This document shows, piece by piece, positions 1-64,000 of a stretch of 64,000 bases of DNA. The notes beneath the pieces were generated by a model. The model ran no database searches, was not told where the DNA came from, and saw only the letters and a list, made by a program, of their open reading frames with translations. This stretch comes from a virus, in the IMG/VR virus record IMGVR_UViG_3300046723_000260, positions 8,243 through 72,242 of that record; one strand, 5' to 3'. The first letter of the stretch is position 1. Every line of letters begins with the position of its first letter. Both the position numbers and the translations under genes were made by a program.

Positions 1-19
1 CGCCTGCAACACCACGCTG

Positions 20-997
20 GTGTTCCTCACGACCACCGGGGCGAACACCTGGCTCAACAACACCGGCTGCGCGACGTTCCAGATCGACTGCGTCGGCGGC
101 GGCGCATCGGGGGCCGGCGGTCCCGCCGCCTCGAACGGTCGCCCCGGCGGCGGCGGCGGAGGCTGGACCAAGTCGACCGGCGTGACGGTACTCGGCGGCG
201 CGACGGTCAACTACACCGTCGCCACGGGCGGCAGCGCCACGACCGGGACCACGGGCAACGTCGGCGGAGACACCTTCTTCAACGACACGGTGTTCCCGTC
301 CGCCGGATCGAACAAATGCGGGGCCAAAGGCGGGGCGGCCAACAGCAGCGACACCGGAGGCCTCGGCGGCTCGGCGACCGCCGCGTACGGCGGCGCGGGC
401 GGCGGCACCCTCAACCCCGGCGCGTCGTTCGCCAAAGCGGGCGGTCAGGGTGGCACTTCCAGTTCGGTCTCGAACAACCAAGGCGGCGGAGGGGGCGGCG
501 CGGGCGGGCCGAACGGCACGGGCGGCGCGGGCGGCGGCAGCACCGTCCTGACGGCGGGCGGCGGCGGCGGCGGCAACGGCGGCGGCTCGGCAGGAGCCGG
601 GCCGACCGCCGGGACCACGGGCGGCAACGGCGGCGACAACTCCGGAGCCACCGGGCACGGCGTCGGCACCGGCACGACCTGCGGGGCGGGCAGCAACGGC
701 GGCGGCGGCTCGGGCGGCGGATCAAACTCTGGCGTGAACGTCGGCTGCGCCGGCGGCGGCGGCACCGAGTTCGACGGCAGCCACGGCGGCGGCGGCGGCG
801 GCGGCGGAGCCGGCATTTTCATCAGCGGGACCGGAAGCACCAACGGCGGGCCGGGTGCCAATTACGGCGGCGCCGGCGGCGGCGGCTCAAGCCGCGGCGG
901 CGCCGGCACGGCGACCAGCGGCGCTGGCGCCCCGGGCCTGATCGTCATCACGCCGATCTCGGCGAACGACAACTTCGAGCTGGCGAGGGCGGCCTGA
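20..997 (+). CDS. Glycine-rich tail/fiber-associated protein (probably 5'-truncated by the window edge)
   Basis: Extremely Gly/Ser/Thr-rich (GGGGSGG runs) with the 'IDCVGGGASG' ... 'GAGAPGLIVIT' ends typical of phage glycine-rich domains; lies just upstream of the lysis genes. Confidence 0.7.
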   Translation: MFLTTTGANTWLNNTGCATFQIDCVGGGASGAGGPAASNGRPGGGGGGWTKSTGVTVLGGATVNYTVATGGSATTGTTGNVGGDTFFNDTVFPSAGSNKCGAKGGAANSSDTGGLGGSATAAYGGAGGGTLNPGASFAKAGGQGGTSSSVSNNQGGGGGGAGGPNGTGGAGGGSTVLTAGGGGGGNGGGSAGAGPTAGTTGGNGGDNSGATGHGVGTGTTCGAGSNGGGGSGGGSNSGVNVGCAGGGGTEFDGSHGGGGGGGGAGIFISGTGSTNGGPGANYGGAGGGGSSRGGAGTATSGAGAPGLIVITPISANDNFELARAA

Positions 998-1230
998 TGG
1001 GCGCGACCGAGGAAACCGCGAAGGCCGCCTCCGGGTTCATGGAGGCGATGAAGGGCCAGCCGCTGAGCCTCGCGCTCGTGGTGATGAACATCTGCTTGAT
1101 GGGCCTGATGTGGAAGGTTTACACCAAGGCCGACGAGACCCGGCAGGCCCAGATGAAGATGATCTTCGAGGCGCAGCGCGAGGTGCAGCAACTCCTCGTC
1201 AAATGCGTCATACCACCGGAGGGAAAGTGA
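997..1230 (+). CDS. Small single-TM membrane protein (possible holin/antiholin)
   Basis: ATG overlaps the upstream stop (TGATG); MGATEETAK... with hydrophobic segment LSLALVVMNICLMGLMW; directly precedes the endolysin. Confidence 0.5.
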   Translation: MGATEETAKAASGFMEAMKGQPLSLALVVMNICLMGLMWKVYTKADETRQAQMKMIFEAQREVQQLLVKCVIPPEGK

Positions 1231-2102
1231 TGGCACATCCGTACCAAGAGCTCGCGGCGGAGTACGAATCCTGGGTGGCGAACTGCCGGCCGAGGCCGGA
1301 GCGCGAGCACGAGATCGACCAGGTCGCCCGCGGGCTCTTGCGCGGGCTCCAGCACTTCGACGCGATCGCGGCGGAGACCGGCATCCCGGTCGTCGTCATG
1401 GCGACGATCTGCCACCGCGAGTACGGCGAGAACGGCGCGATGTTCAACCGCAACCCGGCGCAGGGCGATCCCCTGACGCACCCCTCGACGCACGTCCCGG
1501 CGGGGCGGCCGCCGAGCGACCACTGGCCGGTCACCTGGGAGGTCGCGGCGCTCGACGCTTTCACGGTCTGCGACCGGCTCAACGTCAACAGCGCGCCGTG
1601 GTCGCTGCCCTACGCCTGCTGGAAGTGGGAATACTACAACGGCGGCGGCAGCCGGGCGCACGGCATCCGCACGCCCTACGTCGTCGGCGGCACGAACCTC
1701 CAGCAGCGCGGCAAGTACGTCAGCGACCACAACTGGGACCCGACCGCGATGGACCAGCAGCTCGGCTGCCTGCCGATCGCCATGCGGATGATCGAGCTGG
1801 AGCCGCGGCTGGCGTTCGGCGAGGCGGTCGAGCCCGCGGCCGAGCCCGCGGAGCCGGAGGTCGCGGCGGCCCCGCCCGCGGTCGGCGCGCACCTGACCGG
1901 GGTCAAGTGGGTGCAGGCCTCGCTCAACGTGGTGGAGAACCTCGACGCGCCGCTCACGGTCGACGGCAGCTTCGGCCGGCTGACCCGCGCCGCGGTGCGG
2001 AAATTCCAGCAGGAGCACGGCATGCCGGACACCGGCTACGTCGACGAGGCGTTCTGCGCGGCGATGGACGCCGCCCTTGCCGCGAATCGGCCGGCCACGT
2101 AG
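1230..2102 (+). CDS. Endolysin: lysozyme-family catalytic domain plus C-terminal peptidoglycan-binding domain
   Basis: ICHRE...AQGDPL...WEYYNGGG...PYVVGGTN...GKYVSD..WDP..MDQQLG (COG5526-type lysozyme); C-terminal VKWVQASLN...LTVDGSFGRLTRAAVRKFQQEHGM..TG is the PG_binding_1 pattern. Confidence 0.85.
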   Translation: MAHPYQELAAEYESWVANCRPRPEREHEIDQVARGLLRGLQHFDAIAAETGIPVVVMATICHREYGENGAMFNRNPAQGDPLTHPSTHVPAGRPPSDHWPVTWEVAALDAFTVCDRLNVNSAPWSLPYACWKWEYYNGGGSRAHGIRTPYVVGGTNLQQRGKYVSDHNWDPTAMDQQLGCLPIAMRMIELEPRLAFGEAVEPAAEPAEPEVAAAPPAVGAHLTGVKWVQASLNVVENLDAPLTVDGSFGRLTRAAVRKFQQEHGMPDTGYVDEAFCAAMDAALAANRPAT

Positions 2103-2111
2103 GAGGGGAAA

Positions 2112-2426
2112 ATGGCCGAAGAAACATCACCCCCGACGAGCGTCCCGACGGTGAAGCCGTCGAGGCCGATCTGGCTCCCGGACACGCAGGGCTTCCTCGC
2201 GATGGCGATCATCATCGTCGTCTCGTTCCTCGCGGTCATGCTGCTTTTCAAGAGCAGCGCGATGGACGACAAGGTCGCGGGCGCGTTCATGACGCTGCTC
2301 GGCGTGATGACCGGCTGCCTCAAGGACGTCTACAGCTACTTCTTCGGTTCGAGCTCGGGCTCGGCGAAGAAGGACGACGTGATCTCGGCGATCGCGGTAA
2401 CGCCGACGCCGCCGCAGGAAAAGTGA
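2112..2426 (+). CDS. Holin-like two-TM membrane protein
   Basis: Two hydrophobic helices and a 'YFFGSSSGS..K' motif common in phage holin-like proteins; SD AGGAGGGG; follows the endolysin. Confidence 0.7.
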   Translation: MAEETSPPTSVPTVKPSRPIWLPDTQGFLAMAIIIVVSFLAVMLLFKSSAMDDKVAGAFMTLLGVMTGCLKDVYSYFFGSSSGSAKKDDVISAIAVTPTPPQEK

Positions 2427-2428
2427 AA

Positions 2429-2968
2429 ATGTTTCACGTGAAACACTTTTGTGCCGCGCTCCTGATCGCGCTCTTGCTGCCCGGCGTCGCGCTCGCCCAG
2501 GTCAAGAGGGCGGTCTCGCCGCTCGCCGCGCCGGCGAGCAACGACGTCGGCGACGTCCTGACGCGGATCGCGGCGAAGGGCACCGCGGACATCGAGGCCG
2601 CGGACTCCCTCGCCGCGGCGATCGACCCCGACACCGGGCAGATGCGCGACGAGATCGCGCACACTTGCTTCGTCGCGATGATCAAGTTCATCGGCAAACT
2701 GCCGAAGCCGGACAGCCAGCCGCCGGGGCCCGCGGTGATCTTCGAGCGCGTCCGCCTCGCCCGCCTGACGGCGCAGGCCGGGCTCCCGACCTACCTGCGG
2801 ATCGGCTGCGCGCCGCTCGTGCAGGATGAGACGCTGCTGTTCGTCCGCCTCGCGGCGATGGTCGGCGTCACGGTCGGGACCGGCGGCCTCGCGGCCCCGG
2901 CGATCCCGGGCCTCGCCGGCGGGCTGCTGCCGGCGTTGCCCGTGCTGAACCTGCTGCCGATCAGGTGA
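2429..2968 (+). CDS. Exported lysis-region protein with signal peptide and hydrophobic C-terminus
   Basis: (MFH)VKHFCAALLIALLLPGVALA-Q signal peptide; the true start may be GTG 2438. Confidence 0.55.
   Translation: MFHVKHFCAALLIALLLPGVALAQVKRAVSPLAAPASNDVGDVLTRIAAKGTADIEAADSLAAAIDPDTGQMRDEIAHTCFVAMIKFIGKLPKPDSQPPGPAVIFERVRLARLTAQAGLPTYLRIGCAPLVQDETLLFVRLAAMVGVTVGTGGLAAPAIPGLAGGLLPALPVLNLLPIR
2430..2445. promoter_or_regulatory. parS: parS centromere-like site (perfect consensus)
   Basis: TGTTTCACGTGAAACA, a perfect 16-bp palindrome identical to the widespread chromosomal parS consensus. Confidence 0.85.
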
Positions 2969-2972
2969 GCCG

Positions 2973-3392
2973 ATGTCCGCGCGGCGCTCCTCCGGCAGGC
3001 CCAGGCGTCGCGACGACGGCGTCCTGACCCCCGACACCGGGGTGCGAATGTCCCTGACGCAGGTCGGCTTGTTCGGCGCGGGCATCTTCGTGGTCGCCGT
3101 CGGCTACGCCTTCATGGTCTGGAACCAGACCTCGACGAGCAAGGACGTCTCCGACATCAAGACGACCCAGGCGTCCTCGCTGATCACCCTGCAGACCGTC
3201 GCGCGGGACCAGGAGGAGAAGCGCCAGGCGCTCGCCCAGGAGTTCATCAAGAGCAACCAGAAGATCGCCGACAGCATCGGGCAGCTCACGACGCTGACGG
3301 CGGTGACGCAGGAGCGCCAGAAGGCCAGCGACGAGAAGCTCGAGCGAGTCCTCGGCCAGATCGGCACCGCCCTCCAGCCCAAGGCCCGATGA
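2973..3392 (+). CDS. Membrane-anchored coiled-coil protein (possible i-spanin-like)
   Basis: N-terminal TM (VGLFGAGIFVVAVGYAFMVW) followed by a helical Gln/Lys/Glu-rich region; lysis context. Confidence 0.5.
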   Translation: MSARRSSGRPRRRDDGVLTPDTGVRMSLTQVGLFGAGIFVVAVGYAFMVWNQTSTSKDVSDIKTTQASSLITLQTVARDQEEKRQALAQEFIKSNQKIADSIGQLTTLTAVTQERQKASDEKLERVLGQIGTALQPKAR

Positions 3393-3435
3393 AGAATCGT
3401 GGTATTTGAACGCGCCCTCGGGGGGGTGTTCAAAA

Positions 3436-3822
3436 ATGCCGCTCAACAATTCCTGGATGGGAATGTGGCAGATCATCGTGTCTGTCGCGTTGGCGGTGGG
3501 CATCGGCCTGATCGGCATGTTCTGGTCGCTGGCCGACCCGCGCTCCGACATCAAGGACATCAAGAACAACTACGTCACGCTGCGCGAGCACAACGACCTC
3601 GTGACGCGGATGACCGACGGCTTCCGGCGGCTCGAAGCGGAAAGCGTCGAGCAGCGAAAAGAGCTGGCGACGAAGGTCGAAACAGAGTCCCACGCGCACA
3701 CCGACGACGCGACGCGGGCGGCGCTGGTCGGGCGGCTCGACGCGATGCAGCGGCAGATCGACCTGCTGATCTCGCGGTCGCTGATCCAGCCGCCGCCGAA
3801 CGCGAGCGTCCCGCCGCGCTAA
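3436..3822 (+). CDS. Membrane-anchored coiled-coil protein
   Basis: TM WQIIVSVALAVGIGLIGMFW followed by a coiled coil; GC3-rich codons. Confidence 0.55.
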   Translation: MPLNNSWMGMWQIIVSVALAVGIGLIGMFWSLADPRSDIKDIKNNYVTLREHNDLVTRMTDGFRRLEAESVEQRKELATKVETESHAHTDDATRAALVGRLDAMQRQIDLLISRSLIQPPPNASVPPR

Positions 3823-3861
3823 GGGCGCGCGCCTTGGGGTGGCAGCCTCGCCAGGACGCGC

Positions 3862-4257
3862 CTAAAGCCCGATCCGGTACGCCCATAGGGCCTGGAAGCC
3901 GGAAAGCGAGCGTACGGGGCTTATTTCGAGAACGGGACCCACCCGGACGCGGGCCAAACCGTTCGACCCGATCGCCTTCGCCGCCGCCGGGGTCAGGTCG
4001 ATCACCCGCCCCCGGGGGAGGTGGGGACTCCGGTCGACGATCTCGACGACGACGCTCCGCCCGTTGGCGAGGTTCTCGACCCTCGCCAACGAGCCGCAGG
4101 GGAGCGAGGGATGGGCCGCCAGCATCGCGACCGGGGAAAACCGTTTCCCCGGGCACGCCACGGCGTAGTCGACGTAGGTCGAGGCGACGCCGGTCTCGGC
4201 CGCCGCCGGAGCGGCGGCCAGGAGAAGCCCCACCATGCCGCCTAACGGTACTTTCAC
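3862..4257 (-). CDS. RlpA-like (double-psi beta-barrel) lytic transglycosylase family protein
   Basis: Signal peptide then ETGVASTY...AAHPSLPCGSLARVENLANGRSVVVEIVDRSP...RVIDLTPAAAKAIG..GLARV, matching the RlpA pattern. Confidence 0.8.
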   Translation of the reverse strand: MKVPLGGMVGLLLAAAPAAAETGVASTYVDYAVACPGKRFSPVAMLAAHPSLPCGSLARVENLANGRSVVVEIVDRSPHLPRGRVIDLTPAAAKAIGSNGLARVRVGPVLEISPVRSLSGFQALWAYRIGL

Positions 4258-4694
4258 GACTCGCCGATCACCTTCCGCGCCTCGCGGAGGATGCGGGAGA
4301 CCTGGTAGCCGCGGACGGCCTCCTCCTCGACGCGGCGGCAGAAGACCGTCCCGCACCGCCTGATCTCGTCGGCGAACGCCACCGCCTCCTCGCGCGTCTG
4401 CTCGGCGCGGCGGACGTGGTCGTTGGCGATCTTGACGACGTCGTCGGCGATGACGTTGAAGCCCTGGAGGAATCCCTTGCCCGACAGGACTCCGACCTGC
4501 GGCATCGCGCGGTCCTTCTTGATCGCGGCGACGATCTCGTCGAGCAGCGCGTCGAGCTGCTTCACGCTCCCGGAGACGAGTTCGCCGTCCGGCACCGGCG
4601 CCTCGGGCTCTACGACCTTGATCTCGCGGGCGAGGTTGTCCAGGTCCACGACCGGCTCGGTCGTCGCTTTGAAGTCGTCCACAGTCATCGACAT
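4254..4694 (-). CDS. Hypothetical protein
   Basis: GC3-biased codons, SD-like AGGGA upstream, stop overlaps the next start. Confidence 0.6.
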   Translation of the reverse strand: MSMTVDDFKATTEPVVDLDNLAREIKVVEPEAPVPDGELVSGSVKQLDALLDEIVAAIKKDRAMPQVGVLSGKGFLQGFNVIADDVVKIANDHVRRAEQTREEAVAFADEIRRCGTVFCRRVEEEAVRGYQVSRILREARKVIGES

Positions 4695-4834
4695 TTGGTT
4701 TTCCCTTTCCGTTTGCGAAGCAACAGCGTTCAGATTATAAAACGGCATCGAGGCTTTCCCTTGGCTTCGACTTCTTCAGTCATTCCCCCGTTTGAAGAGG
4801 CGACGGCGCCGGTCCTGCCCACCGGCGCCGTTTC

Positions 4835-5275
4835 TCATTTCGCCTTCCGCGCCGCGACCGGGTCGAGCAGCTCGACCGCCTGCCCGGTCCACTCCGGATG
4901 CCCGCGCTTGGCGATCTGCTTCTTGATCAGCTCGATCTCGTCGGCGGAGAGCTCCACGGGATAAACCGCCTTGAAGACCTTCTGCGCGAGCGTCCACCGC
5001 TTGAGCTGCTCGGTGGCGTCGAGGTTCTGCTCCGGCTGCAGCAGCGAGCCGAGCGCGAGCCGGCCGAGCGTCACCGGGAATTCCCGCTTGCACTTCGGCG
5101 GCGGGCCGGGGTCGAAGTCGCCGCACTCGCGCAGCGGGTCGCCGGTCGAGGGATCGACGAGCTGGGCCTGGAAGTTGATGCCCTTCGGCGCGGCCTCCTC
5201 GGCCTTCGCCGACATCGCCGGGACGAGCATCATCGGCACGACCAGCCACATCAGAATCAACGCGATCAGGTTCAT
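4835..5275 (-). CDS. Hypothetical exported protein
   Basis: Signal-peptide-like N-terminus; coupled to the upstream gene. Confidence 0.6.
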   Translation of the reverse strand: MNLIALILMWLVVPMMLVPAMSAKAEEAAPKGINFQAQLVDPSTGDPLRECGDFDPGPPPKCKREFPVTLGRLALGSLLQPEQNLDATEQLKRWTLAQKVFKAVYPVELSADEIELIKKQIAKRGHPEWTGQAVELLDPVAARKAK

Positions 5276-5460
5276 TCGACTTTTCCTTCCTTCGCTTCGA
5301 GTTGTTGCAGCGTCGCCAGCACCGCCTCCATGTGCTGCATGTGCAGGTCGGCGACCCCCTGCGTCATGTTTCTTCGCGCGACTTGGTGCGGATAAACCCG
5401 GCGGCGCATCTTGAGCTCGTATTCGACCTCGGCGATCTGGGACTTGACGGATACGCTCAT
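5272..5460 (-). CDS. Hypothetical phage protein
   Basis: MSVSVKSQIAEVEYELKMRRRVYP..., resembles a common small phage family; 4-bp overlaps on both sides. Confidence 0.65.
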   Translation of the reverse strand: MSVSVKSQIAEVEYELKMRRRVYPHQVARRNMTQGVADLHMQHMEAVLATLQQLEAKEGKVE

Positions 5461-5639
5461 GTCGGAACTCCGCATTTCGGACAACCGTGCAGCCACTCGC
5501 CGGCGATCTTTCGGGTGCGCCAGCCGTCGCGCTTCGCGGCGCTCCAGACCTCGGCGAACTCCGCGCCCGGGTCGCCCTCGAAGACCTCGTCGCACGAATC
5601 GCACTCGATCAGAATTTTCCCGCCCTGCCGGTCGATCAT
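5457..5639 (-). CDS. Small zinc-ribbon protein
   Basis: CDSC ... CPKC. Confidence 0.65.
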   Translation of the reverse strand: MIDRQGGKILIECDSCDEVFEGDPGAEFAEVWSAAKRDGWRTRKIAGEWLHGCPKCGVPT

Positions 5640-5642
5640 GGT

Positions 5643-5816
5643 TCACCACGCCTCGTCGCTGACGTAGGTTGCTTCCTCCTCGCGCGTCGGAGCGCGGTAC
5701 TGCCACTCGCCCGAGGACGCGCGCCGGCGCATGGCGACCGTGCAGGCGTCGAGCGTCCGGCCGTCGACGGCGATCTTCGGGCCGAGGATCACGACCGAGG
5801 TCCATTCGAGCGTCAT
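5643..5816 (-). CDS. Hypothetical protein (57 aa, below the ORF-track cutoff)
   Basis: MTLEWTSVVILGPKIAVDG...WQYRAPT...; fills the operon gap with a 4-bp overlap. Confidence 0.5.
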   Translation of the reverse strand: MTLEWTSVVILGPKIAVDGRTLDACTVAMRRRASSGEWQYRAPTREEEATYVSDEAW

Positions 5817-6007
5817 GATTCAAACTCCTCCGGAGCTATCCCGGCGAAAATGGCGGTGCGAAGTTCCTGCTCGACGATGGAGCTTTGCGTGCGCTTCGCG
5901 ATCTGCTCGATCTCGAACCCGCAGCCGGCGGGAATCCCGTCGAGCTTCAAACGGATCGCGCGGCGCATGCGCTCGAGGTCGTCCAGCGAATACTGACGAC
6001 GTTCCAT
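5813..6007 (-). CDS. Hypothetical protein
   Basis: MERRQYSLDDLERMRRAI...; overlapping start/stop codons. Confidence 0.55.
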   Translation of the reverse strand: MERRQYSLDDLERMRRAIRLKLDGIPAGCGFEIEQIAKRTQSSIVEQELRTAIFAGIAPEEFES

Positions 6008-6336
6008 CACTTGCTCCTGTTGAAGTTGTTCCAGAGCCGGATCGCGAGCGCGAACGGGTCGAGCCCGGCCGCCTCCCAGAATTGACGCTCGCCGACGCGG
6101 TGCTGCGCCTCCGGTCCCTCGCGGTGGCAGTCGGCGCAGAGCGGGACGGCCCAGCGGTCGCTCGGCCGCTCGTTTCCGCCCGCCGGGCGCTTGCCGTGGG
6201 GCAGCGACCCCATCTTGACGTGCGCGGCCTCGGAGAGCGGCGGGCCGCCGCAGACGCAGCACGGCTGCCGCCTGACGTAGTTGAGGAACGCCGGGGACGT
6301 CTCGCGCGGCTCGCGCTGGCGGAGGGCTTCGGTCAT
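6007..6336 (-). CDS. DUF968/Ref-like HNH-type zinc nuclease
   Basis: VRRQPCCVCG...AAHV...PSDRWAVPLCADCH...QH..GE..FW. Confidence 0.7.
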   Translation of the reverse strand: MTEALRQREPRETSPAFLNYVRRQPCCVCGGPPLSEAAHVKMGSLPHGKRPAGGNERPSDRWAVPLCADCHREGPEAQHRVGERQFWEAAGLDPFALAIRLWNNFNRSK

Positions 6337-6734
6337 GGCTTCCTCGGCTTGTGACCTGCGGCGTAATCATGCGCCTCCGGGTTGCCGGAGCCGATCAGCG
6401 CCGGCCAGGACGCCTGCTTGGTCTCGACCTCCGCGCCGAACCGCTCCAGCGCCTGCCGGACGACGGGCCAGCGCGCGGCGACCTCCTGCGAGAGTCCGAT
6501 CATCGCGCCGGTGTGATAGCCGAGCGTGGACCGCGTCCGCTTCATCGCGACGACGCGCTGCTCCAGCGAGACGAGCGCGGCGGACGGGACGTGGTCGAGC
6601 CTCGCGCGGAGGTCGGCGGCGATCGCCTTCAGGAGGTCGAGATCGACGGCAGCGGCGCCGGTGCGACGCCAGAGCGCGATCAGGTTCTCGACCGCTTCGA
6701 GCTTCTCCTGAATGGTGAAGACGTGCAGCGTCAT
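6333..6734 (-). CDS. Hypothetical protein
   Basis: Coupled ORF in the leftward operon. Confidence 0.55.
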   Translation of the reverse strand: MTLHVFTIQEKLEAVENLIALWRRTGAAAVDLDLLKAIAADLRARLDHVPSAALVSLEQRVVAMKRTRSTLGYHTGAMIGLSQEVAARWPVVRQALERFGAEVETKQASWPALIGSGNPEAHDYAAGHKPRKP

Positions 6735-7057
6735 GCCTCGTCCCCGAACAGCAAAACGAGATGGGGGACCAGCGCGGCGCAGCTTTCCGAGACGAAAACG
6801 GTCTTCGGGCCAGCGAGAACCTTCGCGAGGTCTTCATCGGGACCCATGATCGCAGCGAGCGGATCGGAACCTAACGCCACCCCAAGGCCGGCTCGGCGTT
6901 TCAGCGCGTCGAGTACGAACCCTCCGCGTCGGATCGTGATCTCGTAGAACGAGACGTCGCCATGAGCGAGCTGGGCCTTGCCGCAGACGGCACAAGCCCC
7001 GAGCGCGACGAGCTGCTTCTCCTTGATACCCGGTAGCGCCTTCAGGTCATCCTGCAT
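6731..7057 (-). CDS. Hypothetical protein (CxxC)
   Basis: SD AGGAGA, MQDDLKALPG...CAVCG. Confidence 0.55.
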   Translation of the reverse strand: MQDDLKALPGIKEKQLVALGACAVCGKAQLAHGDVSFYEITIRRGGFVLDALKRRAGLGVALGSDPLAAIMGPDEDLAKVLAGPKTVFVSESCAALVPHLVLLFGDEA

Positions 7058-7619
7058 CAACGTTCTCCTTTTTCGGTGCGGGCAAAGCGCGGCGGCGCGG
7101 CGGAGCCTCGATCGCGGCCTCGCGCTCAAGATCCTCGCGGGCGAGCCCGATCATCGCCGCGATCAGGTCGAGCACGTCGCGCTTGCTCTGCTCGAACTCG
7201 TCGCGGAGCATGGAACTGAGCGCCTGGGACTTGGCGACGCGGACGTGGACGTGGCGACCGGAGACGGTGATCCGGGCGTACTCGTCGAATCGCCGCAGCG
7301 CCTTCGCGAAGACCTTGGCGTCCTTCGGCGTGTCGAAGCCGTAGTGCGTGTGGCTGCAGTAATTGCACTCGACCAAGCACCACCGGCGAAGATGGTCCGC
7401 CGTCGGGAATATCTTCGCGACGTTCTCCGGGAGGTTGTCCCAGCCGCCGGCGACGGAGGCGAAGTAGTGGTTGTGCGAGCGCATCGACCGCTGCTCGACG
7501 AGCGTCAGCGGGTACTCCTCGCCGACGGCGAACTGCCGCTCGCACAGCGGCAGGAAGCGCGGCAGCGGCACCATCGAGCCGGCGTCGGTCCAGACGAAGA
7601 CGACCGGGCGAATCTTCAC
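7047..7619 (-). CDS. NinB/DUF1367-like recombination-associated protein
   Basis: RSMRSHNHYFA...WDNLPE...HLRRW...AKSQALSSM..DEF pattern; adjacent to the exonuclease and ERF. Confidence 0.55.
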   Translation of the reverse strand: MKIRPVVFVWTDAGSMVPLPRFLPLCERQFAVGEEYPLTLVEQRSMRSHNHYFASVAGGWDNLPENVAKIFPTADHLRRWCLVECNYCSHTHYGFDTPKDAKVFAKALRRFDEYARITVSGRHVHVRVAKSQALSSMLRDEFEQSKRDVLDLIAAMIGLAREDLEREAAIEAPPRRRALPAPKKENVDAG

Positions 7620-8275
7620 AGCATCCCCCGCAGCTTTGCGTAGAGCCGGTGCAGCTCGTGGTCGAAGACCTCCGCGGCGGCGGCGACCTCGGCGATCGCG
7701 GCCTCGTTGCGCTTCACGGTGAAACTGCGCGGCGGCATCCCCTCGTAGAACAGCAGGAGGTCGACCGCGTCGAGGTCGCAGACCCACTGCGTCCAGCGGA
7801 CCTGCGCCAGATGCTCCGACGGGATCGAGGCGGTCGGCTCCAGCAGCGGGATCAACAGGTGCGGCGCGACGGTCTTGATCTCGAGCCCGCGCGAACGCCG
7901 CGAGAGCAGGCCGTCCGGACTGCACCCGACGAAGCGCCCGGAGGGAAGCCGCCGGCGGACGAAGCCGACGCGCTCGACGGTGATCAAGTACGATCGCTCG
8001 TAGTGCTCGCGGGCGAGCGGCTCCATGTCGTTGCCGCGCTGCATCGCCGCGGTGACGATCTTGCCCTCGGCGGGCTTGCCGGTCATCAGCTCGCCGGCGA
8101 GCTTCCGCATGTACTCGACGCGGGTCTTCGCGTCGGCGTCGCGGAGCACCATCGCGGCGCACGAGGCGGTGGGCGTTCCGAGCCGGAGCTCGTACCAATC
8201 CGGCGAGCCCTGTTCGACCTCGTCGAAGAACTCGACCTCGGGCGGCGGCTTCTTTTTCAGCGCGGCTCTAGCCAC
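7616..8275 (-). CDS. YqaJ/lambda-exonuclease family recombination nuclease
   Basis: EQGSPDWYELRLGTPTAS...MQRGNDMEPLAR..YE...GCSPDGL...LEIK...QV. Confidence 0.9.
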   Translation of the reverse strand: MARAALKKKPPPEVEFFDEVEQGSPDWYELRLGTPTASCAAMVLRDADAKTRVEYMRKLAGELMTGKPAEGKIVTAAMQRGNDMEPLAREHYERSYLITVERVGFVRRRLPSGRFVGCSPDGLLSRRSRGLEIKTVAPHLLIPLLEPTASIPSEHLAQVRWTQWVCDLDAVDLLLFYEGMPPRSFTVKRNEAAIAEVAAAAEVFDHELHRLYAKLRGML

Positions 8276-9161
8276 CTGCCTGCTCCTTGATCAGCCGCTT
8301 GAGCGTGGTGATCGCCCTGCCGAAGTCGACCGCCGGCAGGTCGGCGATCTTCTCGATCTTCCACGGCTTGCAGAACGCGAGGCTGCTCTTGCCGAGAGCT
8401 TCGAGCGCCTCGACGATCTCGTCCTGCTGCTTCTGCGAGATCAGCGGGACGTCGCCCTCGACGACCGTGCCATCGACGACCGTCGCGCGGTTGCCGTCGT
8501 TGTCCATGCCCTCGATCTGGATGTCGAAGATCATGCACTTGAGGAAGCGCCGCGCGTAGGTGACGCTCGACCCGGAGCCCTGCGCCAGCGTCTTCGTCCC
8601 CTCGCCCTTCGGGCCTTTGTGGTCCATGCCGACGTCCATCTCGTAGCGCCGCGTTTGGCCGTCGGCGTGCGAGACGTCGCAGACGACGAGGTAGTGCTCG
8701 GGCAGCTTCGAGGCGCCGCCGCCGTAGGAGAGCGTGAAGCCGTTGCCGCGGATGAACGGGTCGACCTGCTTGCTGATGTCCTCCAGCTTCGCCCACCACG
8801 ACTTCGTGTGCTTGTTGTAGGACTTGCGCTTGATCGAGATCGCGCTGATCTGCTGCTGCGCCTTCAGCATCGAGGCGTTGAAGGCGTGGGCGGCGACGCG
8901 GTCCTGCTCCTCGCGGATCATCGCCAGAATCTCCTTGGCGATCGCGACGTCCTTGCCGTCCTTGATCTGGCGGAGCTGGTCGATCAGCGCGTTCGGCGCG
9001 GGCACCCGCTCGACCTTGGCGAGCTGTCCCTTGTTGACGGCTGGCTGCGCCACGCCGCTCCCGGTCGTCGGTCGCCGCGGCTTCGGTCCCGGTTCGGGTT
9101 GGTGACCTCCGAGCAGGTCTGGTTGCTTTTCGGCGGTGGCGGTGGCGGTCTTGCGAGCCAT
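8268..9161 (-). CDS. ERF-family single-strand annealing protein
   Basis: FNASMLKAQ...N.HTKSWWAKLEDI...V.H.DG...QGSGSSVTYARRF...DNDGN. Confidence 0.85.
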   Translation of the reverse strand: MARKTATATAEKQPDLLGGHQPEPGPKPRRPTTGSGVAQPAVNKGQLAKVERVPAPNALIDQLRQIKDGKDVAIAKEILAMIREEQDRVAAHAFNASMLKAQQQISAISIKRKSYNKHTKSWWAKLEDISKQVDPFIRGNGFTLSYGGGASKLPEHYLVVCDVSHADGQTRRYEMDVGMDHKGPKGEGTKTLAQGSGSSVTYARRFLKCMIFDIQIEGMDNDGNRATVVDGTVVEGDVPLISQKQQDEIVEALEALGKSSLAFCKPWKIEKIADLPAVDFGRAITTLKRLIKEQAGG

Positions 9162-9190
9162 TTCGAATCTCCCTGTTTGAGTGGAAAAGT

Positions 9191-9547
9191 TTACCCTACC
9201 GGCGGGCCGATCTCCACGAGCGGCCAGTTGTTACTCCCCTTGTGAAGTCGGGCGTCGATCGAGAGCCCCTGCGTCTGCTGGGCGTTGCCGCCGCCCTCGT
9301 CGAACCCCATGACGGAGACGAGCTTGCCGTTGACGTCGATGAACCGCGCGAGCGTCGCGTTCTGCTTGCTGGAGACGTAGCCGAGGTGCGTCCCGCGCGC
9401 CCAGACCTGGACGGCGTTCGTGTCGAATTGGTTGCTCGGTTCGCGGACCAGCGTCAGCGGTTCGTTGTTCGGCAGGTCGGAGACGAGCCCTATCGTGCCG
9501 CGGTGCTTCATGCCGACGAGCGCGTAGCGCAGCGTTCTCTCCGTCAT
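9191..9547 (-). CDS. HIRAN domain protein
   Basis: LVG..HR...LTLVREPSNQFDTNAVQV...LGYV. Confidence 0.8.
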   Translation of the reverse strand: MTERTLRYALVGMKHRGTIGLVSDLPNNEPLTLVREPSNQFDTNAVQVWARGTHLGYVSSKQNATLARFIDVNGKLVSVMGFDEGGGNAQQTQGLSIDARLHKGSNNWPLVEIGPPVG

Positions 9548-9599
9548 AGCGTGATCCCTCCATCGGACGACGTCTTCCAAAGGTACGGCGAGCGGCTGT

Positions 9600-10547
9600 T
9601 CACCGAGTCACCCCTTTTCGTTTCCAGCCGATCTCCGCGCCCTCCATCGGCTCGTCGTGGTGGGTCGAGCGGGCGAAGGCGCGGACCGCCTTCTCGACCT
9701 CGCCGTCGTTGAAGAACGGGAACAGCTTCGCGGCCGACAGCAGCCGGCGGTCGACGACGTAGGCGTAGGGCTCCTTCGCGGTGGTGAGCAGGACGCCGGC
9801 GCCCTCCTCGGTGACGCCGCGGGTCCGCACGAGGTCGGCGGGCTTCGCCAGCGTGGCGATGCGGGCGTCGGTCGCGTCCTCGGCGGAGGCTTGCGACTGG
9901 ACCGCGGAGGCGGCGGCACGGGCGGCGGCCTCGTCGGCGGCTTGCGCCGCGGCCTGGGCGGCGGCCTGCTTCTCGGCGATCTTCTCGGCGTTGCGGGCGC
10001 GCTCGGCGGCGCGCTGCGCCTCCTCGGCCTCCCGGGCGAGCCGCTCGGCCGCGGCCCGCTCCCTGCGCGCCTTCTCCTCGGCCTCCCGGGCGACGCGCTG
10101 CCGCTCCAGCTCGGCCAGCCGGAGCCGCTCGCGCTCGGCGGCCTCCTTGCGGGCTTGGTGGTCGTCGATCAGCCGCTGCAGTTGGTCGATCCACCCCGGG
10201 GTCGTTCGGCGCTCCTGCTTGTCGGCGGGCTGGATGATCTTCTGCAAACCCTTGAAGAACGAGTTGATCGCGTTTTGGCGGCGGAGGTGCGGCTCGACCT
10301 CGACGACGCGGGTCTGCTCCATCCGCGCGTCGAGGTCGCGGAACCGCTTGATCAGCGCGCCGACCTGGAGCGCGGTCGCGTCGTCCTCGACCGGGTCACC
10401 GACCCGCAACGCCGCCACGCTGGCGAGGTTTTCGAGCGTGGTCTTCAGCCCGGCATATTCGTCGTTGAGCCGCTCGGTCTCGATCCGGGCGTAGTCGACG
10501 CCGGTGTTGTCGCCGATCCCGGCGCGGGGGTTCGCAAGTTCGTTCAT
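9600..10547 (-). CDS. Coiled-coil phage protein
   Basis: IGDN N-terminus, long Ala/Glu/Arg coiled coil, C-terminal 'VRAFAR...MEGAEI'. Confidence 0.7.
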   Translation of the reverse strand: MNELANPRAGIGDNTGVDYARIETERLNDEYAGLKTTLENLASVAALRVGDPVEDDATALQVGALIKRFRDLDARMEQTRVVEVEPHLRRQNAINSFFKGLQKIIQPADKQERRTTPGWIDQLQRLIDDHQARKEAAERERLRLAELERQRVAREAEEKARRERAAAERLAREAEEAQRAAERARNAEKIAEKQAAAQAAAQAADEAAARAAASAVQSQASAEDATDARIATLAKPADLVRTRGVTEEGAGVLLTTAKEPYAYVVDRRLLSAAKLFPFFNDGEVEKAVRAFARSTHHDEPMEGAEIGWKRKGVTR

Positions 10548-10559
10548 GGTCTCTTCCTT

Positions 10560-10700
10560 TCAGGATGCGGCGGCGACGACGAGGAGGGCGGCGACGGCGG
10601 TCGCGAACGCCAGCGACCAGGCGACCGTCGCGTAGGTGCGCCGATCCTCCCGCTCGATCCGCGGGAGGTTGAAGCCGTGGTTATTGCTGGGTTTGGTCAT
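10560..10700 (-). CDS. Small membrane peptide, first gene of the leftward operon
   Basis: MTKPSNNHGFNLP...WSLAFATAVAALLVVAAAS (46 aa). Confidence 0.4.
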   Translation of the reverse strand: MTKPSNNHGFNLPRIEREDRRTYATVAWSLAFATAVAALLVVAAAS

Positions 10701-10741
10701 TTCCGTCCGCCCCTGGTTCGGTTGCGCCGTGAGACCGTATT

Positions 10742-10757
10742 AGGGAAAAGTTTCCAC
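10742..10757. promoter_or_regulatory. Putative operator (GTGGA-N6-TCCAC family) in the divergent control region
   Basis: AGGGAAAAGTTTCCAC; related sites at 9181, 11079, 12710 and 26363. Confidence 0.5.
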
Positions 10758-10813
10758 AGAGTAAAGAGGGGTCGGCTTGTGCGGGCGCGGTTTTTGGGGG
10801 ATATAGAGTCCCC

Positions 10814-11137
10814 ATGACGATCGACCAGACGATCCGCTCGAACCTGCTCGCCATCGCGAGGGCCTACGCCAGGCGGCAGAAGCTGAGTCTAAGCACGGTC
10901 GGGCGGCAGTTTTACGGGAACCAGTCGTTCTTCGTGACGTTGCGGAAGCGGGATGGGATCTCGATAACGCCCCCGAAGCTGGACGGCCTTTTGCAAGCCT
11001 TCTCCGACCGCTGGCCGGAGGGCTTGCCGTGGCCGGAAACCGCCCCGGTGACGATGGAGCGCCGGCCGCGAAAGAACGGTGGAAAAGAATCCACCCGATC
11101 GCTCGACGCTAGTGCGCCGGCCGAGCGAATCGCCTAA
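10814..11137 (+). CDS. Cro-like HTH transcriptional regulator
   Basis: LLAIARAYA..QKLSLSTVGRQFYGNQSFF..LR...WPEGLPWP; first gene of the rightward operon, divergent from the early operon. Confidence 0.6.
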   Translation: MTIDQTIRSNLLAIARAYARRQKLSLSTVGRQFYGNQSFFVTLRKRDGISITPPKLDGLLQAFSDRWPEGLPWPETAPVTMERRPRKNGGKESTRSLDASAPAERIA

Positions 11138-11149
11138 AACCGCGGCGCG

Positions 11150-11383
11150 ATGAGCGCCGCCATGACCAACCACGACGACGAGCCCCTGACCACCTTCGAG
11201 GTGCCGCTGAACGACGACGCCGTCGAGCGGCTCCTCGCGCTGGCCAAGGCGACCAAGACGCCGCCGCAGATCCTCCTCGCGTCGCTGCTCGACGAGCTGC
11301 TGCGCGACGAGGCGGAGGCCAACGGCAACGCCTCGGACGAGATCGCGTCTAAGATCAAAGGCGCGCAAGGCAAGCTGCATTAA
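11150..11383 (+). CDS. Small DNA-binding protein (RHH-like)
   Basis: TFEVPLNDDAVERLLALAK..KTPPQILLASLL strand-helix-helix pattern. Confidence 0.45.
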   Translation: MSAAMTNHDDEPLTTFEVPLNDDAVERLLALAKATKTPPQILLASLLDELLRDEAEANGNASDEIASKIKGAQGKLH

Positions 11384-11440
11384 CCGGCCCACGCCGCCAC
11401 GCCGGAATTAAGTGGTGGCATCATTCGGAGCTAGAACCCG

Positions 11441-11587
11441 ATGTCTGAAAAGCGAAAAGAAGTCGAAGCGATGATCGACAAGGCGGCGAAGGCCAACTCG
11501 GCCGACGAGGCCATGAAATACGCACAAGCCGCGCTCAACTCTGCGAACGCGCTGTGCTCGTTGAAGACCGCCGAACGGCAAGACTAG
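11441..11587 (+). CDS. Hypothetical protein (48 aa)
   Basis: SD GGAG, MSEKRKEVEAMIDKAAKANSADEAMKYAQAALN. Confidence 0.5.
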   Translation: MSEKRKEVEAMIDKAAKANSADEAMKYAQAALNSANALCSLKTAERQD

Positions 11588-11615
11588 GCAAAACCCCCAA
11601 CCGGAGAACACTTTG

Positions 11616-12065
11616 ATGGCGCGGACACCAGCGAAGAACGGCAAGGCGAGCGAGGCGATGGCCACGACCTTGATGCTGCCGAAGACGAAGACCCTCACGA
11701 GCCTGCTCGACACGAAGGGAACGCAGCTCAAGCGCGCGAGCAACGCGACCGGCGTCTATCGGCAGGCGGTCGGCACCGCGAAGGAGAAGGACCACCTCGA
11801 CACATGGGCGTGGGCCACGGCGAGCAAGATGGCGGAGATGCAGGACGACACCCTCCACGTCCGCTACTTCCACCTGCTGCACTACCTGGAGGAGCTCGGC
11901 GTCACCAAGCGCGCGACCGCCCAGGAGGAGATGTTCTCCGCCGGCGAGACCGGGCCGAAGCTCGGCGACGAAGACGACGGCGACGAGCACTCGACCACGA
12001 AGCGGATCGGCCGCGCCGCCCGCCAGGTCGCGGAGGCCGCCGGGGCGACGCTCGCGTCGGACTGA
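11616..12065 (+). CDS. Hypothetical protein, possibly GapR/DUF2312-like
   Basis: AKEKDHLDTWAW...KMAEM...LLHYLEELG resembles the GapR helical pattern. Confidence 0.45.
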   Translation: MARTPAKNGKASEAMATTLMLPKTKTLTSLLDTKGTQLKRASNATGVYRQAVGTAKEKDHLDTWAWATASKMAEMQDDTLHVRYFHLLHYLEELGVTKRATAQEEMFSAGETGPKLGDEDDGDEHSTTKRIGRAARQVAEAAGATLASD

Positions 12066-12067
12066 AC

Positions 12068-12628
12068 GTGGAGCAGGCGACCTTCCCCATCCTGCGAAGG
12101 CCGGCCCTGGTCCCGGGGCCGGTCTTTCTTTCGTTCGAGTGGACCGGCAAGCCGCCGCACAAGGCGCGGCACCGCTTCCGAATCGTGATCCCGAAGAGCG
12201 CCTGGAGCTACCCGCGGGATCCGCGCGCGCCGAGGTTCATGACCGAGGCCGGCGTCAAGCAGATCTGGGTCCAGCCCTACGGCGACCCCGACACCGAGAA
12301 GCACGAGGCGGCGATCCGGGAGTACGCCGCGCTGCTGATGCGGGGGCGCGAGCCGTCGACGCGCCCGCTGGCGCTGCTGCTCCACGTCTTCCGGCCGATC
12401 CCGGAGAGCTACTCGCGGCGGGAGCGCGAGGACGCGCTCGCCGGCGCGCTGCTGCCGACGCCGCGGCCCGACGCCGACAACTACATGAAGCTCGTGAAGG
12501 ACGCGATGAACGAGGTCGTCTACCGCGACGACGCCCAGGTCGTCGACGAGCGGTGCCTCAAGGTCTACTCGGACCAGCCGGCGCTCCGGATCGAGCTGCG
12601 CGAGTTCGTCGAGCCGGAATCAACTTGA
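12068..12628 (+). CDS. rusA: RusA-family Holliday junction resolvase
   Basis: G.P..KAR.R...PTPRPDADNYMKLVKDAMNEVVYRDDAQVV..K.YSD.P. Confidence 0.9.
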   Translation: MEQATFPILRRPALVPGPVFLSFEWTGKPPHKARHRFRIVIPKSAWSYPRDPRAPRFMTEAGVKQIWVQPYGDPDTEKHEAAIREYAALLMRGREPSTRPLALLLHVFRPIPESYSRREREDALAGALLPTPRPDADNYMKLVKDAMNEVVYRDDAQVVDERCLKVYSDQPALRIELREFVEPEST

Positions 12629-12765
12629 AAATTCAAGTTTTCAAGGTTGGGAATAGCGGGGACGGCGGCGGGACCGTCCGGTGGACTTAGACCGGCGACT
12701 CGGAGAAGGATGGAGAAGATTCCCCACGGGCGCAGCGCGCTCGATTCTTTTGACCGGGAGCGGCG

Positions 12766-13746
12766 ATGACTCAACTGATCAAATATGACGCGGCGCGCAA
12801 GGCGTTGGCGGAGGCGAGGCGCGTCGACGAGGTCAAGACCATCCGGGACAAAGCCGTCGCAGTCGCGGCCTACGCCAAACAAGCCAAGGATACGCAGCTT
12901 ATCGACCATGCCACCGACATCCGGCTTCGTGCGGAACGTCGTGCCGGCGAACTGTTGCTGGCGATGGAAAAGAACAAAGGGGCGCGAGGCGGGGGCAAAA
13001 AAGACGCGCCACGCGGTCGTCTTAAACAACCGCGTGATGTAACGCCAAAACTCGCCGAGATCGGCATCAGCAAATCGCAATCCGCGAACTGGCAGCGGCT
13101 CGCCAAACTCCCCGAAAAGGATTTCGAGAACAAGGTCGGCGCCGCCAAGCGGAAGGCCGTCAACGCGCTGGACGGCACGGCGAAGCGGGACCGCCAAGAG
13201 ATGCGGGCCGAGGACGAGCGGCGCGTCGCCGCGCTCGCGCCCATCGCCGGCAAGTTTCGCGCGCTGGTGATCGACCCGCCGTGGGACTACGAGTGGCTGT
13301 CGGTCGCGGGACGCGCGAAGCCGGGCTACGCCACCATGAGCCACGAGCAGCTTCTCGCGCTCGACGTGGCGGCGTGGGCCGAAGAGAACAGCCACCTCTA
13401 CCTCTGGACGACCAACAACTTCATGACGCGGGCGGTCGAGCTGATGGCCCGATGGGGTTTCGCGCACAAAACGGTCCTCACCTGGGTGAAGCCGAAGATT
13501 GGGCTCGGCTCGTACTTCCGCAACACGACGGAGCACGTCCTGTTCGGGGTCCGCGGCGAGCTGCGGACGCGATCGGATTCGATCCGCACGCACTTCGAGG
13601 CGCCGATGGGCGAGCACAGCGAGAAGCCGGAGAAGTTCTACGAGATCGTCCGAGCGGCCTCGCATGGCCCGTACGGCGAGTTATTCCAGCGCCAGGAACG
13701 CCCGGACTTCATCAACCTTTACCAGCCGAAGGCAGCGGCGGCATGA
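12766..13746 (+). CDS. MT-A70 family N6-adenine DNA methyltransferase
   Basis: IDPPW...Y.TM...LYLWTTN...WGF...WVK...G.G.YFRN.TEH.LFG.RG...HSEKP...ELF.R. Confidence 0.9.
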
Positions 13747-14291
13747 ACGACTTCGCCCGCGACGACGCGTGGCAGCGCGGAGTTCGGGACCGCCTGCTGG
13801 CGCCGTTCTACGCCAAGCGCGCGACCGGCGGGCGATACGTCTTCATCGACAAGGGCAAGATCGCCTCGAAGCTGCAGCGGCTCTACGCGGTCGACACGAT
13901 CCTGCAAGGCGGCGACGGCGAGGCGATCTGCGTCGAGGAGAAGATCGTACGCTGGCCGGCCAAGCGCGGAACGCCCTACACGGCGTTTTCATTGGAGACG
14001 AAGAGCTGCACGGTACCGGGGCGGGAGGCACCTGGATGGATGTGGTACGGCGAGGCTGACTACCTGCTCTACGCCTTCGAGACCGCCGCCGGCGGCCTCG
14101 ACTGCCACCTGATCGACTTCCCCAAGCTGCAGGAGTGGTTCTGGAAGTGCGAGCGGGACTTCCCGACGTTCGGTCCGCTCGCCACGCTCAACCGATCCGC
14201 CGGCCGCGTCGTTCCTATCGAGAGCGTCAGGGCGGCCATCCCTTGCTGGCGGTTTCCGGTCGAAGAGGAGGCGTCATGCCCCGCAACATGA
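13743..14291 (+). CDS. Putative PD-(D/E)xK nuclease
   Basis: Q...VD.I...ICVEEK...ETKS...GWM...ADYLLY pattern; coupled to the MT-A70 gene. Confidence 0.55.
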
Positions 14292-14485
14292 ACCGACGCG
14301 AGAACGAGAAGCGCGCCAAGGTCCGGCGCAGCTACGCGCTGGAGCGGTTCGAGCTCCGCGGGGAGCCGGAGCTTCGCGCGAACGCCGCCTCGCCGACCGC
14401 GATGGCGGTGAAGGTCAACCCGGACGCCGCGGCGATCGAGGCGTTCCTCGCCCAGCGGCGGGGGGGACAGGGGGGGACAAAATGA
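14276..14485 (+). CDS. Hypothetical protein
   Basis: [24 protein letters not shown]... Confidence 0.5.
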   Translation: MPRNMNRRENEKRAKVRRSYALERFELRGEPELRANAASPTAMAVKVNPDAAAIEAFLAQRRGGQGGTK

Positions 14486-14795
14486 GCCGATCGACCACCC
14501 CAGTTTGCGATCTGATCGAGTCCCTCCTGTCCAGGGGGACGTCCCCCGAGAAGGCCATAGACGCCGCTCGGGTTTTGGAGGTCTCAGGCACCAAGGAATG
14601 GGTCTCCGTAGAGGAGAAGCGCAAGCGGTGGCGGTTGAAGAAGGCTCGGCAACGCGCCGCGAAGAGGGGGGACAGCGGGGGGACACGAAAGCTGGACTCT
14701 ATACTTACTGACTCTCCTAAGATTCAGAATCCAATTAAGAAAGACAGAAAGAAAGAGTCGCGTGTCCCCCCGTCCCCGGGGGACAGGGGGGACAA
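14461..14795. repeat. Iteron array (GGGGGAC/GTCCCCC) with AT-rich patch: putative replication origin
   Basis: GGGGGAC at about 14462, 14472, 14534, 14667, 14678, 14778 and 14787; inverted copies at 14541, 14764 and 14772; AT-rich tract about 14698-14757. Confidence 0.7.
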
Positions 14796-15255
14796 CTCCG
14801 GATGGCCGGCGGACTACGAGGCGCTGTTCTGGCAGAACTTCCCGGAGCAGCGCAGATACGACAAGCCGCAGGTGATGGCGTGGTTGGCGAAGGCGCGGCG
14901 CGAGAAGTCGGTGGAGTGGGTTGTGTTGTTCGACGGCGTGCTGCGGTACGCGGCGTCGAATCCGGGCGAGTTCGCGAAGGCTCCGCTGCCGTGGCTGCGA
15001 GGGCAGCGGTGGATGGGCATTTACAGGGACGGAGGATCACGTGGGAAAACAACTGGCGCGGCGACCGATCACATCGCTGCCGCCGCGGCTCGCCGCTTTG
15101 GCGGGGGCGGTCGGCACCGTGCGGCACCCGGGGCAGCCGGTCCGGTACAACATGCCGGAGGGGATGGCGATGAGCGGGATGGAGCGCCAGGAGGCGGCGA
15201 GCCTGCTTTCGACCTTGAGCTCCGCGCTGGACCCGACGGCGTCTTTCGGCGGTGA
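14482..15255 (+). CDS. Replication initiator (lambda O-like)
   Basis: RKRWRLKKARQR, internal iterons and AT-rich patch, C-terminal YEALFWQNFP...K...Y...PLPWLRGQRW. Confidence 0.65.
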   Translation: MSRSTTPVCDLIESLLSRGTSPEKAIDAARVLEVSGTKEWVSVEEKRKRWRLKKARQRAAKRGDSGGTRKLDSILTDSPKIQNPIKKDRKKESRVPPSPGDRGDNSGWPADYEALFWQNFPEQRRYDKPQVMAWLAKARREKSVEWVVLFDGVLRYAASNPGEFAKAPLPWLRGQRWMGIYRDGGSRGKTTGAATDHIAAAAARRFGGGGRHRAAPGAAGPVQHAGGDGDERDGAPGGGEPAFDLELRAGPDGVFRR

Positions 15256-15637
15256 GGACGGGCACTCGGCGAAGGGCGCGCTGCTCGCGAAGATGATCCA
15301 CGGGCTCGGCGGCGCGGCGAACCAGAGCGAGACGGCGGCGACGGCGAAGATCGAGATGTACGCGGACGCGATCGAGGACCTGCCGGCGTGGGCGGTCGCG
15401 GAGGCGATCAAGCGGTGGGCGCGCGGTTCGTGCCCGCCGGAGATCTGCGAGAGTCCGAGGTTCGAGTTTCCCCCGGCGCCGGCGGTGCTGCGGCGGCTGG
15501 CGCAGAGCGACCTCGACCTGCCGCGCCGCTACGTCGAGATGCTTCGCAACCTGCTCGCGGCGCTGCCGATCGACGAGGCGATGAACCCGGAGCCGCGGCC
15601 GGCGGAGCCGGGCCTGCCGACGCTGCGGAGGATGTGA
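15041..15637 (+). CDS. Replication protein (lambda P/helicase-loader-like)
   Basis: SD GGAGG + GTG; MYADAIEDLPAWAVAEAIKRW...FPPAPAVLR. Confidence 0.55.
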   Translation: MGKQLARRPITSLPPRLAALAGAVGTVRHPGQPVRYNMPEGMAMSGMERQEAASLLSTLSSALDPTASFGGEDGHSAKGALLAKMIHGLGGAANQSETAATAKIEMYADAIEDLPAWAVAEAIKRWARGSCPPEICESPRFEFPPAPAVLRRLAQSDLDLPRRYVEMLRNLLAALPIDEAMNPEPRPAEPGLPTLRRM

Positions 15638-16461
15638 TGCGCTTGATCCGCGTCTTCCCACGAAAGACCAGGGCGACCCCGGACGACGACCTCGTTCGGT
15701 TCGGTCCTCCCGGGATGTTCGACGAGGCCGACGAGGTTCACGTCTCGGTGACGTTCACCTACGACAAGCCCGTGGCCGAAGACCTCGCGGAGCAATGGCG
15801 GCACGTCGCGCCGGTCAAGATCGGCGGCGTGGCCTACGGCGACGACAGCCTGGAGTTCATCCCGGGGCGCTACATCAAGCCGGGCTACACGATCACATCG
15901 CGCGGTTGCCCGCGCCGCTGCTGGTTCTGCGCGGTCTGGAAGAAATGGCCGGAGCCGAACGTCCTCCCGATCGTGCCGGGCTGGAACGTGCTCGACGACA
16001 ACCTGCTGGCTTGCCCGCGGCCGCACGTCGAGGCCGTGTTCGAGATGCTTCGCGAGCAGGACCGCCGCGTGGAGTTCACCGGCGGGCTCGAGGCCCTGTC
16101 GTTGCAGGACTACCAAGTCGACCTTCTCGCCAGCCTGAAGCCTCGACCGAATATGTTCTTCGCCTACGATCCGCAGGACGAGTTCGAGACGCTGGAGAGC
16201 GCCGCGCGCCGGCTCCTCGCCGCGGGCTTCACGAAGCAATCCCACCGGCTGCGGTCGTACTGCATGATCGGCTACCCGAAGGACACGCTCGCGGCGGCGG
16301 AGAAGCGACTGCTCCAGCTCGTCGACGTCGGCTTCACGCCGTTCGCGATGCTGTGGCGCCCGGACAACTCGGCGCAGGAGAAGCACATGCCGGGTCCAGA
16401 ATGGCACGCCTTCAAGCGCCGCTGGATGCGACCGGCAATAATTCATTCGAGGGCAGCTTGA
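15637..16461 (+). CDS. Radical SAM protein
   Basis: TSRGCPRRCWFC (CxxxCxxC), DDNLL, YCMIGYP. Confidence 0.85.
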   Translation: MRLIRVFPRKTRATPDDDLVRFGPPGMFDEADEVHVSVTFTYDKPVAEDLAEQWRHVAPVKIGGVAYGDDSLEFIPGRYIKPGYTITSRGCPRRCWFCAVWKKWPEPNVLPIVPGWNVLDDNLLACPRPHVEAVFEMLREQDRRVEFTGGLEALSLQDYQVDLLASLKPRPNMFFAYDPQDEFETLESAARRLLAAGFTKQSHRLRSYCMIGYPKDTLAAAEKRLLQLVDVGFTPFAMLWRPDNSAQEKHMPGPEWHAFKRRWMRPAIIHSRAA

Positions 16462-16826
16462 TGGGCAAGACCGACGAGCTCGACAACCTGTTCGCCCCCG
16501 AGGAGGCGAAGCGCCGCCGCGACGATCGCGCGGCGATGATCGAGCGCAACGTGGAGCGCAGCGCGCGGGAGGCCGAGATCGAGGCGAAGCGCCGGCAGAG
16601 GGCGCGGGAGTTCCTGGCCGAGACCAACGAGCGGACCCGGCTCGCGGAGTACCGCAAGGCCGGGGTCGAACCGCCGCAGTACACGCGGGTCTCGCTCGGG
16701 CTGCTGCTTTCGCTCGGCTGGACGATCGAGGAGGTCGAGGGCCGGCGCGTCCTGGTCAAGCCGCCGACGCCGCCCGATCCTGGACCGCGGCGCGGCCGCG
16801 AGCATTATGAGAGGGAGCAGTCATGA
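16461..16826 (+). CDS. Hypothetical protein
   Basis: Coupled ORF MGKTDELDNLF... Confidence 0.55.
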   Translation: MGKTDELDNLFAPEEAKRRRDDRAAMIERNVERSAREAEIEAKRRQRAREFLAETNERTRLAEYRKAGVEPPQYTRVSLGLLLSLGWTIEEVEGRRVLVKPPTPPDPGPRRGREHYEREQS

Positions 16827-17453
16827 ATGATCTATCTGTCCGGACGCGTCGTCGAAGATCTTCCGGCCGCAGTCGGGTTCATGCTTACGCCGAACAGCGA
16901 GAAGAAATGGAAGCATTGGCCGCCGCGCAAGGGCGCGGATTCGCCGCGGAGCTGGGCCGCAGACAGCGGGCGATTCTCAGACCCGAAAAGCTATGCGGAC
17001 GAGAAGTATCTCGGATGGCTTTCTACGTTCGAGCCGACGCAGTGCCTGTTCGCGACGGCCCCGGACGTGCTCGGCGACCATGCGGCGACGCTCGCGATGT
17101 CAGACCCGATCATGCCGCTAATCAGGGCGTTCGGCTTCAAGGTCGCCTTCGTGGCGCAAGACGGATTCGACACGGCGCCGTGGGACAAGTTCGACTGCCT
17201 GTTCCTGGGCGGGACCAACGCCTTCAAGCTCGGGGCCGCAGTGCCTGGAATCGTTTCGGAGGCCAGATCGCGGGGCAAGTGGGTGCACATGGGGCGGGCC
17301 AACTCCTACAAACGCCTGCGCGTGGCGGCGGCGATCGGTTGCCAATCGGCCGACGGCACGTTCCTCAGATTCGGCCCGCGCCAGAACTCCGTAAGGCTCG
17401 GCCGATGGCTGGACAAGCTCCACGCCCAGCCGCTGCTGCCGAAGGGATTCTAA
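16827..17453 (+). CDS. TGT-fold DpdA-like deazaguanine DNA transglycosylase (putative)
   Basis: WAADSGRF...APDVLGD...AFVAQDG...LFLGG...WVHMGR...SADGT parallels TGT/DpdA motifs (DSG, PD, QG, GG, H.LG, S.D); adjacent to queC. Confidence 0.65.
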   Translation: MIYLSGRVVEDLPAAVGFMLTPNSEKKWKHWPPRKGADSPRSWAADSGRFSDPKSYADEKYLGWLSTFEPTQCLFATAPDVLGDHAATLAMSDPIMPLIRAFGFKVAFVAQDGFDTAPWDKFDCLFLGGTNAFKLGAAVPGIVSEARSRGKWVHMGRANSYKRLRVAAAIGCQSADGTFLRFGPRQNSVRLGRWLDKLHAQPLLPKGF

Positions 17454-17454
17454 G

Positions 17455-18003
17455 GTGAAAACGCTCGTGCTATTCTCCGGTGGCCTGGATAGCGCCGTCG
17501 TGCTCGCCTCCTGCGTCGCGGCGGGCGACGAGGTTCTCGCAGTCGGCTTCGACTACGGTCAGCCGCATGCGATCGAGCTCGACCGCGCCGCCTTCATCGC
17601 GCGCGGCATGAACGTTCCCTACGAGGAGGTCGAACTTCCCGCGATGCCGCTGGCCGACGACGTGGTGTTCGCCGGCCGCAACATGGTGATGGCGGCGGCG
17701 GCCATCTCGATCGCCCACGCCAGGGGGTTCGACCGGATCGCCCTCGGCTGCAATGCCGACGACCATCGCCGCTTCCGCGACTGCCGCCGCGACTTCTGGT
17801 CAGCCATGCGAAGGGCGGCGCGGGCCTACGACGTCGGCATCAGCGCGCCGCTCTTGCGGTCGAGTAAACGCGCGATCGTGAGGCGGGCCAAGGCCCTCGG
17901 CGTTCCCGTCGAGCAAACATGGTCATGCTACGAACCGCGGGGCGGAGAACCCTGCGGAGAATGTCTCGCCTGCAAACTGCGAAAGGCAGCCCTATGCTCT
18001 TGA
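17455..18003 (+). CDS. queC: 7-cyano-7-deazaguanine synthase QueC
   Basis: LFSGGLDS, FDYGQ.H..E, GRN, DCR, PL...K..I, TWSCY...CGEC.AC..R. Confidence 0.9.
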   Translation: MKTLVLFSGGLDSAVVLASCVAAGDEVLAVGFDYGQPHAIELDRAAFIARGMNVPYEEVELPAMPLADDVVFAGRNMVMAAAAISIAHARGFDRIALGCNADDHRRFRDCRRDFWSAMRRAARAYDVGISAPLLRSSKRAIVRRAKALGVPVEQTWSCYEPRGGEPCGECLACKLRKAALCS

Positions 18004-18509
18004 TCCTGCTCTACGTCGCGACCATCCCCGCGGCGAATTACATGATCGGCCACGTCGGCACGGTCTGCATCCCCAACGGCCCATGCCTGATTCCGGTTCT
18101 GCCGGGCGTCCTGGCGCCCAGCGGCGTGTTGATGATCGGGGTCGCCTTGCTGCTCCGCGACCTCGTGCAACGCCGCCTCGGCGCGGCGTGGTCGCTCGGT
18201 TGCGTCGCGGCGGGGACGGCGGCGTCGCTCCTGGTCGCGCCGCCGGCGCTCGCGGCGGCATCTGGAATCGCCTTCGCCCTGTCCGAGCTGACCGACTTCG
18301 CGGTATTCACGCCGCTCTACCGGCGGCGGCTGATCGCGGCTCTCGCTCTAAGCTGCCTAGCTGGCGCCGTCGTCGACAGCGCGTTGTTCCTATGGCTCGC
18401 GTTCGGCAGCCTAGACCACCTGGCCGGGCAGATCATCGGCAAGGTCTATGCGGTTGCGGCATTCGCGATCATCAGCCCCGCAAGATGGGGCACGGAGAAG
18501 ACGCGATGA
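17994..18509 (+). CDS. VUT/YhhQ-family queuosine-precursor transporter
   Basis: Multi-TM; ATIPAAN...LLRDLVQRRLG...ASGIAFALSELTDFAVF...GAVVDSALFLWLAFG...GQIIGK. Confidence 0.8.
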   Translation: MLLILLYVATIPAANYMIGHVGTVCIPNGPCLIPVLPGVLAPSGVLMIGVALLLRDLVQRRLGAAWSLGCVAAGTAASLLVAPPALAAASGIAFALSELTDFAVFTPLYRRRLIAALALSCLAGAVVDSALFLWLAFGSLDHLAGQIIGKVYAVAAFAIISPARWGTEKTR

Positions 18510-18709
18510 CGCCGGACCAACTGAGCGACGACGACAAGCTTCTGATCCGCGGCATGAACCACCGCGGCGCGATCTGCGAAGACACAGCGGGGCGCTACCG
18601 CCCGCTCAAGAGCAACGTCGCCGCGCTCCACTTCGACGGCCAGATGCTGGTCAACATGGTTTGGCTGCTGCGCCCGGAGGTGTCGCGGACCGAATCGGAG
18701 CGGGCATGA
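18506..18709 (+). CDS. Hypothetical protein
   Basis: 4-bp overlaps on both sides. Confidence 0.5.
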   Translation: MTPDQLSDDDKLLIRGMNHRGAICEDTAGRYRPLKSNVAALHFDGQMLVNMVWLLRPEVSRTESERA

Positions 18710-19983
18710 GCGTCAGGATCATCGCCGGGGACTGCCTGGCGGAGCTTCGCAAGATGCCGCCCGAGAGCGTCCACTGCGTCGTGACGAGTCCGCCGTACTA
18801 CGGCCTGCGAGACTACGGCGCGGCGGGCCAGATCGGTCTGGAGCCGGACTTCCGCGACTACGTCGCGAGGCTGGTCGAGGTCTTCCGCGAGGTCCGCCGC
18901 GCGCTGCGCTCGGACGGGACGCTGTGGCTCAACCTCGGGGACAGCTACGCGACGGGCGCCGGCGGCGTCGGTGCCAGGCCTGGCGGCGGCGCGCAGGGCG
19001 ATGCCTGGGCCGGTTATCGCGGCGGGCGAAACGGATCAGAAGGGAAGCATGCCTACGGCGAAAACAACGGAGGCGTCGGGCCGATGACGCAGCCGAACCG
19101 GATGCCGCAGCGCGGGCTGAAGCCGAAGGACCTCATGGGCATCCCGTGGCGCGTGGCGTTCGCTCTGCAGGACGACGGCTGGTGGCTGCGCCAGGACATC
19201 GTGTGGGCGAAGCCGAACCCGATGCCGGAGAGCGTCACCGACCGCTGCACGAAGTCGCACGAGTACCTTTTCCTGCTTTCCAAGAGTCAAAGGTACCATT
19301 TCGACCAGGAGGCGATCCTCGAGCCGATCTCGGCGGCGACGGTCGAGCGGCTCTCGCAGCCGGCGCTGGAGGAGCAGCTCGGCTCGCTCCGCGTCCCGGG
19401 CAAGATCAACGGGCCGATGAAGGCGGTGAGCCGGAGCGGCAACGCGCAGGAGGGCGTCCGGAACAAGCGTTCGGTCTGGACCGTGACGACGATCCCGTTC
19501 TCCGAGGCGCACTTCGCGACCTTTCCGCCCGCGCTGATCGAGCCGTGCGTCAAGGCGGGGACGAGCGAGAAGGGATGCTGCGCGAGGTGCGGCTCGCCCT
19601 GGGCGCGGCTCCAGGAACGAACCGTCGGCGGCGTGAGCGTGACGGTGCCGGCGCAGGAGAGGTTCGCGCGGCGCCCCGACGGCGCTCCGCTGATGGGCGA
19701 CAACGCCTTCACGCAGGACGAGACGGAGCGCGGCTCGTTCGCCGCCAAGAACGGCGTCGTCAGGAAGGCCGACGCGGGATGGGCGGCAAGCTGCGAGTGC
19801 GGCGCGGGCGTGACGCCCTGCACAGTGCTAGACCCGTTCGGCGGCGCCGGGACTACCGGCCTGGTCGCCGATCGGCTCGGCCGCGACGCGGTCCTGATCG
19901 AGATCAATCCGGAGTACGCCGACATGGCGCAACGCCGCATCGAGAAGGACGCCGGCCTGTTCGCCAGCGTGGCGGCCGAATGA
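18706..19983 (+). CDS. Beta-class amino (N4C/N6A) DNA methyltransferase
   Basis: GDCL...VVTSPPY.GLRDY...WLNLGD...W.KPNPMPESV.DR...HFATFP...VLDPFGGAGTTG...IEIN. Confidence 0.92.
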   Translation: MSVRIIAGDCLAELRKMPPESVHCVVTSPPYYGLRDYGAAGQIGLEPDFRDYVARLVEVFREVRRALRSDGTLWLNLGDSYATGAGGVGARPGGGAQGDAWAGYRGGRNGSEGKHAYGENNGGVGPMTQPNRMPQRGLKPKDLMGIPWRVAFALQDDGWWLRQDIVWAKPNPMPESVTDRCTKSHEYLFLLSKSQRYHFDQEAILEPISAATVERLSQPALEEQLGSLRVPGKINGPMKAVSRSGNAQEGVRNKRSVWTVTTIPFSEAHFATFPPALIEPCVKAGTSEKGCCARCGSPWARLQERTVGGVSVTVPAQERFARRPDGAPLMGDNAFTQDETERGSFAAKNGVVRKADAGWAASCECGAGVTPCTVLDPFGGAGTTGLVADRLGRDAVLIEINPEYADMAQRRIEKDAGLFASVAAE

Positions 19984-20669
19984 CCTGGACGCTGGCCTCC
20001 GGGCACGATCGCCGCGCGCTGGACGTGGTCGACGGCCTCGGCTGCTGCGCCGAGGCCGGGCCGCACTACTCGCGCCGCACGCCCGGCGCCCCGAGCTTCA
20101 CCGGCGTCGGCCAGGAGATCGTGCTCGTGACCGACTGCGGCCGCGCGGTGTGGGCCGCCGTTCGCAACGAGCTGCCGGCCCCGGCCTTCACCGGATGGCG
20201 CTCCAGGCACGGCGACCTGTTCCGGGAGCTGAAGCGCCGCGAGCCAGGGCCGCCGAGCAAGCCGGGCTTCCTCTTCAGGAACATGATGTTTCGCAACCTC
20301 GGCGCCGGGCTGTCGTCGGACCTGATCCGGTCGGCGGTCGAGGAGACCTATCGGCAATGGGCGCGGAGGTACGGGACGGTCCCGCCCGAGCGGTTGCGGA
20401 CCGAGGTCGAGGTTGCGAAGGTCAAGTCCGCGAATCCCGGATACTGCTACCTGATGGCGGGCTGGGAGCGCGGGCAGATCGTCCGGGGAAAACTGCACCT
20501 TTGGGCGCCGATGAGGGAGGAAAGCCGTGACCGAGAAACAGGCCGCCGGTTCGATTCCGGGGCGGAAGCGGAGGAACGGGAGGGGCCGGGCCAAAAAACG
20601 CGCCGGCGAGGCTCCGCCGCGGATGGAGCGGGTCTCGCTCCCGCTCTCGAAGATCTACCCCTGGCCTGA
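19980..20669 (+). CDS. Mom-like GNAT-fold DNA modification protein (putative)
   Basis: HYSRRTPG...FRN...LSSDLI...NPGYCYLMAGW resembles the HY...G..Y.A.GW signature of Mom-type proteins. Confidence 0.55.
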   Translation: MTWTLASGHDRRALDVVDGLGCCAEAGPHYSRRTPGAPSFTGVGQEIVLVTDCGRAVWAAVRNELPAPAFTGWRSRHGDLFRELKRREPGPPSKPGFLFRNMMFRNLGAGLSSDLIRSAVEETYRQWARRYGTVPPERLRTEVEVAKVKSANPGYCYLMAGWERGQIVRGKLHLWAPMREESRDRETGRRFDSGAEAEEREGPGQKTRRRGSAADGAGLAPALEDLPLA

Positions 20670-21141
20670 CAATCCGCGGACCCACCCGCCGGCCCAGGTC
20701 GCGCTCCTCGCCGAGCTGATCAAGCGGTACGGCCCCGACCAGGACATCGTCGTCGACGAGGACGGCGTGATCCTCAAGGGCCACGGGCGGCTCCTCGCCG
20801 CGACGCTCGCCGGGCTGCGCGAGTTCCCGGTCACGCGCCGGACCGGCCTGTCGGAGGCCGACAAGACCGCGATGCGGATCCAGGACAACCAGGTCGCCCT
20901 GCTCTCGGGCTGGGACCGCGACCTCCTGCGCGGCCAGATCGGCGCGCTGCGGGCGGACGGCTTCGACGTGAAGCTGCTCGGCTTCGGCGACACCCAGCTC
21001 GTGCAGTTCGAGACGCTGCCGGGGCCGCCCGGCGAGTTCCCGGCGTTCGGGGAGGACATCCCGACGGCGTTCTGCTGCCCGAAGTGCGGGTACAAGTGGT
21101 CGGGCTCCGCCGCGCCGGGCAAGGCGACGGACGACGAATGA
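20527..21141 (+). CDS. ParB/Srx N-terminal domain protein with C-terminal zinc ribbon
   Basis: PWPDNPRTH...I..YG...IVVDEDGVILKGHGRLLAA...RIQDN...W; CPKCGY.W. Confidence 0.85.
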   Translation: MTEKQAAGSIPGRKRRNGRGRAKKRAGEAPPRMERVSLPLSKIYPWPDNPRTHPPAQVALLAELIKRYGPDQDIVVDEDGVILKGHGRLLAATLAGLREFPVTRRTGLSEADKTAMRIQDNQVALLSGWDRDLLRGQIGALRADGFDVKLLGFGDTQLVQFETLPGPPGEFPAFGEDIPTAFCCPKCGYKWSGSAAPGKATDDE

Positions 21142-21284
21142 CCGCGTGGTTCTGCCAACGCGACGGGCGGACGGGAGCGATCAAACGCCGGTCGCTCGAC
21201 TTGCATCCGTCGTTCACGATATGCGCGCAGGGGACCGGCGACGCCTTCGCTGGCGAGTATTGGATCGAGGAAACGGGTGAGAGC

Positions 21285-23216
21285 ATGATTCCCAAATCGC
21301 CGACCGCGCCCAGGCGCGGGGAGAAGCAGTTGTTCGACGGCGGCAAGCCGGAGTACCGCGTGCCGCTGGTCTCGGAGATCGCGGCGATGCCCTGGAACGG
21401 GATGACGGTCGCGACCACCTTCGCGGGCTGCGGCGGCTCGAGCCTCGGCTACCGGATGGCGGGCTTCCGCGTGGTCTGGGCGAACGAGTTCGTGCCGGTC
21501 GCCCAGGAGAGCTACCGGGCCAACATGGCGGCGGGGACCGTGCTGGACGGCCGCGACGTGCGCGAGATCGAGGCCGCGGAGATCCTGAAGGCCGCGAAGC
21601 TGAAGGTCGGCGAGCTGGACCTGTTCGACGGCTCGCCGCCGTGCCAGGCGTTCTCGACCGCGGGCAAGCGCGAGCGGGGATGGGGCGAGGAGCGCCAGTA
21701 CGCCCACGGGGCCAAGCAGAAGAACGAGGACCTGTTCTTCGAGTTCTGCCGGCTGCGCGACGGCCTGCAGCCGCGGGCGTTCGTGGCCGAGAACGTGTCG
21801 GGCCTCGTGAAGGGCGCGGCCAAGGGCTACTTCCTGGAGATCCTGCGGCGGCTGAAGGTCGGCTACCGGGTCGAGGCGCGGCTGCTCGACGCGCAGTGGC
21901 TCGGCGTCCCGCAGCAGCGCCAGCGGATCATCTTCGTCGGCGCGCGCGAGGACCTCGGGCTCGAGCCCGCGTTCCCGGCGCCGCTGCCGTACCGCTACAG
22001 CGTCCGCGACGCGCTGCCGTGGATCGGGCGGGCGACGCTCGACATGGGCGGCAGCTTCAAGCCCGCCGGCGGCGGCGACGTGACCAACCGCCCGGCGCCG
22101 ACGATCATCTCCTCGACGTCGCACCACATGAAGGTCGAGGCCGAGATCGTGGTCGGGCGCGGCAGCAGGCGCAGGCGCGAGAGCGGCGAGCCGTTGAGCG
22201 CGGACGAGCCGAGCATGTCGGTGCTGGCCGACGGCGGGCGGAAGAACAGCTCGCAGTTCATGGTGCAGTACGCCAACGGGCAGCCGCCGCGGGACATCAC
22301 CGACCTCCCGGCCCCGACGGTCACCGCGGGCCCCGGCGACGGCAGCGGCGGCGGCCCGCGCAACCACTTCAAGATCGTGAAGAACAAGAACGCCGCGCAC
22401 CGCGGCAAGGGCCAGGAGTACCCCGAGGACGAACCGGCGCCGACTGTGATGGCGCGGCGGTCGAACTTCGATGCGGAGATCGTCTACCGGGGGCAGAACG
22501 GCGGCAAGGACTACGGCGAGCGCCGAAGGTCCGTCGACGAGCCAAGCGCGGCGATCTCCTCGCATGGCTACGGAGCGGCGGCGAAGCACCAAGTCCACGT
22601 CGAGGAGCGCGTCGTCCAGAACTCGCGCTACGACAAGCAGGTCGACGTGACGGACGGGCCCGCGCTCACCGTCGGCACCCACGGGCGGGCGAAGTCGTCG
22701 AACCATCTGGAGGTCGAGGTCCGCAAGATCGCCAACGGCGACACCGTCCCGGACAACGTCGCGGCGACGCTGGAGGGCTACGCCGTCGGGGAGGAGTGGG
22801 ACAAGCTCAACCCGGGCCAGCAGTCCGACAAGTTCTTCTCGCTGGTGCGGCCCGACGCGGGGAAGCCTTGCCCGACCATCACGGCGATGGGCGTCGGCAG
22901 CGTCAACCAGGGATCGCCCGGCGGGACCGCCGCCGTCACGCACCCGACCGAGAAGCGCAAGTTCACGATCGAGGAGCTGAAGCGGATCTGCGCCTTCCCG
23001 GACGACTTCGTCCTGGTCGGCACCTACGGGCAGAGGTGGGAGCGCCTGGGCAACTCGGTGCCGCCGGTCATGATGCGGCACATCGCGGAGGCGGTCAGGG
23101 ACCGGGTGTTGCTTCCCGCGCGAGCCGCCGCCAGAAGCGCCGCGCCCGCCGGACGTTCGCCTCCTCGTTCCACCAGCGGTTCACGCCGGAAGGGTGCGGG
23201 CAGATCGCGATCCTGA
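21285..23216 (+). CDS. C5-cytosine DNA methyltransferase with expanded variable region (alternative in-frame start at 21138)
   Basis: FAGCGG (I), GSPPCQAFS (IV), ENV (VI), Q.RQR (VIII), R.FT..E..R...FPDDF (IX), GNSV (X). Confidence 0.92.
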   Translation: MIPKSPTAPRRGEKQLFDGGKPEYRVPLVSEIAAMPWNGMTVATTFAGCGGSSLGYRMAGFRVVWANEFVPVAQESYRANMAAGTVLDGRDVREIEAAEILKAAKLKVGELDLFDGSPPCQAFSTAGKRERGWGEERQYAHGAKQKNEDLFFEFCRLRDGLQPRAFVAENVSGLVKGAAKGYFLEILRRLKVGYRVEARLLDAQWLGVPQQRQRIIFVGAREDLGLEPAFPAPLPYRYSVRDALPWIGRATLDMGGSFKPAGGGDVTNRPAPTIISSTSHHMKVEAEIVVGRGSRRRRESGEPLSADEPSMSVLADGGRKNSSQFMVQYANGQPPRDITDLPAPTVTAGPGDGSGGGPRNHFKIVKNKNAAHRGKGQEYPEDEPAPTVMARRSNFDAEIVYRGQNGGKDYGERRRSVDEPSAAISSHGYGAAAKHQVHVEERVVQNSRYDKQVDVTDGPALTVGTHGRAKSSNHLEVEVRKIANGDTVPDNVAATLEGYAVGEEWDKLNPGQQSDKFFSLVRPDAGKPCPTITAMGVGSVNQGSPGGTAAVTHPTEKRKFTIEELKRICAFPDDFVLVGTYGQRWERLGNSVPPVMMRHIAEAVRDRVLLPARAAARSAAPAGRSPPRSTSGSRRKGAGRSRS

Positions 23217-23556
23217 AGGCCAACCCGGGAATCCAGACGAACGGCTTCAGCGCGCGCGGCAGGAAGAACGCCCGCGCGACGTGGTCGCCGAGCAGCACCA
23301 CCGGGCGGTCGGAGAGGTCGCCGTTCATCATCATGCCGCCGGCGATCTCCTGCGCCTCGCGGAGCGGGAAGAGGTCGCCCTTCCCCGCCTTCCCGGGGAA
23401 GTCGGAGATCACGTTCACGCGCTCGAACAGGAGCGCGAAGTCGTCGGGCCCGAGGCCGCAAAGCTCGGCCAGCCGCCTTCCGCACCGCCCCGAAAGCGGC
23501 CGCGCCGGATCCGTGTTGGGACCCGGCGCTTGGCCGACGATCAGCGGTCTCCTCAC
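23095..23556 (-). CDS. Uracil-DNA glycosylase superfamily protein
   Basis: LIVGQAPG...PLSGRCGRRL...N...VVLLG...PHPSG..RWWN. Confidence 0.75.
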   Translation of the reverse strand: MRRPLIVGQAPGPNTDPARPLSGRCGRRLAELCGLGPDDFALLFERVNVISDFPGKAGKGDLFPLREAQEIAGGMMMNGDLSDRPVVLLGDHVARAFFLPRALKPFVWIPGLAFRIAICPHPSGVNRWWNEEANVRRARRFWRRLAREATPGP

Positions 23557-23840
23557 GAGGCGCACCAGCCGGCGAGGATCCAGCGATCCTCGCCGCACCG
23601 CGCGAGCATCGGGAGCGACCATTTGTCGTGGTGGTTCTCGAAGATCCACTCGGCGGCCTCGATGTCGCTGGCGAACTTCCGGTCGCACTTGACCACGCCG
23701 ATGCCCGCGGTCCCGAGGTGCCCGGTGTAGGGGCCGTGGCCGTTCTCGTGCCGCTCGGCCGCCTGGTAGTCCTCCGCCTTCTTCACGGCCTCCGTCCAGG
23801 TCTTGGCGCAGACGACGTGGCTGCAGGTGTGCGCGCCCAC
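23553..23840 (-). CDS. Hypothetical phage protein
   Basis: ENGHGPYTG...HDKW...WILAGWCAS. Confidence 0.65.
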   Translation of the reverse strand: MGAHTCSHVVCAKTWTEAVKKAEDYQAAERHENGHGPYTGHLGTAGIGVVKCDRKFASDIEAAEWIFENHHDKWSLPMLARCGEDRWILAGWCAS

Positions 23841-23843
23841 GGT

Positions 23844-24275
23844 TCACGCCTCCTGCGGCGCGACGAAGCGCGAGTAGTAGCGCCCGTCGCGGGTTTCGAC
23901 CGACCAGCCCGGCATGCTGTGGCGGACGTAGTGGACCTTCGCCCGCATCGGGTGCGCCTCGATCCCGAACTTCTCGACGAGCTCCGCCATCGACGCGCCC
24001 TCGGGGCCGGACATGAACGTCGCGACGTCCAGCGCGGGGACCGGGCCGCCCTTCTTCGCCGGCGCGGCCTTCGCCTTCGGGGCCGCTTTCGCCTTCGGCT
24101 TGTTGGCCTTCGCCTTGGCGACCGTCTTCTTCCGCTTCTTCATCGTGCTCTCCTGTTTGGGCGCCGAAGCCTTGACCGGCGCGGTGATGACGGGCTTCGC
24201 GGGCTTGCCCGCGGTCAGTTCGTAGTTGCGCTCCCGCAGCTCGCGGAGGCGCTGAGCCTTCGGCCCGAGCTTCAT
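23844..24275 (-). CDS. Basic DNA-binding protein (Lys/Ala-rich linker plus winged HTH)
   Basis: KAKAAPKAK tract then PEGASMAELVEKFG...H.MRA...GRYY. Confidence 0.55.
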   Translation of the reverse strand: MKLGPKAQRLRELRERNYELTAGKPAKPVITAPVKASAPKQESTMKKRKKTVAKAKANKPKAKAAPKAKAAPAKKGGPVPALDVATFMSGPEGASMAELVEKFGIEAHPMRAKVHYVRHSMPGWSVETRDGRYYSRFVAPQEA

Positions 24276-24742
24276 TGCAGCACCCTCCCCCCGACGAGCC
24301 CGTCGAAGATCGACACGCCCAGGCTCAGCTCCTTTTGATGCCACCGGCCGACCTTCGCCTTGCCCCTCGCGTCGCGGACGATGTCGTAGAATCCGGCGAT
24401 CTCGGCCTCGCTCGGCAGGGCGCTCTGCGCCGTGATCCAGAGGACCTCCTTGCGGTCTGCCTCCTTCGACGGGACCAGCTTGTCGGTGTTCGTCCCGACC
24501 GGGCGGACGACCATCCAGCCCTCGGTGATGACGACGACGCGGCTGGCGCTTCGCGCCCGGCAGATGTTCCTCACCGCGAGGATCGCGATCTCCTTCTGGG
24601 CCTGCCCGCCCCACGGCGCGCCGACCGGGATCACCCCGTCGGGGCACTGGATCAGGAACACCGGGATGTGTTCGCCCCTCGCGTCGAACGACCGCCTCGC
24701 GGTCTTCTTCGCCTGCTCGAACAGCTCAGACAGCGTCTTCAT
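24272..24742 (-). CDS. Hypothetical protein
   Basis: ITEGWMV...PS...DRKEVL; coupled in the operon. Confidence 0.6.
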   Translation of the reverse strand: MKTLSELFEQAKKTARRSFDARGEHIPVFLIQCPDGVIPVGAPWGGQAQKEIAILAVRNICRARSASRVVVITEGWMVVRPVGTNTDKLVPSKEADRKEVLWITAQSALPSEAEIAGFYDIVRDARGKAKVGRWHQKELSLGVSIFDGLVGGRVLQ

Positions 24743-24954
24743 GCCGAAAAGCCCTCCATGTAATCGACGTACAGAAAGGCGTTATTGGCTGGGTCAAACC
24801 ACGACCGATCCTGCCCGGCCTCAAGTCTGGTCTTCGCCTGCTCGGCGTCGGCTTTCGTGCCGTAAACGACGCACCAAGTGTCGGTGCAGTTGTCGCCGAC
24901 GTCCGTGACGTAGTCCTTAACGACGACCCATCGGCCTTCCGTCTTTCGTGCCAT
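24739..24954 (-). CDS. Hypothetical protein
   Basis: Strong SD GGAGGAGG. Confidence 0.6.
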   Translation of the reverse strand: MARKTEGRWVVVKDYVTDVGDNCTDTWCVVYGTKADAEQAKTRLEAGQDRSWFDPANNAFLYVDYMEGFSA

Positions 24955-24964
24955 TTCCTCCTCC

Positions 24965-25456
24965 TTAGTTGAGCGCCTTCGCGCGGTGAACCTTGACCTT
25001 CGAGTACGGCTTCGCGCAGCCCCTCTGCCAAGGGAACAACCCCTCGCGGTCGGGCAGGACGACCTGCATCACGCGGTACTTCTGGCGCTTCGCGCGGTGG
25101 TAGCTCGTCGCCTGGATCGTGTAGCGTTTCTTCACGCTCTCGGCGGCGTCGACGACGCAGGCCGGGCACTTGCCGCCCATCTCGACCAGCTCGCCGTCCT
25201 CGAACGGCTTGCCGCGCTCGAGCATCATCTTCGACAGCGCGTTGAGGATGTACTCGTCGTCGTAGAGTCCGACGATGAGCAGCTCCGGCAAGTTCCGGTC
25301 GCCGTTCCCGATGGTGTAGACGAAGGCGTCGTTCACCGGGTCCGACGACGGATCGCCGGGGAACACGCCGACCAGCGCGCGCCCGGTTCGCTCGATGTTG
25401 TCGAGCATCTGCTGGCGCACTTTCTCGATGTCTGAGTCGTTCTCGACGAACTTCAT
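24965..25456 (-). CDS. DUF4262-like protein
   Basis: I...G..LVGV...FVYTIG...LPELLIVGL...QVVLPD..GLFPW. Confidence 0.75.
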   Translation of the reverse strand: MKFVENDSDIEKVRQQMLDNIERTGRALVGVFPGDPSSDPVNDAFVYTIGNGDRNLPELLIVGLYDDEYILNALSKMMLERGKPFEDGELVEMGGKCPACVVDAAESVKKRYTIQATSYHRAKRQKYRVMQVVLPDREGLFPWQRGCAKPYSKVKVHRAKALN

Positions 25457-25623
25457 CTGCGAGCCTTCCGTTTTTCGATGATGAGTCGCTGGACTTCCTT
25501 CCAAAACGCGCCAGCCGGCGTTCGTTCGTTGTTCATCCGCGCGAAGACGCAGTGAATCTCGGCGTCGCGTCCGTATCGCTCGATCATGTGGTCGGCGGTT
25601 TCGGATGCAGTTCGTCCCGTCAT
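25453..25623 (-). CDS. Hypothetical protein (56 aa)
   Basis: MTGRTASETADHMIERYGRDA...FWKEV; 4-bp overlap with the downstream gene. Confidence 0.45.
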   Translation of the reverse strand: MTGRTASETADHMIERYGRDAEIHCVFARMNNERTPAGAFWKEVQRLIIEKRKARR

Positions 25624-25855
25624 CTGCGCGGTCTTTCCCTGTCATGCGCCGCGAGGAGAAGAGCCTCCGCGGGCGATAAGGCGGGGCCGAGGTAAGGCCC
25701 GCGCGCTGAGTAAACGTCGAGCCGATCACGGCGCGGCTTGACGTAGGCGATCAGGAGTTGACCCATCAGGATTCGCCCGTTCGAGATGGTGTAGGCGGGA
25801 GGCGGCCCCCGGAAATTTTCCGGGGGTTTCGCGCCGGCGTTCGTTCTGACCCAGC

Positions 25856-26317
25856 TCACGCAGCACCCTTGACGGGAGGGGCGACCTCGACGAGGCGGAA
25901 GTCTTCCGCCGACAAGTCGCGCTTCAAACCGAACCAAGTGCGAGCGTCGCCGGTCGAGGCGATGAAGGTCCCGTTCCGCCCCTCGATCTTGAAGAGGACC
26001 GGCTTCTGCGAGCGGCTGTTCTTCAGCCCGACGATCGTCAGGACGCGCCCTCCGAACGTGACCGGCTTGTTCAGCCACTCAGCCTTCATCCCGAGGTACT
26101 CCGCGTTGTTCGAGTAGAACAGCGCCTCGGGCGTCGTCTTGTTTCCGCTCGCGTCCTTCAGGTTCTCGTCGATCAAGGTGAGGCGATAAGAGATCGTCCC
26201 GTTGATCGGGTCGACCGTCGCGCTGCGCTTGCCGGTCTTCAGACCGAACTTTTTGCAGACCTCCTCGATCTCCTTGTCGAGCAGGGGCGCGATCGCGCGG
26301 AATTGTTTCAGGTCCAT
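25856..26317 (-). CDS. Hypothetical protein
   Basis: SD AAGGAG, MDLKQFRAIAP...; first gene of the second leftward block. Confidence 0.65.
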   Translation of the reverse strand: MDLKQFRAIAPLLDKEIEEVCKKFGLKTGKRSATVDPINGTISYRLTLIDENLKDASGNKTTPEALFYSNNAEYLGMKAEWLNKPVTFGGRVLTIVGLKNSRSQKPVLFKIEGRNGTFIASTGDARTWFGLKRDLSAEDFRLVEVAPPVKGAA

Positions 26318-26360
26318 AAGTCGCTCCTTTAGGGTTTCGATGCGCCTATTCCTGTCGTGC

Positions 26361-26380
26361 GCGTGGAAAGTTGTCCACGC
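26361..26380. promoter_or_regulatory. Palindromic putative operator
   Basis: GCGTGGA-AAGTTG-TCCACGC in a divergent intergenic region. Confidence 0.55.
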
Positions 26381-26500
26381 GGGAACACTATTTCGGGCAT
26401 GGGCAGTGCTCGACCCATGACCCTCGGCCATGCCCGATTCCGTGGACTCTATAGAGGGCGCACCGCACAGTTCCGGGGTAGCAAAAATGGGAGATTCAAG

Positions 26501-26677
26501 ATGGTTGAAAAACGCGAAACTACAGACGGACGTTTCGTTGAGGTCGCGCCGCGAGAGTGGTGGGACACTCAAGGCATCGACATCGTCCCGGAACGGGTTG
26601 TCGATGCCTATCTGGAGACCAAAAGCGACGTTGGAATCGTTGTGTTCAGAATGGAGGACCTCGATGCAACCGTCTGA
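26501..26677 (+). CDS. Hypothetical protein
   Basis: SD GGAG, MVEKRETTDGRF... Confidence 0.45.
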   Translation: MVEKRETTDGRFVEVAPREWWDTQGIDIVPERVVDAYLETKSDVGIVVFRMEDLDATV

Positions 26678-27029
26678 CCTGAGCCAATTCACCGGGACCG
26701 AACTATGGCATCGGCATCCTCTGAACCGGCGCTTCACCTACACCGACGGCGTCGCGTTCTTCGCCGAGCAGGCGAAGGCCTATTGGCTGCTCGACATCTT
26801 CGCGACCGAGCTCGCCGCCCCGCTCAAGCAGGCGGACGGGATGCTGTTCGTGACCTGCAAGGTCGAGGGCTCGAGCGCAGAGTTGTCGGCGGTGCGCGAC
26901 GGCGGCGAGCCCCTGCTCTGGAGGCGGCGGATCGACTTCACCGACTGCCCCGAGGGGGAGTGGAAGTTCTACGTCGCGGAGGGCGGACCGGCGGGGTCGA
27001 CCGTCATCATGCTCCCCTCTGAATACTGA
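26664..27029 (+). CDS. DUF6876-like protein
   Basis: LSQFTGTE.W.RH...YTDGV..FAE...AYWLLD...IDFTDCP...MLPSEY. Confidence 0.7.
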   Translation: MQPSDLSQFTGTELWHRHPLNRRFTYTDGVAFFAEQAKAYWLLDIFATELAAPLKQADGMLFVTCKVEGSSAELSAVRDGGEPLLWRRRIDFTDCPEGEWKFYVAEGGPAGSTVIMLPSEY

Positions 27030-27427
27030 GCGGAGATCGAAGGAGACAAGGGCGGGGCCGAAAGCTCCGCCCTTTTGATTCTGTAGCCCCGCGACGGCTC
27101 GTTCTCGATCGCCCACCCGAGTTTGCCGAGCGAGAGGCGCGACGTCTTCAACGCATGTTGAATCTGGTTGCGCGAGGTCGCCTGCTCGCCCAGGACGCCG
27201 CTGAACAGATCGTCGAACGGCGTCCACCTCGGATACCGATCAACGAGGAAGCTGACCAGCTCGACCGCCCGCGGCGTCGCCTTGAGCGCGAGGCCGCCAG
27301 CGATCAGGCAGTTCGTGCGGAGGTCGGCGGTCAAGTCCGCCGACGGCAGCAACCCTCCGCAGCACGGACAAAGGTTCGACGGCTTCCGCGCCGCCAGATC
27401 GTCGATGTAGGCTTTGCGGCGGTTCAT
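26969..27427 (-). CDS. Zn-knuckle plus winged-helix (OmpR/PhoB-like) DNA-binding protein
   Basis: CPCCG; TPRAVELVSFL...R..L.KLGWAIENEPSRGYRI. Confidence 0.6.
   Translation of the reverse strand: MNRRKAYIDDLAARKPSNLCPCCGGLLPSADLTADLRTNCLIAGGLALKATPRAVELVSFLVDRYPRWTPFDDLFSGVLGEQATSRNQIQHALKTSRLSLGKLGWAIENEPSRGYRIKRAELSAPPLSPSISAQYSEGSMMTVDPAGPPSAT
27048..27077 (+). terminator. Rho-independent terminator
   Basis: AAGGGCGGGGC-CGAAA-GCTCCGCCCTTTT hairpin plus U tract between convergent genes. Confidence 0.7.
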
Positions 27428-27713
27428 TGCCCGTTCTCCAAAGTTATCCCCAGGCCGAACGATAAGCCCAGCGCCGCCGGCTCGTACAGGGGGGGAAAGT
27501 AGAATTTTTTCCCTTCACCGCCGCGCGCGGCTCGGATAGGATCCGGGGATGGATGCAATTCACAAATTCCTCGTCGCCGCCGACGAGGCCGGGATGCCTT
27601 AACATGGTCAAAATTGCACAGCACATAGCCGCCACCTCGAGCAGCCTAGGCTTGTTTTCAGTTCGCCGCCCGCCGTGCGTTGAGTACCCGGCGGGCGGCG
27701 GTGTGTTCGCGCC

Positions 27714-27893
27714 ATGAGCGAAACCTTCCACATCGACATCGCGGTTTGCCAGGACGCCGGCGGCTTCTACGCCGCGGTCTTCATCGACGGCGTGCTCGAA
27801 CGCGAGTCGCCTCGCGGGACAAGAGAGCAGGCGCAAGAGTGGGCCGACTTTATCCAGGCGATGGCCGAGAGCCTCAAGAACAGGAAACATTGA
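27714..27893 (+). CDS. Hypothetical protein (59 aa)
   Basis: MSETFHIDIAVCQDAGGFYAAVFIDG...; TGATG overlap with the next gene. Confidence 0.5.
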   Translation: MSETFHIDIAVCQDAGGFYAAVFIDGVLERESPRGTREQAQEWADFIQAMAESLKNRKH

Positions 27894-28945
27894 TGACCGT
27901 CGAAGCCTGCCGAGAGATCGAGCGCCTGCGCGACGAGGGCGTCGCGCTCAACGCCGCGGGCGACGCCGCGGGCGCGGTCAAGGCATGGACCGAGATGGCG
28001 AAGTTCCAGCGACGGGTCGCGCCGAGCGGGATCCGCTACCTCCGCGGCGAGAGCTGGACGAACGGCTTCGGCCACCTCGCGCTGCTCGACATGTGGGCGA
28101 AGCGCCGGGCGTTGGGCTTCAGCGAGGAGCGCCACGTCATCGTCACGCGCCCGGGGATCATCGCGAACCCGTTCTACCTCTCGCTCTGGGCGCCCTGGTT
28201 CGAGATCACCGACGCGGCGCCACCCGACGCGATCCTGCGCGAAGACTACCCGATGGTGATCGAGGTCAGCGGCGCGTTTCTGGAGCTGCACCACGCGGCG
28301 GCCAGGATCGAGGCAACGTGGCGAGAGCTGTGCATTCCGCGCTATCACCCGATCATCACGATGCCGAAAGACCTGATCGAGCGCGGCCGCGAGCGGATCG
28401 CCCGCGACGGCGTCCGCGACTGGTTCGTCGGCATGCACCTCCGCCAGGGCGGCCCCCACGACGAGGACTCGGTCCGCAACGTCGCCGACGAGCAGACCTA
28501 CGCGCCGGCGGTCGAGTTCATCCGCCAGGCCGGCGGCAGCGTCCTGCGAATCGGAGAGCGCCCGCTGGCGCGGCCGATCCCGGGCGTCGTCGACTACGGC
28601 GGGGCGGGCGACTGGCCGGACTGCTTCGTGATCTCGCAGAGCCGGTTCTTCCTCGGCACCAACTCCGGGCCGAGCGTCGTCGCCGGGACCTTCGGCGTGC
28701 CGCTGCTGATCGCGAACCACGCGCCGGCGGGCGGCCTGTTCCCGTACCGCGCCACGCTGGTCCGCAAGCGGGTGGTCGAACGCGTCCCCGGTTTCAGCGA
28801 CGGCCGTCCCCTCTCGACCGAGGCGTGGCAATGCAAGAACCTCTGGACGACGTCCCAGCTCGAAGCGGAAGGGCTTCGGCTCGTCGACTGCACCGCCGCG
28901 GAGATCGTCGCAGGCGTGGCGAAGATGCTACAGGAGACCTCATGA
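27893..28945 (+). CDS. TIGR04372-like glycosyltransferase (GT-B)
   Basis: FGHLA.LD...ANP.....W...WFVGMHLR.G...RN...Y..A...I...GG.VLRIG...D.F.ISQSRFFLGTNSGP..VA..FGVP. Confidence 0.75.
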   Translation: MTVEACREIERLRDEGVALNAAGDAAGAVKAWTEMAKFQRRVAPSGIRYLRGESWTNGFGHLALLDMWAKRRALGFSEERHVIVTRPGIIANPFYLSLWAPWFEITDAAPPDAILREDYPMVIEVSGAFLELHHAAARIEATWRELCIPRYHPIITMPKDLIERGRERIARDGVRDWFVGMHLRQGGPHDEDSVRNVADEQTYAPAVEFIRQAGGSVLRIGERPLARPIPGVVDYGGAGDWPDCFVISQSRFFLGTNSGPSVVAGTFGVPLLIANHAPAGGLFPYRATLVRKRVVERVPGFSDGRPLSTEAWQCKNLWTTSQLEAEGLRLVDCTAAEIVAGVAKMLQETS

Positions 28946-29187
28946 GCCCGGTCGTGATCGCGCTGCTCGGCGGCCTACACTGCTCGCTCCCGCCGCTCGA
29001 CTTCCGCACGTTCTACTCGCGCTTCTACGCGTCGCCGGGCGACCGCCATTGGTTCGTCCGCGACGCGGAGGACCGCGGGACCGCCGCTCGCCGCCTCGCC
29101 GACGCGCTGGCCGACTTCGCGGACTACCGCGCCGGCCGCGCCGACAAGTGCCGCGACGGAATCATGGTGCCGGAGGACATCCCGTGA
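28942..29187 (+). CDS. Hypothetical protein
   Basis: Coupled ORF. Confidence 0.5.
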   Translation: MSPVVIALLGGLHCSLPPLDFRTFYSRFYASPGDRHWFVRDAEDRGTAARRLADALADFADYRAGRADKCRDGIMVPEDIP

Positions 29188-29432
29188 AGATCGAACTGAT
29201 CCTCTCCGACCGGCGCGGCCGCAGCTTCGTCGTGCGAGTGGAAGAGCCGAAGCTGATGCCCTTGGATCCGCGCGACAATCCGCGGACGCTCAAGATCGAC
29301 GGCCTGCGCGACCTGACAGTGGAGAACGACGACGGCAGCTTCTTTCGGTTCGTGCCGGCGGCGCCCTGGCCGCACACGTTTCGGCAGAGGCTCCGCTGGC
29401 TCTTGGCGTGGCGGCGTTTGGAGGAGGACTGA
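29184..29432 (+). CDS. Hypothetical protein
   Basis: SD GGAGG + GTG, coupled. Confidence 0.5.
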   Translation: MKIELILSDRRGRSFVVRVEEPKLMPLDPRDNPRTLKIDGLRDLTVENDDGSFFRFVPAAPWPHTFRQRLRWLLAWRRLEED

Positions 29433-29435
29433 CTG

Positions 29436-29708
29436 ATGAGCGAAGTCACCGAACAAGACGTAGCCAACGTCGTGCTCGACCTTCTCACGCGGGCCGTCGT
29501 GTCCATATTCCGGTCCCAGCAGTTCGAGAACGCCGAGATGTTGGCCGCCAGCCTCACCGGCGTGTGCGGCGTCGCCATGATCGACCTGCTGATCGAGAAG
29601 TTCGACGTCGAGCCGGAGCAAGCGATCGCGCTGGTGCGCTCGAGCTTCGAGACGCGGGCGACCGAGATGGCGGAAGCGGTGGCCAAGCACAGGAGCAAGG
29701 CGAAATGA
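29436..29708 (+). CDS. Hypothetical protein
   Basis: SD GGAGGAGG. Confidence 0.6.
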   Translation: MSEVTEQDVANVVLDLLTRAVVSIFRSQQFENAEMLAASLTGVCGVAMIDLLIEKFDVEPEQAIALVRSSFETRATEMAEAVAKHRSKAK

Positions 29709-29932
29709 CCGGAGAACTCGACATCGCCCGCCGCAAGTTCGTCGACGAAGTCGTGAGCGGCAAGACCCGAAAGATTGGAGCGCCCGTCGAAGGCATCCGC
29801 GAGCCAGAACCGAGCGAGCATCCCGACGAGCGGATGAACCTCACGATCAAGGACGTGGGACGGTGGGAGCCGGAATCGTCCGGTCGCGCGAAAAACAATC
29901 AGGGAAACGATGGCGATGCCGGTCGGCGGTAG
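29705..29932 (+). CDS. Hypothetical protein
   Basis: Coupled ORF MTGELDIARRKF... Confidence 0.4.
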   Translation: MTGELDIARRKFVDEVVSGKTRKIGAPVEGIREPEPSEHPDERMNLTIKDVGRWEPESSGRAKNNQGNDGDAGRR

Positions 29933-30344
29933 GCGAGAGGGTGCAGGCCGCAAACGCGGCGGCAAGAACAAGCGCACGGTGGAGCTTGAGCTTGCCACGG
30001 CGCGCGAGATCGACTCGGCGCGGATCAGCGGGCGCGAGCTGGCGAAAGACGTGCTCGACCGGCTGATGAGGATCGCCGAGGGCGCGGCATCGCTGCACAA
30101 GCCGAACGAGGCGGGCCAAGGCGGCGACTGGTCGCTCTTCGGCGAGTGGTTCGACCGCACGGCGTGGGTGGCGAAGGAGCTGGCGAAGTACCAGAGCCCG
30201 CAGCTCCGCGCGGTCGTGGTGTCGATGCCCGGCTCGCCGGTGCCGGAGCCGAAGGTGGTCGAGGGCAAGGTGCTCAACATGAAGGACCCGCGCGTCGTCG
30301 CGGCGGCCTACGTGCGGTTGGTGAAGACGACGGCGAGGAGCTGA
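29910..30344 (+). CDS. terS: Terminase small subunit (putative)
   Basis: GGRREGAGRKRGGKNK N-terminus and AKELAKYQSPQLRAV C-terminal motif; upstream of terL. Confidence 0.7.
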   Translation: MAMPVGGRREGAGRKRGGKNKRTVELELATAREIDSARISGRELAKDVLDRLMRIAEGAASLHKPNEAGQGGDWSLFGEWFDRTAWVAKELAKYQSPQLRAVVVSMPGSPVPEPKVVEGKVLNMKDPRVVAAAYVRLVKTTARS

Positions 30345-31420
30345 ACTAGGGGAGGCCGCGATGCAAAGCGCCGCAGCAGAATGGTTTGTCGTAGCTGGCT
30401 TATTCGCCATAGCGGTTGCAATTCTTATCAAGTGAGGTCGCTGAAATGCCCATCTCTACCGAGATAGACGCGCCAATGGCGAAGAACAAAGACGACGAAC
30501 TCGTTACAATTTCGCGCTCATATCTGCTTTTGCTTTGGAGGCAATTGGACGAATTGCGAGAACGTGTCGCAAACTCGCCCCTCATCGAGTCAAAGTAGGC
30601 CGCCCACATGAGAACCGCTGCTGAATTAGAAGCCCTAGCTGTGGCTCAAGCCGTCGCCGCCGAGCGGGAGCGGTGCGCTAAGATTGCGGAGGACGAATAT
30701 CGTGACGAACGCTGGCACGGCTATTATCGCCATGCGGGTATCGTCATCGCAGACAAAATCCGAAACGCAAAGTAAGCCGCTACGATGGACCCAAATCTCC
30801 CGCACCATTGGCAGATCGTTGAGACGGCGACCATGCGCGTCGTTGCCGACAATCTCACGCACGACCAAGCTTTGAATCAGTGCGAATATCTTGAGCCGCA
30901 CCCTGAAACGACAGGCTTCCGCTACGTCATGCAGCCGGTTCGCAACTGAGGCCGATCAGATGACCCGCGTTCAAAAAGCTTCAAAGCTTCTCGATAATCT
31001 CGGCTTCGTTTTGCTGTTCGGGAAAGTGTCGGACGCCGAGCTAGTCAAGATCGTGTTGTGGATCAAAGATCAGTTGAAGGAGTAGCCCCCCCATGCAGAT
31101 CGCCGCAGACCTCGACATAATCAGCAATCAAACCGCGTTCCTAAAACGGATCGCGGAGGCGCTGAGCATGACCGGGAATGGCACCCTCGGGGGCCAGATC
31201 AGTATGACGGCGCGGAATATCGAATTAGCTGCTGCGGCGATTGCCGAAAAGAACTCCACTGCAAACGCAAAGTAGGCCAATAAAATGCGCTCGTTCGTAG
31301 CGGTGCTGCTTCTCGCCGTCCCGGCGATCTGGTGGACGCCGAAGCAGCACCACGGCTGGGCGAGCGCGCCGCCGAAGTATTGCGCGCAATTCCCGTGCTA
31401 CGAAAACCGGGCGAGGCTGC
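30345..31420 (+). other. Lower-GC cluster of short ORFs between terS and terL (about 30445-30598, 30608-30775, 30785-30949, 30960-31085, 31093-31275)
   Basis: Several 40-60 aa ORFs; visibly more AT-rich codons than the flanks. Confidence 0.45.
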
Positions 31421-31702
31421 ATGGCAGACGATAAGTTCGGGGTCAAAGCCGCCGTCGCCGCGGAGCGCGAGCGGTGCGCCAAGATCGCCGAGGCCCGCGA
31501 GGACGACCCGTTCAAACTCTTCGGCGAGGTCGCGACGCTGATCAGGTCGGGCAACCCCATGACGACGGTCAAGCCGGTGCCCCTGCTCTGCGTGATCGGC
31601 TGGCATAGCTGGACGCGCGGCCGCGAGCCGATCAAGCTGGGCGGCCCGGTCTATCGCTGCCGCCATTGCGCGGCGACGAAGGGGCGCTACGAGGCCGGCT
31701 GA
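31421..31702 (+). CDS. Hypothetical protein with C-terminal Zn-binding motif
   Basis: AAERERCAKIAE; LLCVIGWHSW...CRHC. Confidence 0.6.
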   Translation: MADDKFGVKAAVAAERERCAKIAEAREDDPFKLFGEVATLIRSGNPMTTVKPVPLLCVIGWHSWTRGREPIKLGGPVYRCRHCAATKGRYEAG

Positions 31703-33360
31703 TGGACTGGAAGCACCCAGACTACGCCGCGATCTTCGCCGAGCGGATGGCCAACCTGCACCGCATCCGCGAGAACCCCGAGGTCAGCGTCCCGGTGCTC
31801 AAGGAGAAGTACCGCGACAACATCGCGGACTTCATCGCCGACTGGGGCGTGACGTTCGACCCGAGAAACCCGGAGCGCGACCTCCCCGCCGTCGTGCCGT
31901 TCGTGCTGTTCCCGAAGCAGCGCGAGTGGGTCGAGTGGCTGATCCGGCACTGGCACGGCCAGACGCCCGGCCTGGTCGAGAAGTCGCGCGACGTCGGCGC
32001 GACGTGGCTCGCGGCGTGCACGGCCTGCTCGCTCTGCATCTTCAACGAGGGGCTCGCGATCGGCTTCGGCTCGCGCAAGGAGGAGTACGTCGACCGCCTG
32101 GGCACCTTGAAGCCGATCCTGCCGAAGGCGCGGATGTTCATGGAGCACCTCCCCGTCGAGTTTCGCGGCGGCTGGCAGTCGTGGCGGGACGCGCCGTTCA
32201 TGCGGATCAACTTCCCCTCGACCGGCTCGCTGATCATGGGCGAGGCCGGCGACCAGATCGGCCGCGGCGACCGCGCCTCGATCTACTTCGTCGACGAGAG
32301 CGCCCACCTCGAGCGGCCCGACCTCGTCGAGATGTCGCTGTCGCAGACGACCAACTGCCGGATCGACATGAGCTCGGTGAACGGGATGAACAACCCGTTC
32401 GCGAGGAAGCGCCACGAGGGCAAGGTCGACGTCTTCGTGTTCGACTGGCGCGACGACCCGCGGAAGGATCAGGCGTGGTACGACGCGCTCTCGAAGGGCG
32501 AGGACGAGGGCGGCCGCGGGCTCGACCCGGTCACGATCGCCCAGGAGGTCGACCGCGACTACTCGGCCTCGGTCTCCGGCATCGTGATCCCCGGCGAGTG
32601 GGTGCGCGCGGCGATCGGCGCCCGCGAGCGGCTCGGCCTGCCGAAGGGCGGGCGCAAGCTGCTGGCGCTCGACGTCGCCGACGAGGGCGTCGACCAGAAC
32701 GCGGCGGTCGGCTGCACCGGCATCGAGATCGACTTCGCCGAGCAGTGGTCGGGCAAGGGCGGCGACATCTTCGGCACGGTCGCCAAGGCGTTCGCGATCT
32801 GCGACGAGCACGGCTACCCGGGGCTGCGCTACGACGCCGACGGCCTCGGGGCGGGCGTCCGCGGCGACGCGCGGGTGCTGAACGAGCAGCGCCGCAGCGC
32901 GCGGGCGCGCGAGCTGCCCGTGGTCGGCTTCCGCGGCTCCGAGGCCCCGTTCGATCCGGACGCCGCGGTCGAGGGCACGCTCGGGCGCGAGGGCGAGAAG
33001 GGGCGGACCAACAAGGACTTCTTCGCCAACCGCAAGGCGCAGGCGTGGTGGGAGCTGCGCCGGCTGTTCCGCAACACGCACCGATGGGTGACGACCGGCA
33101 AGGCGTCGAGCCCCGACGAGATCATCTCGATCGACCCGGCGATGCCGCTGCGCTCGAAGCTGGTCAGCGAGCTGAGCCAGGCGACGATGGCGTTCAACGG
33201 CCAGGGCAAGATGGTGATCGACAAGCAGCCCGACGGCATGAAGAGCCCGAACCTCGCCGACGGCGTCGTGATCCGGAAGGCGCGGATGGAGCGCGGCCCG
33301 CTGCGGATCACGCCGGAGATCCTGGCGGCGGTGTCGGGCGGGCGCAGGAGGATGCGGTGA
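31702..33360 (+). CDS. terL: Terminase large subunit
   Basis: PFVLFPKQ, EKSRDVGATW (Walker A variant), YFVDE (Walker B), SSVNG, ALDVADEG.D nuclease motif, KSPNLAD. Confidence 0.95.
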   Translation: MDWKHPDYAAIFAERMANLHRIRENPEVSVPVLKEKYRDNIADFIADWGVTFDPRNPERDLPAVVPFVLFPKQREWVEWLIRHWHGQTPGLVEKSRDVGATWLAACTACSLCIFNEGLAIGFGSRKEEYVDRLGTLKPILPKARMFMEHLPVEFRGGWQSWRDAPFMRINFPSTGSLIMGEAGDQIGRGDRASIYFVDESAHLERPDLVEMSLSQTTNCRIDMSSVNGMNNPFARKRHEGKVDVFVFDWRDDPRKDQAWYDALSKGEDEGGRGLDPVTIAQEVDRDYSASVSGIVIPGEWVRAAIGARERLGLPKGGRKLLALDVADEGVDQNAAVGCTGIEIDFAEQWSGKGGDIFGTVAKAFAICDEHGYPGLRYDADGLGAGVRGDARVLNEQRRSARARELPVVGFRGSEAPFDPDAAVEGTLGREGEKGRTNKDFFANRKAQAWWELRRLFRNTHRWVTTGKASSPDEIISIDPAMPLRSKLVSELSQATMAFNGQGKMVIDKQPDGMKSPNLADGVVIRKARMERGPLRITPEILAAVSGGRRRMR

Positions 33361-33465
33361 TGGGCAAGCTCGTTCGCCGCTCGCTTGACCGGCGCTCTCG
33401 CGCCGTGCGACGGTCGCCGCAATCAAGTTGATTCCTTTCCTTTCAAGTTGAAACCGGAGCGGGCC

Positions 33466-33795
33466 GTGGGCAGCGCCAAGAGCGGCAGGACGAGCCAGTT
33501 CACGCTCCAGCAGCAGGACGAGATCGTCCGCGCCTACGTCCGCGGCATGAAGACCGCCGCGATCTGCGAGCAGTTCGGCTGCTCGAACTCCTACCCGGGG
33601 CAGCTCGCGCGCAGGCGCGGCCACCCGGGCCGGGTGTCGCAGAAGACCCGGGACGTGCTCAGCGCCGCGGCCCGCCGGCGAGAGCGTCCCTCGCCGCCGC
33701 CGGTCGTGGCGGCGCACACTCAGGGCGGCCGCACGACCGTCGAGCGCCAGGGCATCACGCTGCCGCGGCTGAAATGCCTGGAGGAGGATCTATGA
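33466..33795 (+). CDS. HTH protein
   Basis: EIVRAYVRGMKTAAICEQFGCS.SY...ARR.G. Confidence 0.55.
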   Translation: MGSAKSGRTSQFTLQQQDEIVRAYVRGMKTAAICEQFGCSNSYPGQLARRRGHPGRVSQKTRDVLSAAARRRERPSPPPVVAAHTQGGRTTVERQGITLPRLKCLEEDL

Positions 33796-33870
33796 GGCGG
33801 GAGATCGTCCGCGCGGCGCTGCTGTTCGTCGCGCTGGTCGCGCTGAACGTGTTCTTCGGAGGCTGAGCCG

Positions 33871-36800
33871 ATGGGATGGGGCGGGGCGCGTCCGGGAGCC
33901 GGCCGCAAGAAACCGAAGGCGCCGGCGACGCCGCCGCTCAAGCCCAAGCCGACTCCGGAGATGCGCGAGGCGGAGCGCCGCTCGGTCGCCGCCATGCACG
34001 AGATGATCGAGGCGTCCCGCGCGGCGGCCTCGTCGGCCCGCGAGAAGCAGGCGCACCTCAACCCGTTCGCCATCCGCCCGGACCTGTTCCCGCCGCCCGC
34101 CGTCCCGAAGGCCAAGGGGATGCGGCTCGCGATGGACGACGCGACCAACTGGGCGTCGAACGCCTGGGCGGCCTCCGGCGCGGTGCTCGGCGCGGCGCAA
34201 GAGGGGCTGATGTTCCTCGGCTACCCGTACCTCTCGGAGCTGGCGCAGCGCCCGGAGTACCGGACCTTCGCGGAGACCATCGCGACGGAGGCGACCCGGA
34301 AGTGGATCAAGCTGAAGGGCTCGAAGGCCGAGGAGGAGGCCGAGGAGAAGGGCGCGACCCCGGAGCAGGCGCAGGACGAGCAGGCCGAGGCCGACGACAA
34401 GAACGACAAGATCAAGGATCTGGAGGGCTACCTCAACCAGCTCCAGGTCCGCGACCACTACGCCAAGATCGCGCTGCACGACGGGCTGTTCGGGCGGAGC
34501 CACCTCTACTACGACTTCGGCACCGATCTCGGCGATGACGAGCTCAAGACGCCGATCGGCAACGGTCGCGACGAGCTGACCAAGGCGAAGGTCACGACGG
34601 GATCGCTGAAGCGGCTGAGCGTGATCGAGCCGGTCTGGACCTACCCGACGACCTACAACGCGAGCAACCCGCTGGCGCCCGACTGGTACAACCCGCAGGT
34701 CTGGTACGTGCTCGGGCGCGAGATCCACGCGAGCCGCATCCCGCGGTTCGTGAGCCGCGAGGTGCCGGACATCCTCAAGCCGGCGTACTCGTTCGGCGGG
34801 CTCTCGCTGACGCAGCTCGCCAAGCCCTACGTCGACATCTGGCTGACGACGCGGGCGAGCGTCGGGCAACTGATCCACGCGTTCTCGGTCATGGTGCTGA
34901 TGACCGACCTGGAGAGCATCCTGCAGCCGGGCATCGCGACCTCGCTGCTGGCGCGCGTCAACCTGTTCAACGCGCTGCGCGACAACCAGGGGACGTTCGT
35001 CCTCAACAAGGAGACCGAGGAGTTCAAGAACGTCAGCGCGCCGCTCTCGGGCTTGCACGAGCTCCAGGCCCAGGCGCAGGAGCACATGATGAGCGTCGCC
35101 CGCATCCCGGCGGTGAAGTTCACCGGGATGCAGCCGCAGGGGCTCAACGCGTCGAGCGAGGGCGAGATCAGGGCGTTCTACGACACCATCGAGGCGTTCC
35201 AGAACGCGTTCTTCCGCCCGAAGCTCAACACGACGCTCGACTTCGCGATGATCTCGCTGTGGGGCGCGCGCGACGAGGAGATCGTCTACGACTTCGAGCC
35301 GCTGTGGGCGCTGAGCGAGAAGGAGAAGGGCGAGCTTCGCAAGGCCGACGCGGAGACCGACCAGATCCGGATCGACACCGGCGTCGTTAGCTCGGAGGAG
35401 GTCCGCGCCAAGGTCGCGGCCGATCCGGACTCCGGCTTCGACAACCTCGACCCCAACGACGTGCCCGACCTCCTGGAGGAGGAGGCGCAGGGCCTGCAGC
35501 CCGAAGGCGGGCGGCCGCAGCCGATCGCGCAGGGCGACCCGACCGGCGAAGTCAGCGAGGGAGGCGGGGCTAACGACGCCGTGGTCCCTTTCGGCGGCGG
35601 CGCTGACGAGGCGGGCTTCGAGGAATCGAAGCATCCCCGGGACGACGGCGGCAAGTTCACGAGCGGCTCCGGCGGCGGCAAGGGCGTTCCGCACGCGCCG
35701 CAGTTCGGCCTCCAGCACGGCAAGTTCACCGCGCCCGGCGGCGGCTCGTCGTCGTCGTCCTGGTTCACCGGGTTCGGCGCGAAGAAGACCAACGTCGGGG
35801 AGCCGATCGACGTCTCGAAGATGAAGAAGGTCGGCGCCCAGATGGGCTCGAACCCGGGCGGCGTGTTCGAGGGCGAGGGCGGCGAGAAGTTCTACGTCAA
35901 GCGGGGCAAGTCGAAGGCCCACGTCCGCAACGAGATGGTCGCCGCGGCGCTCTACGACCTGGCCGGCACGCCGACGCTGAAGTACCGGCCGGTCGAGGGC
36001 GGCGAGCACGTCGCGACCGAGATGGCGAAGCTCGACAAGGACAACGCGGCGAAGCTGTCGAAGGCCGAGCGGGCCGAGGCGGCGCGCGACTTCGCGGTCC
36101 ACGCGTGGCTCGCCAACTGGGACGCGGTCGGCACCGGCGGCGACAACCTCGGCACCGTGCGCGGCGTGCCGACGGCGCTGGACCTCGGCGGCGCGCTGGA
36201 GTTCCGGGCGCAGGGCGCTCCGAAGGGCAAGGCGTTCGGCACGAAGGTCGGCGAGCTCGACACGCTGCGCGACGGCAGCAACCACGACGCGGCGAAGATG
36301 TTCGGCGACATGACGCCGGCGCAGATGCGCGAATCGGCGCGGTACGTCGCGGCGATCGGCGACCAGAAGATCAAGGACGCGGTCGAGAAGAACGGCGGCG
36401 ACGCGGCGCTGGCCGAGAAGCTGATCAAGCGGCGCGACGACATCGCGGAGCGGATGAAGACGTTCGGCGAGGACGGCGACCCGGAGAGCCCGGACGGCAC
36501 GATGGTCGTCCCCGCCGGCGGCAAGATGCCGATCAAGAAGCTGAACGGCGTGGCGTTCAAGCCGTGGCGGCCGCCGGCCGACTGGGCCGCGGTCGACGGC
36601 CAGGCCGAGATCGACGAGCCCGAGTTCTTCGTGACGCCGGGCAAGCGCGCCTCGACCGGCGTGATCGTGCGCGAGGCCGACGGGCGGGTGTGGCTGATCC
36701 AGCCGCGCAACGGCTACGGCGGCTACGAGGGGACGTTCCCGAAGGGCGGGCTCGAGAAGGGGCTGTCGCTGCAGGCCAACGCGATCAAGGAAACCTGGGA

Positions 36801-38955
36801 GGAGAGCGGGCTCAAGGTGAAGATCACCGGGTTCGCCGGCGACCACGAGGGCGACGCCTCGACGACGCGCTACTACCACGCCGAGCGCGAGGGCGGCGAC
36901 CCGTCGCAGCACGACGACGAGAGCGAGGGCGTCGTGCTGGTCCCGGAGAGCAAGGCGGCGGGCTTCCTCAACCGCAAGCGCGACCAGGCGGTGCTGGCGC
37001 ACGACGAGGCGAACTTCGAGGAGAGCAAGCACCCGCGCGACGCGGAGGGCAAGTTCGCCACGACCGCGGGAGGCGGCGGCGGGCCGAAGGAGTTCGCGAA
37101 GGAGCTGAAGAAGATCGTCGGCAAGCACGGCGAGGGCGGCTCGTTCGAGAGCGCCGAGAAGAAGGCGGTCGCCGCGCTGAAGAACAACGTCGGCGAGGAA
37201 GATCTGGAGGCGGCGCTGTCGCCGGTCGAGGCGCACGAGCTGAAGAAGGCGCACGGCGGCTCGCTCGCCAAGGCGATGCAGAACCTGGCCGAGGAACACG
37301 GCATCGGCGGGGAATCGCTCGCGGAGGAGCCTGATGATGAGGAGGAGGGCTCCCTCTCCGCGAAGCAGATCGAGGATCTCCCGCTGCTCGGCAAGGCGAT
37401 GCAGTTCGTCCACGGCGGCGGGGTACCGCTGACGAACGCCGAAGCGACGACTTTGGCGAGCGAGATGGGAATGGAGATGCAGGACGTGTGGGACATGGTC
37501 GAAACGACCCCGCCCGATCTTACGCCATCGCTGGAAACGAAAGCTCCGGCGGCGACCTCTAGCGGCGGCAAGAAGACCGCGTTCGGCGGCCTGTGGAAGG
37601 TCGGCGTCGGTGCGCCGGGATCGGCCGAGGAGTTCGGCCACAACGTCGGGCACGTCCTCGGGAAGCCGACCAACGCGGGCTCGACCTACCGCACGATGCT
37701 CGGCTTCATGATGAAGAACGCCGCGAAGCACGGCATGCCCGAGATGGCCGAGAAGCTGAAGGACAAGCTCGGCGAGGCGTTCTTCCTGGCCGGCAACAAG
37801 GCGGCGCAGCAAGGCGAGGGCGCGGCCGCGGCGAAGGCGTTCAAGAAGGCGGCCGAGTTGGGATACCTCGGCGGCTCGCCGGCGGCGCCGCTCCTCGCAC
37901 CCGCCGAGAAGGCGGTCGCGGCGGCGGCGAAGGCTCCGACCCCGAAGGCCGCGGCGAAGGCGGCGGAGGAGGTCAAGCCGAGCAGCTTCCCGGCCCCGAC
38001 GGCGCAGGAGCTGGAGAAGGCGAAGAAGTCGGTGCAGCTCCAGTCCGCGTACGTGCCGGGCTTCAACGAGCTGCAGCAGATGAACGGGGCGATGACCGTG
38101 GTCCCGGAGGTGAACAAGCTCGTCAACGAGTTCAACGCCAAGTACGAGGGCAAGACGCTGACCGACGCCGGCGCGCTGGCGCAGAAGGTCAACGACTTCA
38201 AGACGCTCGGGGCGAAGGTCGCGGCGCTGAAGGCTTACGTGCAGCAGAACCAGACCGAGCTGCAAAAGAAGCAGGCGGCGAAGCAGAAGGAGGCGGCGGC
38301 CGAGCAGGCGAAGAAGGCCGCGGCGGAGAAGGAGAAGCTCAAGGCGCAGCACGCCGAGGTCACGAAGGAGCTCGGCATCACCGAGCCGGCCGAGCTGGAA
38401 GCCTTCGACGCGTTCGTCGACCACTTCGGCGGCACGAAGAACGCGCTCGACAAGTTCAAGTCGTGGACGGCGGAGGCGCAATACGCGGCGGCGAAGAACC
38501 CCGGCCACGGCTTCGAGAAGCTCTCCGGCTTCGAGATGGGCTGCATCAAGGCGTACACCGGGCCGCAGTCCGGCTGGATCAACACGGCGATCCGCGACGA
38601 CGCGATGACGCCGGCGCAGTTCATGTTCGAGAAGGTCCTCAACGCCGCGATCGACAAGCTGCCGAAGCAGACCAAGCCGACGAAGCGCGGACTCTCGCTC
38701 GACGCGGCGACGCAGGGGAAGCTCAAGCCCGGCGTGATCTGGACGCACCGCAACTTCGCGAGCAGCAGCTCGAGCGGATGGGGCGGCAACACCAAGCTGC
38801 ACATCACGACCAGCGGCAAGGGCGGCGCATACGTCGACCCGATCTCGTCCCACAAGGGCGAGGACGAGACGCTGTTTAAGAGCAACCTGAAGCTCTATAT
38901 TGAGAAGGTCGAGAACAAGGGCGGCGTGCTGCAGGTTTATTGCAAAGAGATGTGA
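33871..38955 (+). CDS. Portal (DUF1073-type) polyprotein fused to kinase-like, Nudix and ADP-ribosyltransferase domains
   Basis: Portal: FLGYPYLSELAQRPEYR...IHASR...FGGLSL.Q...IPAVKFTG.QP.GLNASSEGE...F.PLW (about 34130-35480). Then FYVK/NE/D...N/DLG kinase-like region, Nudix box GGLEKGLSLQANAIKETWEESGL, and ART R...SSS...EDE. Confidence 0.9.
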   Translation: MGWGGARPGAGRKKPKAPATPPLKPKPTPEMREAERRSVAAMHEMIEASRAAASSAREKQAHLNPFAIRPDLFPPPAVPKAKGMRLAMDDATNWASNAWAASGAVLGAAQEGLMFLGYPYLSELAQRPEYRTFAETIATEATRKWIKLKGSKAEEEAEEKGATPEQAQDEQAEADDKNDKIKDLEGYLNQLQVRDHYAKIALHDGLFGRSHLYYDFGTDLGDDELKTPIGNGRDELTKAKVTTGSLKRLSVIEPVWTYPTTYNASNPLAPDWYNPQVWYVLGREIHASRIPRFVSREVPDILKPAYSFGGLSLTQLAKPYVDIWLTTRASVGQLIHAFSVMVLMTDLESILQPGIATSLLARVNLFNALRDNQGTFVLNKETEEFKNVSAPLSGLHELQAQAQEHMMSVARIPAVKFTGMQPQGLNASSEGEIRAFYDTIEAFQNAFFRPKLNTTLDFAMISLWGARDEEIVYDFEPLWALSEKEKGELRKADAETDQIRIDTGVVSSEEVRAKVAADPDSGFDNLDPNDVPDLLEEEAQGLQPEGGRPQPIAQGDPTGEVSEGGGANDAVVPFGGGADEAGFEESKHPRDDGGKFTSGSGGGKGVPHAPQFGLQHGKFTAPGGGSSSSSWFTGFGAKKTNVGEPIDVSKMKKVGAQMGSNPGGVFEGEGGEKFYVKRGKSKAHVRNEMVAAALYDLAGTPTLKYRPVEGGEHVATEMAKLDKDNAAKLSKAERAEAARDFAVHAWLANWDAVGTGGDNLGTVRGVPTALDLGGALEFRAQGAPKGKAFGTKVGELDTLRDGSNHDAAKMFGDMTPAQMRESARYVAAIGDQKIKDAVEKNGGDAALAEKLIKRRDDIAERMKTFGEDGDPESPDGTMVVPAGGKMPIKKLNGVAFKPWRPPADWAAVDGQAEIDEPEFFVTPGKRASTGVIVREADGRVWLIQPRNGYGGYEGTFPKGGLEKGLSLQANAIKETWEESGLKVKITGFAGDHEGDASTTRYYHAEREGGDPSQHDDESEGVVLVPESKAAGFLNRKRDQAVLAHDEANFEESKHPRDAEGKFATTAGGGGGPKEFAKELKKIVGKHGEGGSFESAEKKAVAALKNNVGEEDLEAALSPVEAHELKKAHGGSLAKAMQNLAEEHGIGGESLAEEPDDEEEGSLSAKQIEDLPLLGKAMQFVHGGGVPLTNAEATTLASEMGMEMQDVWDMVETTPPDLTPSLETKAPAATSSGGKKTAFGGLWKVGVGAPGSAEEFGHNVGHVLGKPTNAGSTYRTMLGFMMKNAAKHGMPEMAEKLKDKLGEAFFLAGNKAAQQGEGAAAAKAFKKAAELGYLGGSPAAPLLAPAEKAVAAAAKAPTPKAAAKAAEEVKPSSFPAPTAQELEKAKKSVQLQSAYVPGFNELQQMNGAMTVVPEVNKLVNEFNAKYEGKTLTDAGALAQKVNDFKTLGAKVAALKAYVQQNQTELQKKQAAKQKEAAAEQAKKAAAEKEKLKAQHAEVTKELGITEPAELEAFDAFVDHFGGTKNALDKFKSWTAEAQYAAAKNPGHGFEKLSGFEMGCIKAYTGPQSGWINTAIRDDAMTPAQFMFEKVLNAAIDKLPKQTKPTKRGLSLDAATQGKLKPGVIWTHRNFASSSSSGWGGNTKLHITTSGKGGAYVDPISSHKGEDETLFKSNLKLYIEKVENKGGVLQVYCKEM

Positions 38956-38957
38956 CG

Positions 38958-39281
38958 ATGGTCGAGCGAATCGACGCCACGCAGATGCTCCTGACGCCGG
39001 AGGAGGCCGCGCAGTTCGACGCGCAGGCCGCGGCGCAGGCGAGCGGATCCGCGAGCAAGGCCGAGGCGCGCTACCAGAACGAGCCGCGCGGCGAGGAGAG
39101 GTGCGACAAGTGCTCGATGTTCGTCGCGGGCTTCCCCACGGACCCCGGCGGCTTCTGCACGAAGGTCACGTCGTTCCGCGGCGGCCCGCTCGGCACGATC
39201 TTCGCGGACGGCTGGTGCAGGTTCTTCGAGCCGGACCCGCTCGCGGAGGAGCAGCCCGAGGACTTCGCGGACTTGAAATGA
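38958..39281 (+). CDS. HiPIP-like (high-potential Fe-S) four-cysteine protein
   Basis: SKAEARYQNEP...CDKCSMF...CTKV...I.ADGWCRFF follows the HiPIP YQ-CxxC-F-C-GWC pattern. Confidence 0.65.
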   Translation: MVERIDATQMLLTPEEAAQFDAQAAAQASGSASKAEARYQNEPRGEERCDKCSMFVAGFPTDPGGFCTKVTSFRGGPLGTIFADGWCRFFEPDPLAEEQPEDFADLK

Positions 39282-40063
39282 TCGCCAAGTCGGCCGCGCG
39301 CGCGATTCGCCCGAACGCCGGGATCGAGGCGGCGTACCGCAAGCGGCTCCGCCTCCTGCTGGAGGAGATGCGGCGCTCGGTCGAGCACTGGATCGAGGCC
39401 GCCTACCGGGACAACCCGCCGATCGCGATGGACTCGCCGGCCTCCGACCTCGACCGCGAGATGCGAAGGCTGTCGCGGCAATGGCGGCGGCGGTTCAACG
39501 AGGCTGCGCCGGAGATCGCGGCGCTGTTCGCGAGGCGCGCGCGAGGAGGAGCCGACGCGACGCTGCTGCGGATGCTCAAGCAGGCCGGCTTCACGGTCCC
39601 GTTCCGGATGACCAAGGGCATGCGCGACGTGGTCGACGCGACGGTCGCGGAGAACGTCTCGCTGATCCGCTCGATCCCGGAGAAGTACCTCGGCGACGTC
39701 CAGACGTCGGTGATGCAGAGCGTCAAGGCCGGCCGCGACCTCGCGACGCTGTCGAAGGACCTTCGCAAGAACTACGGCGTGAGCTACCGGCGCGCGGCGC
39801 TGATCGCCCGCGACCAGAACAACAAGGCCACGAGCGCGCTGATGCGGGTCCGCCAGGTCGACCTCGGGCTCGAGAAGGGCGTGTGGCTGCACTCGCACGC
39901 CGGCAAGGAGCCGCGGCCGACCCACCTCGCCAACCACGGCAAGAAGTTCGACCTCAAGGAGGGCTGGTTCGACCCCGACCCGCGCGTCCGCAAGCGCATC
40001 CTGCCCGGCGAGCTGATCAACTGCCGCTGCGTCTGGAAGCCCGTCGTCCCGGGGCTGACGTGA
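39278..40063 (+). CDS. Head morphogenesis protein (MuF/SPP1 gp7 family)
   Basis: ENVSLIRSIP...RAALIARDQNNK...WLHS...RPTH...PGELINCRC. Confidence 0.92.
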   Translation: MIAKSAARAIRPNAGIEAAYRKRLRLLLEEMRRSVEHWIEAAYRDNPPIAMDSPASDLDREMRRLSRQWRRRFNEAAPEIAALFARRARGGADATLLRMLKQAGFTVPFRMTKGMRDVVDATVAENVSLIRSIPEKYLGDVQTSVMQSVKAGRDLATLSKDLRKNYGVSYRRAALIARDQNNKATSALMRVRQVDLGLEKGVWLHSHAGKEPRPTHLANHGKKFDLKEGWFDPDPRVRKRILPGELINCRCVWKPVVPGLT

Positions 40064-40254
40064 CCTCCGTCCTCCACATGAACCTGCTGCGGTTCCGGTG
40101 CGCCTACGCCCCCGGATTCCTCGGCGTGAGCGAGGAGGAGATCGACGCGATGAAGCGCGGCGCGCTGCCGGCGGAGCGCGTCGCCGAGATCGTCAAGGTC
40201 GCGGAAGTCGCCGCCGAGGGGCTGCGCGAGTCGCCCGTCCAGGGGACGTGCTGA
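40060..40254 (+). CDS. Hypothetical protein
   Basis: GTGA overlap with the MuF stop. Confidence 0.4.
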   Translation: MTSVLHMNLLRFRCAYAPGFLGVSEEEIDAMKRGALPAERVAEIVKVAEVAAEGLRESPVQGTC

Positions 40255-40334
40255 CGCGGCGGCGTGACAGGTCGCGGCTTTGATGTTAAAGACTCAGCCA
40301 TCGAATCGGCCTTCGCGATCCTGGGGAGAGCTTC

Positions 40335-40811
40335 ATGTCGAATTTTTCCGGTCCGCTTTTGGTTGGCACGGTCGCGGGCACCTACAAGAGCGCGGGCGTC
40401 CTCGCCGCGGCGGGCCGCCGCGCGATGGTCTACGAGGCCGAGTTCGGCCAGACCGCGGCGCTGGCCTCGACCGACTGCCAATGCCAGTGGGACCTTTCCC
40501 GGATCGCCAGCACCAACACGATGGCCGCGACCGCGGTGGCGATGAACCTTCTGGACCCCGCCGACATCGCCGCGACGACGCTGTTCTACAACACCGTGAC
40601 CACCGAGCCGCCGAACATCACGACCGTCGGCCTCGGCCTCAACCTGAAGAACTGGGCGATCAACCAGCGCGGAAGCTACCGCTGGCGCGCGCTCGACGAC
40701 GGCGACAACATCATCGTCGCCTCCGGCGCCTCGCAGGGCCTCGCGCTCCGGGTGCTGTCCTCGAACTTCACCGGCTCCGCGGTCGGGACGTTGAGCATCA
40801 TCGAGCGGTGA
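40335..40811 (+). CDS. Putative virion beta-sandwich protein
   Basis: SD GGGGAG; Thr/Ala/Ser-rich beta pattern; preceded by a promoter-like motif. Confidence 0.6.
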   Translation: MSNFSGPLLVGTVAGTYKSAGVLAAAGRRAMVYEAEFGQTAALASTDCQCQWDLSRIASTNTMAATAVAMNLLDPADIAATTLFYNTVTTEPPNITTVGLGLNLKNWAINQRGSYRWRALDDGDNIIVASGASQGLALRVLSSNFTGSAVGTLSIIER

Positions 40812-40815
40812 TCGC

Positions 40816-41115
40816 TTGCCTCGGCTCGTAAGGCTGAAGCCGGGAGCGGTCTCCCAATACTTCGACGAGCCCGGCCAGTCCGGCCGGGTTCGCGAGATCC
40901 ACTCCTCGACCTGCTCGCACTGCCAGCACATGACCGAGTTTCCGTCGATGCGGCGGATGATGGAGTTCGTCGAGATCTGCCGCGGCTGCATGAAGCTGAT
41001 CTGCCTCGGCTGCGTCGGGAAGCCCTGCGTCCCCTTCGAGAAACGTGTGGACATCAAGGAGCGGGAGGACGAGCTCCACGCGAAACTCGTGCGCGAGGGC
41101 TGGCGCTGCTATTAG
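40816..41115 (+). CDS. Cys-rich zinc-binding protein
   Basis: CSHCQH, CRGC, CLGC, PC.PFE. Confidence 0.6.
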   Translation: MPRLVRLKPGAVSQYFDEPGQSGRVREIHSSTCSHCQHMTEFPSMRRMMEFVEICRGCMKLICLGCVGKPCVPFEKRVDIKEREDELHAKLVREGWRCY

Positions 41116-41157
41116 AATGCCCCCCGATATTCTTTTCCACGCGAGGGCAAACATTCC

Positions 41158-41739
41158 ATGTCGACCTGCGACCACTGCGCGCTCTGGCTGGTGCGCCGAG
41201 AGACCGGCTACGACGGCGGCGAGATCGTCGTCACCTGGTTCGACCCCGACGGCCGCGGCAAGTGCCTGGGACCGCTCAAGGGCGTCCTGACCGAGCCGGA
41301 GTTCGGCTGCAACTCGTTCCAGGATGGCGGTCCGCTGATCGAGACCTCCCGCAAGGGCGGCCACCCGTGGCAGCACGCGACGCCGATCCCGTGCCCCGAC
41401 TGCCGCAAGCCCGGCTGCGGCTTCGTCGCGCCCGGCGAATGCACGGCGATCGGCTGCCCCGGGACCGACAAGTGCCTCGGGCTCGGCAGCGCCAACGACG
41501 GGGCCGACGGCCGCTGCGTCGGCACCGGGACCGTGCTGCGCTACGACGACGGCTTCGTCGGCGACAACCGCACGAAGAAGCACCCGAAGGAATCGGAGCG
41601 GGTCGAGCCGAGGTCGTGCCAGCGGTGCGCCAGGCCGGTCGAGACGACGTGGCTGCACTGCCCCCACTGCGGGCAGAACCTGCACGAGGAGGGGAAGACC
41701 GAGGTCCTCAACGACGTCCTGACCGGAGGCATCACGTGA
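41158..41739 (+). CDS. Cys-rich multi-zinc-finger protein
   Basis: CDHC, CPDC, CLGLG..C.GTG (DnaJ-like), CQRC..CPHCG. Confidence 0.65.
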   Translation: MSTCDHCALWLVRRETGYDGGEIVVTWFDPDGRGKCLGPLKGVLTEPEFGCNSFQDGGPLIETSRKGGHPWQHATPIPCPDCRKPGCGFVAPGECTAIGCPGTDKCLGLGSANDGADGRCVGTGTVLRYDDGFVGDNRTKKHPKESERVEPRSCQRCARPVETTWLHCPHCGQNLHEEGKTEVLNDVLTGGIT

Positions 41740-44078
41740 GAAGCGAGCACTTCTGGAGCTGGTTCGACGGCCACGCGGTGCCGCGGCTCAAGGGCGGCAA
41801 CCCGCAGATGAACCGGGTCAACACGTTCCGGGCGATGTTCGAGCACCTCGACGGCTTCGAGGAGCCGCTGATCGTCGAGACCGGCTGCATCGAGGAGCCG
41901 GACAACTGGGTCGGCAACGGCTGCTCGACCATCATGTTCGACAAGTACGCGGACTTCGCCGGCGGCTTCGTCAGGTCGGTCGACATCGACCGGGGGAAGG
42001 CTTCGCGGGCCAACGCGCTGACCGGCGAGCGCACGACCGTCGCCTGCGCCGACAGCGTCGCGTTCTTGAAGGCGCTGGGCGCGCAGCCGGAAATTCCGGC
42101 GCTGGTCTACCTCGACGCGTCGCACCTCAACTGGCAGGTCGAGACCGAGGCGCAGGTCCACCACTTCCTGGAGCTGAAGGCGATCTGGCCGCGGCTGGCG
42201 CCCGACACGATGGTCGCGGTCGACGACAGCCCGGCGATCCTCGACGAGAACGGCCGGCTGATCATCTGCGGCAAGGGCGGGCTCGTCGCCCGGCACGCCG
42301 GCGAGGTCGGCGCGGCGCTGGCGTTCACCGAGTACCAGAGCGGCTGGACCGGCTTCCCCGGCTCGCCGGAGCGCACCGACGAGGCGGCCGAGGAGATCCT
42401 CGGGCGCGCGCGGTGGCTCCTGGAGAACGGCGAGTGGGCGAAGGCGCACCCGCTCTACCGCTCGGTCCTGGTCCGCACCCCGCCGCCCTGGAACGGCGTC
42501 CAGCGCGTCATGCACGGCGAGGCTTGCGCGTTCTTCGCGCGGCTCGCGCTCCAGCACGAGCGGCCCGGCGCCGCGTTCGACTGGTTCAAGCGGGCGCTGG
42601 AGGCCGACCCGATGGCGGCCGACTACCGCGTCGAGCTGGTCAACAAGGCGATGCTGCCGCTCGGCATGACCGGCGCGGCGAAGTCGGAGGCCGAGCGGGC
42701 GACCAAGATCGAGCCGTCGAACCAGTACGCCTGGCGGACGCTCGGCCTGGTCGAGGGAAGGCTGAACAACGCGGCGAAGAGCCTCGCCGCGCACGAGGAG
42801 CAGGCGCGGCTGACCGGGCGGTCGACCGTGGCGCTGCTCGACGTGGTCGCGACGCTCGTCGACGTCGAGCGGTACGAGGAGGCGGCGACGCTGCTCAACG
42901 AGGTCGAGGCGCGCGACCCGAACGACGCGATGATGGGCGACGTCCGGCAGTGCCAGGCGATGATCCTGGCGCGGCACGGCGACCACGAGGCGGCGATCCA
43001 GCTCTTCGAGGACGCGATCGAGATCGGCTGCTGCGACCCGACGCTCTGCCACTTCCACCTCTCGCTGTCGCTGCACTCGATCGGGCGCTACCGCGAGGGC
43101 TGGGCGCACCACTCGATGCGGGCGAAGAACGCGAGCGACCCGGCGCTGTTCGTGCCGATGCGGCGGTTCGACCGGCCGCTCTTCACGCTCGACGCGCCGC
43201 CGTCGACGGTCCACGTCCACGCCGAGGCGGGAGCGGGCGACAACATCGCGATGCTGCGCTACCTGCCGCTGCTCCGGGAGATGGGCCACAAGGTCCGCTA
43301 CGAGTGCCGCGACGAGCTGCTCGAGCTGGCGCGCTTCAGCCTGCCCGGCGTCGAGGTCGTGCCGATGGCGAAGGACTACCCCGGCAGCCTGGGGCTGCGG
43401 GACTTCGACCTGCACTGCCCGGTCGGCGAGCTGCCGCACGCGTTCGGGACCGAGGTCGACACGGTGCCGTGGAGCGGTCCGTACCTCTCGGCCGACCCGG
43501 GGTGGGCCGAGCGGTTCGCCGAGCACAAGGGCAAGATCGGCCTCGCGTGGTCGTCCGGCATCCGCCCGGAGGGCATCTGGCTCAAGCGGTACGGCGAGCT
43601 GAAGTCGCTGAAGTTCAGGGACGTCGGTCGGCTGCTTTGGCAGGGCGACGGGTGGACCAAGCGGGCGTGGGAGAGGATGGTGTCGCTCCAGGTCGGATCG
43701 GGCCGCGAGGAGAACGACAAGCTGCTCCTCGCCGACGTGCTGAGCGAGAGCCCGACGTGGGCGGAGACCGCGGGGCTGCTCGCGAACCTCGACCTCGTCA
43801 TCACGCCGGACACCGGGCTCGCGCACCTCGCCGGCGCGATGGGCAAGCGCACGATCCTGCTGATGCACTGCCACAACAGCGGCTGGCACTTCATGTGCGA
43901 GCGGCCCGGCGCGTTTTGGAACGAGCGCAGTCCGTGGTATCCGAGCGTCACCGTCGTCCGCCAGCGCGAATCGGGGCGGTGGGACGACGTCGTCGATCGC
44001 GCGCTCGGGATGGTCGAGCTGTGGGAGCGGACGCATGACCACGCAGAGGTGGCGGAGCCGGCGGGACCGGGAGCCTGA
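41736..44078 (+). CDS. Class I SAM methyltransferase - TPR - GT9-like glycosyltransferase fusion
   Basis: IVETG...SVDID...DSV.FL...YLDAS...VDD...GKG (MTase); TPR helices; AEAGAGDNI..LRY...DLHCP..ELP...IGLAWS...SLQ...ETAGLLANLDLVITPDTGLAHLAGAMG...SPWYPS..V.RQ...W. Confidence 0.85.
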   Translation: MRSEHFWSWFDGHAVPRLKGGNPQMNRVNTFRAMFEHLDGFEEPLIVETGCIEEPDNWVGNGCSTIMFDKYADFAGGFVRSVDIDRGKASRANALTGERTTVACADSVAFLKALGAQPEIPALVYLDASHLNWQVETEAQVHHFLELKAIWPRLAPDTMVAVDDSPAILDENGRLIICGKGGLVARHAGEVGAALAFTEYQSGWTGFPGSPERTDEAAEEILGRARWLLENGEWAKAHPLYRSVLVRTPPPWNGVQRVMHGEACAFFARLALQHERPGAAFDWFKRALEADPMAADYRVELVNKAMLPLGMTGAAKSEAERATKIEPSNQYAWRTLGLVEGRLNNAAKSLAAHEEQARLTGRSTVALLDVVATLVDVERYEEAATLLNEVEARDPNDAMMGDVRQCQAMILARHGDHEAAIQLFEDAIEIGCCDPTLCHFHLSLSLHSIGRYREGWAHHSMRAKNASDPALFVPMRRFDRPLFTLDAPPSTVHVHAEAGAGDNIAMLRYLPLLREMGHKVRYECRDELLELARFSLPGVEVVPMAKDYPGSLGLRDFDLHCPVGELPHAFGTEVDTVPWSGPYLSADPGWAERFAEHKGKIGLAWSSGIRPEGIWLKRYGELKSLKFRDVGRLLWQGDGWTKRAWERMVSLQVGSGREENDKLLLADVLSESPTWAETAGLLANLDLVITPDTGLAHLAGAMGKRTILLMHCHNSGWHFMCERPGAFWNERSPWYPSVTVVRQRESGRWDDVVDRALGMVELWERTHDHAEVAEPAGPGA

Positions 44079-44181
44079 CCGGCGGGAGCTCCGCGAGATC
44101 GCCGAGAGCCCGCACAACCGGCGGCTCAACGCCGAGCTGATGCGCGCGCTGCGGCGCAAGAAGCGGAGGCGGTGAGGTGCG

Positions 44182-44850
44182 ATGCCCCTGGTCGACTCCA
44201 ACCAAGCCTCGCTCTGGGACGGCAGCAGCGACCTCTCGCTCTATCGCGCCTGGGTCAACAACCTGCCGGTCGGCTACCAGCGGATGGCCGACGGCAGCAG
44301 CCCGTTCATCGGCAACGACGCGAAGGCGCTGATCGCGGCGCTGGAGAGCCGCGGCCTGCTCAAGACGCACCGGCTCGTGCTGATCGGCGCGGGCTTCGGC
44401 TTCGTCCACGACGAGTTCCTCGCGGCGGGTTATGGGCCGACCGCCGACGGCACGGCGAACGGCAAGCTGCTGAGCGTCGACACCTCGACCTACATCCAGG
44501 CCAACCTCAATGGCAACGCGCGCGTCCCGATCCTGAACGCCGACGTGAACGCGGCGACCGGGCGCCGGACGGTGCGCCAGCAGTTCGGCAGCAACAACGC
44601 CGCGGTCGACTGGATCGTCACCGAGGACGTGCTCGGCACGCTGATCGGCGCCGGGCCGACGCCGGGCGGCAACAACGAGATCGTGCCGCTCTGCCAGAAC
44701 CTCCGCACATTCACCGCCAACGTCGCGCACTGGATCAGCCCGCTGACGGCGAGCAGCGACCCGCGCCTCAACTGGAAGGCGATGAGCGAGTGGAAAGCCT
44801 GGGTCGCGCCTGACCTGGTGATCCAGCGCGGCACCTCGGCGGTGCTGTAA
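44182..44850 (+). CDS. Hypothetical protein with Rossmann/MTase-like motif
   Basis: LVLIGAGFGF...SVDTS.Y...DWIVTEDVL. Confidence 0.55.
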   Translation: MPLVDSNQASLWDGSSDLSLYRAWVNNLPVGYQRMADGSSPFIGNDAKALIAALESRGLLKTHRLVLIGAGFGFVHDEFLAAGYGPTADGTANGKLLSVDTSTYIQANLNGNARVPILNADVNAATGRRTVRQQFGSNNAAVDWIVTEDVLGTLIGAGPTPGGNNEIVPLCQNLRTFTANVAHWISPLTASSDPRLNWKAMSEWKAWVAPDLVIQRGTSAVL

Positions 44851-47800
44851 TGGCATTGCCGACGACGATCACTGGAATCAGTACGGCGGCCGCTTGTGCG
44901 GGTCCATTTATTTCGAGCGGCGGGAATGTCTATTTCTTCGGCGTTGATGGAACGACCGCCACAACATTGCAGGCTTACAAAGCAACTGACCCGACGAGTT
45001 CGTTTTCCTCGATAGCGACGTGCGACGGATCGACCATCGTCACGACCAGCATCAACGTAATTAGTGCTTTTCAAGTCGGGGACACGATCCACATTTGCTT
45101 CGGGGGTCAGGCTTCTTCGACAACGGCCGGTTTTGGATATTGTGCTTTCGACATGTCATCCGACGCCTTCTCTGTTTCCACGCCGGAAGGCCCCGCTCAC
45201 AGCAGTTTGGACACAAGAACGTCAGGCGGAACTCTACAATTCGGAATATCCTGCATCGTCCGCTCCGGCGGCGAGGTTGTCGCCTTCTTCAGCGGTGCTC
45301 GCGTTGCCTCGATGGGCAACAGTTGGGCGCAGACTTACTACTCCCGGCGCACCGGAGTAAACACATGGTCTGCGAACACGCAGGTCAGTGCAGGCGGCGC
45401 AATAGACTTTACATTGCCGGAAGCGCTGTTGGGAGCATCTGATGAATTGCACTTTTGCTATGCGGCGAGCAGTGGAAATATATTCAGACAAAGGGCGCTA
45501 ACGTCTGGAAATTCGTTGCAAACTGAGGGAAGCGTCTCCTTGGCAGTAACCGAAACCCAAGGAAATTCCTACGACCAGTCTGGAACAAGAAAGGTCATCG
45601 TCGCTGCTGGGACAAGCACGACCTCGAATGTCTATTTTGACGGTGGGAACACACCGACGCTCAATACCTCCAACGGCGGCGATGGCACGTTCTCTATTCC
45701 TGAGAGGGTTTTTCATGATGGAACGACCGCATATTTGGTGGTGCGCCGGACGACCACGACCGGTCTTGCCATCATAAGCTCCACAGACGGCGGGGCAACT
45801 TGGTCTGCGATCACGAACATATTTAGCGCCAGCATCACTCAGGCAGACTCCAACCTGTCCATCGATGGCAACGTCTTCACTCGCGGTTCCTCTGTCGTCA
45901 TTCCCTATGTCGTCAATGACGGCGGCACGTTGAAGTACAACGAGTATTTGATCCGGTCGCTCGCCAGCCCGAGCGGCTGGAACGATCAATGGCCGCGCGC
46001 GCTTCCGATCGTCGCGAGAAACCGCCAGCGAGCCTCCGCGTTCCTTCGCGGCGACGACGGCATCTACAACGTGATGGCGCCGCCTCCCGCCGCGCCGCCG
46101 TTCGGGTACGATCCGCCGCCGGTCCATCACCGCAAGCCGTACAACCGCGCGGCCGCGGGCATGCGCGGCAGCGACGGCACCGACGCGCCGAAGATCAACT
46201 TCTTCGACCACGGATTCCCGGTGCAGCCGCCGCAGCCTCCCCGCCGGCCGCCGACTCGATCCGCCGCCGCGATCATGCCGAGCGTCAACGTCGACGCGGT
46301 CTTCCAGAGCTGGCGCAACGCCGGGTGGGAAGTGCAAGCGCCGCAACCTCCGCATCGCCGCCCGGAGCGCGGCGCCGCGATCTTGGAAGGAGACGACGGC
46401 ACCGAAGCCCCGTTCGTTCCGCCATTCTCGCCGCCGCCGCCGCTCGACATGCCGACCCAGCTCCGCGCGAGGCCGATCAGGCTCGTCGACAAGGCGCAGC
46501 AAGACCCGCAGGCCGCGTTCCAGAACTTCGTCGGCTTCGGCTTCGAGGTCGCGCCGCCCGTGGCGAAGGGCAAGCGCACGGTGACCGTCGACGACGCGTC
46601 GCTCGATCCGCAGAACGCGTTCCAGTTCTTCCGCGACGCCGGGTTCGTCGCGACCTTCCCGCAGCCGCCGCACCCGAGGCCTGAAAGGTTCGGCGCGATC
46701 GCCCGAGGCAGCGACGGCACCGAGGGGCGCTTCCAATTCTGGATCAACGACGGCTGGGAGATCGCCCCGCACCAGCCCGGCCATCCGCGGCGCGAGCGGG
46801 CCGGCGCGATCCTCGAAGGCGACGACGGGAACGAGGGCGTCTTCGCGCAGTTCGTCCCGCTCGGCTGGCCGGTCCAAGATCCGCAGCCCCGGCATCCGAG
46901 GCCGGAGCGCGCCGCCGCCGCGATGACCGGCGACGACGGGATCCAGGCGACGTTCACGCTGACCGCGGCTCAGCCCGTCCTCTTCGAGCCGACGTTGCCG
47001 ACGGTCAAGGCGCGGCCGAGGATCACGGCGGACGACGCGTCGCTCGATCCGCAGCAGCCCTACGCCGCGTTCTTCCCGCTCGGCTTCCAGGTCCAGGACT
47101 GGCAACCGCCGCATCCCCGTCCCGAGCGCGCCGCGGCGACGTTGGAGGGCGACGACGGAATCGAGGGGACGTTCGTCCTGACCGCGGCGCAGCCGACGCT
47201 GTTCGAGCCGGCGCTGCCGACGCTCCGCGCCCGCCCGAGGATCACCGTCGACGACGCCTCGGTCGACCCGCAGCAGCCGTTCGCGCAGTTCTTCGCGATG
47301 GGGTTCGAGCCGACGCAGTCGCAGCCGCTCCACCCGCGCCGCGAGAAGGCCGGGGCCGCGATGCGCGGCGACGACGGCTCGGCCGGCGTCTATCAGTTCT
47401 GGCGCAACTCCGGCTGGGAGGTTCAGCCTCCGCAGCCGCCCCATCCCCGGCCCGAGCGTTCGGGCGCGCTCGCCCGCGGCGAGGACGGCACCGAGGGCGT
47501 CCAGATCAACTTCGTCGCGCACGGCTGGCCGACTCAACACGTCCAGCCGCCTCACCCGCGCCCGGAGCGCGCTGCCGCGGTCATGCTCGGCGACGACGGC
47601 GACCAGGCGGTCTACCAGCCGACCTTCACGCCGGCGTGGTGGGAGGTCCAGACCCCGATGCTGCGGCGCCGCCCGCCGCTGACGGTGGACGACGCCTCGC
47701 TCGACCCTCTCAACGCGTTCCAGGCGTTCGCCGCGATGGGATTCGAGCCGGCGCTGCCGCTGGTCCGCGTCCGGCGCCGCGTGCTGTCGGACAGGTGGAC

Positions 47801-49238
47801 GTACGACCCGCTCCAGCCGTTCGCGCGGTTCTTCGACGCCGGCTTCTCGCCGACCTATCCGCAGCCGCCGCACCCTCGACCGGAGAGGGGAGCGGCGATC
47901 CTGGAGGGCGACGACGGCTCGGAGGGCACGTTCACGGCGTGGCGGAACGCCGGGTGGGAGGTGCAACCTCCTCAACCCCCGCACCCCCGCCGCGAGCGCG
48001 CGGGCTCGATCGCGCGGGGGCTCGACGGGACCGATTCGCCGTTCGCGCAGTTCGTCAACCACGGCTGGCCGATCCAGCCGCCGCAGCCTCCCCATCCGCG
48101 CCCGGAGCGCGCCGGCGCGTTGTTCGGGGGCGACCCTGGCAACGAGGCGGCCTTCGCGCAATTCTTCGCCCACGGCTTCCCCGTCCAGCCTGTGCAGCCT
48201 CCCCACCCTCGACCGGAGCGGGGCGGGGCGATCATGCGGGGGGACGACGGGACCCAGGCGATCTTCCAGTTCATCGTGACGCCGATCTCGGTGTTCGAGA
48301 CGACCCCGCCGCTGCTGCCGCGCCCGACCGGATGGCGGGCCGCGGCGCTGATGCGCGGAGACGACGGCACGCAGGCGACCTTCGCCCGGTTCTTCGACCA
48401 CGGCTGGGCGGTCCAGCACCCGCAGCCTCCGCACCCGCGGCGCGAGCGATGGGCCGGGCTGATCCAGGGCGACGTCGAGCCGCACTTCCGGTGGCTGCCG
48501 TGGCCGTACCTCGGGTTCGAGCCGACGCCGCCGCTCGCCGCGTTCCGGCGCCATCCGGGCGGGGCGATCGCGCAGGGCTCGTTCGTCGAGGCGGTCCTGG
48601 TGCAGGCCGCGGTCGCGTTCGGCTGGCAGATGGTCGACGCGCAGCTTCGCCGGCCGCCGACGCGGCGCGGCGCGGCGCTCCGGATCGACGACGTGATCTC
48701 GCGGCTCCTCGCGACGCCGACGCACGGCTGGCCGGTCCAGCCTTGGCAGCCGCCGCGGCCGAGGTGGTGGCGCGCGGGTTCGACCGCCGCGGGCGACCAG
48801 GGGACGCAGCGCCCGTTCGCGCTTTGGCGCAACGACGGATGGGAGGTCGCGCCGCCGATGCTGCGCCGGCCGCCGCGCCGCGAGCGGTTCGCCGTCCCCG
48901 ACGTCTTCAGCCCGGCGGTCGCGCCGCCGGCGTTCACCTGGCAAGGCGAGATGCCGTTCCAGCCGCCGCACCCGCGGCGCGCGCTCGACGACCGCTCGTG
49001 GGCCTGGCAGGGCTGGCTGATCCGGAGGCGCGCGCACGTCGCGAAGTGCCTCGCGTTCGACGAGGCGGTCTGGGAGTCCGAGCCGACGAGCGTGAGCGTC
49101 GCGAAGTGCTTTGCCTCTGACGCCGCGGCGTGGCAATCGGAGCCCGCGGCCGCCCGAGGCTTCGAGTCCATCTGCATCGACAGTGCGGTATGGTCGTGCC
49201 AAGCCTCCGATTCTGGACCGGAGCCAGACGACGCATGA
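44850..49238 (+). CDS. Large putative virion protein: low-GC beta-propeller-like N-terminus plus Pro-rich tandem repeats
   Basis: Asp-box SSTDGGATWS in the N-terminal ~370 aa; then roughly 25 repeats of GWEVQPPQPPHPRPER.GAI..GDDG.EG.F and FEP.LP..R.RP.ITVDDASLDPQ..F. Confidence 0.8.
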   Translation: MALPTTITGISTAAACAGPFISSGGNVYFFGVDGTTATTLQAYKATDPTSSFSSIATCDGSTIVTTSINVISAFQVGDTIHICFGGQASSTTAGFGYCAFDMSSDAFSVSTPEGPAHSSLDTRTSGGTLQFGISCIVRSGGEVVAFFSGARVASMGNSWAQTYYSRRTGVNTWSANTQVSAGGAIDFTLPEALLGASDELHFCYAASSGNIFRQRALTSGNSLQTEGSVSLAVTETQGNSYDQSGTRKVIVAAGTSTTSNVYFDGGNTPTLNTSNGGDGTFSIPERVFHDGTTAYLVVRRTTTTGLAIISSTDGGATWSAITNIFSASITQADSNLSIDGNVFTRGSSVVIPYVVNDGGTLKYNEYLIRSLASPSGWNDQWPRALPIVARNRQRASAFLRGDDGIYNVMAPPPAAPPFGYDPPPVHHRKPYNRAAAGMRGSDGTDAPKINFFDHGFPVQPPQPPRRPPTRSAAAIMPSVNVDAVFQSWRNAGWEVQAPQPPHRRPERGAAILEGDDGTEAPFVPPFSPPPPLDMPTQLRARPIRLVDKAQQDPQAAFQNFVGFGFEVAPPVAKGKRTVTVDDASLDPQNAFQFFRDAGFVATFPQPPHPRPERFGAIARGSDGTEGRFQFWINDGWEIAPHQPGHPRRERAGAILEGDDGNEGVFAQFVPLGWPVQDPQPRHPRPERAAAAMTGDDGIQATFTLTAAQPVLFEPTLPTVKARPRITADDASLDPQQPYAAFFPLGFQVQDWQPPHPRPERAAATLEGDDGIEGTFVLTAAQPTLFEPALPTLRARPRITVDDASVDPQQPFAQFFAMGFEPTQSQPLHPRREKAGAAMRGDDGSAGVYQFWRNSGWEVQPPQPPHPRPERSGALARGEDGTEGVQINFVAHGWPTQHVQPPHPRPERAAAVMLGDDGDQAVYQPTFTPAWWEVQTPMLRRRPPLTVDDASLDPLNAFQAFAAMGFEPALPLVRVRRRVLSDRWTYDPLQPFARFFDAGFSPTYPQPPHPRPERGAAILEGDDGSEGTFTAWRNAGWEVQPPQPPHPRRERAGSIARGLDGTDSPFAQFVNHGWPIQPPQPPHPRPERAGALFGGDPGNEAAFAQFFAHGFPVQPVQPPHPRPERGGAIMRGDDGTQAIFQFIVTPISVFETTPPLLPRPTGWRAAALMRGDDGTQATFARFFDHGWAVQHPQPPHPRRERWAGLIQGDVEPHFRWLPWPYLGFEPTPPLAAFRRHPGGAIAQGSFVEAVLVQAAVAFGWQMVDAQLRRPPTRRGAALRIDDVISRLLATPTHGWPVQPWQPPRPRWWRAGSTAAGDQGTQRPFALWRNDGWEVAPPMLRRPPRRERFAVPDVFSPAVAPPAFTWQGEMPFQPPHPRRALDDRSWAWQGWLIRRRAHVAKCLAFDEAVWESEPTSVSVAKCFASDAAAWQSEPAAARGFESICIDSAVWSCQASDSGPEPDDA

Positions 49239-49528
49239 ACACCTACCAGATCGACACCTCGATCAAGCTGCAGGGCATCTTCGTCGACGACGTCGGCCTG
49301 ACCGCCGACCCGACGACGATCGCGCTGTTCGTCCGGCCTCCCGCCGGCGCGGTGCGGACGTTCAACTTCCCGGCGGACGTCACGAAGGACCGCACCGGCG
49401 TCTACTCGATCGTCATCACGCCGGAGATCTCCGGGCAGTGGACTTACCAATGGCAGGGCGCCGGGGCGGTGGTCGCGACCTCGCCCGAGACGCCGTTCAA
49501 GATCGCGCCGACGACGCTGATCTCGTGA
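49235..49528 (+). CDS. Small Ig-like/beta-sandwich virion protein
   Basis: F.D..G..ADPT.I.L.V..P.G...KDRTGVY...G.WTY.W.G. Confidence 0.6.
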   Translation: MNTYQIDTSIKLQGIFVDDVGLTADPTTIALFVRPPAGAVRTFNFPADVTKDRTGVYSIVITPEISGQWTYQWQGAGAVVATSPETPFKIAPTTLIS

Positions 49529-49559
49529 CCGGCGAGGGAATCGGTGCTATCCATCGGCG

Positions 49560-49742
49560 ATGGGCCGGCTGAAATTCCTTCGGCGGTGGTTGCGGAGCGG
49601 GGTTTGCTACTCGCTCGTCGCCGCGCCGTGGCTCGCCGCCCCGATCGAGCGGTTCGCGCCCGGCGTCTATCCGTTCGGCCGCGAGCCCGTCCCGACCGAC
49701 GAGGATCGCAAGCGCAGGCAGCGCGGCGCGGCGCGAACATGA
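49560..49742 (+). CDS. Hypothetical protein
   Basis: ATGA overlap with the protease start. Confidence 0.35.
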   Translation: MGRLKFLRRWLRSGVCYSLVAAPWLAAPIERFAPGVYPFGREPVPTDEDRKRRQRGAART

Positions 49743-51952
49743 TCACGAACCCGAGCTCCGGACCTCCCGCCGGCCTCCGCAAGCTGGTCGACGACATGCG
49801 CCAGCGCGGCATCGCCGACGACATGACGCCGGAGGACTGGGCGGCGATGCGGCGCGGCTTCAGCCAGTGGATGAGCGAGGAGGAGCGCGAGGGGGAGGAG
49901 CACGGCGAGGACGCCGAGTTCAAGGAATCGGATCACCCGCGCGACAACACCGGAAAGTTCGGATCGGGCGGCGGCGGCAAGACGTCGAGCAAGGATCCTG
50001 CCAGGGAGGGCCGGATCGCCGCCGGCTTCAAGGGCGGCACGCCCGGCGAGCAGGGCGAGATCGCGGCGAAGACCGACGCGGCGGCGGTCGAGCATTCCAA
50101 GAAGGCCGGGCTGGCGATCATCAAGCGGATCAAGCGCGACTCGTTCCTCGGCAAGTACGCCAGCTCGGACGACGAGTACGGCAACGACCCGTTCACGGTC
50201 AGGAAGGACGGCTCGGTCGAGGTCTCGATGCGCGACGTCGGCCAGTGGGTCAACCCGCCCGGCAAGGAGCGCGAGGAGGACTACGACTGGAAGGTCCCGA
50301 CCAAGGAAACCGAGGCCAAGGTCAAGGCGGCGGTCGCGTCGATGGAGAAGGAGCTCGGCGTCAAGATCAGCGTGAGCGGCGGCGAGAAGAGCTACACGTA
50401 TTTCCGGATCTCCGCGCCGAAGGCCGGCGATGAGTCGGTGGCGACTGATTCGGCCCTTCGCCTCGCGCTCGACCGCGAATCGATCCGCGAGAAGTCGAAG
50501 GACGGGCACCTCCACGTCGCCCGCACGCCGATCTCGAAGGCGACCGTCAACCCGTACCGCGGCGCGGAGATTCCGAACTGCGAGGAGCTCGGCCTCGACC
50601 CCGAGGAGATCTACTACCTGCTGCGCGATCCGGACGAGCTGGCGAAGGCCGCGGCGAGCTTCAACGGCAAGCCTTTGCTGCGTAAACACGTGCCCGTCAG
50701 CGCCGAGGACCACGCCGCGCACGACACCATCGGCGCGGTGATGAACGACGCCGCGTTCGAGGATCCGTACCTCAAGGCGAGCCTCTCGGTTTGGCCGCAG
50801 GACGACATCGACGACATCGAGTCGGAGGCGAAGAAGGAGCTGTCGAGCGGCTACCACTACCGCGCCGAGATGACTCCCGGAAATTTCCGTGGTATGCGCT
50901 ACGACGGGGTGATGAGGGACATCGTTGGAAACCACGTCGCCCTGGTGAAAGATGGACGCGCCGGCCCGGACGTCGTGGTCGGTGACAGCATGGAGAGCCT
51001 CATGGCCAAGCCGACCCGTTTCGCCGCCCTCACCCTCGGCCTGGTCGCCGCCAACGTCGCACCGCTGATCGCCAAAGACTCGAAGATCGAGCTGCCGAAA
51101 GGCCTGTTCTCTTCGATCACCACCAAGAACTTCCAGACGAAAAGGACCGAGCTGCTCGGCGGCGTCCGCGCCGCGCTCGACGGCAAGCTCCGCAAGGGCC
51201 TCGCGCTCGACGCCAGCATGGAGCAGGTCGGCAAGGTGATGGACAACGTCGCCGGGCTGTTCGGCGAGAAGGGCGGCGACGAATCGGTCTCCGAGGAGCA
51301 GCACAACGCGATGGAGGCCGCGGCCCACGGCGAGAGCAACCTCGGCATCCCGAAGAGCGTCGGCGAGGAGTTCGAGAAGGCCGACAAGGGCAAGTCGTTC
51401 GACGCCGAGCCGTTGAAGAACTTCCTGCGCGAGAAGGGCATGGGCGAGGACGACATCAAGGCGGCGTTCGACATGCTGCCGAAGCCCGGCACGGACGCGT
51501 CCGAGGAGGAGCAGGCCGAGAAGACCGAGGAGGAGAAAAAGGCCGCGGTCAGCGAGGCCGTCGAGAAGGAGCGCAAAGCTATGGACGAGAAACTCAAGGG
51601 CATGGTCACGAAGACCGCGATGGACGAGGCGATCAAGGCCGCCGCGAAGACCACGCGCGAGACCGAGCGCGGCATCCGCGCCGCCCTGGACTTCGTCCGC
51701 CCCTACGTCGGCGAGCTCGCCTCGTCGCTGGCGCTCGACAGCGCCGACGACGTCTACCGCCACGCCGCGGTGGCGATGAAGATCGACGGCGCGAAGGACA
51801 TCCACCCGTCGGCGCTGCCGACGCTGATCAAGATGCTGCCGAAGCCCGGCGCGCGCCAGACCGAGCACACCTCGATCGCGCAGGACGAGGCGACGGTGAC
51901 CGACTTCGAGAAACGCTTCCCGAACGCCACCCGGATCCAGCCCGGCGCCTGA
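49739..51952 (+). CDS. Prohead protease/scaffold (DUF2213-type) with N-terminal HPRD-tagged extension
   Basis: R...DG.L.V...ISKA.VNPY.G.EIP...LR.PDEL...SFNGKPLL..H...KELSSGY...YDG.MRDI.GNHVALV..GRAG.DV.VGD; acidic scaffold C-terminus. Confidence 0.9.
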   Translation: MITNPSSGPPAGLRKLVDDMRQRGIADDMTPEDWAAMRRGFSQWMSEEEREGEEHGEDAEFKESDHPRDNTGKFGSGGGGKTSSKDPAREGRIAAGFKGGTPGEQGEIAAKTDAAAVEHSKKAGLAIIKRIKRDSFLGKYASSDDEYGNDPFTVRKDGSVEVSMRDVGQWVNPPGKEREEDYDWKVPTKETEAKVKAAVASMEKELGVKISVSGGEKSYTYFRISAPKAGDESVATDSALRLALDRESIREKSKDGHLHVARTPISKATVNPYRGAEIPNCEELGLDPEEIYYLLRDPDELAKAAASFNGKPLLRKHVPVSAEDHAAHDTIGAVMNDAAFEDPYLKASLSVWPQDDIDDIESEAKKELSSGYHYRAEMTPGNFRGMRYDGVMRDIVGNHVALVKDGRAGPDVVVGDSMESLMAKPTRFAALTLGLVAANVAPLIAKDSKIELPKGLFSSITTKNFQTKRTELLGGVRAALDGKLRKGLALDASMEQVGKVMDNVAGLFGEKGGDESVSEEQHNAMEAAAHGESNLGIPKSVGEEFEKADKGKSFDAEPLKNFLREKGMGEDDIKAAFDMLPKPGTDASEEEQAEKTEEEKKAAVSEAVEKERKAMDEKLKGMVTKTAMDEAIKAAAKTTRETERGIRAALDFVRPYVGELASSLALDSADDVYRHAAVAMKIDGAKDIHPSALPTLIKMLPKPGARQTEHTSIAQDEATVTDFEKRFPNATRIQPGA

Positions 51953-51998
51953 ACCGGCCTGAACGCGAACCCGTAAGACCTCTGAGGAGAGCCAAGAC

Positions 51999-52967
51999 AT
52001 GAGCGGCACCGGCGGCTTCCAAACGCAAGTCACTTCGCAGCCCGCACCGGCGGTCGCCGGCGACTTCGCCAGCCAGAACCCGTACTTCTCGTACGACGCG
52101 GGCGACGGCGGCCTCGTCGCGGGATCGGCCGGCGTCACGATCGGCCGCTTCGCGTGGGTCTACCCGCCGCTCGACAGCGACAACGCCCCGCAGGTCGCGC
52201 TCAACAGCGGCTGGGGTCCGGTCACGGGCTTCGTGCACCGCGAGCAGCAGGGCCTGATCACGAACTTCCTCGGCTTCGCCGGCATGGTGATCCCGAAGGG
52301 CTTCCAGATGACGCTGATGAACGGCGGCGACTTCTGGGTGGTCAACGACGGCTCGACGACGGCGCAGATGGGCCAGAAGGCGTTCGCGAACCTCAACACC
52401 GGCCAGGTCTCGTTCGGCACGGCGGGCTCGCCGCCGAGCAGCGCGACCGACTCCGGCGGCGCGGTGGTCAACACCACGCTGACCCTGGTCGGCGGCGTCG
52501 TCGACAACGTCCTGACCGTCGCCTCGGTCTCGGCCGGCGTCGTCTACCCGGGAGCGGTCCTGAGCTCGAACGCGGTCGGCGTCGTCCAGCCGTACGGCTC
52601 GGGCGGCACGACCGGCACCGGCGGCGCGGGCACCTACCTGCTCAGCATCGGCGAGCAGACCGTCGCGGCGGGCACCACGATCGGCGGCAACTACGGCGTC
52701 TACACCGTGGGAACCGCCACCGGCACGTTCACGGTCGGCATGCTGCTCACCGGCGGCACGACGCTGCCGACCGTCCCGCCCCCGGCCCTGACGGTCCTGA
52801 TCTCGGGCACCGGCGGCAACGGCTCGACGTTCGCGACCTCCGGCGGAGCCGTCGCGCAGACCTCCCACGCCCTCGTGGGCAGCTCCTCGGTCGAGACGAA
52901 ATGGTACGCGATGTCGCAAGGCATCGCGGGCGAGCTGATCAAGATCAGCGACCACCCGACCGGCTGA
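51999..52967 (+). CDS. Head decoration/minor capsid protein with inserted beta domain
   Basis: GFQTQV..QPAPAVAGDFASQNP...GVTIGRFAW...GFVHREQQGLI...GDFWV...ETKW...GELIKIS; between protease and MCP. Confidence 0.8.
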   Translation: MSGTGGFQTQVTSQPAPAVAGDFASQNPYFSYDAGDGGLVAGSAGVTIGRFAWVYPPLDSDNAPQVALNSGWGPVTGFVHREQQGLITNFLGFAGMVIPKGFQMTLMNGGDFWVVNDGSTTAQMGQKAFANLNTGQVSFGTAGSPPSSATDSGGAVVNTTLTLVGGVVDNVLTVASVSAGVVYPGAVLSSNAVGVVQPYGSGGTTGTGGAGTYLLSIGEQTVAAGTTIGGNYGVYTVGTATGTFTVGMLLTGGTTLPTVPPPALTVLISGTGGNGSTFATSGGAVAQTSHALVGSSSVETKWYAMSQGIAGELIKISDHPTG

Positions 52968-53016
52968 CCGGCGTAGGACAACTCGGCCCAGAGAACACAT
53001 CGCACAGGAGCCCACG

Positions 53017-54111
53017 ATGAACCTCCAAGAAGCCCGCGCCCAGTTCCAGGCCGACAAGCCGATGCTGGCGGCGCGCGGCGTCGTCCTTCCGGGCGTCGAC
53101 CGCTACCTCACGCCGGCGGAGAAGGCGGACTTCCGGATCGCGATGGACGCCATCCCGGGCCTCGCCACCGACCCGTCCTCGGCGATCCCGGCGATCCTGA
53201 CCACCGCGATCGACCCGCAGGTCATCCACGTGGTGTTCTCGCCGCTGGCCTTCGGCAAGATCCTCGGCGAGCAGAAGCGCGGCGACTGGCTCGAGGAAAC
53301 CCGGATGTTCCCGGTCGTCGAGATGACCGGCGAGGTGTCGAGCTACGGCGACTTCAACAACAACGGCCGCGCCGGCATCAACATGAACTGGCCGCAGTTC
53401 CAGTCGTACCTGTTCCAGACCTTCGTGCGCTACGGCGAGCGCGAGCTGGAGCGGGCCGGCCTCGGCAAGATCAACTACGTCAGCGAGCTCGACATCGCGG
53501 CGGCCTCGCTCCTCAACCGCTTCCAGAACCTGACCTACGCCTTCGGCGTCCAGACGCTGCAGAACTACGGGATCATCAACAACCCGTACCTGTCGGCGTA
53601 CCTGACGCCGGCGACCAAGGCGGCGGGCGGCACGGCCTGGTTCACCGCGGGCGGCTCGCCGAACGCGACGGCGAACGAGGTCTACAACGACGTCGTCGCG
53701 CTGTGGCAGCAGGTCATCGCGCAGACGCAGGGCGCGGTCGACATGAACCAGAAGGCGACGCTCGCGCTGTCGCCGCAGAGCGCGCTCGCGACCAAGTTCG
53801 CGAACTCGTTCGGCGTCTACGTCTCCGAGCTGCTGAAGACCGGCTTCCCGAACATGAAGGTCGAGCAGGCTCCGCAGTACGGCACGCAGACCGCGACCAA
53901 CCCGCAGGGCGCCTCGACCGCGGGCAACGTCGTGCAGCTCATCCTCGACGACGTCGACGGCCAGCAGGTCGCCTACGCCGCGTTCAACGAGAAGCTGCGC
54001 GCGCACAAGATCATCCCGGAGCCGTCGGCCTGGCAGCAGAAGAAGACCAGCGGCTCGTGGGGAACGATCACGCGGATGCCGGTCGGCATCTCGCAGATGA
54101 TCGGCATCTAG
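53017..54111 (+). CDS. Major capsid protein (DUF2184-type)
   Basis: IAMDA...T..DP.V...E.KRGDW...E.TG.VSSYGD...QSY.FQT...YGERE...N..Y.FGV..L.NYG..N.P...FNEKLRAH...QKKTSG.WG...P..I.QM.GI. Confidence 0.92.
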   Translation: MNLQEARAQFQADKPMLAARGVVLPGVDRYLTPAEKADFRIAMDAIPGLATDPSSAIPAILTTAIDPQVIHVVFSPLAFGKILGEQKRGDWLEETRMFPVVEMTGEVSSYGDFNNNGRAGINMNWPQFQSYLFQTFVRYGERELERAGLGKINYVSELDIAAASLLNRFQNLTYAFGVQTLQNYGIINNPYLSAYLTPATKAAGGTAWFTAGGSPNATANEVYNDVVALWQQVIAQTQGAVDMNQKATLALSPQSALATKFANSFGVYVSELLKTGFPNMKVEQAPQYGTQTATNPQGASTAGNVVQLILDDVDGQQVAYAAFNEKLRAHKIIPEPSAWQQKKTSGSWGTITRMPVGISQMIGI

Positions 54112-54264
54112 GAAATACCTGGAGGGGCTCGGCACGACTCGCGAGGTCTCCGGCGCGGACTTATAGGGGTCCGCCGAACCGGGCGACACCGCCGCCCACG
54201 AAGGGCGGACAGGACGTCCGGGGAAGGTTCTGAGAACCGGCCCCGTAGCTTTGAGGAGAGACTG
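54112..54264 (+). other. Multi-hairpin intergenic region after the MCP gene
   Basis: Stems GCGGAC/GTCCGC, CCGCCC/GGGCGG, CGGGG-GGTTC/GAACC-CCCCG. Confidence 0.4.
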
Positions 54265-54846
54265 ATGGCGGCAGCGGCGAGGAAGCTCCAACCGACGACG
54301 GCGAAGGTCGAGACCCGGGCGGCGCCGCGCGCCTCCGGGGCGACGGTCACGGTCGGCTGCAAGGTCGGGCTCGGGATGTACCTGCAGCTCCAGAACAGGC
54401 GCGAGGAGACCGAGGACACGCCGGGCGGCACGCGCAAGCGCGTCTACCACGACAAGGTCGGCGTCCGTTACCACGTCGCCGGCCCGGAGCGGCCGCGCGG
54501 CTCGCCGCCGGCGGGCTACAAGATGCCGATCGTCGTCTCCGGCGCGGCGCTGACCTCCAACATCCCGGCCGACTTCTGGGACAAGTGGCTGGAGCAGAAC
54601 AAGGACGCGCCCTACGTCACCGGCGGCTTCGTGTTCGCGCACTCGCGGCGCTCCGACGTCGCGGACGAGGCGCGCGAGAAGGTCGGCCTGACGACCGGGC
54701 TCGAGCCGCTCAACCCCGAAAACGACGCGCGGATGCCGAAGCCGATCGGCTCGGGCGTCGGCGGCATCAACGTCGCGGACGAGATGCGGCCGCGCCTGCG
54801 GAGCGCCCAGGAAGAGCTGGAGGAGGCGGACGCGGACAGCGTCTGA
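54265..54846 (+). CDS. Conserved head-region protein
   Basis: TVTVGCK...G..L...ALT.NIPADFWDKWLEQN.D...V..G.VFA...TGLEPL.P. Confidence 0.75.
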   Translation: MAAAARKLQPTTAKVETRAAPRASGATVTVGCKVGLGMYLQLQNRREETEDTPGGTRKRVYHDKVGVRYHVAGPERPRGSPPAGYKMPIVVSGAALTSNIPADFWDKWLEQNKDAPYVTGGFVFAHSRRSDVADEAREKVGLTTGLEPLNPENDARMPKPIGSGVGGINVADEMRPRLRSAQEELEEADADSV

Positions 54847-54945
54847 ACTCCCTCGATGGCGGGCAAGGTCAGGGAGTTCTGGGAGCTTAAGAAGGGCCAT
54901 CCCCTGGTCGCGAGCGGGCACCTCCTGCTGAAGGAGGACTGAGCC

Positions 54946-55425
54946 GTGGCCGCGGTCGTCACCTACAGCTACGCGACGTGGACCGGGATGTTTCCCGAGT
55001 TCTCCGGCTGCACCGACGCGCAGGGCCTGGGCTTCTTCAACCGCGCGACGCTGATGTTCACCAACACGCAGGGCAACCCGGCGTTCTGCGACGGCAACAT
55101 GGAGGCGCTGCTCTACCTCCTGACCTCGCACGTCGCCTGGCTGAACGCGCCGCGCGACGCGAGCGGCAACCCGGCGGCGAGCGGCCAGCCCGCGCCGAGC
55201 GTGGTCGGTCGGATCTCCAACGCCAGCGAGGGCTCGGTCTCGGTCGCGACCGAGTGGAACGGCTCCGGCTCGCCGTCGCAGGCCTGGTTCCTGCAGACCC
55301 GGTACGGCGCGGAGTTCTGGCAGGCGACGGCGCAGTACCGCGCCGCGCGCTACCAGGCGCGGCCGACCGTGGTCGGCGACGTCGCCTTCCCGGGGCCGGG
55401 CTTCGTCCGCGGCGGGAGGTGGTGA
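54946..55425 (+). CDS. Head-tail adaptor (DUF4054-type)
   Basis: FPEFS...LLYLLTSHVAWL...VGRISNASEGSVSV...WFLQTRYGAEFWQAT..YR. Confidence 0.85.
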   Translation: MAAVVTYSYATWTGMFPEFSGCTDAQGLGFFNRATLMFTNTQGNPAFCDGNMEALLYLLTSHVAWLNAPRDASGNPAASGQPAPSVVGRISNASEGSVSVATEWNGSGSPSQAWFLQTRYGAEFWQATAQYRAARYQARPTVVGDVAFPGPGFVRGGRW

Positions 55426-55940
55426 TGCGGCTCTCCGGGGGCGAGAAGTTCGAGGCGGCGATCCGCGACATCGCGTCGAAGCTCGCCGGCGGGGCGTCGA
55501 CGCTCCGGGTCGGCTTCCTGGAGGGAGCGACCTACCCGGCGCGGCCCAAGGCGGCGCTCCGGAAGGCGTACGCGAAGAAAAAGACCGCGGGAGCCATCGA
55601 GGGCAGCCCCGGGACGATCAACGTCGCCAGCGTCGCGTTCTTCCAGGAGTTCGGCACCGGGACGATCCCGCCGCGGCCGTTCTTCCGGACCATGATCCGC
55701 GAGAAGAACGCGGAGTGGGGTCCGGCGTTCGCGACCCAGCTTCGGCTCACCGACTACGACGTACCGCGTTCGATGGAGATCCTCGGCGCGGGAATCGCGG
55801 GCCAGCTCCGCGAGAGCATCATCGAGACCAACTCGCCGCCCTTGGCGGCGTCGACCGTAGCGCGTAAAGGATTCAGCAAGCCGCTGATCGACACCTCGCA
55901 CATGATCAACTCGATCGACCACGCGGTCGTCGAACGATAG
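55425..55940 (+). CDS. Neck/tail completion protein
   Basis: LRVGFLEGATYP...VA..QEFGT..IPPRPFFR...PPLA.ST..RKGF.KPLIDT.HM.NS. Confidence 0.85.
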   Translation: MRLSGGEKFEAAIRDIASKLAGGASTLRVGFLEGATYPARPKAALRKAYAKKKTAGAIEGSPGTINVASVAFFQEFGTGTIPPRPFFRTMIREKNAEWGPAFATQLRLTDYDVPRSMEILGAGIAGQLRESIIETNSPPLAASTVARKGFSKPLIDTSHMINSIDHAVVER

Positions 55941-55951
55941 GAGCCGAAACG

Positions 55952-56227
55952 ATGGTCACGAAGAACACTCTCTGGGAGACCGCGAAGGGCGAGCTGCAGT
56001 CGGACAAGTTCGACACGCTCGGAACCAAGTCGGGCGGCACCATCGGCTTCTCCGGCAACACGCCGATCCCGCCGCCCGCGGCGCAGACCCCGGTCACGCT
56101 GACCCCGCCGACCAGGGTGACGGTGACCAGCGCCTACGGCTTCCAGACCGGCGCGCAGTTCAACGCCCTGCTCAGCACGGTCAACGCCATCGTCTCGCTG
56201 CTCACGACCCGGGGCGACTGGAAGTGA
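55952..56227 (+). CDS. Small putative fiber-like protein
   Basis: IGFSG.TP...AYGFQTGAQFNALLSTVNAIVSLL...G. Confidence 0.6.
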   Translation: MVTKNTLWETAKGELQSDKFDTLGTKSGGTIGFSGNTPIPPPAAQTPVTLTPPTRVTVTSAYGFQTGAQFNALLSTVNAIVSLLTTRGDWK

Positions 56228-56228
56228 G

Positions 56229-57191
56229 ATGCGCTGGATCGCGTCGTTTCCCTGCTGGGGGGAGGAGTACGCGCGCCGCGCGGTCCGCGGCCCGCTCCGC
56301 AGCGTGGTCGAATCGATGCGCCGCGCCGGGATCGCCTCCGACGGCCTGGTCCTGATCAACACCGACGACTGGCGGCACTTCCGGGAGTTCGAGCGCGGCT
56401 GCCCCTACGAGGTCCAGTTCTGGCGCGTCCCGGCCGAGATCAAGCGCGGCAGCGACGAGCAGTACAACATCTTCGGCAACTGCCACCGCCACGCGATCGA
56501 CGCGGCGCGGCCGGGCGACCGCGTCGCCTTCATGTGCGGCGACATGACGGTCTCGCTCGACGCCTTCGCGGCGGCCAAGAGGATCTTCGCCTCCGGCGAG
56601 AAGAAGCTGATCGTCGCGGCGGCGAGCGGGGTCAGCGCCGACGCGCCGCTGCGGGACTCGGCCGGGCTGCTGACCTGGTCGATGGCGAACCTGGCGCCGA
56701 TGTGCCGCGACCTGTTCTGGGGCACGGGCAAGGGGCTGTTCCCGTGGTGCGTCTACTTCCAGCACCGGGGCGGGATCGACTTCCGCGGCTTCCACCTCCA
56801 CCCGGCGTTCTGCGTCAAGCGCGAGGGCCTGACGTTCCGCGGCTCGACGGTCGACTACGACATCTCCTCGCAGTTCGAGGAGGCGGAGATCCACGTCGCG
56901 CGGGATCCGCGCGAGATGGCGATGGTCGCGCGCGCGGTGCCGGGGACGCGGGACAGCGGACACATCCGGATCGGCACGCTCGCGCTCGTGACCTGGGCGG
57001 TCTCGATGGGGCGGTTCGCGCTGCCGCGGCACTTCTGGCAGTTCGCCCAGCAGATCACGCTCGTCGGCGAGCCCGACCCGGACAACCAGCGGCTCGCGGA
57101 CCGGACGCTGCGCTGGATCGACCGCGCGAGGCGCGGCGCCGAGCGGCGGCAGGCGCTCGAGTTCTACCGGGCGGCGAGGAGGGCGGCGTGA
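56229..57191 (+). CDS. Hypothetical protein, possibly GT-A-like
   Basis: CWGEEY...L.S...INTD...H..AI...F..GD pattern; inserted among the neck genes. Confidence 0.5.
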   Translation: MRWIASFPCWGEEYARRAVRGPLRSVVESMRRAGIASDGLVLINTDDWRHFREFERGCPYEVQFWRVPAEIKRGSDEQYNIFGNCHRHAIDAARPGDRVAFMCGDMTVSLDAFAAAKRIFASGEKKLIVAAASGVSADAPLRDSAGLLTWSMANLAPMCRDLFWGTGKGLFPWCVYFQHRGGIDFRGFHLHPAFCVKREGLTFRGSTVDYDISSQFEEAEIHVARDPREMAMVARAVPGTRDSGHIRIGTLALVTWAVSMGRFALPRHFWQFAQQITLVGEPDPDNQRLADRTLRWIDRARRGAERRQALEFYRAARRAA

Positions 57192-57772
57192 ACCTCCACG
57201 GCGTCGTCCAGGGCAACATCACCGCGGTCAACCCGACGGTCCCGGTCGGCCTGCGCGTCAGCACCGGGCAGGAGGCGACCTCGCCGGACGGCAAGCGCGT
57301 CCCGCTGTTCGCGACGCCGGGCGAGTTCACCGGCACGATCGCGGGCGGGATCCTGACGGTCACGGCGGTCGGCGCGGGCAGGCTGCTGCGCGGCCAGGCG
57401 CTCGCCGGCGAGACGGTCGCGGCGGGGACGACGATCCTCGGGCAGATCTCCGGCAACGCCGGCGGCGTCGGGGTTTACTCGGTGAGCGGCAGCCAGGTCG
57501 TCGCCGAGGAGCTGATGACGACCTCGCTCGCGGTGCCGGCGCAGATCCAGGCGCTGACGTTCCGCGACATCACGCAGATCGAGAGCCTCAACCTCCAGGG
57601 CACGCGGCGGGCGATCTACTTCTACGGCGCGGTCGACGGGCTGGTGCGCCCGGGCGGCAAGGGCGGCGACCTCGCGACGTTCCCCGACGGGAGCGTGTGG
57701 CTGGTCGCGATCGTGCTAGAAAGCTGGCCGGACTGGTGCAAGGTCGCGGCGACGCTGCAGAACAACGGATGA
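57188..57772 (+). CDS. Head-closure/neck protein with inserted beta domain
   Basis: NLHG.V...I.AVNP...DG.RVP...QIQAL...LNLQG..RAIY..G...G.VR...KGGDL..FPDG..WLV..VLE.WPDWCKV..TLQ. Confidence 0.8.
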   Translation: MNLHGVVQGNITAVNPTVPVGLRVSTGQEATSPDGKRVPLFATPGEFTGTIAGGILTVTAVGAGRLLRGQALAGETVAAGTTILGQISGNAGGVGVYSVSGSQVVAEELMTTSLAVPAQIQALTFRDITQIESLNLQGTRRAIYFYGAVDGLVRPGGKGGDLATFPDGSVWLVAIVLESWPDWCKVAATLQNNG

Positions 57773-57780
57773 GGGCAACC

Positions 57781-58404
57781 ATGCCGAAGCTGGCACAGTT
57801 CACGGTCTCCTTCTTCACCTTCGCGATCCTGGCGCTGCTCGTCGCCTTCCTCGCGCTCGCGTCCCCGACGCGGGCCGGCGACGCGGTGGTCCGCGGCGAG
57901 CCGGTCGTGCCGCTCGGCAACTGCCAGCTTTCGGCGACGCAGCTCTCGGCCTCGGTCGGGCTCTCCGTTTGCACGCGCTCGGCGTTCACCGGCACCGGCT
58001 CGGGCACCAACCTGACGACGACGTCGGTGACCGGCGTGATCCTCAAGGGAGACACCGTTTCGGGGACCGGAGTTCCTGCCGGCACCACGATCGTGTCGCA
58101 GACCTCGGGGACCGCCGGCGGCGCCGGCGTCTACGTGACGAGCGCCGCGACGACCTCGTCCGGCGCGAGCCTGACCTCGGGCGGCATCCCGCCCGGCGCG
58201 ACGATGGCGTACCTCCAGGGCGAGGTCGCCGACGTCCGCTGGCGCGACGACGGCGGCGCCCCGACGACGGCGATCGGCAACCTGATCCACGGCGGCACGA
58301 TCGGGACCAACTTCCCGGGCCTGTTCTACCGCGGCACGCTCTCGCAGATCCGCTTCATCGGGGCGAGCGGGAGCCCGCTGCTCAACGTCGCCTTCTACCG
58401 ATGA
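57781..58404 (+). CDS. Signal-peptide/TM protein carrying the inserted beta domain
   Basis: Hydrophobic N-terminus; IPPGA..AYLQ.E.ADVRWRDDG.APT. Confidence 0.65.
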   Translation: MPKLAQFTVSFFTFAILALLVAFLALASPTRAGDAVVRGEPVVPLGNCQLSATQLSASVGLSVCTRSAFTGTGSGTNLTTTSVTGVILKGDTVSGTGVPAGTTIVSQTSGTAGGAGVYVTSAATTSSGASLTSGGIPPGATMAYLQGEVADVRWRDDGGAPTTAIGNLIHGGTIGTNFPGLFYRGTLSQIRFIGASGSPLLNVAFYR

Positions 58405-59144
58405 TCCAGATCAGCCCGACCGACGGCGACGTCTTCACGGCGCTCCGCGGCTTCCTCGTCGCGGCGCTCCCCGACGGCGTCGACGTCGTCCAGGGCCAGC
58501 AGAACCGCGTCCCGGAACCGCAGGCGGGCAGCTTCGTCGTGATGTGGCCGCTCAGCCGGCCGCGGCTCGCGACCAACGCCGACGCCTTCCAGGACAACCT
58601 GTTCACCGCCTCGATCGCGGCGGGCGTCATGACCGTGACCTCGGTCGAGCAGGGCGCGGTGCTCGCGGCGAGCTCGCCGCTGTTCGGCGTCGGCCTCGAC
58701 CCGGCGAGCAAGGTGATCTCGCAGACGACCGGGTCGCCGGGCGCCGCCGGGACCTACGCCGTCTCGCCGCCGCAGAACGTCGCCTCGCGGCCGATGGCGA
58801 CCGGCCAGGTGCTGGCGACCCAGGAGACGGAGATCGTGATGCAGGTCGACGTCCACGCCGACGACCTCGCGACCGCGGGCAACCTCGCGGCGACCATCGC
58901 GACGCTGTTCCGCGACCCGTACGCCTCGGACTTCTTCGCCGCCAACGCGACCGCCGTCGCGCCGCTCTACGCCGACGACCCGCGCCAGAGCCCGTTCCTC
59001 GACGCGGAGCAGCAGTACGAGTCGCGCTGGACGGTCGACCTTCACCTGCAGGCGAACCAGACCGTCACCGGCGTTCCGGTCCAGTTCGCGGGCGCGCTGT
59101 CGGTCGAGCTCGTCTCGGTCGACGCCGCTTTTCCGCCGGCGTGA
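58401..59144 (+). CDS. Tail terminator/completion protein with inserted beta domain
   Basis: VFTALR.FL...VVQGQQNRVPEP...FVVM.P...RLATN...QVDVH...TLFRD...PLYADDP.Q.PF...QQYE.RW. Confidence 0.8.
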   Translation: MIQISPTDGDVFTALRGFLVAALPDGVDVVQGQQNRVPEPQAGSFVVMWPLSRPRLATNADAFQDNLFTASIAAGVMTVTSVEQGAVLAASSPLFGVGLDPASKVISQTTGSPGAAGTYAVSPPQNVASRPMATGQVLATQETEIVMQVDVHADDLATAGNLAATIATLFRDPYASDFFAANATAVAPLYADDPRQSPFLDAEQQYESRWTVDLHLQANQTVTGVPVQFAGALSVELVSVDAAFPPA

Positions 59145-59198
59145 CCTTCTCGCCGGAATCGTGTTAGGAACCGAAACGACGCTACGGAGGGGTTAGAG

Positions 59199-60959
59199 AT
59201 GTCCACGATTCCCGCCTCGGAACTCGTACAAGTCACGCCCAGCGTCATCGGGGCCGGCGGCACCGCGGTCGACGTCATCGGCCTGCTCCTGACCTCCAGC
59301 ACGCGGCCGCCGGTCGGCTCGATCCTGACGTTCTCCTCCGCCGCCGACGTCTCGACCTACTTCGGGGCCGCCTCGCTCGAGGCCGCGCTCGGCGCGGTCT
59401 ACTTCGCGGGCTTCAACGGCAAGAACAAGATCCCGGCCTCGATCCTGTTCGCGCAGTACAACGCCGCCGCCGTGTCGGCCTACCTCCGCGGCGCGGCCTA
59501 CGGCCTTACGCTCGTCCAGCTCCAGGCGGTCAGCGGCACGCTCGCCGTCGTCGTCGACGGCTTCTCCTTCAGCGCCGGCGCGCTCAACCTCTCGGCGGCG
59601 ACGAGCCCGTCGTCGGCCGCGGCCATCATCCAGACCGCGCTCAACGGCGGCGCTCCCGCGGGGGCGTCGTTCACCGGCGTGATCTCGACGACCACGCTGA
59701 CGACCTCCGCCGTGACCGGCACCATCGCGGCCGGCCAGACCGTCGCGGGCGTCGGCGTCGCGGCGGGGACGGTGATCCAGTCGCAGATCGGCGGCACGCC
59801 GGGCGGCGCGGGCACCTACGCCGTCAACAACTCGCAGAGCGTCGGCAGCGAGGCGATGACCTCGGCGGCGACGCCGGTCGTCGTGAGCTACGACTCGGTC
59901 TCCGCGGCGTTCGTCGTCACCTCGGGGATCACCGGGGCGGTCTCGACCATCGCGTTCGCGACCGGGACGACCGCGGCGACGCTCAAGCTGACCTCGGCGA
60001 CCGGGGCCGTGACCTCGCAGGGCGCGGCGGCGGCGACGCCGGCGGCGTTCATGAACGCGATCATCGCGCAGACGACGAACTTCGTGACGTTCATGACGAC
60101 GTTCGACCCTGACCCGAGCGGCAACACCAACAAGCAGGCGTTCGCCGCCTGGAAGAACACCGCGCTCGGCGGCAACCGCTTCGCCTACGTCTGCTGGGAC
60201 CTCGACGCCTCGCCGACGACCTCGGTGCCCGCGGCGGCGAGCCTCGGCCAGATCCTCCTGGCGAACTCCGACTCGGGGACCTGCCTGCTCGACGGCGACG
60301 CGGCCTCGGGCTGGAACGCGACGGCGGGGGCGACGCTCGCGGCGTTCGTCTGCGGCGCGGCCGGCTCGATCGACTTCGAGCAGAACAACGGGCGCATCAC
60401 GTTCGCCTACAAGGCGCAGGACGGACTCGCCGCGACGGTGACGACGCAGACCGTCGCCGACAACCTCGGCGGCAACCCGCAGACCTCGAGCCGCGGCAAC
60501 GGCTACAACTTCTACGGCGTGTACGCGACGGCGTTGATCTGGCTCCAGCGCGGCTTCGTCACCGGCGCCTACCTCTGGCTGGACAGCTACATCAACCAGG
60601 TCTGGCTCAACAGCTCGTTCAAGGCGGCGATGCTGAACCTGCTGCAGAACTCCAAGTCGGTGCCCTACAGCACGGCGGGCTACGCGCTGATCGAGAACTC
60701 GCTCGCGGCGACGATCCAGGCGGGCCTCAACTTCGGCGCGTTCGGGCCGGGCTCGATCTCGGCGACGCAGATCGCGGAGGTCAACGCGCAGGCCGGGAGC
60801 GACGTCTCGGGCCCGCTGCAGACCCAAGGCTGGTATCTCCAGGTGCTCGACGCGAGCTCCAGCGCGCGCGCGGCGCGGACCACGCCGCCGGCGACGTTCT
60901 GGTACCTCGACCGCGGCTCGGTGCAGTCGATCAACCTCGCCAGCGTGGCGGTCCAATAG
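59199..60959 (+). CDS. Contractile tail sheath (DUF3383-type)
   Basis: TIPAS.LV.V.P.V..AGG...YFG..S.EA...YF.GF...A.LRG...SIDF...NGRITFAYK.Q.GL...NGYNFYG.YA...W.DSY.NQ.WLN...PY...G...FWY.D.GSVQ.I.LAS..VQ. Confidence 0.92.
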   Translation: MSTIPASELVQVTPSVIGAGGTAVDVIGLLLTSSTRPPVGSILTFSSAADVSTYFGAASLEAALGAVYFAGFNGKNKIPASILFAQYNAAAVSAYLRGAAYGLTLVQLQAVSGTLAVVVDGFSFSAGALNLSAATSPSSAAAIIQTALNGGAPAGASFTGVISTTTLTTSAVTGTIAAGQTVAGVGVAAGTVIQSQIGGTPGGAGTYAVNNSQSVGSEAMTSAATPVVVSYDSVSAAFVVTSGITGAVSTIAFATGTTAATLKLTSATGAVTSQGAAAATPAAFMNAIIAQTTNFVTFMTTFDPDPSGNTNKQAFAAWKNTALGGNRFAYVCWDLDASPTTSVPAAASLGQILLANSDSGTCLLDGDAASGWNATAGATLAAFVCGAAGSIDFEQNNGRITFAYKAQDGLAATVTTQTVADNLGGNPQTSSRGNGYNFYGVYATALIWLQRGFVTGAYLWLDSYINQVWLNSSFKAAMLNLLQNSKSVPYSTAGYALIENSLAATIQAGLNFGAFGPGSISATQIAEVNAQAGSDVSGPLQTQGWYLQVLDASSSARAARTTPPATFWYLDRGSVQSINLASVAVQ

Positions 60960-60968
60960 GGGAGCAAC

Positions 60969-61400
60969 ATGGCCTCGATCACTTCCGCCAACGCCGTCGT
61001 AACGCTGTCGGTGCCGCCGCTGTTCGTCGTGCCGCAGCAGCTCCAGGGCTTCGCGGCCGACGACGTCTTCGACGTCCCGGAGATCAAGTCGGTCGAGACC
61101 CTGATGGGCGTCGACGGCAAGCTCTCGGGCGGCTTCGTCTACGTCGCGATCCCGCAGCAGATCACGCTGCAGGCCGACTCGCTGTCGAACGACTTCTTCG
61201 ACACGTGGTGGACGCAGATGCAGGCGGCGAAGGACGTCTACGTCGCGCTCGGCATGGTGACGCTGCGCTCGATCGGGACCAAGTTCGTGATGACCAACGG
61301 CTTCCTCACCGGCTACAAGCCGACGCCCGGCGCGAAGAAGATCCTGCAGCCGCGGCGCTTCGAGATCACATGGGAATCGATCGTCCCCTCGCCGACGTGA
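60969..61400 (+). CDS. Tail tube protein (DUF3277-type)
   Basis: ITSANA...L...P.QLQGFAADD.F...E..MGVDG.LSGG.V...I.LQADS.S. Confidence 0.88.
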   Translation: MASITSANAVVTLSVPPLFVVPQQLQGFAADDVFDVPEIKSVETLMGVDGKLSGGFVYVAIPQQITLQADSLSNDFFDTWWTQMQAAKDVYVALGMVTLRSIGTKFVMTNGFLTGYKPTPGAKKILQPRRFEITWESIVPSPT

Positions 61401-61567
61401 ATTGCCGTTGGTGCGGGCTGACCCACGGGCCGCGCTGCCCGATGGTGAAGGCGCTCGACTTCGCGGACGACGGCGCGACCGTGCTGCGGGTCGAGTTCTT
61501 CTCGCCGCGCGACTTCAACGCGGAGCCGATCGCGCCGCCGGAGTATCCGAAGAAAACCGCGGGGTGA
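61397..61567 (+). CDS. Small Zn-binding protein
   Basis: CRWCG..H..RCP.VKA. Confidence 0.45.
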   Translation: MNCRWCGLTHGPRCPMVKALDFADDGATVLRVEFFSPRDFNAEPIAPPEYPKKTAG

Positions 61568-61570
61568 GGC

Positions 61571-62035
61571 ATGCGAAGGTCCGAGGTCGTCAAGGTGCCC
61601 GCGGAGTGGGGCAGGCGCGACGCCGGCAAGATGTTCATGATCACCGAGAAGCCGGCGACCGCCGCGGAGAAGTGGGCGTGGCGGCTCTTCATCGCGGTCA
61701 AGGGCACGACCGCGCAGATCCCGCCGGAGCTGGAGCAGCTCGGCATGGTCGGCGTCGCGATCCGCGGCATCAACTCGTTCCTCGCCGCCGACGTCGACTT
61801 CGCCAAGATCGAGCCGCTGCTCGACGAGATGATGGAGTGCGTGAAGGTCGTGCGCGACCCGGCGCACCCGGAGCTCGCGACCGACCTCACGAGGCTGGAC
61901 GACGTCGAGGAGGCGCAGACCGTGACCTGGCTCCGCAACGAGGTCTTGAGGGTCCACACAAATTTTTCCTTCGCCGAGCAACTGTCCCGGTTGATCTCGG
62001 CGATCACGACGACGGGAAGCTCCTCGGCTACGTGA
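61571..62035 (+). CDS. Tail assembly chaperone (gpG-like); a -1 frameshift product would extend to 62193
   Basis: RDAGK.F.ITE..A..AE.WA.R...PLLDEMM.CV...D.EE..T...LR.EVL.VH..F; slippery A-AAT-TTT at 61960-61966. Confidence 0.85.
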   Translation: MRRSEVVKVPAEWGRRDAGKMFMITEKPATAAEKWAWRLFIAVKGTTAQIPPELEQLGMVGVAIRGINSFLAADVDFAKIEPLLDEMMECVKVVRDPAHPELATDLTRLDDVEEAQTVTWLRNEVLRVHTNFSFAEQLSRLISAITTTGSSSAT

Positions 62036-62194
62036 ACGTGCCGCCGAGCGTCGGCGCCGCGATCTCGGCCGACAAGTCGCTGGCGCTGCCGCTGTCCCAG
62101 GCGATGGGGCTGGAGGACCTGTACGACGTGCTGGAGGTGCTCCAGGTCGACGCGCACAACAGGCGCGTGATCGCGCGCCGCGAGGAGGAGTAGG

Positions 62195-63589
62195 ATGACG
62201 ACGGTCGTCGACACCTTGGTCCTGGAGCTCGGCCTCGACCCCTCGAAGTTCACCGAGGGGCAGCGCGAGGCGCTCGCCGCCTTCAAGAAGACCCAGGAGG
62301 AGGTCGAGAAGGGCGGCAAGAACGTCGACGCGCAGAGCTCGAAGATCGAGAACTTCTTCGGCACGCTGAAGCGCCAGGCGCTCGGGCTCACCGCGGCGTT
62401 CATGGGCGGCCGCGGGATCCAGCAGTTCGCGGAGTACGTGACGCACATCGACGCCAACGTCGGGCGGCTCGCGTACACGACGCAGCAGTCGACCCGGGAG
62501 ATCTCGGCCTGGCAGGGCGTGGCGCGGCAGTTCGGCGGCACCGCCGAGACCGTCTCCGGCTCGATGCAGGGCCTGACCGACCAGGTCAGCCAATTCCTTT
62601 TGACCGGGCAGACCGGCGGCTTCCTCCAGGTCTTCAACGCGCTCGGCGTCAGCCTCTACGACTCGAACCGGCAACTGAAGACCGCGGGGCAACTGTTCCT
62701 CGACCTCAACGACGCGATCCAAGGCATGAACCCGAGTCGGGCGCGGTCGCTGCTGCTCGCGGCCGGCGCAGACCCGGCGACCGTCAACATGCTGCTGACC
62801 AACTCCAAGACGCTGAAGGACATGCTGGAGACGCAGCGCCAGATCGGCGGAACCACCGACCAGTCGGCGGAGGCGGCGGGCAAGCTGCAGGCGGCGTGGC
62901 AGCGCATCTACACGCGCGTCGAGGAGTTCGGCCGCAAGTTCCTGCCGATGATGCTGGTGTTCTCCGGCCTGGCCGAGTTCGCGATGGACTGGCTCGCCAA
63001 CAAGATAAGCGGGCGGCCGATGACGCCGCCGCCGAGCGGGGCCGGCGTCCCCGGCGGCGTGTCCAGCAGCGGCGCCATGAACAACGCCCAGATCGAGGCC
63101 GCCATCCGGTCCGAGGCGCGCGCGCGCGGAATCGATCCCGACATCGCCGTGAGGGTTTGGCAGTCGGAGGGCAAGGGCGGCTACGTCGGCGACCGCGGCT
63201 CGTCGTTCGGCCCGTTCCAGCTCCACTACGGCGGCGTCGCCTCCGGCGGCATGGCGGCGAAAGGGCTCGGCGACAAGTTCACGGCGACGACCGGGCTCGA
63301 CGCCCGCGACCCCTCGACGACGCTGGCGCAGATCCGCTTCTCGCTCGACGAGGCGGCCCGCGGCGGCTGGGGGCCGTGGCACGGCTGGACCGGCCTGCCG
63401 CGCGCCGGGCTCGCCGGGGCGCACCCGATGGGCGGCGACACCAACACGAGCCACAGCACGACCAACGTCAACATCGGCAAGGTCGAGGTCGTCACGCAGG
63501 CGACCGACGGCGACCGCGCCGCGCGCGACTTCGCCTCGACCCTGGAGCGGATGAAGTTCGGGGCGTCGGCGAACTATGGGCAGCGATGA
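62195..63589 (+). CDS. Tape measure protein with C-terminal lysozyme-like domain
   Basis: TVVDTLVLELGLDPSKF start, helical body; IRSEA.ARGIDPDIAVRVWQSEG...GD.GSSFGPFQLH. Confidence 0.85.
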   Translation: MTTVVDTLVLELGLDPSKFTEGQREALAAFKKTQEEVEKGGKNVDAQSSKIENFFGTLKRQALGLTAAFMGGRGIQQFAEYVTHIDANVGRLAYTTQQSTREISAWQGVARQFGGTAETVSGSMQGLTDQVSQFLLTGQTGGFLQVFNALGVSLYDSNRQLKTAGQLFLDLNDAIQGMNPSRARSLLLAAGADPATVNMLLTNSKTLKDMLETQRQIGGTTDQSAEAAGKLQAAWQRIYTRVEEFGRKFLPMMLVFSGLAEFAMDWLANKISGRPMTPPPSGAGVPGGVSSSGAMNNAQIEAAIRSEARARGIDPDIAVRVWQSEGKGGYVGDRGSSFGPFQLHYGGVASGGMAAKGLGDKFTATTGLDARDPSTTLAQIRFSLDEAARGGWGPWHGWTGLPRAGLAGAHPMGGDTNTSHSTTNVNIGKVEVVTQATDGDRAARDFASTLERMKFGASANYGQR

Positions 63590-63675
63590 CATGGACGCGA
63601 TTCTCTTGCTAATGATCTGCGGGACCGTCGCGATCATCGTGTTCTGCCTGGTCGCGCTCCTCTCGGGGTGGTGAG

Positions 63676-64000
63676 ATGCCGAACGTGCCGAACGTGCCGG
63701 GGGTGCCGACGCTGACCTCGTACTCGGCGGCGCCGATCCTCCTGGCGCTGAGCGACGCGGCGTTCGTCGCGCTGTCGTTCCTCGCGCCGCGCTGGGGCAT
63801 CTTCCTCGACGGCGTCCCGGCGCTGCCGATGGCGAAGTCGGTCGCGAGCTTCGAGTACAAGCAGGACTGGACGATCTCGGACTACCCGGTCGAGGAGGGC
63901 GGCTTCCAGAGCTACGACAAGGTGCAGCTCCCGTTCGAGTGCCGGGTCCGGATCACGTCGAGCGGGTCGAGCGGCGACCGCGCCGCGCTGCTCGCCGCCC
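63676..64000 (+). CDS. Baseplate/tail-initiator protein (partial, runs off the window)
   Basis: MPNVPNVPGVP...WGIF..G.P...SFEYKQDW.ISDYPVEEGGFQSYDKV..PF. Confidence 0.8.
   Translation, partial: MPNVPNVPGVPTLTSYSAAPILLALSDAAFVALSFLAPRWGIFLDGVPALPMAKSVASFEYKQDWTISDYPVEEGGFQSYDKVQLPFECRVRITSSGSSGDRAALLAA

Follow-up and report, generated by a model that had tools for sequence, protein, structure and literature searches.

A short peptide of the general form [FW]-x-E-x-x-H-P-R-[D/G/A]-x-x-G-[K/R/Q]-[FW] plus a Gly-rich spacer stands ahead of unrelated modules in phage head proteins and probably labels capsid-carried proteins for loading or cutting. Judged from sequence, it is a widespread short linear motif that is so far undescribed: neither the motif nor any conserved junction peptide is mentioned in the main texts of two papers on polyvalent proteins (PMC5512222 and PMC9503650), and the main text of a paper on MuF toxins (PMC5576092) mentions no such motif, linker, or cleavage. 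The reading that we prefer, and to which we give about even credence, is that the motif marks the start of head-carried cargo modules and that it would be read by a component of the procapsid for loading and be cut in fusions.

The record IMGVR_UViG_3300046723_000260 is a 72,242-bp phage genome, and the stretch analyzed here (the window) comprises its positions 8,243 to 72,242 (64,000 nt). Genome-wide, there are exactly three copies of [FW]-x-E-x-x-H-P-R-D-x-x-G-K-F plus a Gly run. Counted from the first F to the last F, and all on the plus strand, copy 1 (FEESKHPRDDGGKF) is at 35617-35658 (amino acids 583 to 596 of the 33871-38955 open reading frame) and is followed by TSGSGGG; copy 2 (FEESKHPRDAEGKF) is at 37015-37056 (amino acids 1049 to 1062 of the same frame) and is followed by ATTAGGGGG; and copy 3 (FKESDHPRDNTGKF) is at 49919-49960 (amino acids 62 to 75 from the ATG at 49736) and is followed by GSGGGG. 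The sequence-only reading had quoted these three peptides correctly, as the sequence itself, a six-frame regular expression, and a three-copy profile agree, and it had correctly named the Gly linkers and the host genes, portal polyprotein and protease (by family match, Phage_portal_3 with NUDIX and a weak ADPrib_exo_Tox, and DUF2213/head maturation protease). The full motif was found by regular expression at those three places only in all six frames of the window; for HPRD..GKF, 4e-5 occurrences are expected from the window's six-frame amino acid composition and 3 are observed. The three-copy profile detected the same places in the whole 72,242-bp record (E values of 9e-24 to 5e-22) and no fourth place at an E value of ≤10. 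Two looser patterns each gave one extra match, HPR[DN] at 54078 on the minus strand (unrelated) and HP[RK].{3,4}G.[FWY] at 20625. The three copies share 28 to 32 of 42 bases, with their serines drawn from different codon families (TCG and AGC); the conservation is thus at the protein level and does not stem from a recent DNA repeat.

Copies 1 and 2 lie in a 1,694-amino-acid portal-anchored polyvalent protein (33871..38955, plus strand), which is supported by its open reading frame, translation, Pfam and PHROGs matches, and 119 long relatives, and which is adjoined upstream by the large terminase subunit (31666..33360, plus strand; phrog_2 terminase large subunit, E = 1.4e-23). Its order is portal, tag 1, kinase-like module and NUDIX, tag 2, helical region and ART-like C terminus. 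The portal domain (amino acids 120 to 499; 34228..35367, plus strand) matches PF06381 Phage_portal_3 (E = 1.4e-75), and its core has an AF2 pLDDT of mostly 84 to 98. The module after tag 1 (amino acids ~640 to 862; 35788..36456, plus strand) is kinase-like by eye and is present in about 64 of the 119 portal-fusion relatives; Pfam and PDB sequence searches gave no meaningful match for it and confirmed no family. A tagged polyvalent protein in locus L014 matches PI3_PI4_kinase/ABC1. The NUDIX domain (amino acids 925 to 1029; 36643..36957, plus strand; PF00293, E = 4.7e-12) has no tag copy directly ahead of it. The ADP-ribosyltransferase-like C-terminal domain (38458..38952, plus strand) matches PF03496 ADPrib_exo_Tox at 25.4 bits (cutoff, 23.4; E = 1e-5) when the C-terminal fragment of the protein is the query, and the match is weaker when the whole 1,694-amino-acid protein is the query.

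Polyvalent proteins have been described as portal-fused products of the head gene cluster that combine multiple enzymatic domains (ART, NUDIX, and others) and for which packaging and injection are predicted (PMC5512222; PMC9503650), and fusions of NUDIX to MuF, portal, and a capsid-processing serine peptidase are stated explicitly in PMC9503650. Like those proteins (Iyer 2017), the window protein has at least two distinct effector or enzymatic domains (NUDIX, ADPrib_exo_Tox, and a conserved unnamed module) and is head associated, being fused to Phage_portal_3 and encoded between TerL and MuF. It differs from them (Iyer 2017, 2022) in having no embedded peptidase, whereas processing of polyvalent proteins has been proposed to be carried out mainly by embedded zincin-like peptidases (PMC5512222; PMC9503650). 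The MuF polymorphic toxins of temperate phages carry variable C-terminal toxin/effector domains on a head protein (PMC5576092). The window MuF, a minor head protein of about 262 amino acids (39275..40063, plus strand; PF04233, E = 1.4e-13 to 1.7e-15), is instead free-standing and untagged, with 10 amino acids past the PF04233 match and no extension. Fusions of that kind are found in relatives only (L016, L017, P0011, P0017, P0023, and P0076), with the motif 17 to 32 amino acids past the MuF domain and ahead of the effector.

Copy 3 belongs to the N-terminal extension of the DUF2213 head maturation protease/scaffold (49736..51952, plus strand; PF09979 DUF2213, E = 5.3e-48; phrog_2229 head maturation protease, E = 6e-108), the frame of which is open from a GTG at 49544. 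By family and by position, this gene is a maturation protease gene: it sits between the portal and major capsid genes, and downstream of it are a cement/minor capsid protein (51999..52967, plus strand; PF23982 XM1_gp53, E = 4.4e-22; PF22758 Phage_cement [E217 gp24/Pam3 gp6], E = 1.4e-12) and the major capsid protein (53017..54111, plus strand; phrog_264 major head protein, E = 1.1e-53). The protease domain is modeled by AF2 with a pLDDT of >92, and by Foldseek its fold is closest to herpesvirus assemblins and T4 gp21, with weak matches throughout, none of which reaches an E value of 1e-3 (top matches 1o6e_B [E = 4e-3], 4v07, 2pbk, 1at3, and 1nkk, with T4 gp21 as 5jbl_A [E = 6.6e-2]; TM of 0.3 to 0.4 by target). 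The H318, S370, and H400 columns are invariant in a 63-sequence alignment of the protease.

In the AF2 models, the motif has the character of a linear motif, with disordered linkers and a weak local turn. Tag 1 in the portal model has a pLDDT of 60 to 67 on the motif versus 35 to 45 in the flanks and forms a small turn in which R is bridged to the last F. The tag 3 region, linker included, is coil at a pLDDT of 31 to 35, and this tag does not dock in cis onto the protease domain.

Homology between related portal fusions breaks just past the motif: among 233 HSPs with 119 relatives, 37 end at residues 595 to 625 and 19 end at residues 1060 to 1090, just past tags 1 and 2, respectively. P0004 and P0008 are collinear to residue 862, diverge over the NUDIX region, where P0008 has unrelated sequence in place of the NUDIX of the portal fusion, and realign from AHDEANFEESKHPRD onward. 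Relative L006 has the polyprotein split into three genes, of which the third opens with a leader plus tag; its portal gene stops 25 amino acids past the tag, so the tag can remain with the upstream part. The ends of L006 gene 3 and of P0008 are homologous to the window's ART-like C terminus. These findings uphold the earlier proposal of a modular cassette, in that motif plus Gly spacer stands ahead of unrelated modules on portal, MuF, and protease and also at the N terminus of free-standing proteins near packaging genes. Breakpoints directly past a motif in flexible linkers would also be produced by a passive joint, i.e., a conserved hinge or safe crossover point for module shuffling with no molecular reader. 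We give this scarcely any credence, since recombination homology does not require protein-level conservation across 27 to 69% GC with differing codons and since the motif is also present at the extreme N terminus of single-module proteins, where nothing is joined.

The earlier reading had also proposed building a profile of the motif and tabulating the downstream domains, and this revealed diverse cargo domains on head anchors. Searched against 1.84e9 representatives, a 24-copy profile matched 3001 protein clusters at an E value of ≤1e-3, 311 at ≤1e-10, and 6 at ≤1e-30. The best 150 of the 3001 clusters are all multicopy, with 2 to 18 matched stretches at a median spacing of 262 amino acids, which is domain-sized. 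Among 509 copies from the best 150 hits (H, P, R, G, and the last aromatic being fixed by the collecting regular expression), E is present at -3 in 92%, D at +3 in 71%, W or F at -5 in 94%, and Gly at +11 to +14 in 36 to 57%; the commonest residue next to the Glu of [FW]-x-E is Ser (39%). Each of the three window copies does follow an xxD site, as claimed, and in 65 portal-fusion relatives the first junction has an almost invariant D at -9. Over the 509 copies, however, D is rare at these positions (8% at -9 and 11% at -8), which does not support a conserved upstream xxD as a general cleavage site.

Motif carriers span 27 to 69% GC, with hosts assigned to Gastranaerophilales, Christensenella, Treponema, and Vampirovibrio, and include high-GC phages; Xanthomonas phage PhiXhv-5 is a carrier in culture. 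Near-invariance across such hosts would suit a universal partner better than fast-evolving head proteins, and one copy per module would be sensible if the modules work singly in the cell. The motif might act after injection, by docking each ejected module to a highly conserved component of the host (chaperone, protease, sliding clamp, ribosome, RNA polymerase, or envelope) that would refold, position, or activate that module. We consider this improbable, because it would not need the strict tie to head genes and head anchors and because no resemblance to a known host-binding motif was found; searching PDB sequences with the motif profile yielded nothing beyond a chance match (cyclin-Y, E = 2.8).

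The tie to the head is seen both in fusions and in free-standing proteins. When 120 portal fusions of at least 931 amino acids were picked by portal homology alone, ignoring the motif, 116 had at least one copy, with the first a median of 50 amino acids past the portal core. At 33 motif-selected loci, the H is within 60 amino acids of the first start codon in 21 and within 60 amino acids of the C-terminal end in 1, and the best 150 representatives show the same N-terminal bias (60/150 versus 2/150). All 11 loci from bacterial genomes start M-x(1-3)-[WF]-x-E-x-x-HPRD; among the cargo there are Peptidase_M23, Phage_lysozyme (two loci), PBECR1, and Gln_amidase, enzymes whose action is expected at the time of entry or later. 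Genes beside motif carriers encode terminase, portal, and MuF. A domain scan of 22 proteins from viral loci and 81 of the best 150 representatives found the anchors Phage_portal_3, Phage_portal, Portal_Mu, Phage_Mu_F, DUF2213, Mu-like_Pro, and Peptidase_S78_2, and cargo that includes ART-PolyVal, ADPrib_exo_Tox, NUDIX, GNAT, topoisomerase IB, LPD3, InPase, Zeta_toxin, 2H, PBECR1/3, a PI3/PI4-kinase-like domain, FtsK, C39, and others, with RNases and lysozymes also among the cargo classes; no ArdC or relaxase families were found in these proteins.

According to the preferred reading, the assembling procapsid would contain a conserved component that reads the exposed tag. By analogy, our first candidate for this reader is the assemblin-fold maturation protease/scaffold, based on the DUF2213 fold matches (all weak) and on parallels with SPN3US gp245, which cuts after A-x-E with Ser preferred at P1' and removes N-terminal propeptides (PMC10052503), and with T4 propeptides, which target proteins to the prohead core (PMC3012670). 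Once bound through the tag, free-standing tagged proteins would be drawn into the procapsid, as with the T4 capsid targeting sequence (CTS), while in covalent fusions, the present portal polyprotein among them, the protease would cut the cargo loose at the tag so that it exits with the DNA. Candidate bonds are the one after Glu in [FW]-x-E-S, resembling the A-x-E-S site of T4-type proteases, and the one between G-K-F and a small residue. In this phage, a kinase-like plus NUDIX piece and a helical plus ART piece would be freed from the twelve portal subunits, and an N-terminal piece would be freed from the protease.

A rather unlikely alternative is that the motif is a processing site only, at which the prohead protease or another protease cuts polyproteins, with no role in head entry. 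Portal-fused cargo must be cut free for injection, the motif is the sole conserved junction element in 116/120 fusions, its copies are at domain-sized spacing, and the frequent Glu followed most commonly by Ser resembles the gp245 site. On the other hand, free-standing proteins carry the motif 2 to 4 residues past the Met (the 11 bacterial-genome loci and L009 to L011), where a cut would remove almost nothing, and nine more invariant or near-invariant downstream positions exceed the needs of known prohead protease sites.

Several observations count against both this alternative and the preferred reading. The motif is present in only 5 of the protease's 120 closest homologues, and the numerous NUDIX-protease fusions among the 120 lack it at the junction, so the DUF2213 family can carry, and presumably release, cargo without a tag. 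Together with the untagged window NUDIX, this does not support a tag requirement for every fused module; the claim that the tag heads distinct modules stands insofar as the motif is portable before unrelated ones. The missing cis docking of tag 3 speaks against the protease as reader, and a reader with a poorly conserved surface is hard to reconcile with a motif that accompanies three or more protease families and about seven portal families. Specifically against targeting, a tag would be redundant on a portal-fused module, yet it is kept in 116 of the 120 fusions. Pfam domains end a median of 58 amino acids ahead of the next copy, and many end just 17 to 30 amino acids ahead, which places the tag no farther from the preceding domain than from the following one; like the four copies of P0088, which are spaced 55 to 62 amino acids apart in basic low-complexity sequence that holds no intervening domain, this counts against a motif that heads modules. 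The tandem P0088 copies lie in the tail of an HMG-box DNA-binding protein and would fit a self-contained element that tethers cargo to packaged DNA, metal ions, or other copies through E/H/D, R/K, and the aromatic pair, with no protein reader. DNA and ions are the only truly universal head contents, invariant E, H, and D occur together with R and K/R, and the predicted turn bridges R to the last F. This is nevertheless very unlikely, given that the net charge of the core is negative, that a 14-residue stretch with a single His is a poor metal site, that the PDB profile search gave no structural or sequence precedent, and that the pLDDT of the tags is low (see above).

A close parallel to the preferred reading is the T4 CTS, a short conserved N-terminal peptide that directs diverse cargo to the scaffolding core and is removed by the prohead protease after Glu (PMC3012670; PMC10052503). 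Recalling it and the phiKZ/SPN3US-type propeptides, the motif is N-terminal in most free-standing carriers (and at 21/33 motif-selected loci and 11/11 genome loci), and it contains [FW]-x-E. Unlike them, it is internal in all three window copies, occurs inside polyproteins and after portal or MuF, and spans many phage groups and not one lineage; no sequence relation is claimed. Encapsulin cargo-loading peptides are likewise short and conserved, have a flexible Gly/Pro-rich linker, and suffice to load arbitrary cargo into an HK97-fold shell; they are usually C-terminal, have a sequence other than the motif, and bind the shell protein directly.

The sequence-only reading described three copies of a tag in two head genes, and a six-frame search of the window and of the whole genome found exactly three copies of the motif [FW]-x-E-x-x-H-P-R-D-x-x-G-K-F, against 4e-5 copies expected by chance. 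These copies have 28 to 32 of 42 bases in common and use different Ser codon families, which indicates that selection acts on the tag peptide. A Gly run lies behind each of the three copies, as had been proposed, and each is preceded by an xxD sequence. At the first junction, D at position -9 (counted from the motif H) is nearly invariant in 65 relatives, whereas among 509 collected copies D is present in only 8% at -9 and 11% at -8, and the xxD sequence is thus not a general feature of the motif. The consensus of these 509 copies is A/K, E/D, W (53%) or F (41%), D (53%), E (92%), S (39%), x, H, P, R, followed by D (71%), G (14%) or A (10%), x, x, G, K (43%), R (39%) or Q (12%), and F (87%) or W (13%), where the regular expression used to collect the copies preset H, P, R, G and the final aromatic residue. 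After the last aromatic residue come a small residue, any residue, and four positions that are 36 to 57% Gly.

The window comprises bases 8243 to 72242 of a virus record that is complete (72,242 bp) and has direct terminal repeats; the G+C content is 68.5%. The late region, on the plus strand, is of the myovirus type and includes a large terminase (31666 to 33360), a 1694-aa portal fusion (33871 to 38955) and a free-standing MuF gene (about 39275 to 40063). The DUF2213 head maturation protease/scaffold runs from an ATG at 49736 to 51952 and is followed on the same strand by a cement protein, the major capsid protein, sheath, tube and tape measure. The portal fusion consists of Phage_portal_3 (aa 120 to 499; E = 1.4e-75), tag 1 in a disordered linker (aa 583 to 596), a conserved module without a match in Pfam or among PDB sequences (aa ~640 to 862; window 35788 to 36456), NUDIX (aa 925 to 1029; E = 4.7e-12), tag 2 (aa 1049 to 1062), a long helical stretch and an ADP-ribosyltransferase-like C terminus (25.4 bits versus a cutoff of 23.4 when the C-terminal fragment was searched). 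The protease protein has a leader of ~60 aa from the ATG at 49736, then tag 3 (aa 62 to 75), the Gly run, an unassigned alpha/beta module, the protease domain and a scaffold-like tail. By eye, the module at aa ~640 to 862 of the portal fusion has the look of an atypical kinase (e.g., HAWLANWDAVG...GDN); it is covered by ~64 of 119 portal-fusion relatives and recurs in the second of three split genes of a 73-kb relative, L006.

In the AF2 model of aa 1 to 436 of the protease protein (63-row alignment), the protease domain has a pLDDT of >92, while residues 54 to 102, which contain tag 3 and its spacer, are coil with a pLDDT of 31 to 35, and tag 3 is not docked on the protease domain of the same chain. 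In a Foldseek search, the protease model came closest to herpesvirus assemblins and T4 gp21, every match being weaker than E = 1e-3. The model of portal aa 60 to 640 (65 rows) has a confident portal core, and tag 1 appears as a small island (pLDDT of 60 to 67, with flanks at 35 to 45) that forms a three-residue helical turn with a bridge from the R to the last F.

When IMG/VR was scanned with patterns based on the three copies, 241 matches were obtained, of which 22 passed tblastn. A profile built from a diverse alignment of 24 copies was searched against 1.84 billion representative proteins. It matched 3001 of them at E ≤ 1e-3, and the count drops to 311 at E ≤ 1e-10 and to 6 at E ≤ 1e-30; the near-invariant 14-residue peptide is therefore present in at least 3001 protein clusters (50% identity). 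Every one of the best 150 of these 3001 matches has 2 to 18 matched stretches, and within these 150 a regular expression found 525 copies with a median spacing of 262 aa (10th to 90th percentile, 154 to 542 aa), which is the size of a domain. The motif is also present in the portal (699 aa; motif at about aa 522 to 541) of a cultured phage, Xanthomonas phage PhiXhv-5. Three 30-aa motif segments matched no Pfam family at E ≤ 10, and a PDB sequence search with the motif profile found no chain with the motif, its sole match being cyclin-Y at E = 2.8, which is at the level of chance. The motif is absent from the whole genome of phage Mu and from the head regions of SPP1 and 80alpha that we examined, and this may explain why it was never met in model systems. 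We conclude that this is a real and widespread linear motif, conserved at the protein level, in disordered linkers. Polyvalent head proteins that join ART and NUDIX to a portal or protease are already known as an architecture. The main texts of Iyer 2017 (PMC5512222), Iyer 2022 (PMC9503650) and Jamet 2017 (PMC5576092) make no mention of HPR, a linker, glycine or a "conserved motif," and relative to these main texts the conserved tag is new. Among the matches listed in a literature text search for motif strings, the only one was "hPRDX," i.e., peroxiredoxin.

The sequence-only reading had suggested tabulating domains with a profile of the motif. We scanned with Pfam the 22 motif-bearing viral-locus proteins and 81 of the best 150 representatives (56 of ≤1060 aa and the first 25 by rank of >1060 to 5000 aa). 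A family was found in 14/22 viral-locus proteins, 33/56 small representatives and 21/25 large representatives, and 8/22 viral-locus proteins and 27/81 representatives are without any Pfam family. The anchors in these proteins are Phage_portal_3, Phage_portal, Portal_Mu, Phage_Mu_F, DUF2213, Mu-like_Pro and Peptidase_S78_2. The cargo comprises ART-PolyVal, ADPrib_exo_Tox, DRAT, NUDIX, GNAT, topoisomerase IB, LPD3, InPase, Zeta_toxin, 2H, PBECR1/3, a PI3/PI4-kinase-like domain, FtsK, C39, RelA_SpoT, His_Phos_1 and HMG box; no ArdC or relaxase family was found among the scanned proteins (22 plus 81). Genes neighboring the motif genes encode terminase, portal and MuF. These results demonstrate that the motif is tied to candidate head-carried cargo modules. 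One representative, P0088 (535 aa), has an N-terminal HMG box and four tandem tags spaced at 55 to 62 aa within a low-complexity, strongly basic tail, and its Atlas matches score <0.8 and are a mixture of Eukaryota and Uroviricota.

The two tagged head genes differ in how regularly their homologues carry the motif. Among portal homologues of 931 to 2965 aa that were selected by portal similarity alone (the best 120 of 315 at E ≤ 1e-10), 116/120 have at least one motif profile match and 102/120 match the strict regular expression, and the median distance from the portal core to the first copy is 50 aa. In contrast, only 5/120 protease homologues of 405 to 1292 aa (the best 120 of 1478 at E ≤ 1e-10) carry the motif. 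These five are longer (796 to 887 aa) and have it upstream of the protease domain; many of the homologues without it fuse NUDIX to the protease and have no tag where the two meet. We conclude that, for C-terminal extensions of the portal, the motif is close to obligatory, whereas for a module fused directly before the protease it is not. Hint/intein-splicing Pfam domains (PF13403 and PF14890) occur in the portal-fusion homologues P0283, P0295, P0325, P0340, P0350 and P0397, which suggests that there are inteins inside these portal genes. For P0312, P0315, P0349, P0395 and P0397, the precomputed Pfam column lists Zeta_toxin (PF06414) before the portal family; if column order reflects position, Zeta_toxin is N-terminal to the portal in these proteins.

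We examined tag position in 33 loci chosen by motif only, 22 of them viral and 11 from bacterial genomes. The motif H is ≤60 aa from the first start codon in 21/33 loci and ≤60 aa from the C-terminal end in 1/33 (L006, in which the portal gene ends 25 aa past its tag). In the best 150 representatives, the corresponding counts are 60 and 2. All 11 genome loci start with M-x(1-3)-[WF]-x-E-x-x-HPRDDEGKF, these loci having been found with a narrower alignment that covers only tag variants near those of the window. The source genomes (27 to 46% GC) are those of Gastranaerophilales, Christensenella, Treponema, Vampirovibrio and two further bacteria. Among the cargo at these loci are Peptidase_M23, Phage_lysozyme (two loci), PBECR1, Gln_amidase and, weakly matched, GH108, with no Pfam family in 4/10 proteins scanned. 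This N-terminal bias agrees with the proposal that each tag precedes a distinct domain. Speaking against simple heading of a module, across 72 domains in 50 proteins the median distance from the end of a Pfam domain to the next tag is 58 aa (many are 17 to 30 aa), versus 129 aa from a tag to the next Pfam domain start. The tag is mostly on the N-terminal side of modules.

Comparisons between relatives point to module exchange. P0004 and its relative P0008 align collinearly from residue 3 to residue 862 (51% identity) and differ in the NUDIX region, and the match resumes at AHDEANFEESKHPRD. Coverage of the portal fusion by 119 relatives falls from 118 in the portal to 97 at residues 561 to 600 and 60 at 601 to 640, and of 233 HSPs, 37 have their end at 595 to 625, 18 at 855 to 875 and 19 at 1060 to 1090. 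In L006 (4180 to 10356), the parts of the portal polyprotein are split over three genes. The first encodes the portal with a tag; the second, untagged, encodes NUDIX and the kinase-like module in reversed order relative to the window; and the third encodes a leader, tag, helical region and ART. The first split is after a tag and the second is before one. These data show that the tag coincides with mosaic breakpoints. That it is a passive recombination joint, a reading in which breakpoints would fall at the tag while its peptide did no work, seems to us scarcely credible; the codon differences between the window copies point to selection on the peptide. The window is not the sole carrier of the motif; it displays the motif clearly, since two of its head genes hold three copies between them and its split and swapped relatives are informative.

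We consider it an evenly balanced proposition that the motif is a load-and/or-cut tag. A procapsid component would read the motif and thereby load free-standing cargo, and in fusions the maturation protease would free cargo at the same element. Against this, many protease homologues, NUDIX-protease fusions included, lack the motif; AF2 shows no docking in cis; portal fusions keep the tag though they need no targeting; and the motif is found together with several families of protease and of portal. This last observation would suit a universal host partner equally well, as expected of a host-docking peptide acting after injection, which we judge improbable, and it would fit equally well a self-contained function such as a tether to DNA, metal or itself, which we judge very improbable. 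The [FW]-x-E-S of the motif resembles the A-x-E|S sites described for SPN3US gp245 (PMC10052503). A role as a processing site only, in which being cut would be its whole function, is unlikely in our estimate; at the genome loci the tag stands at the very start of the protein.

A broader form of the load-and/or-cut model, which we hold as a tentative and rather doubtful possibility, is that the motif is a universal, portable load-and-release address, with one conserved reader and a tag that by itself would be enough to get any protein into the head and would then be clipped, leaving the cargo to be injected with the DNA. The reader would most plausibly be the putatively assemblin-fold protease/scaffold of the procapsid. 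A precedent is known from T4, in which the propeptides and the CTS are conserved targeting peptides carried by a variety of internal proteins (PMC3012670). The T4 CTS is lineage specific, whereas the motif, if it does act in load and release, would be a general counterpart across phages of many bacterial phyla. MuF (Pfam or PHROG) is present in 17/22 motif-bearing viral records. MuF as the universal reader was downgraded, with PF04233 in only 1/10 bacterial genomes with tagged genes, a count that is not decisive given incomplete MAGs and an insensitive model. A PHROG scan of the head genes of three of the loci (L009, L010 and L011) matched no family of any kind.

The motif is a concrete, mutable candidate signal for the selection of proteins into the capsid interior in tailed phages beyond T4, and it may bear on how giant polyvalent proteins get cut into working pieces. 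For annotation, it offers a simple marker of effector modules carried in the head, of which about one in three lacks a Pfam family, and, if load and release holds true, it would provide a ready means of loading proteins of choice into laboratory phages.

Between MuF and the maturation protease lie ~9.5 kb of the window (40063 to 49544) with no head-protein family match, containing small ORFs, a Zn-ribbon protein, a 938-aa protein and a 1462-aa ORF; in Xanthomonas phage PhiXhv-5, the MuF and protease genes are separated by ~600 bp only. The 938-aa protein (41262 to 44078, plus strand) matches phrog_24975 (E = 1.5e-34) and has, by weak Pfam matches, a methyltransferase-like region, TPR repeats and a glycosyltransferase family 9 segment. 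The 1462-aa ORF (44850 to 49238, plus strand), within the head gene cluster, has no Pfam or PHROG family and is made up of numerous degenerate repeats with the pattern ...G[WF]..Q.PQPPHPRPER.GA...GDDG... (TRF periods of 219 and 111 nt), in which the HPR is distinct from that of the tag.

At L036, L037, L039 and L040, the tag begins a free-standing Peptidase_M23, Phage_lysozyme or weak GH108-like protein. The MAG labels are Gastranaerophilales or Vampirovibrio, with two labeled bacteria only, and these tagged hydrolases are candidate capsid-carried cell wall hydrolases.
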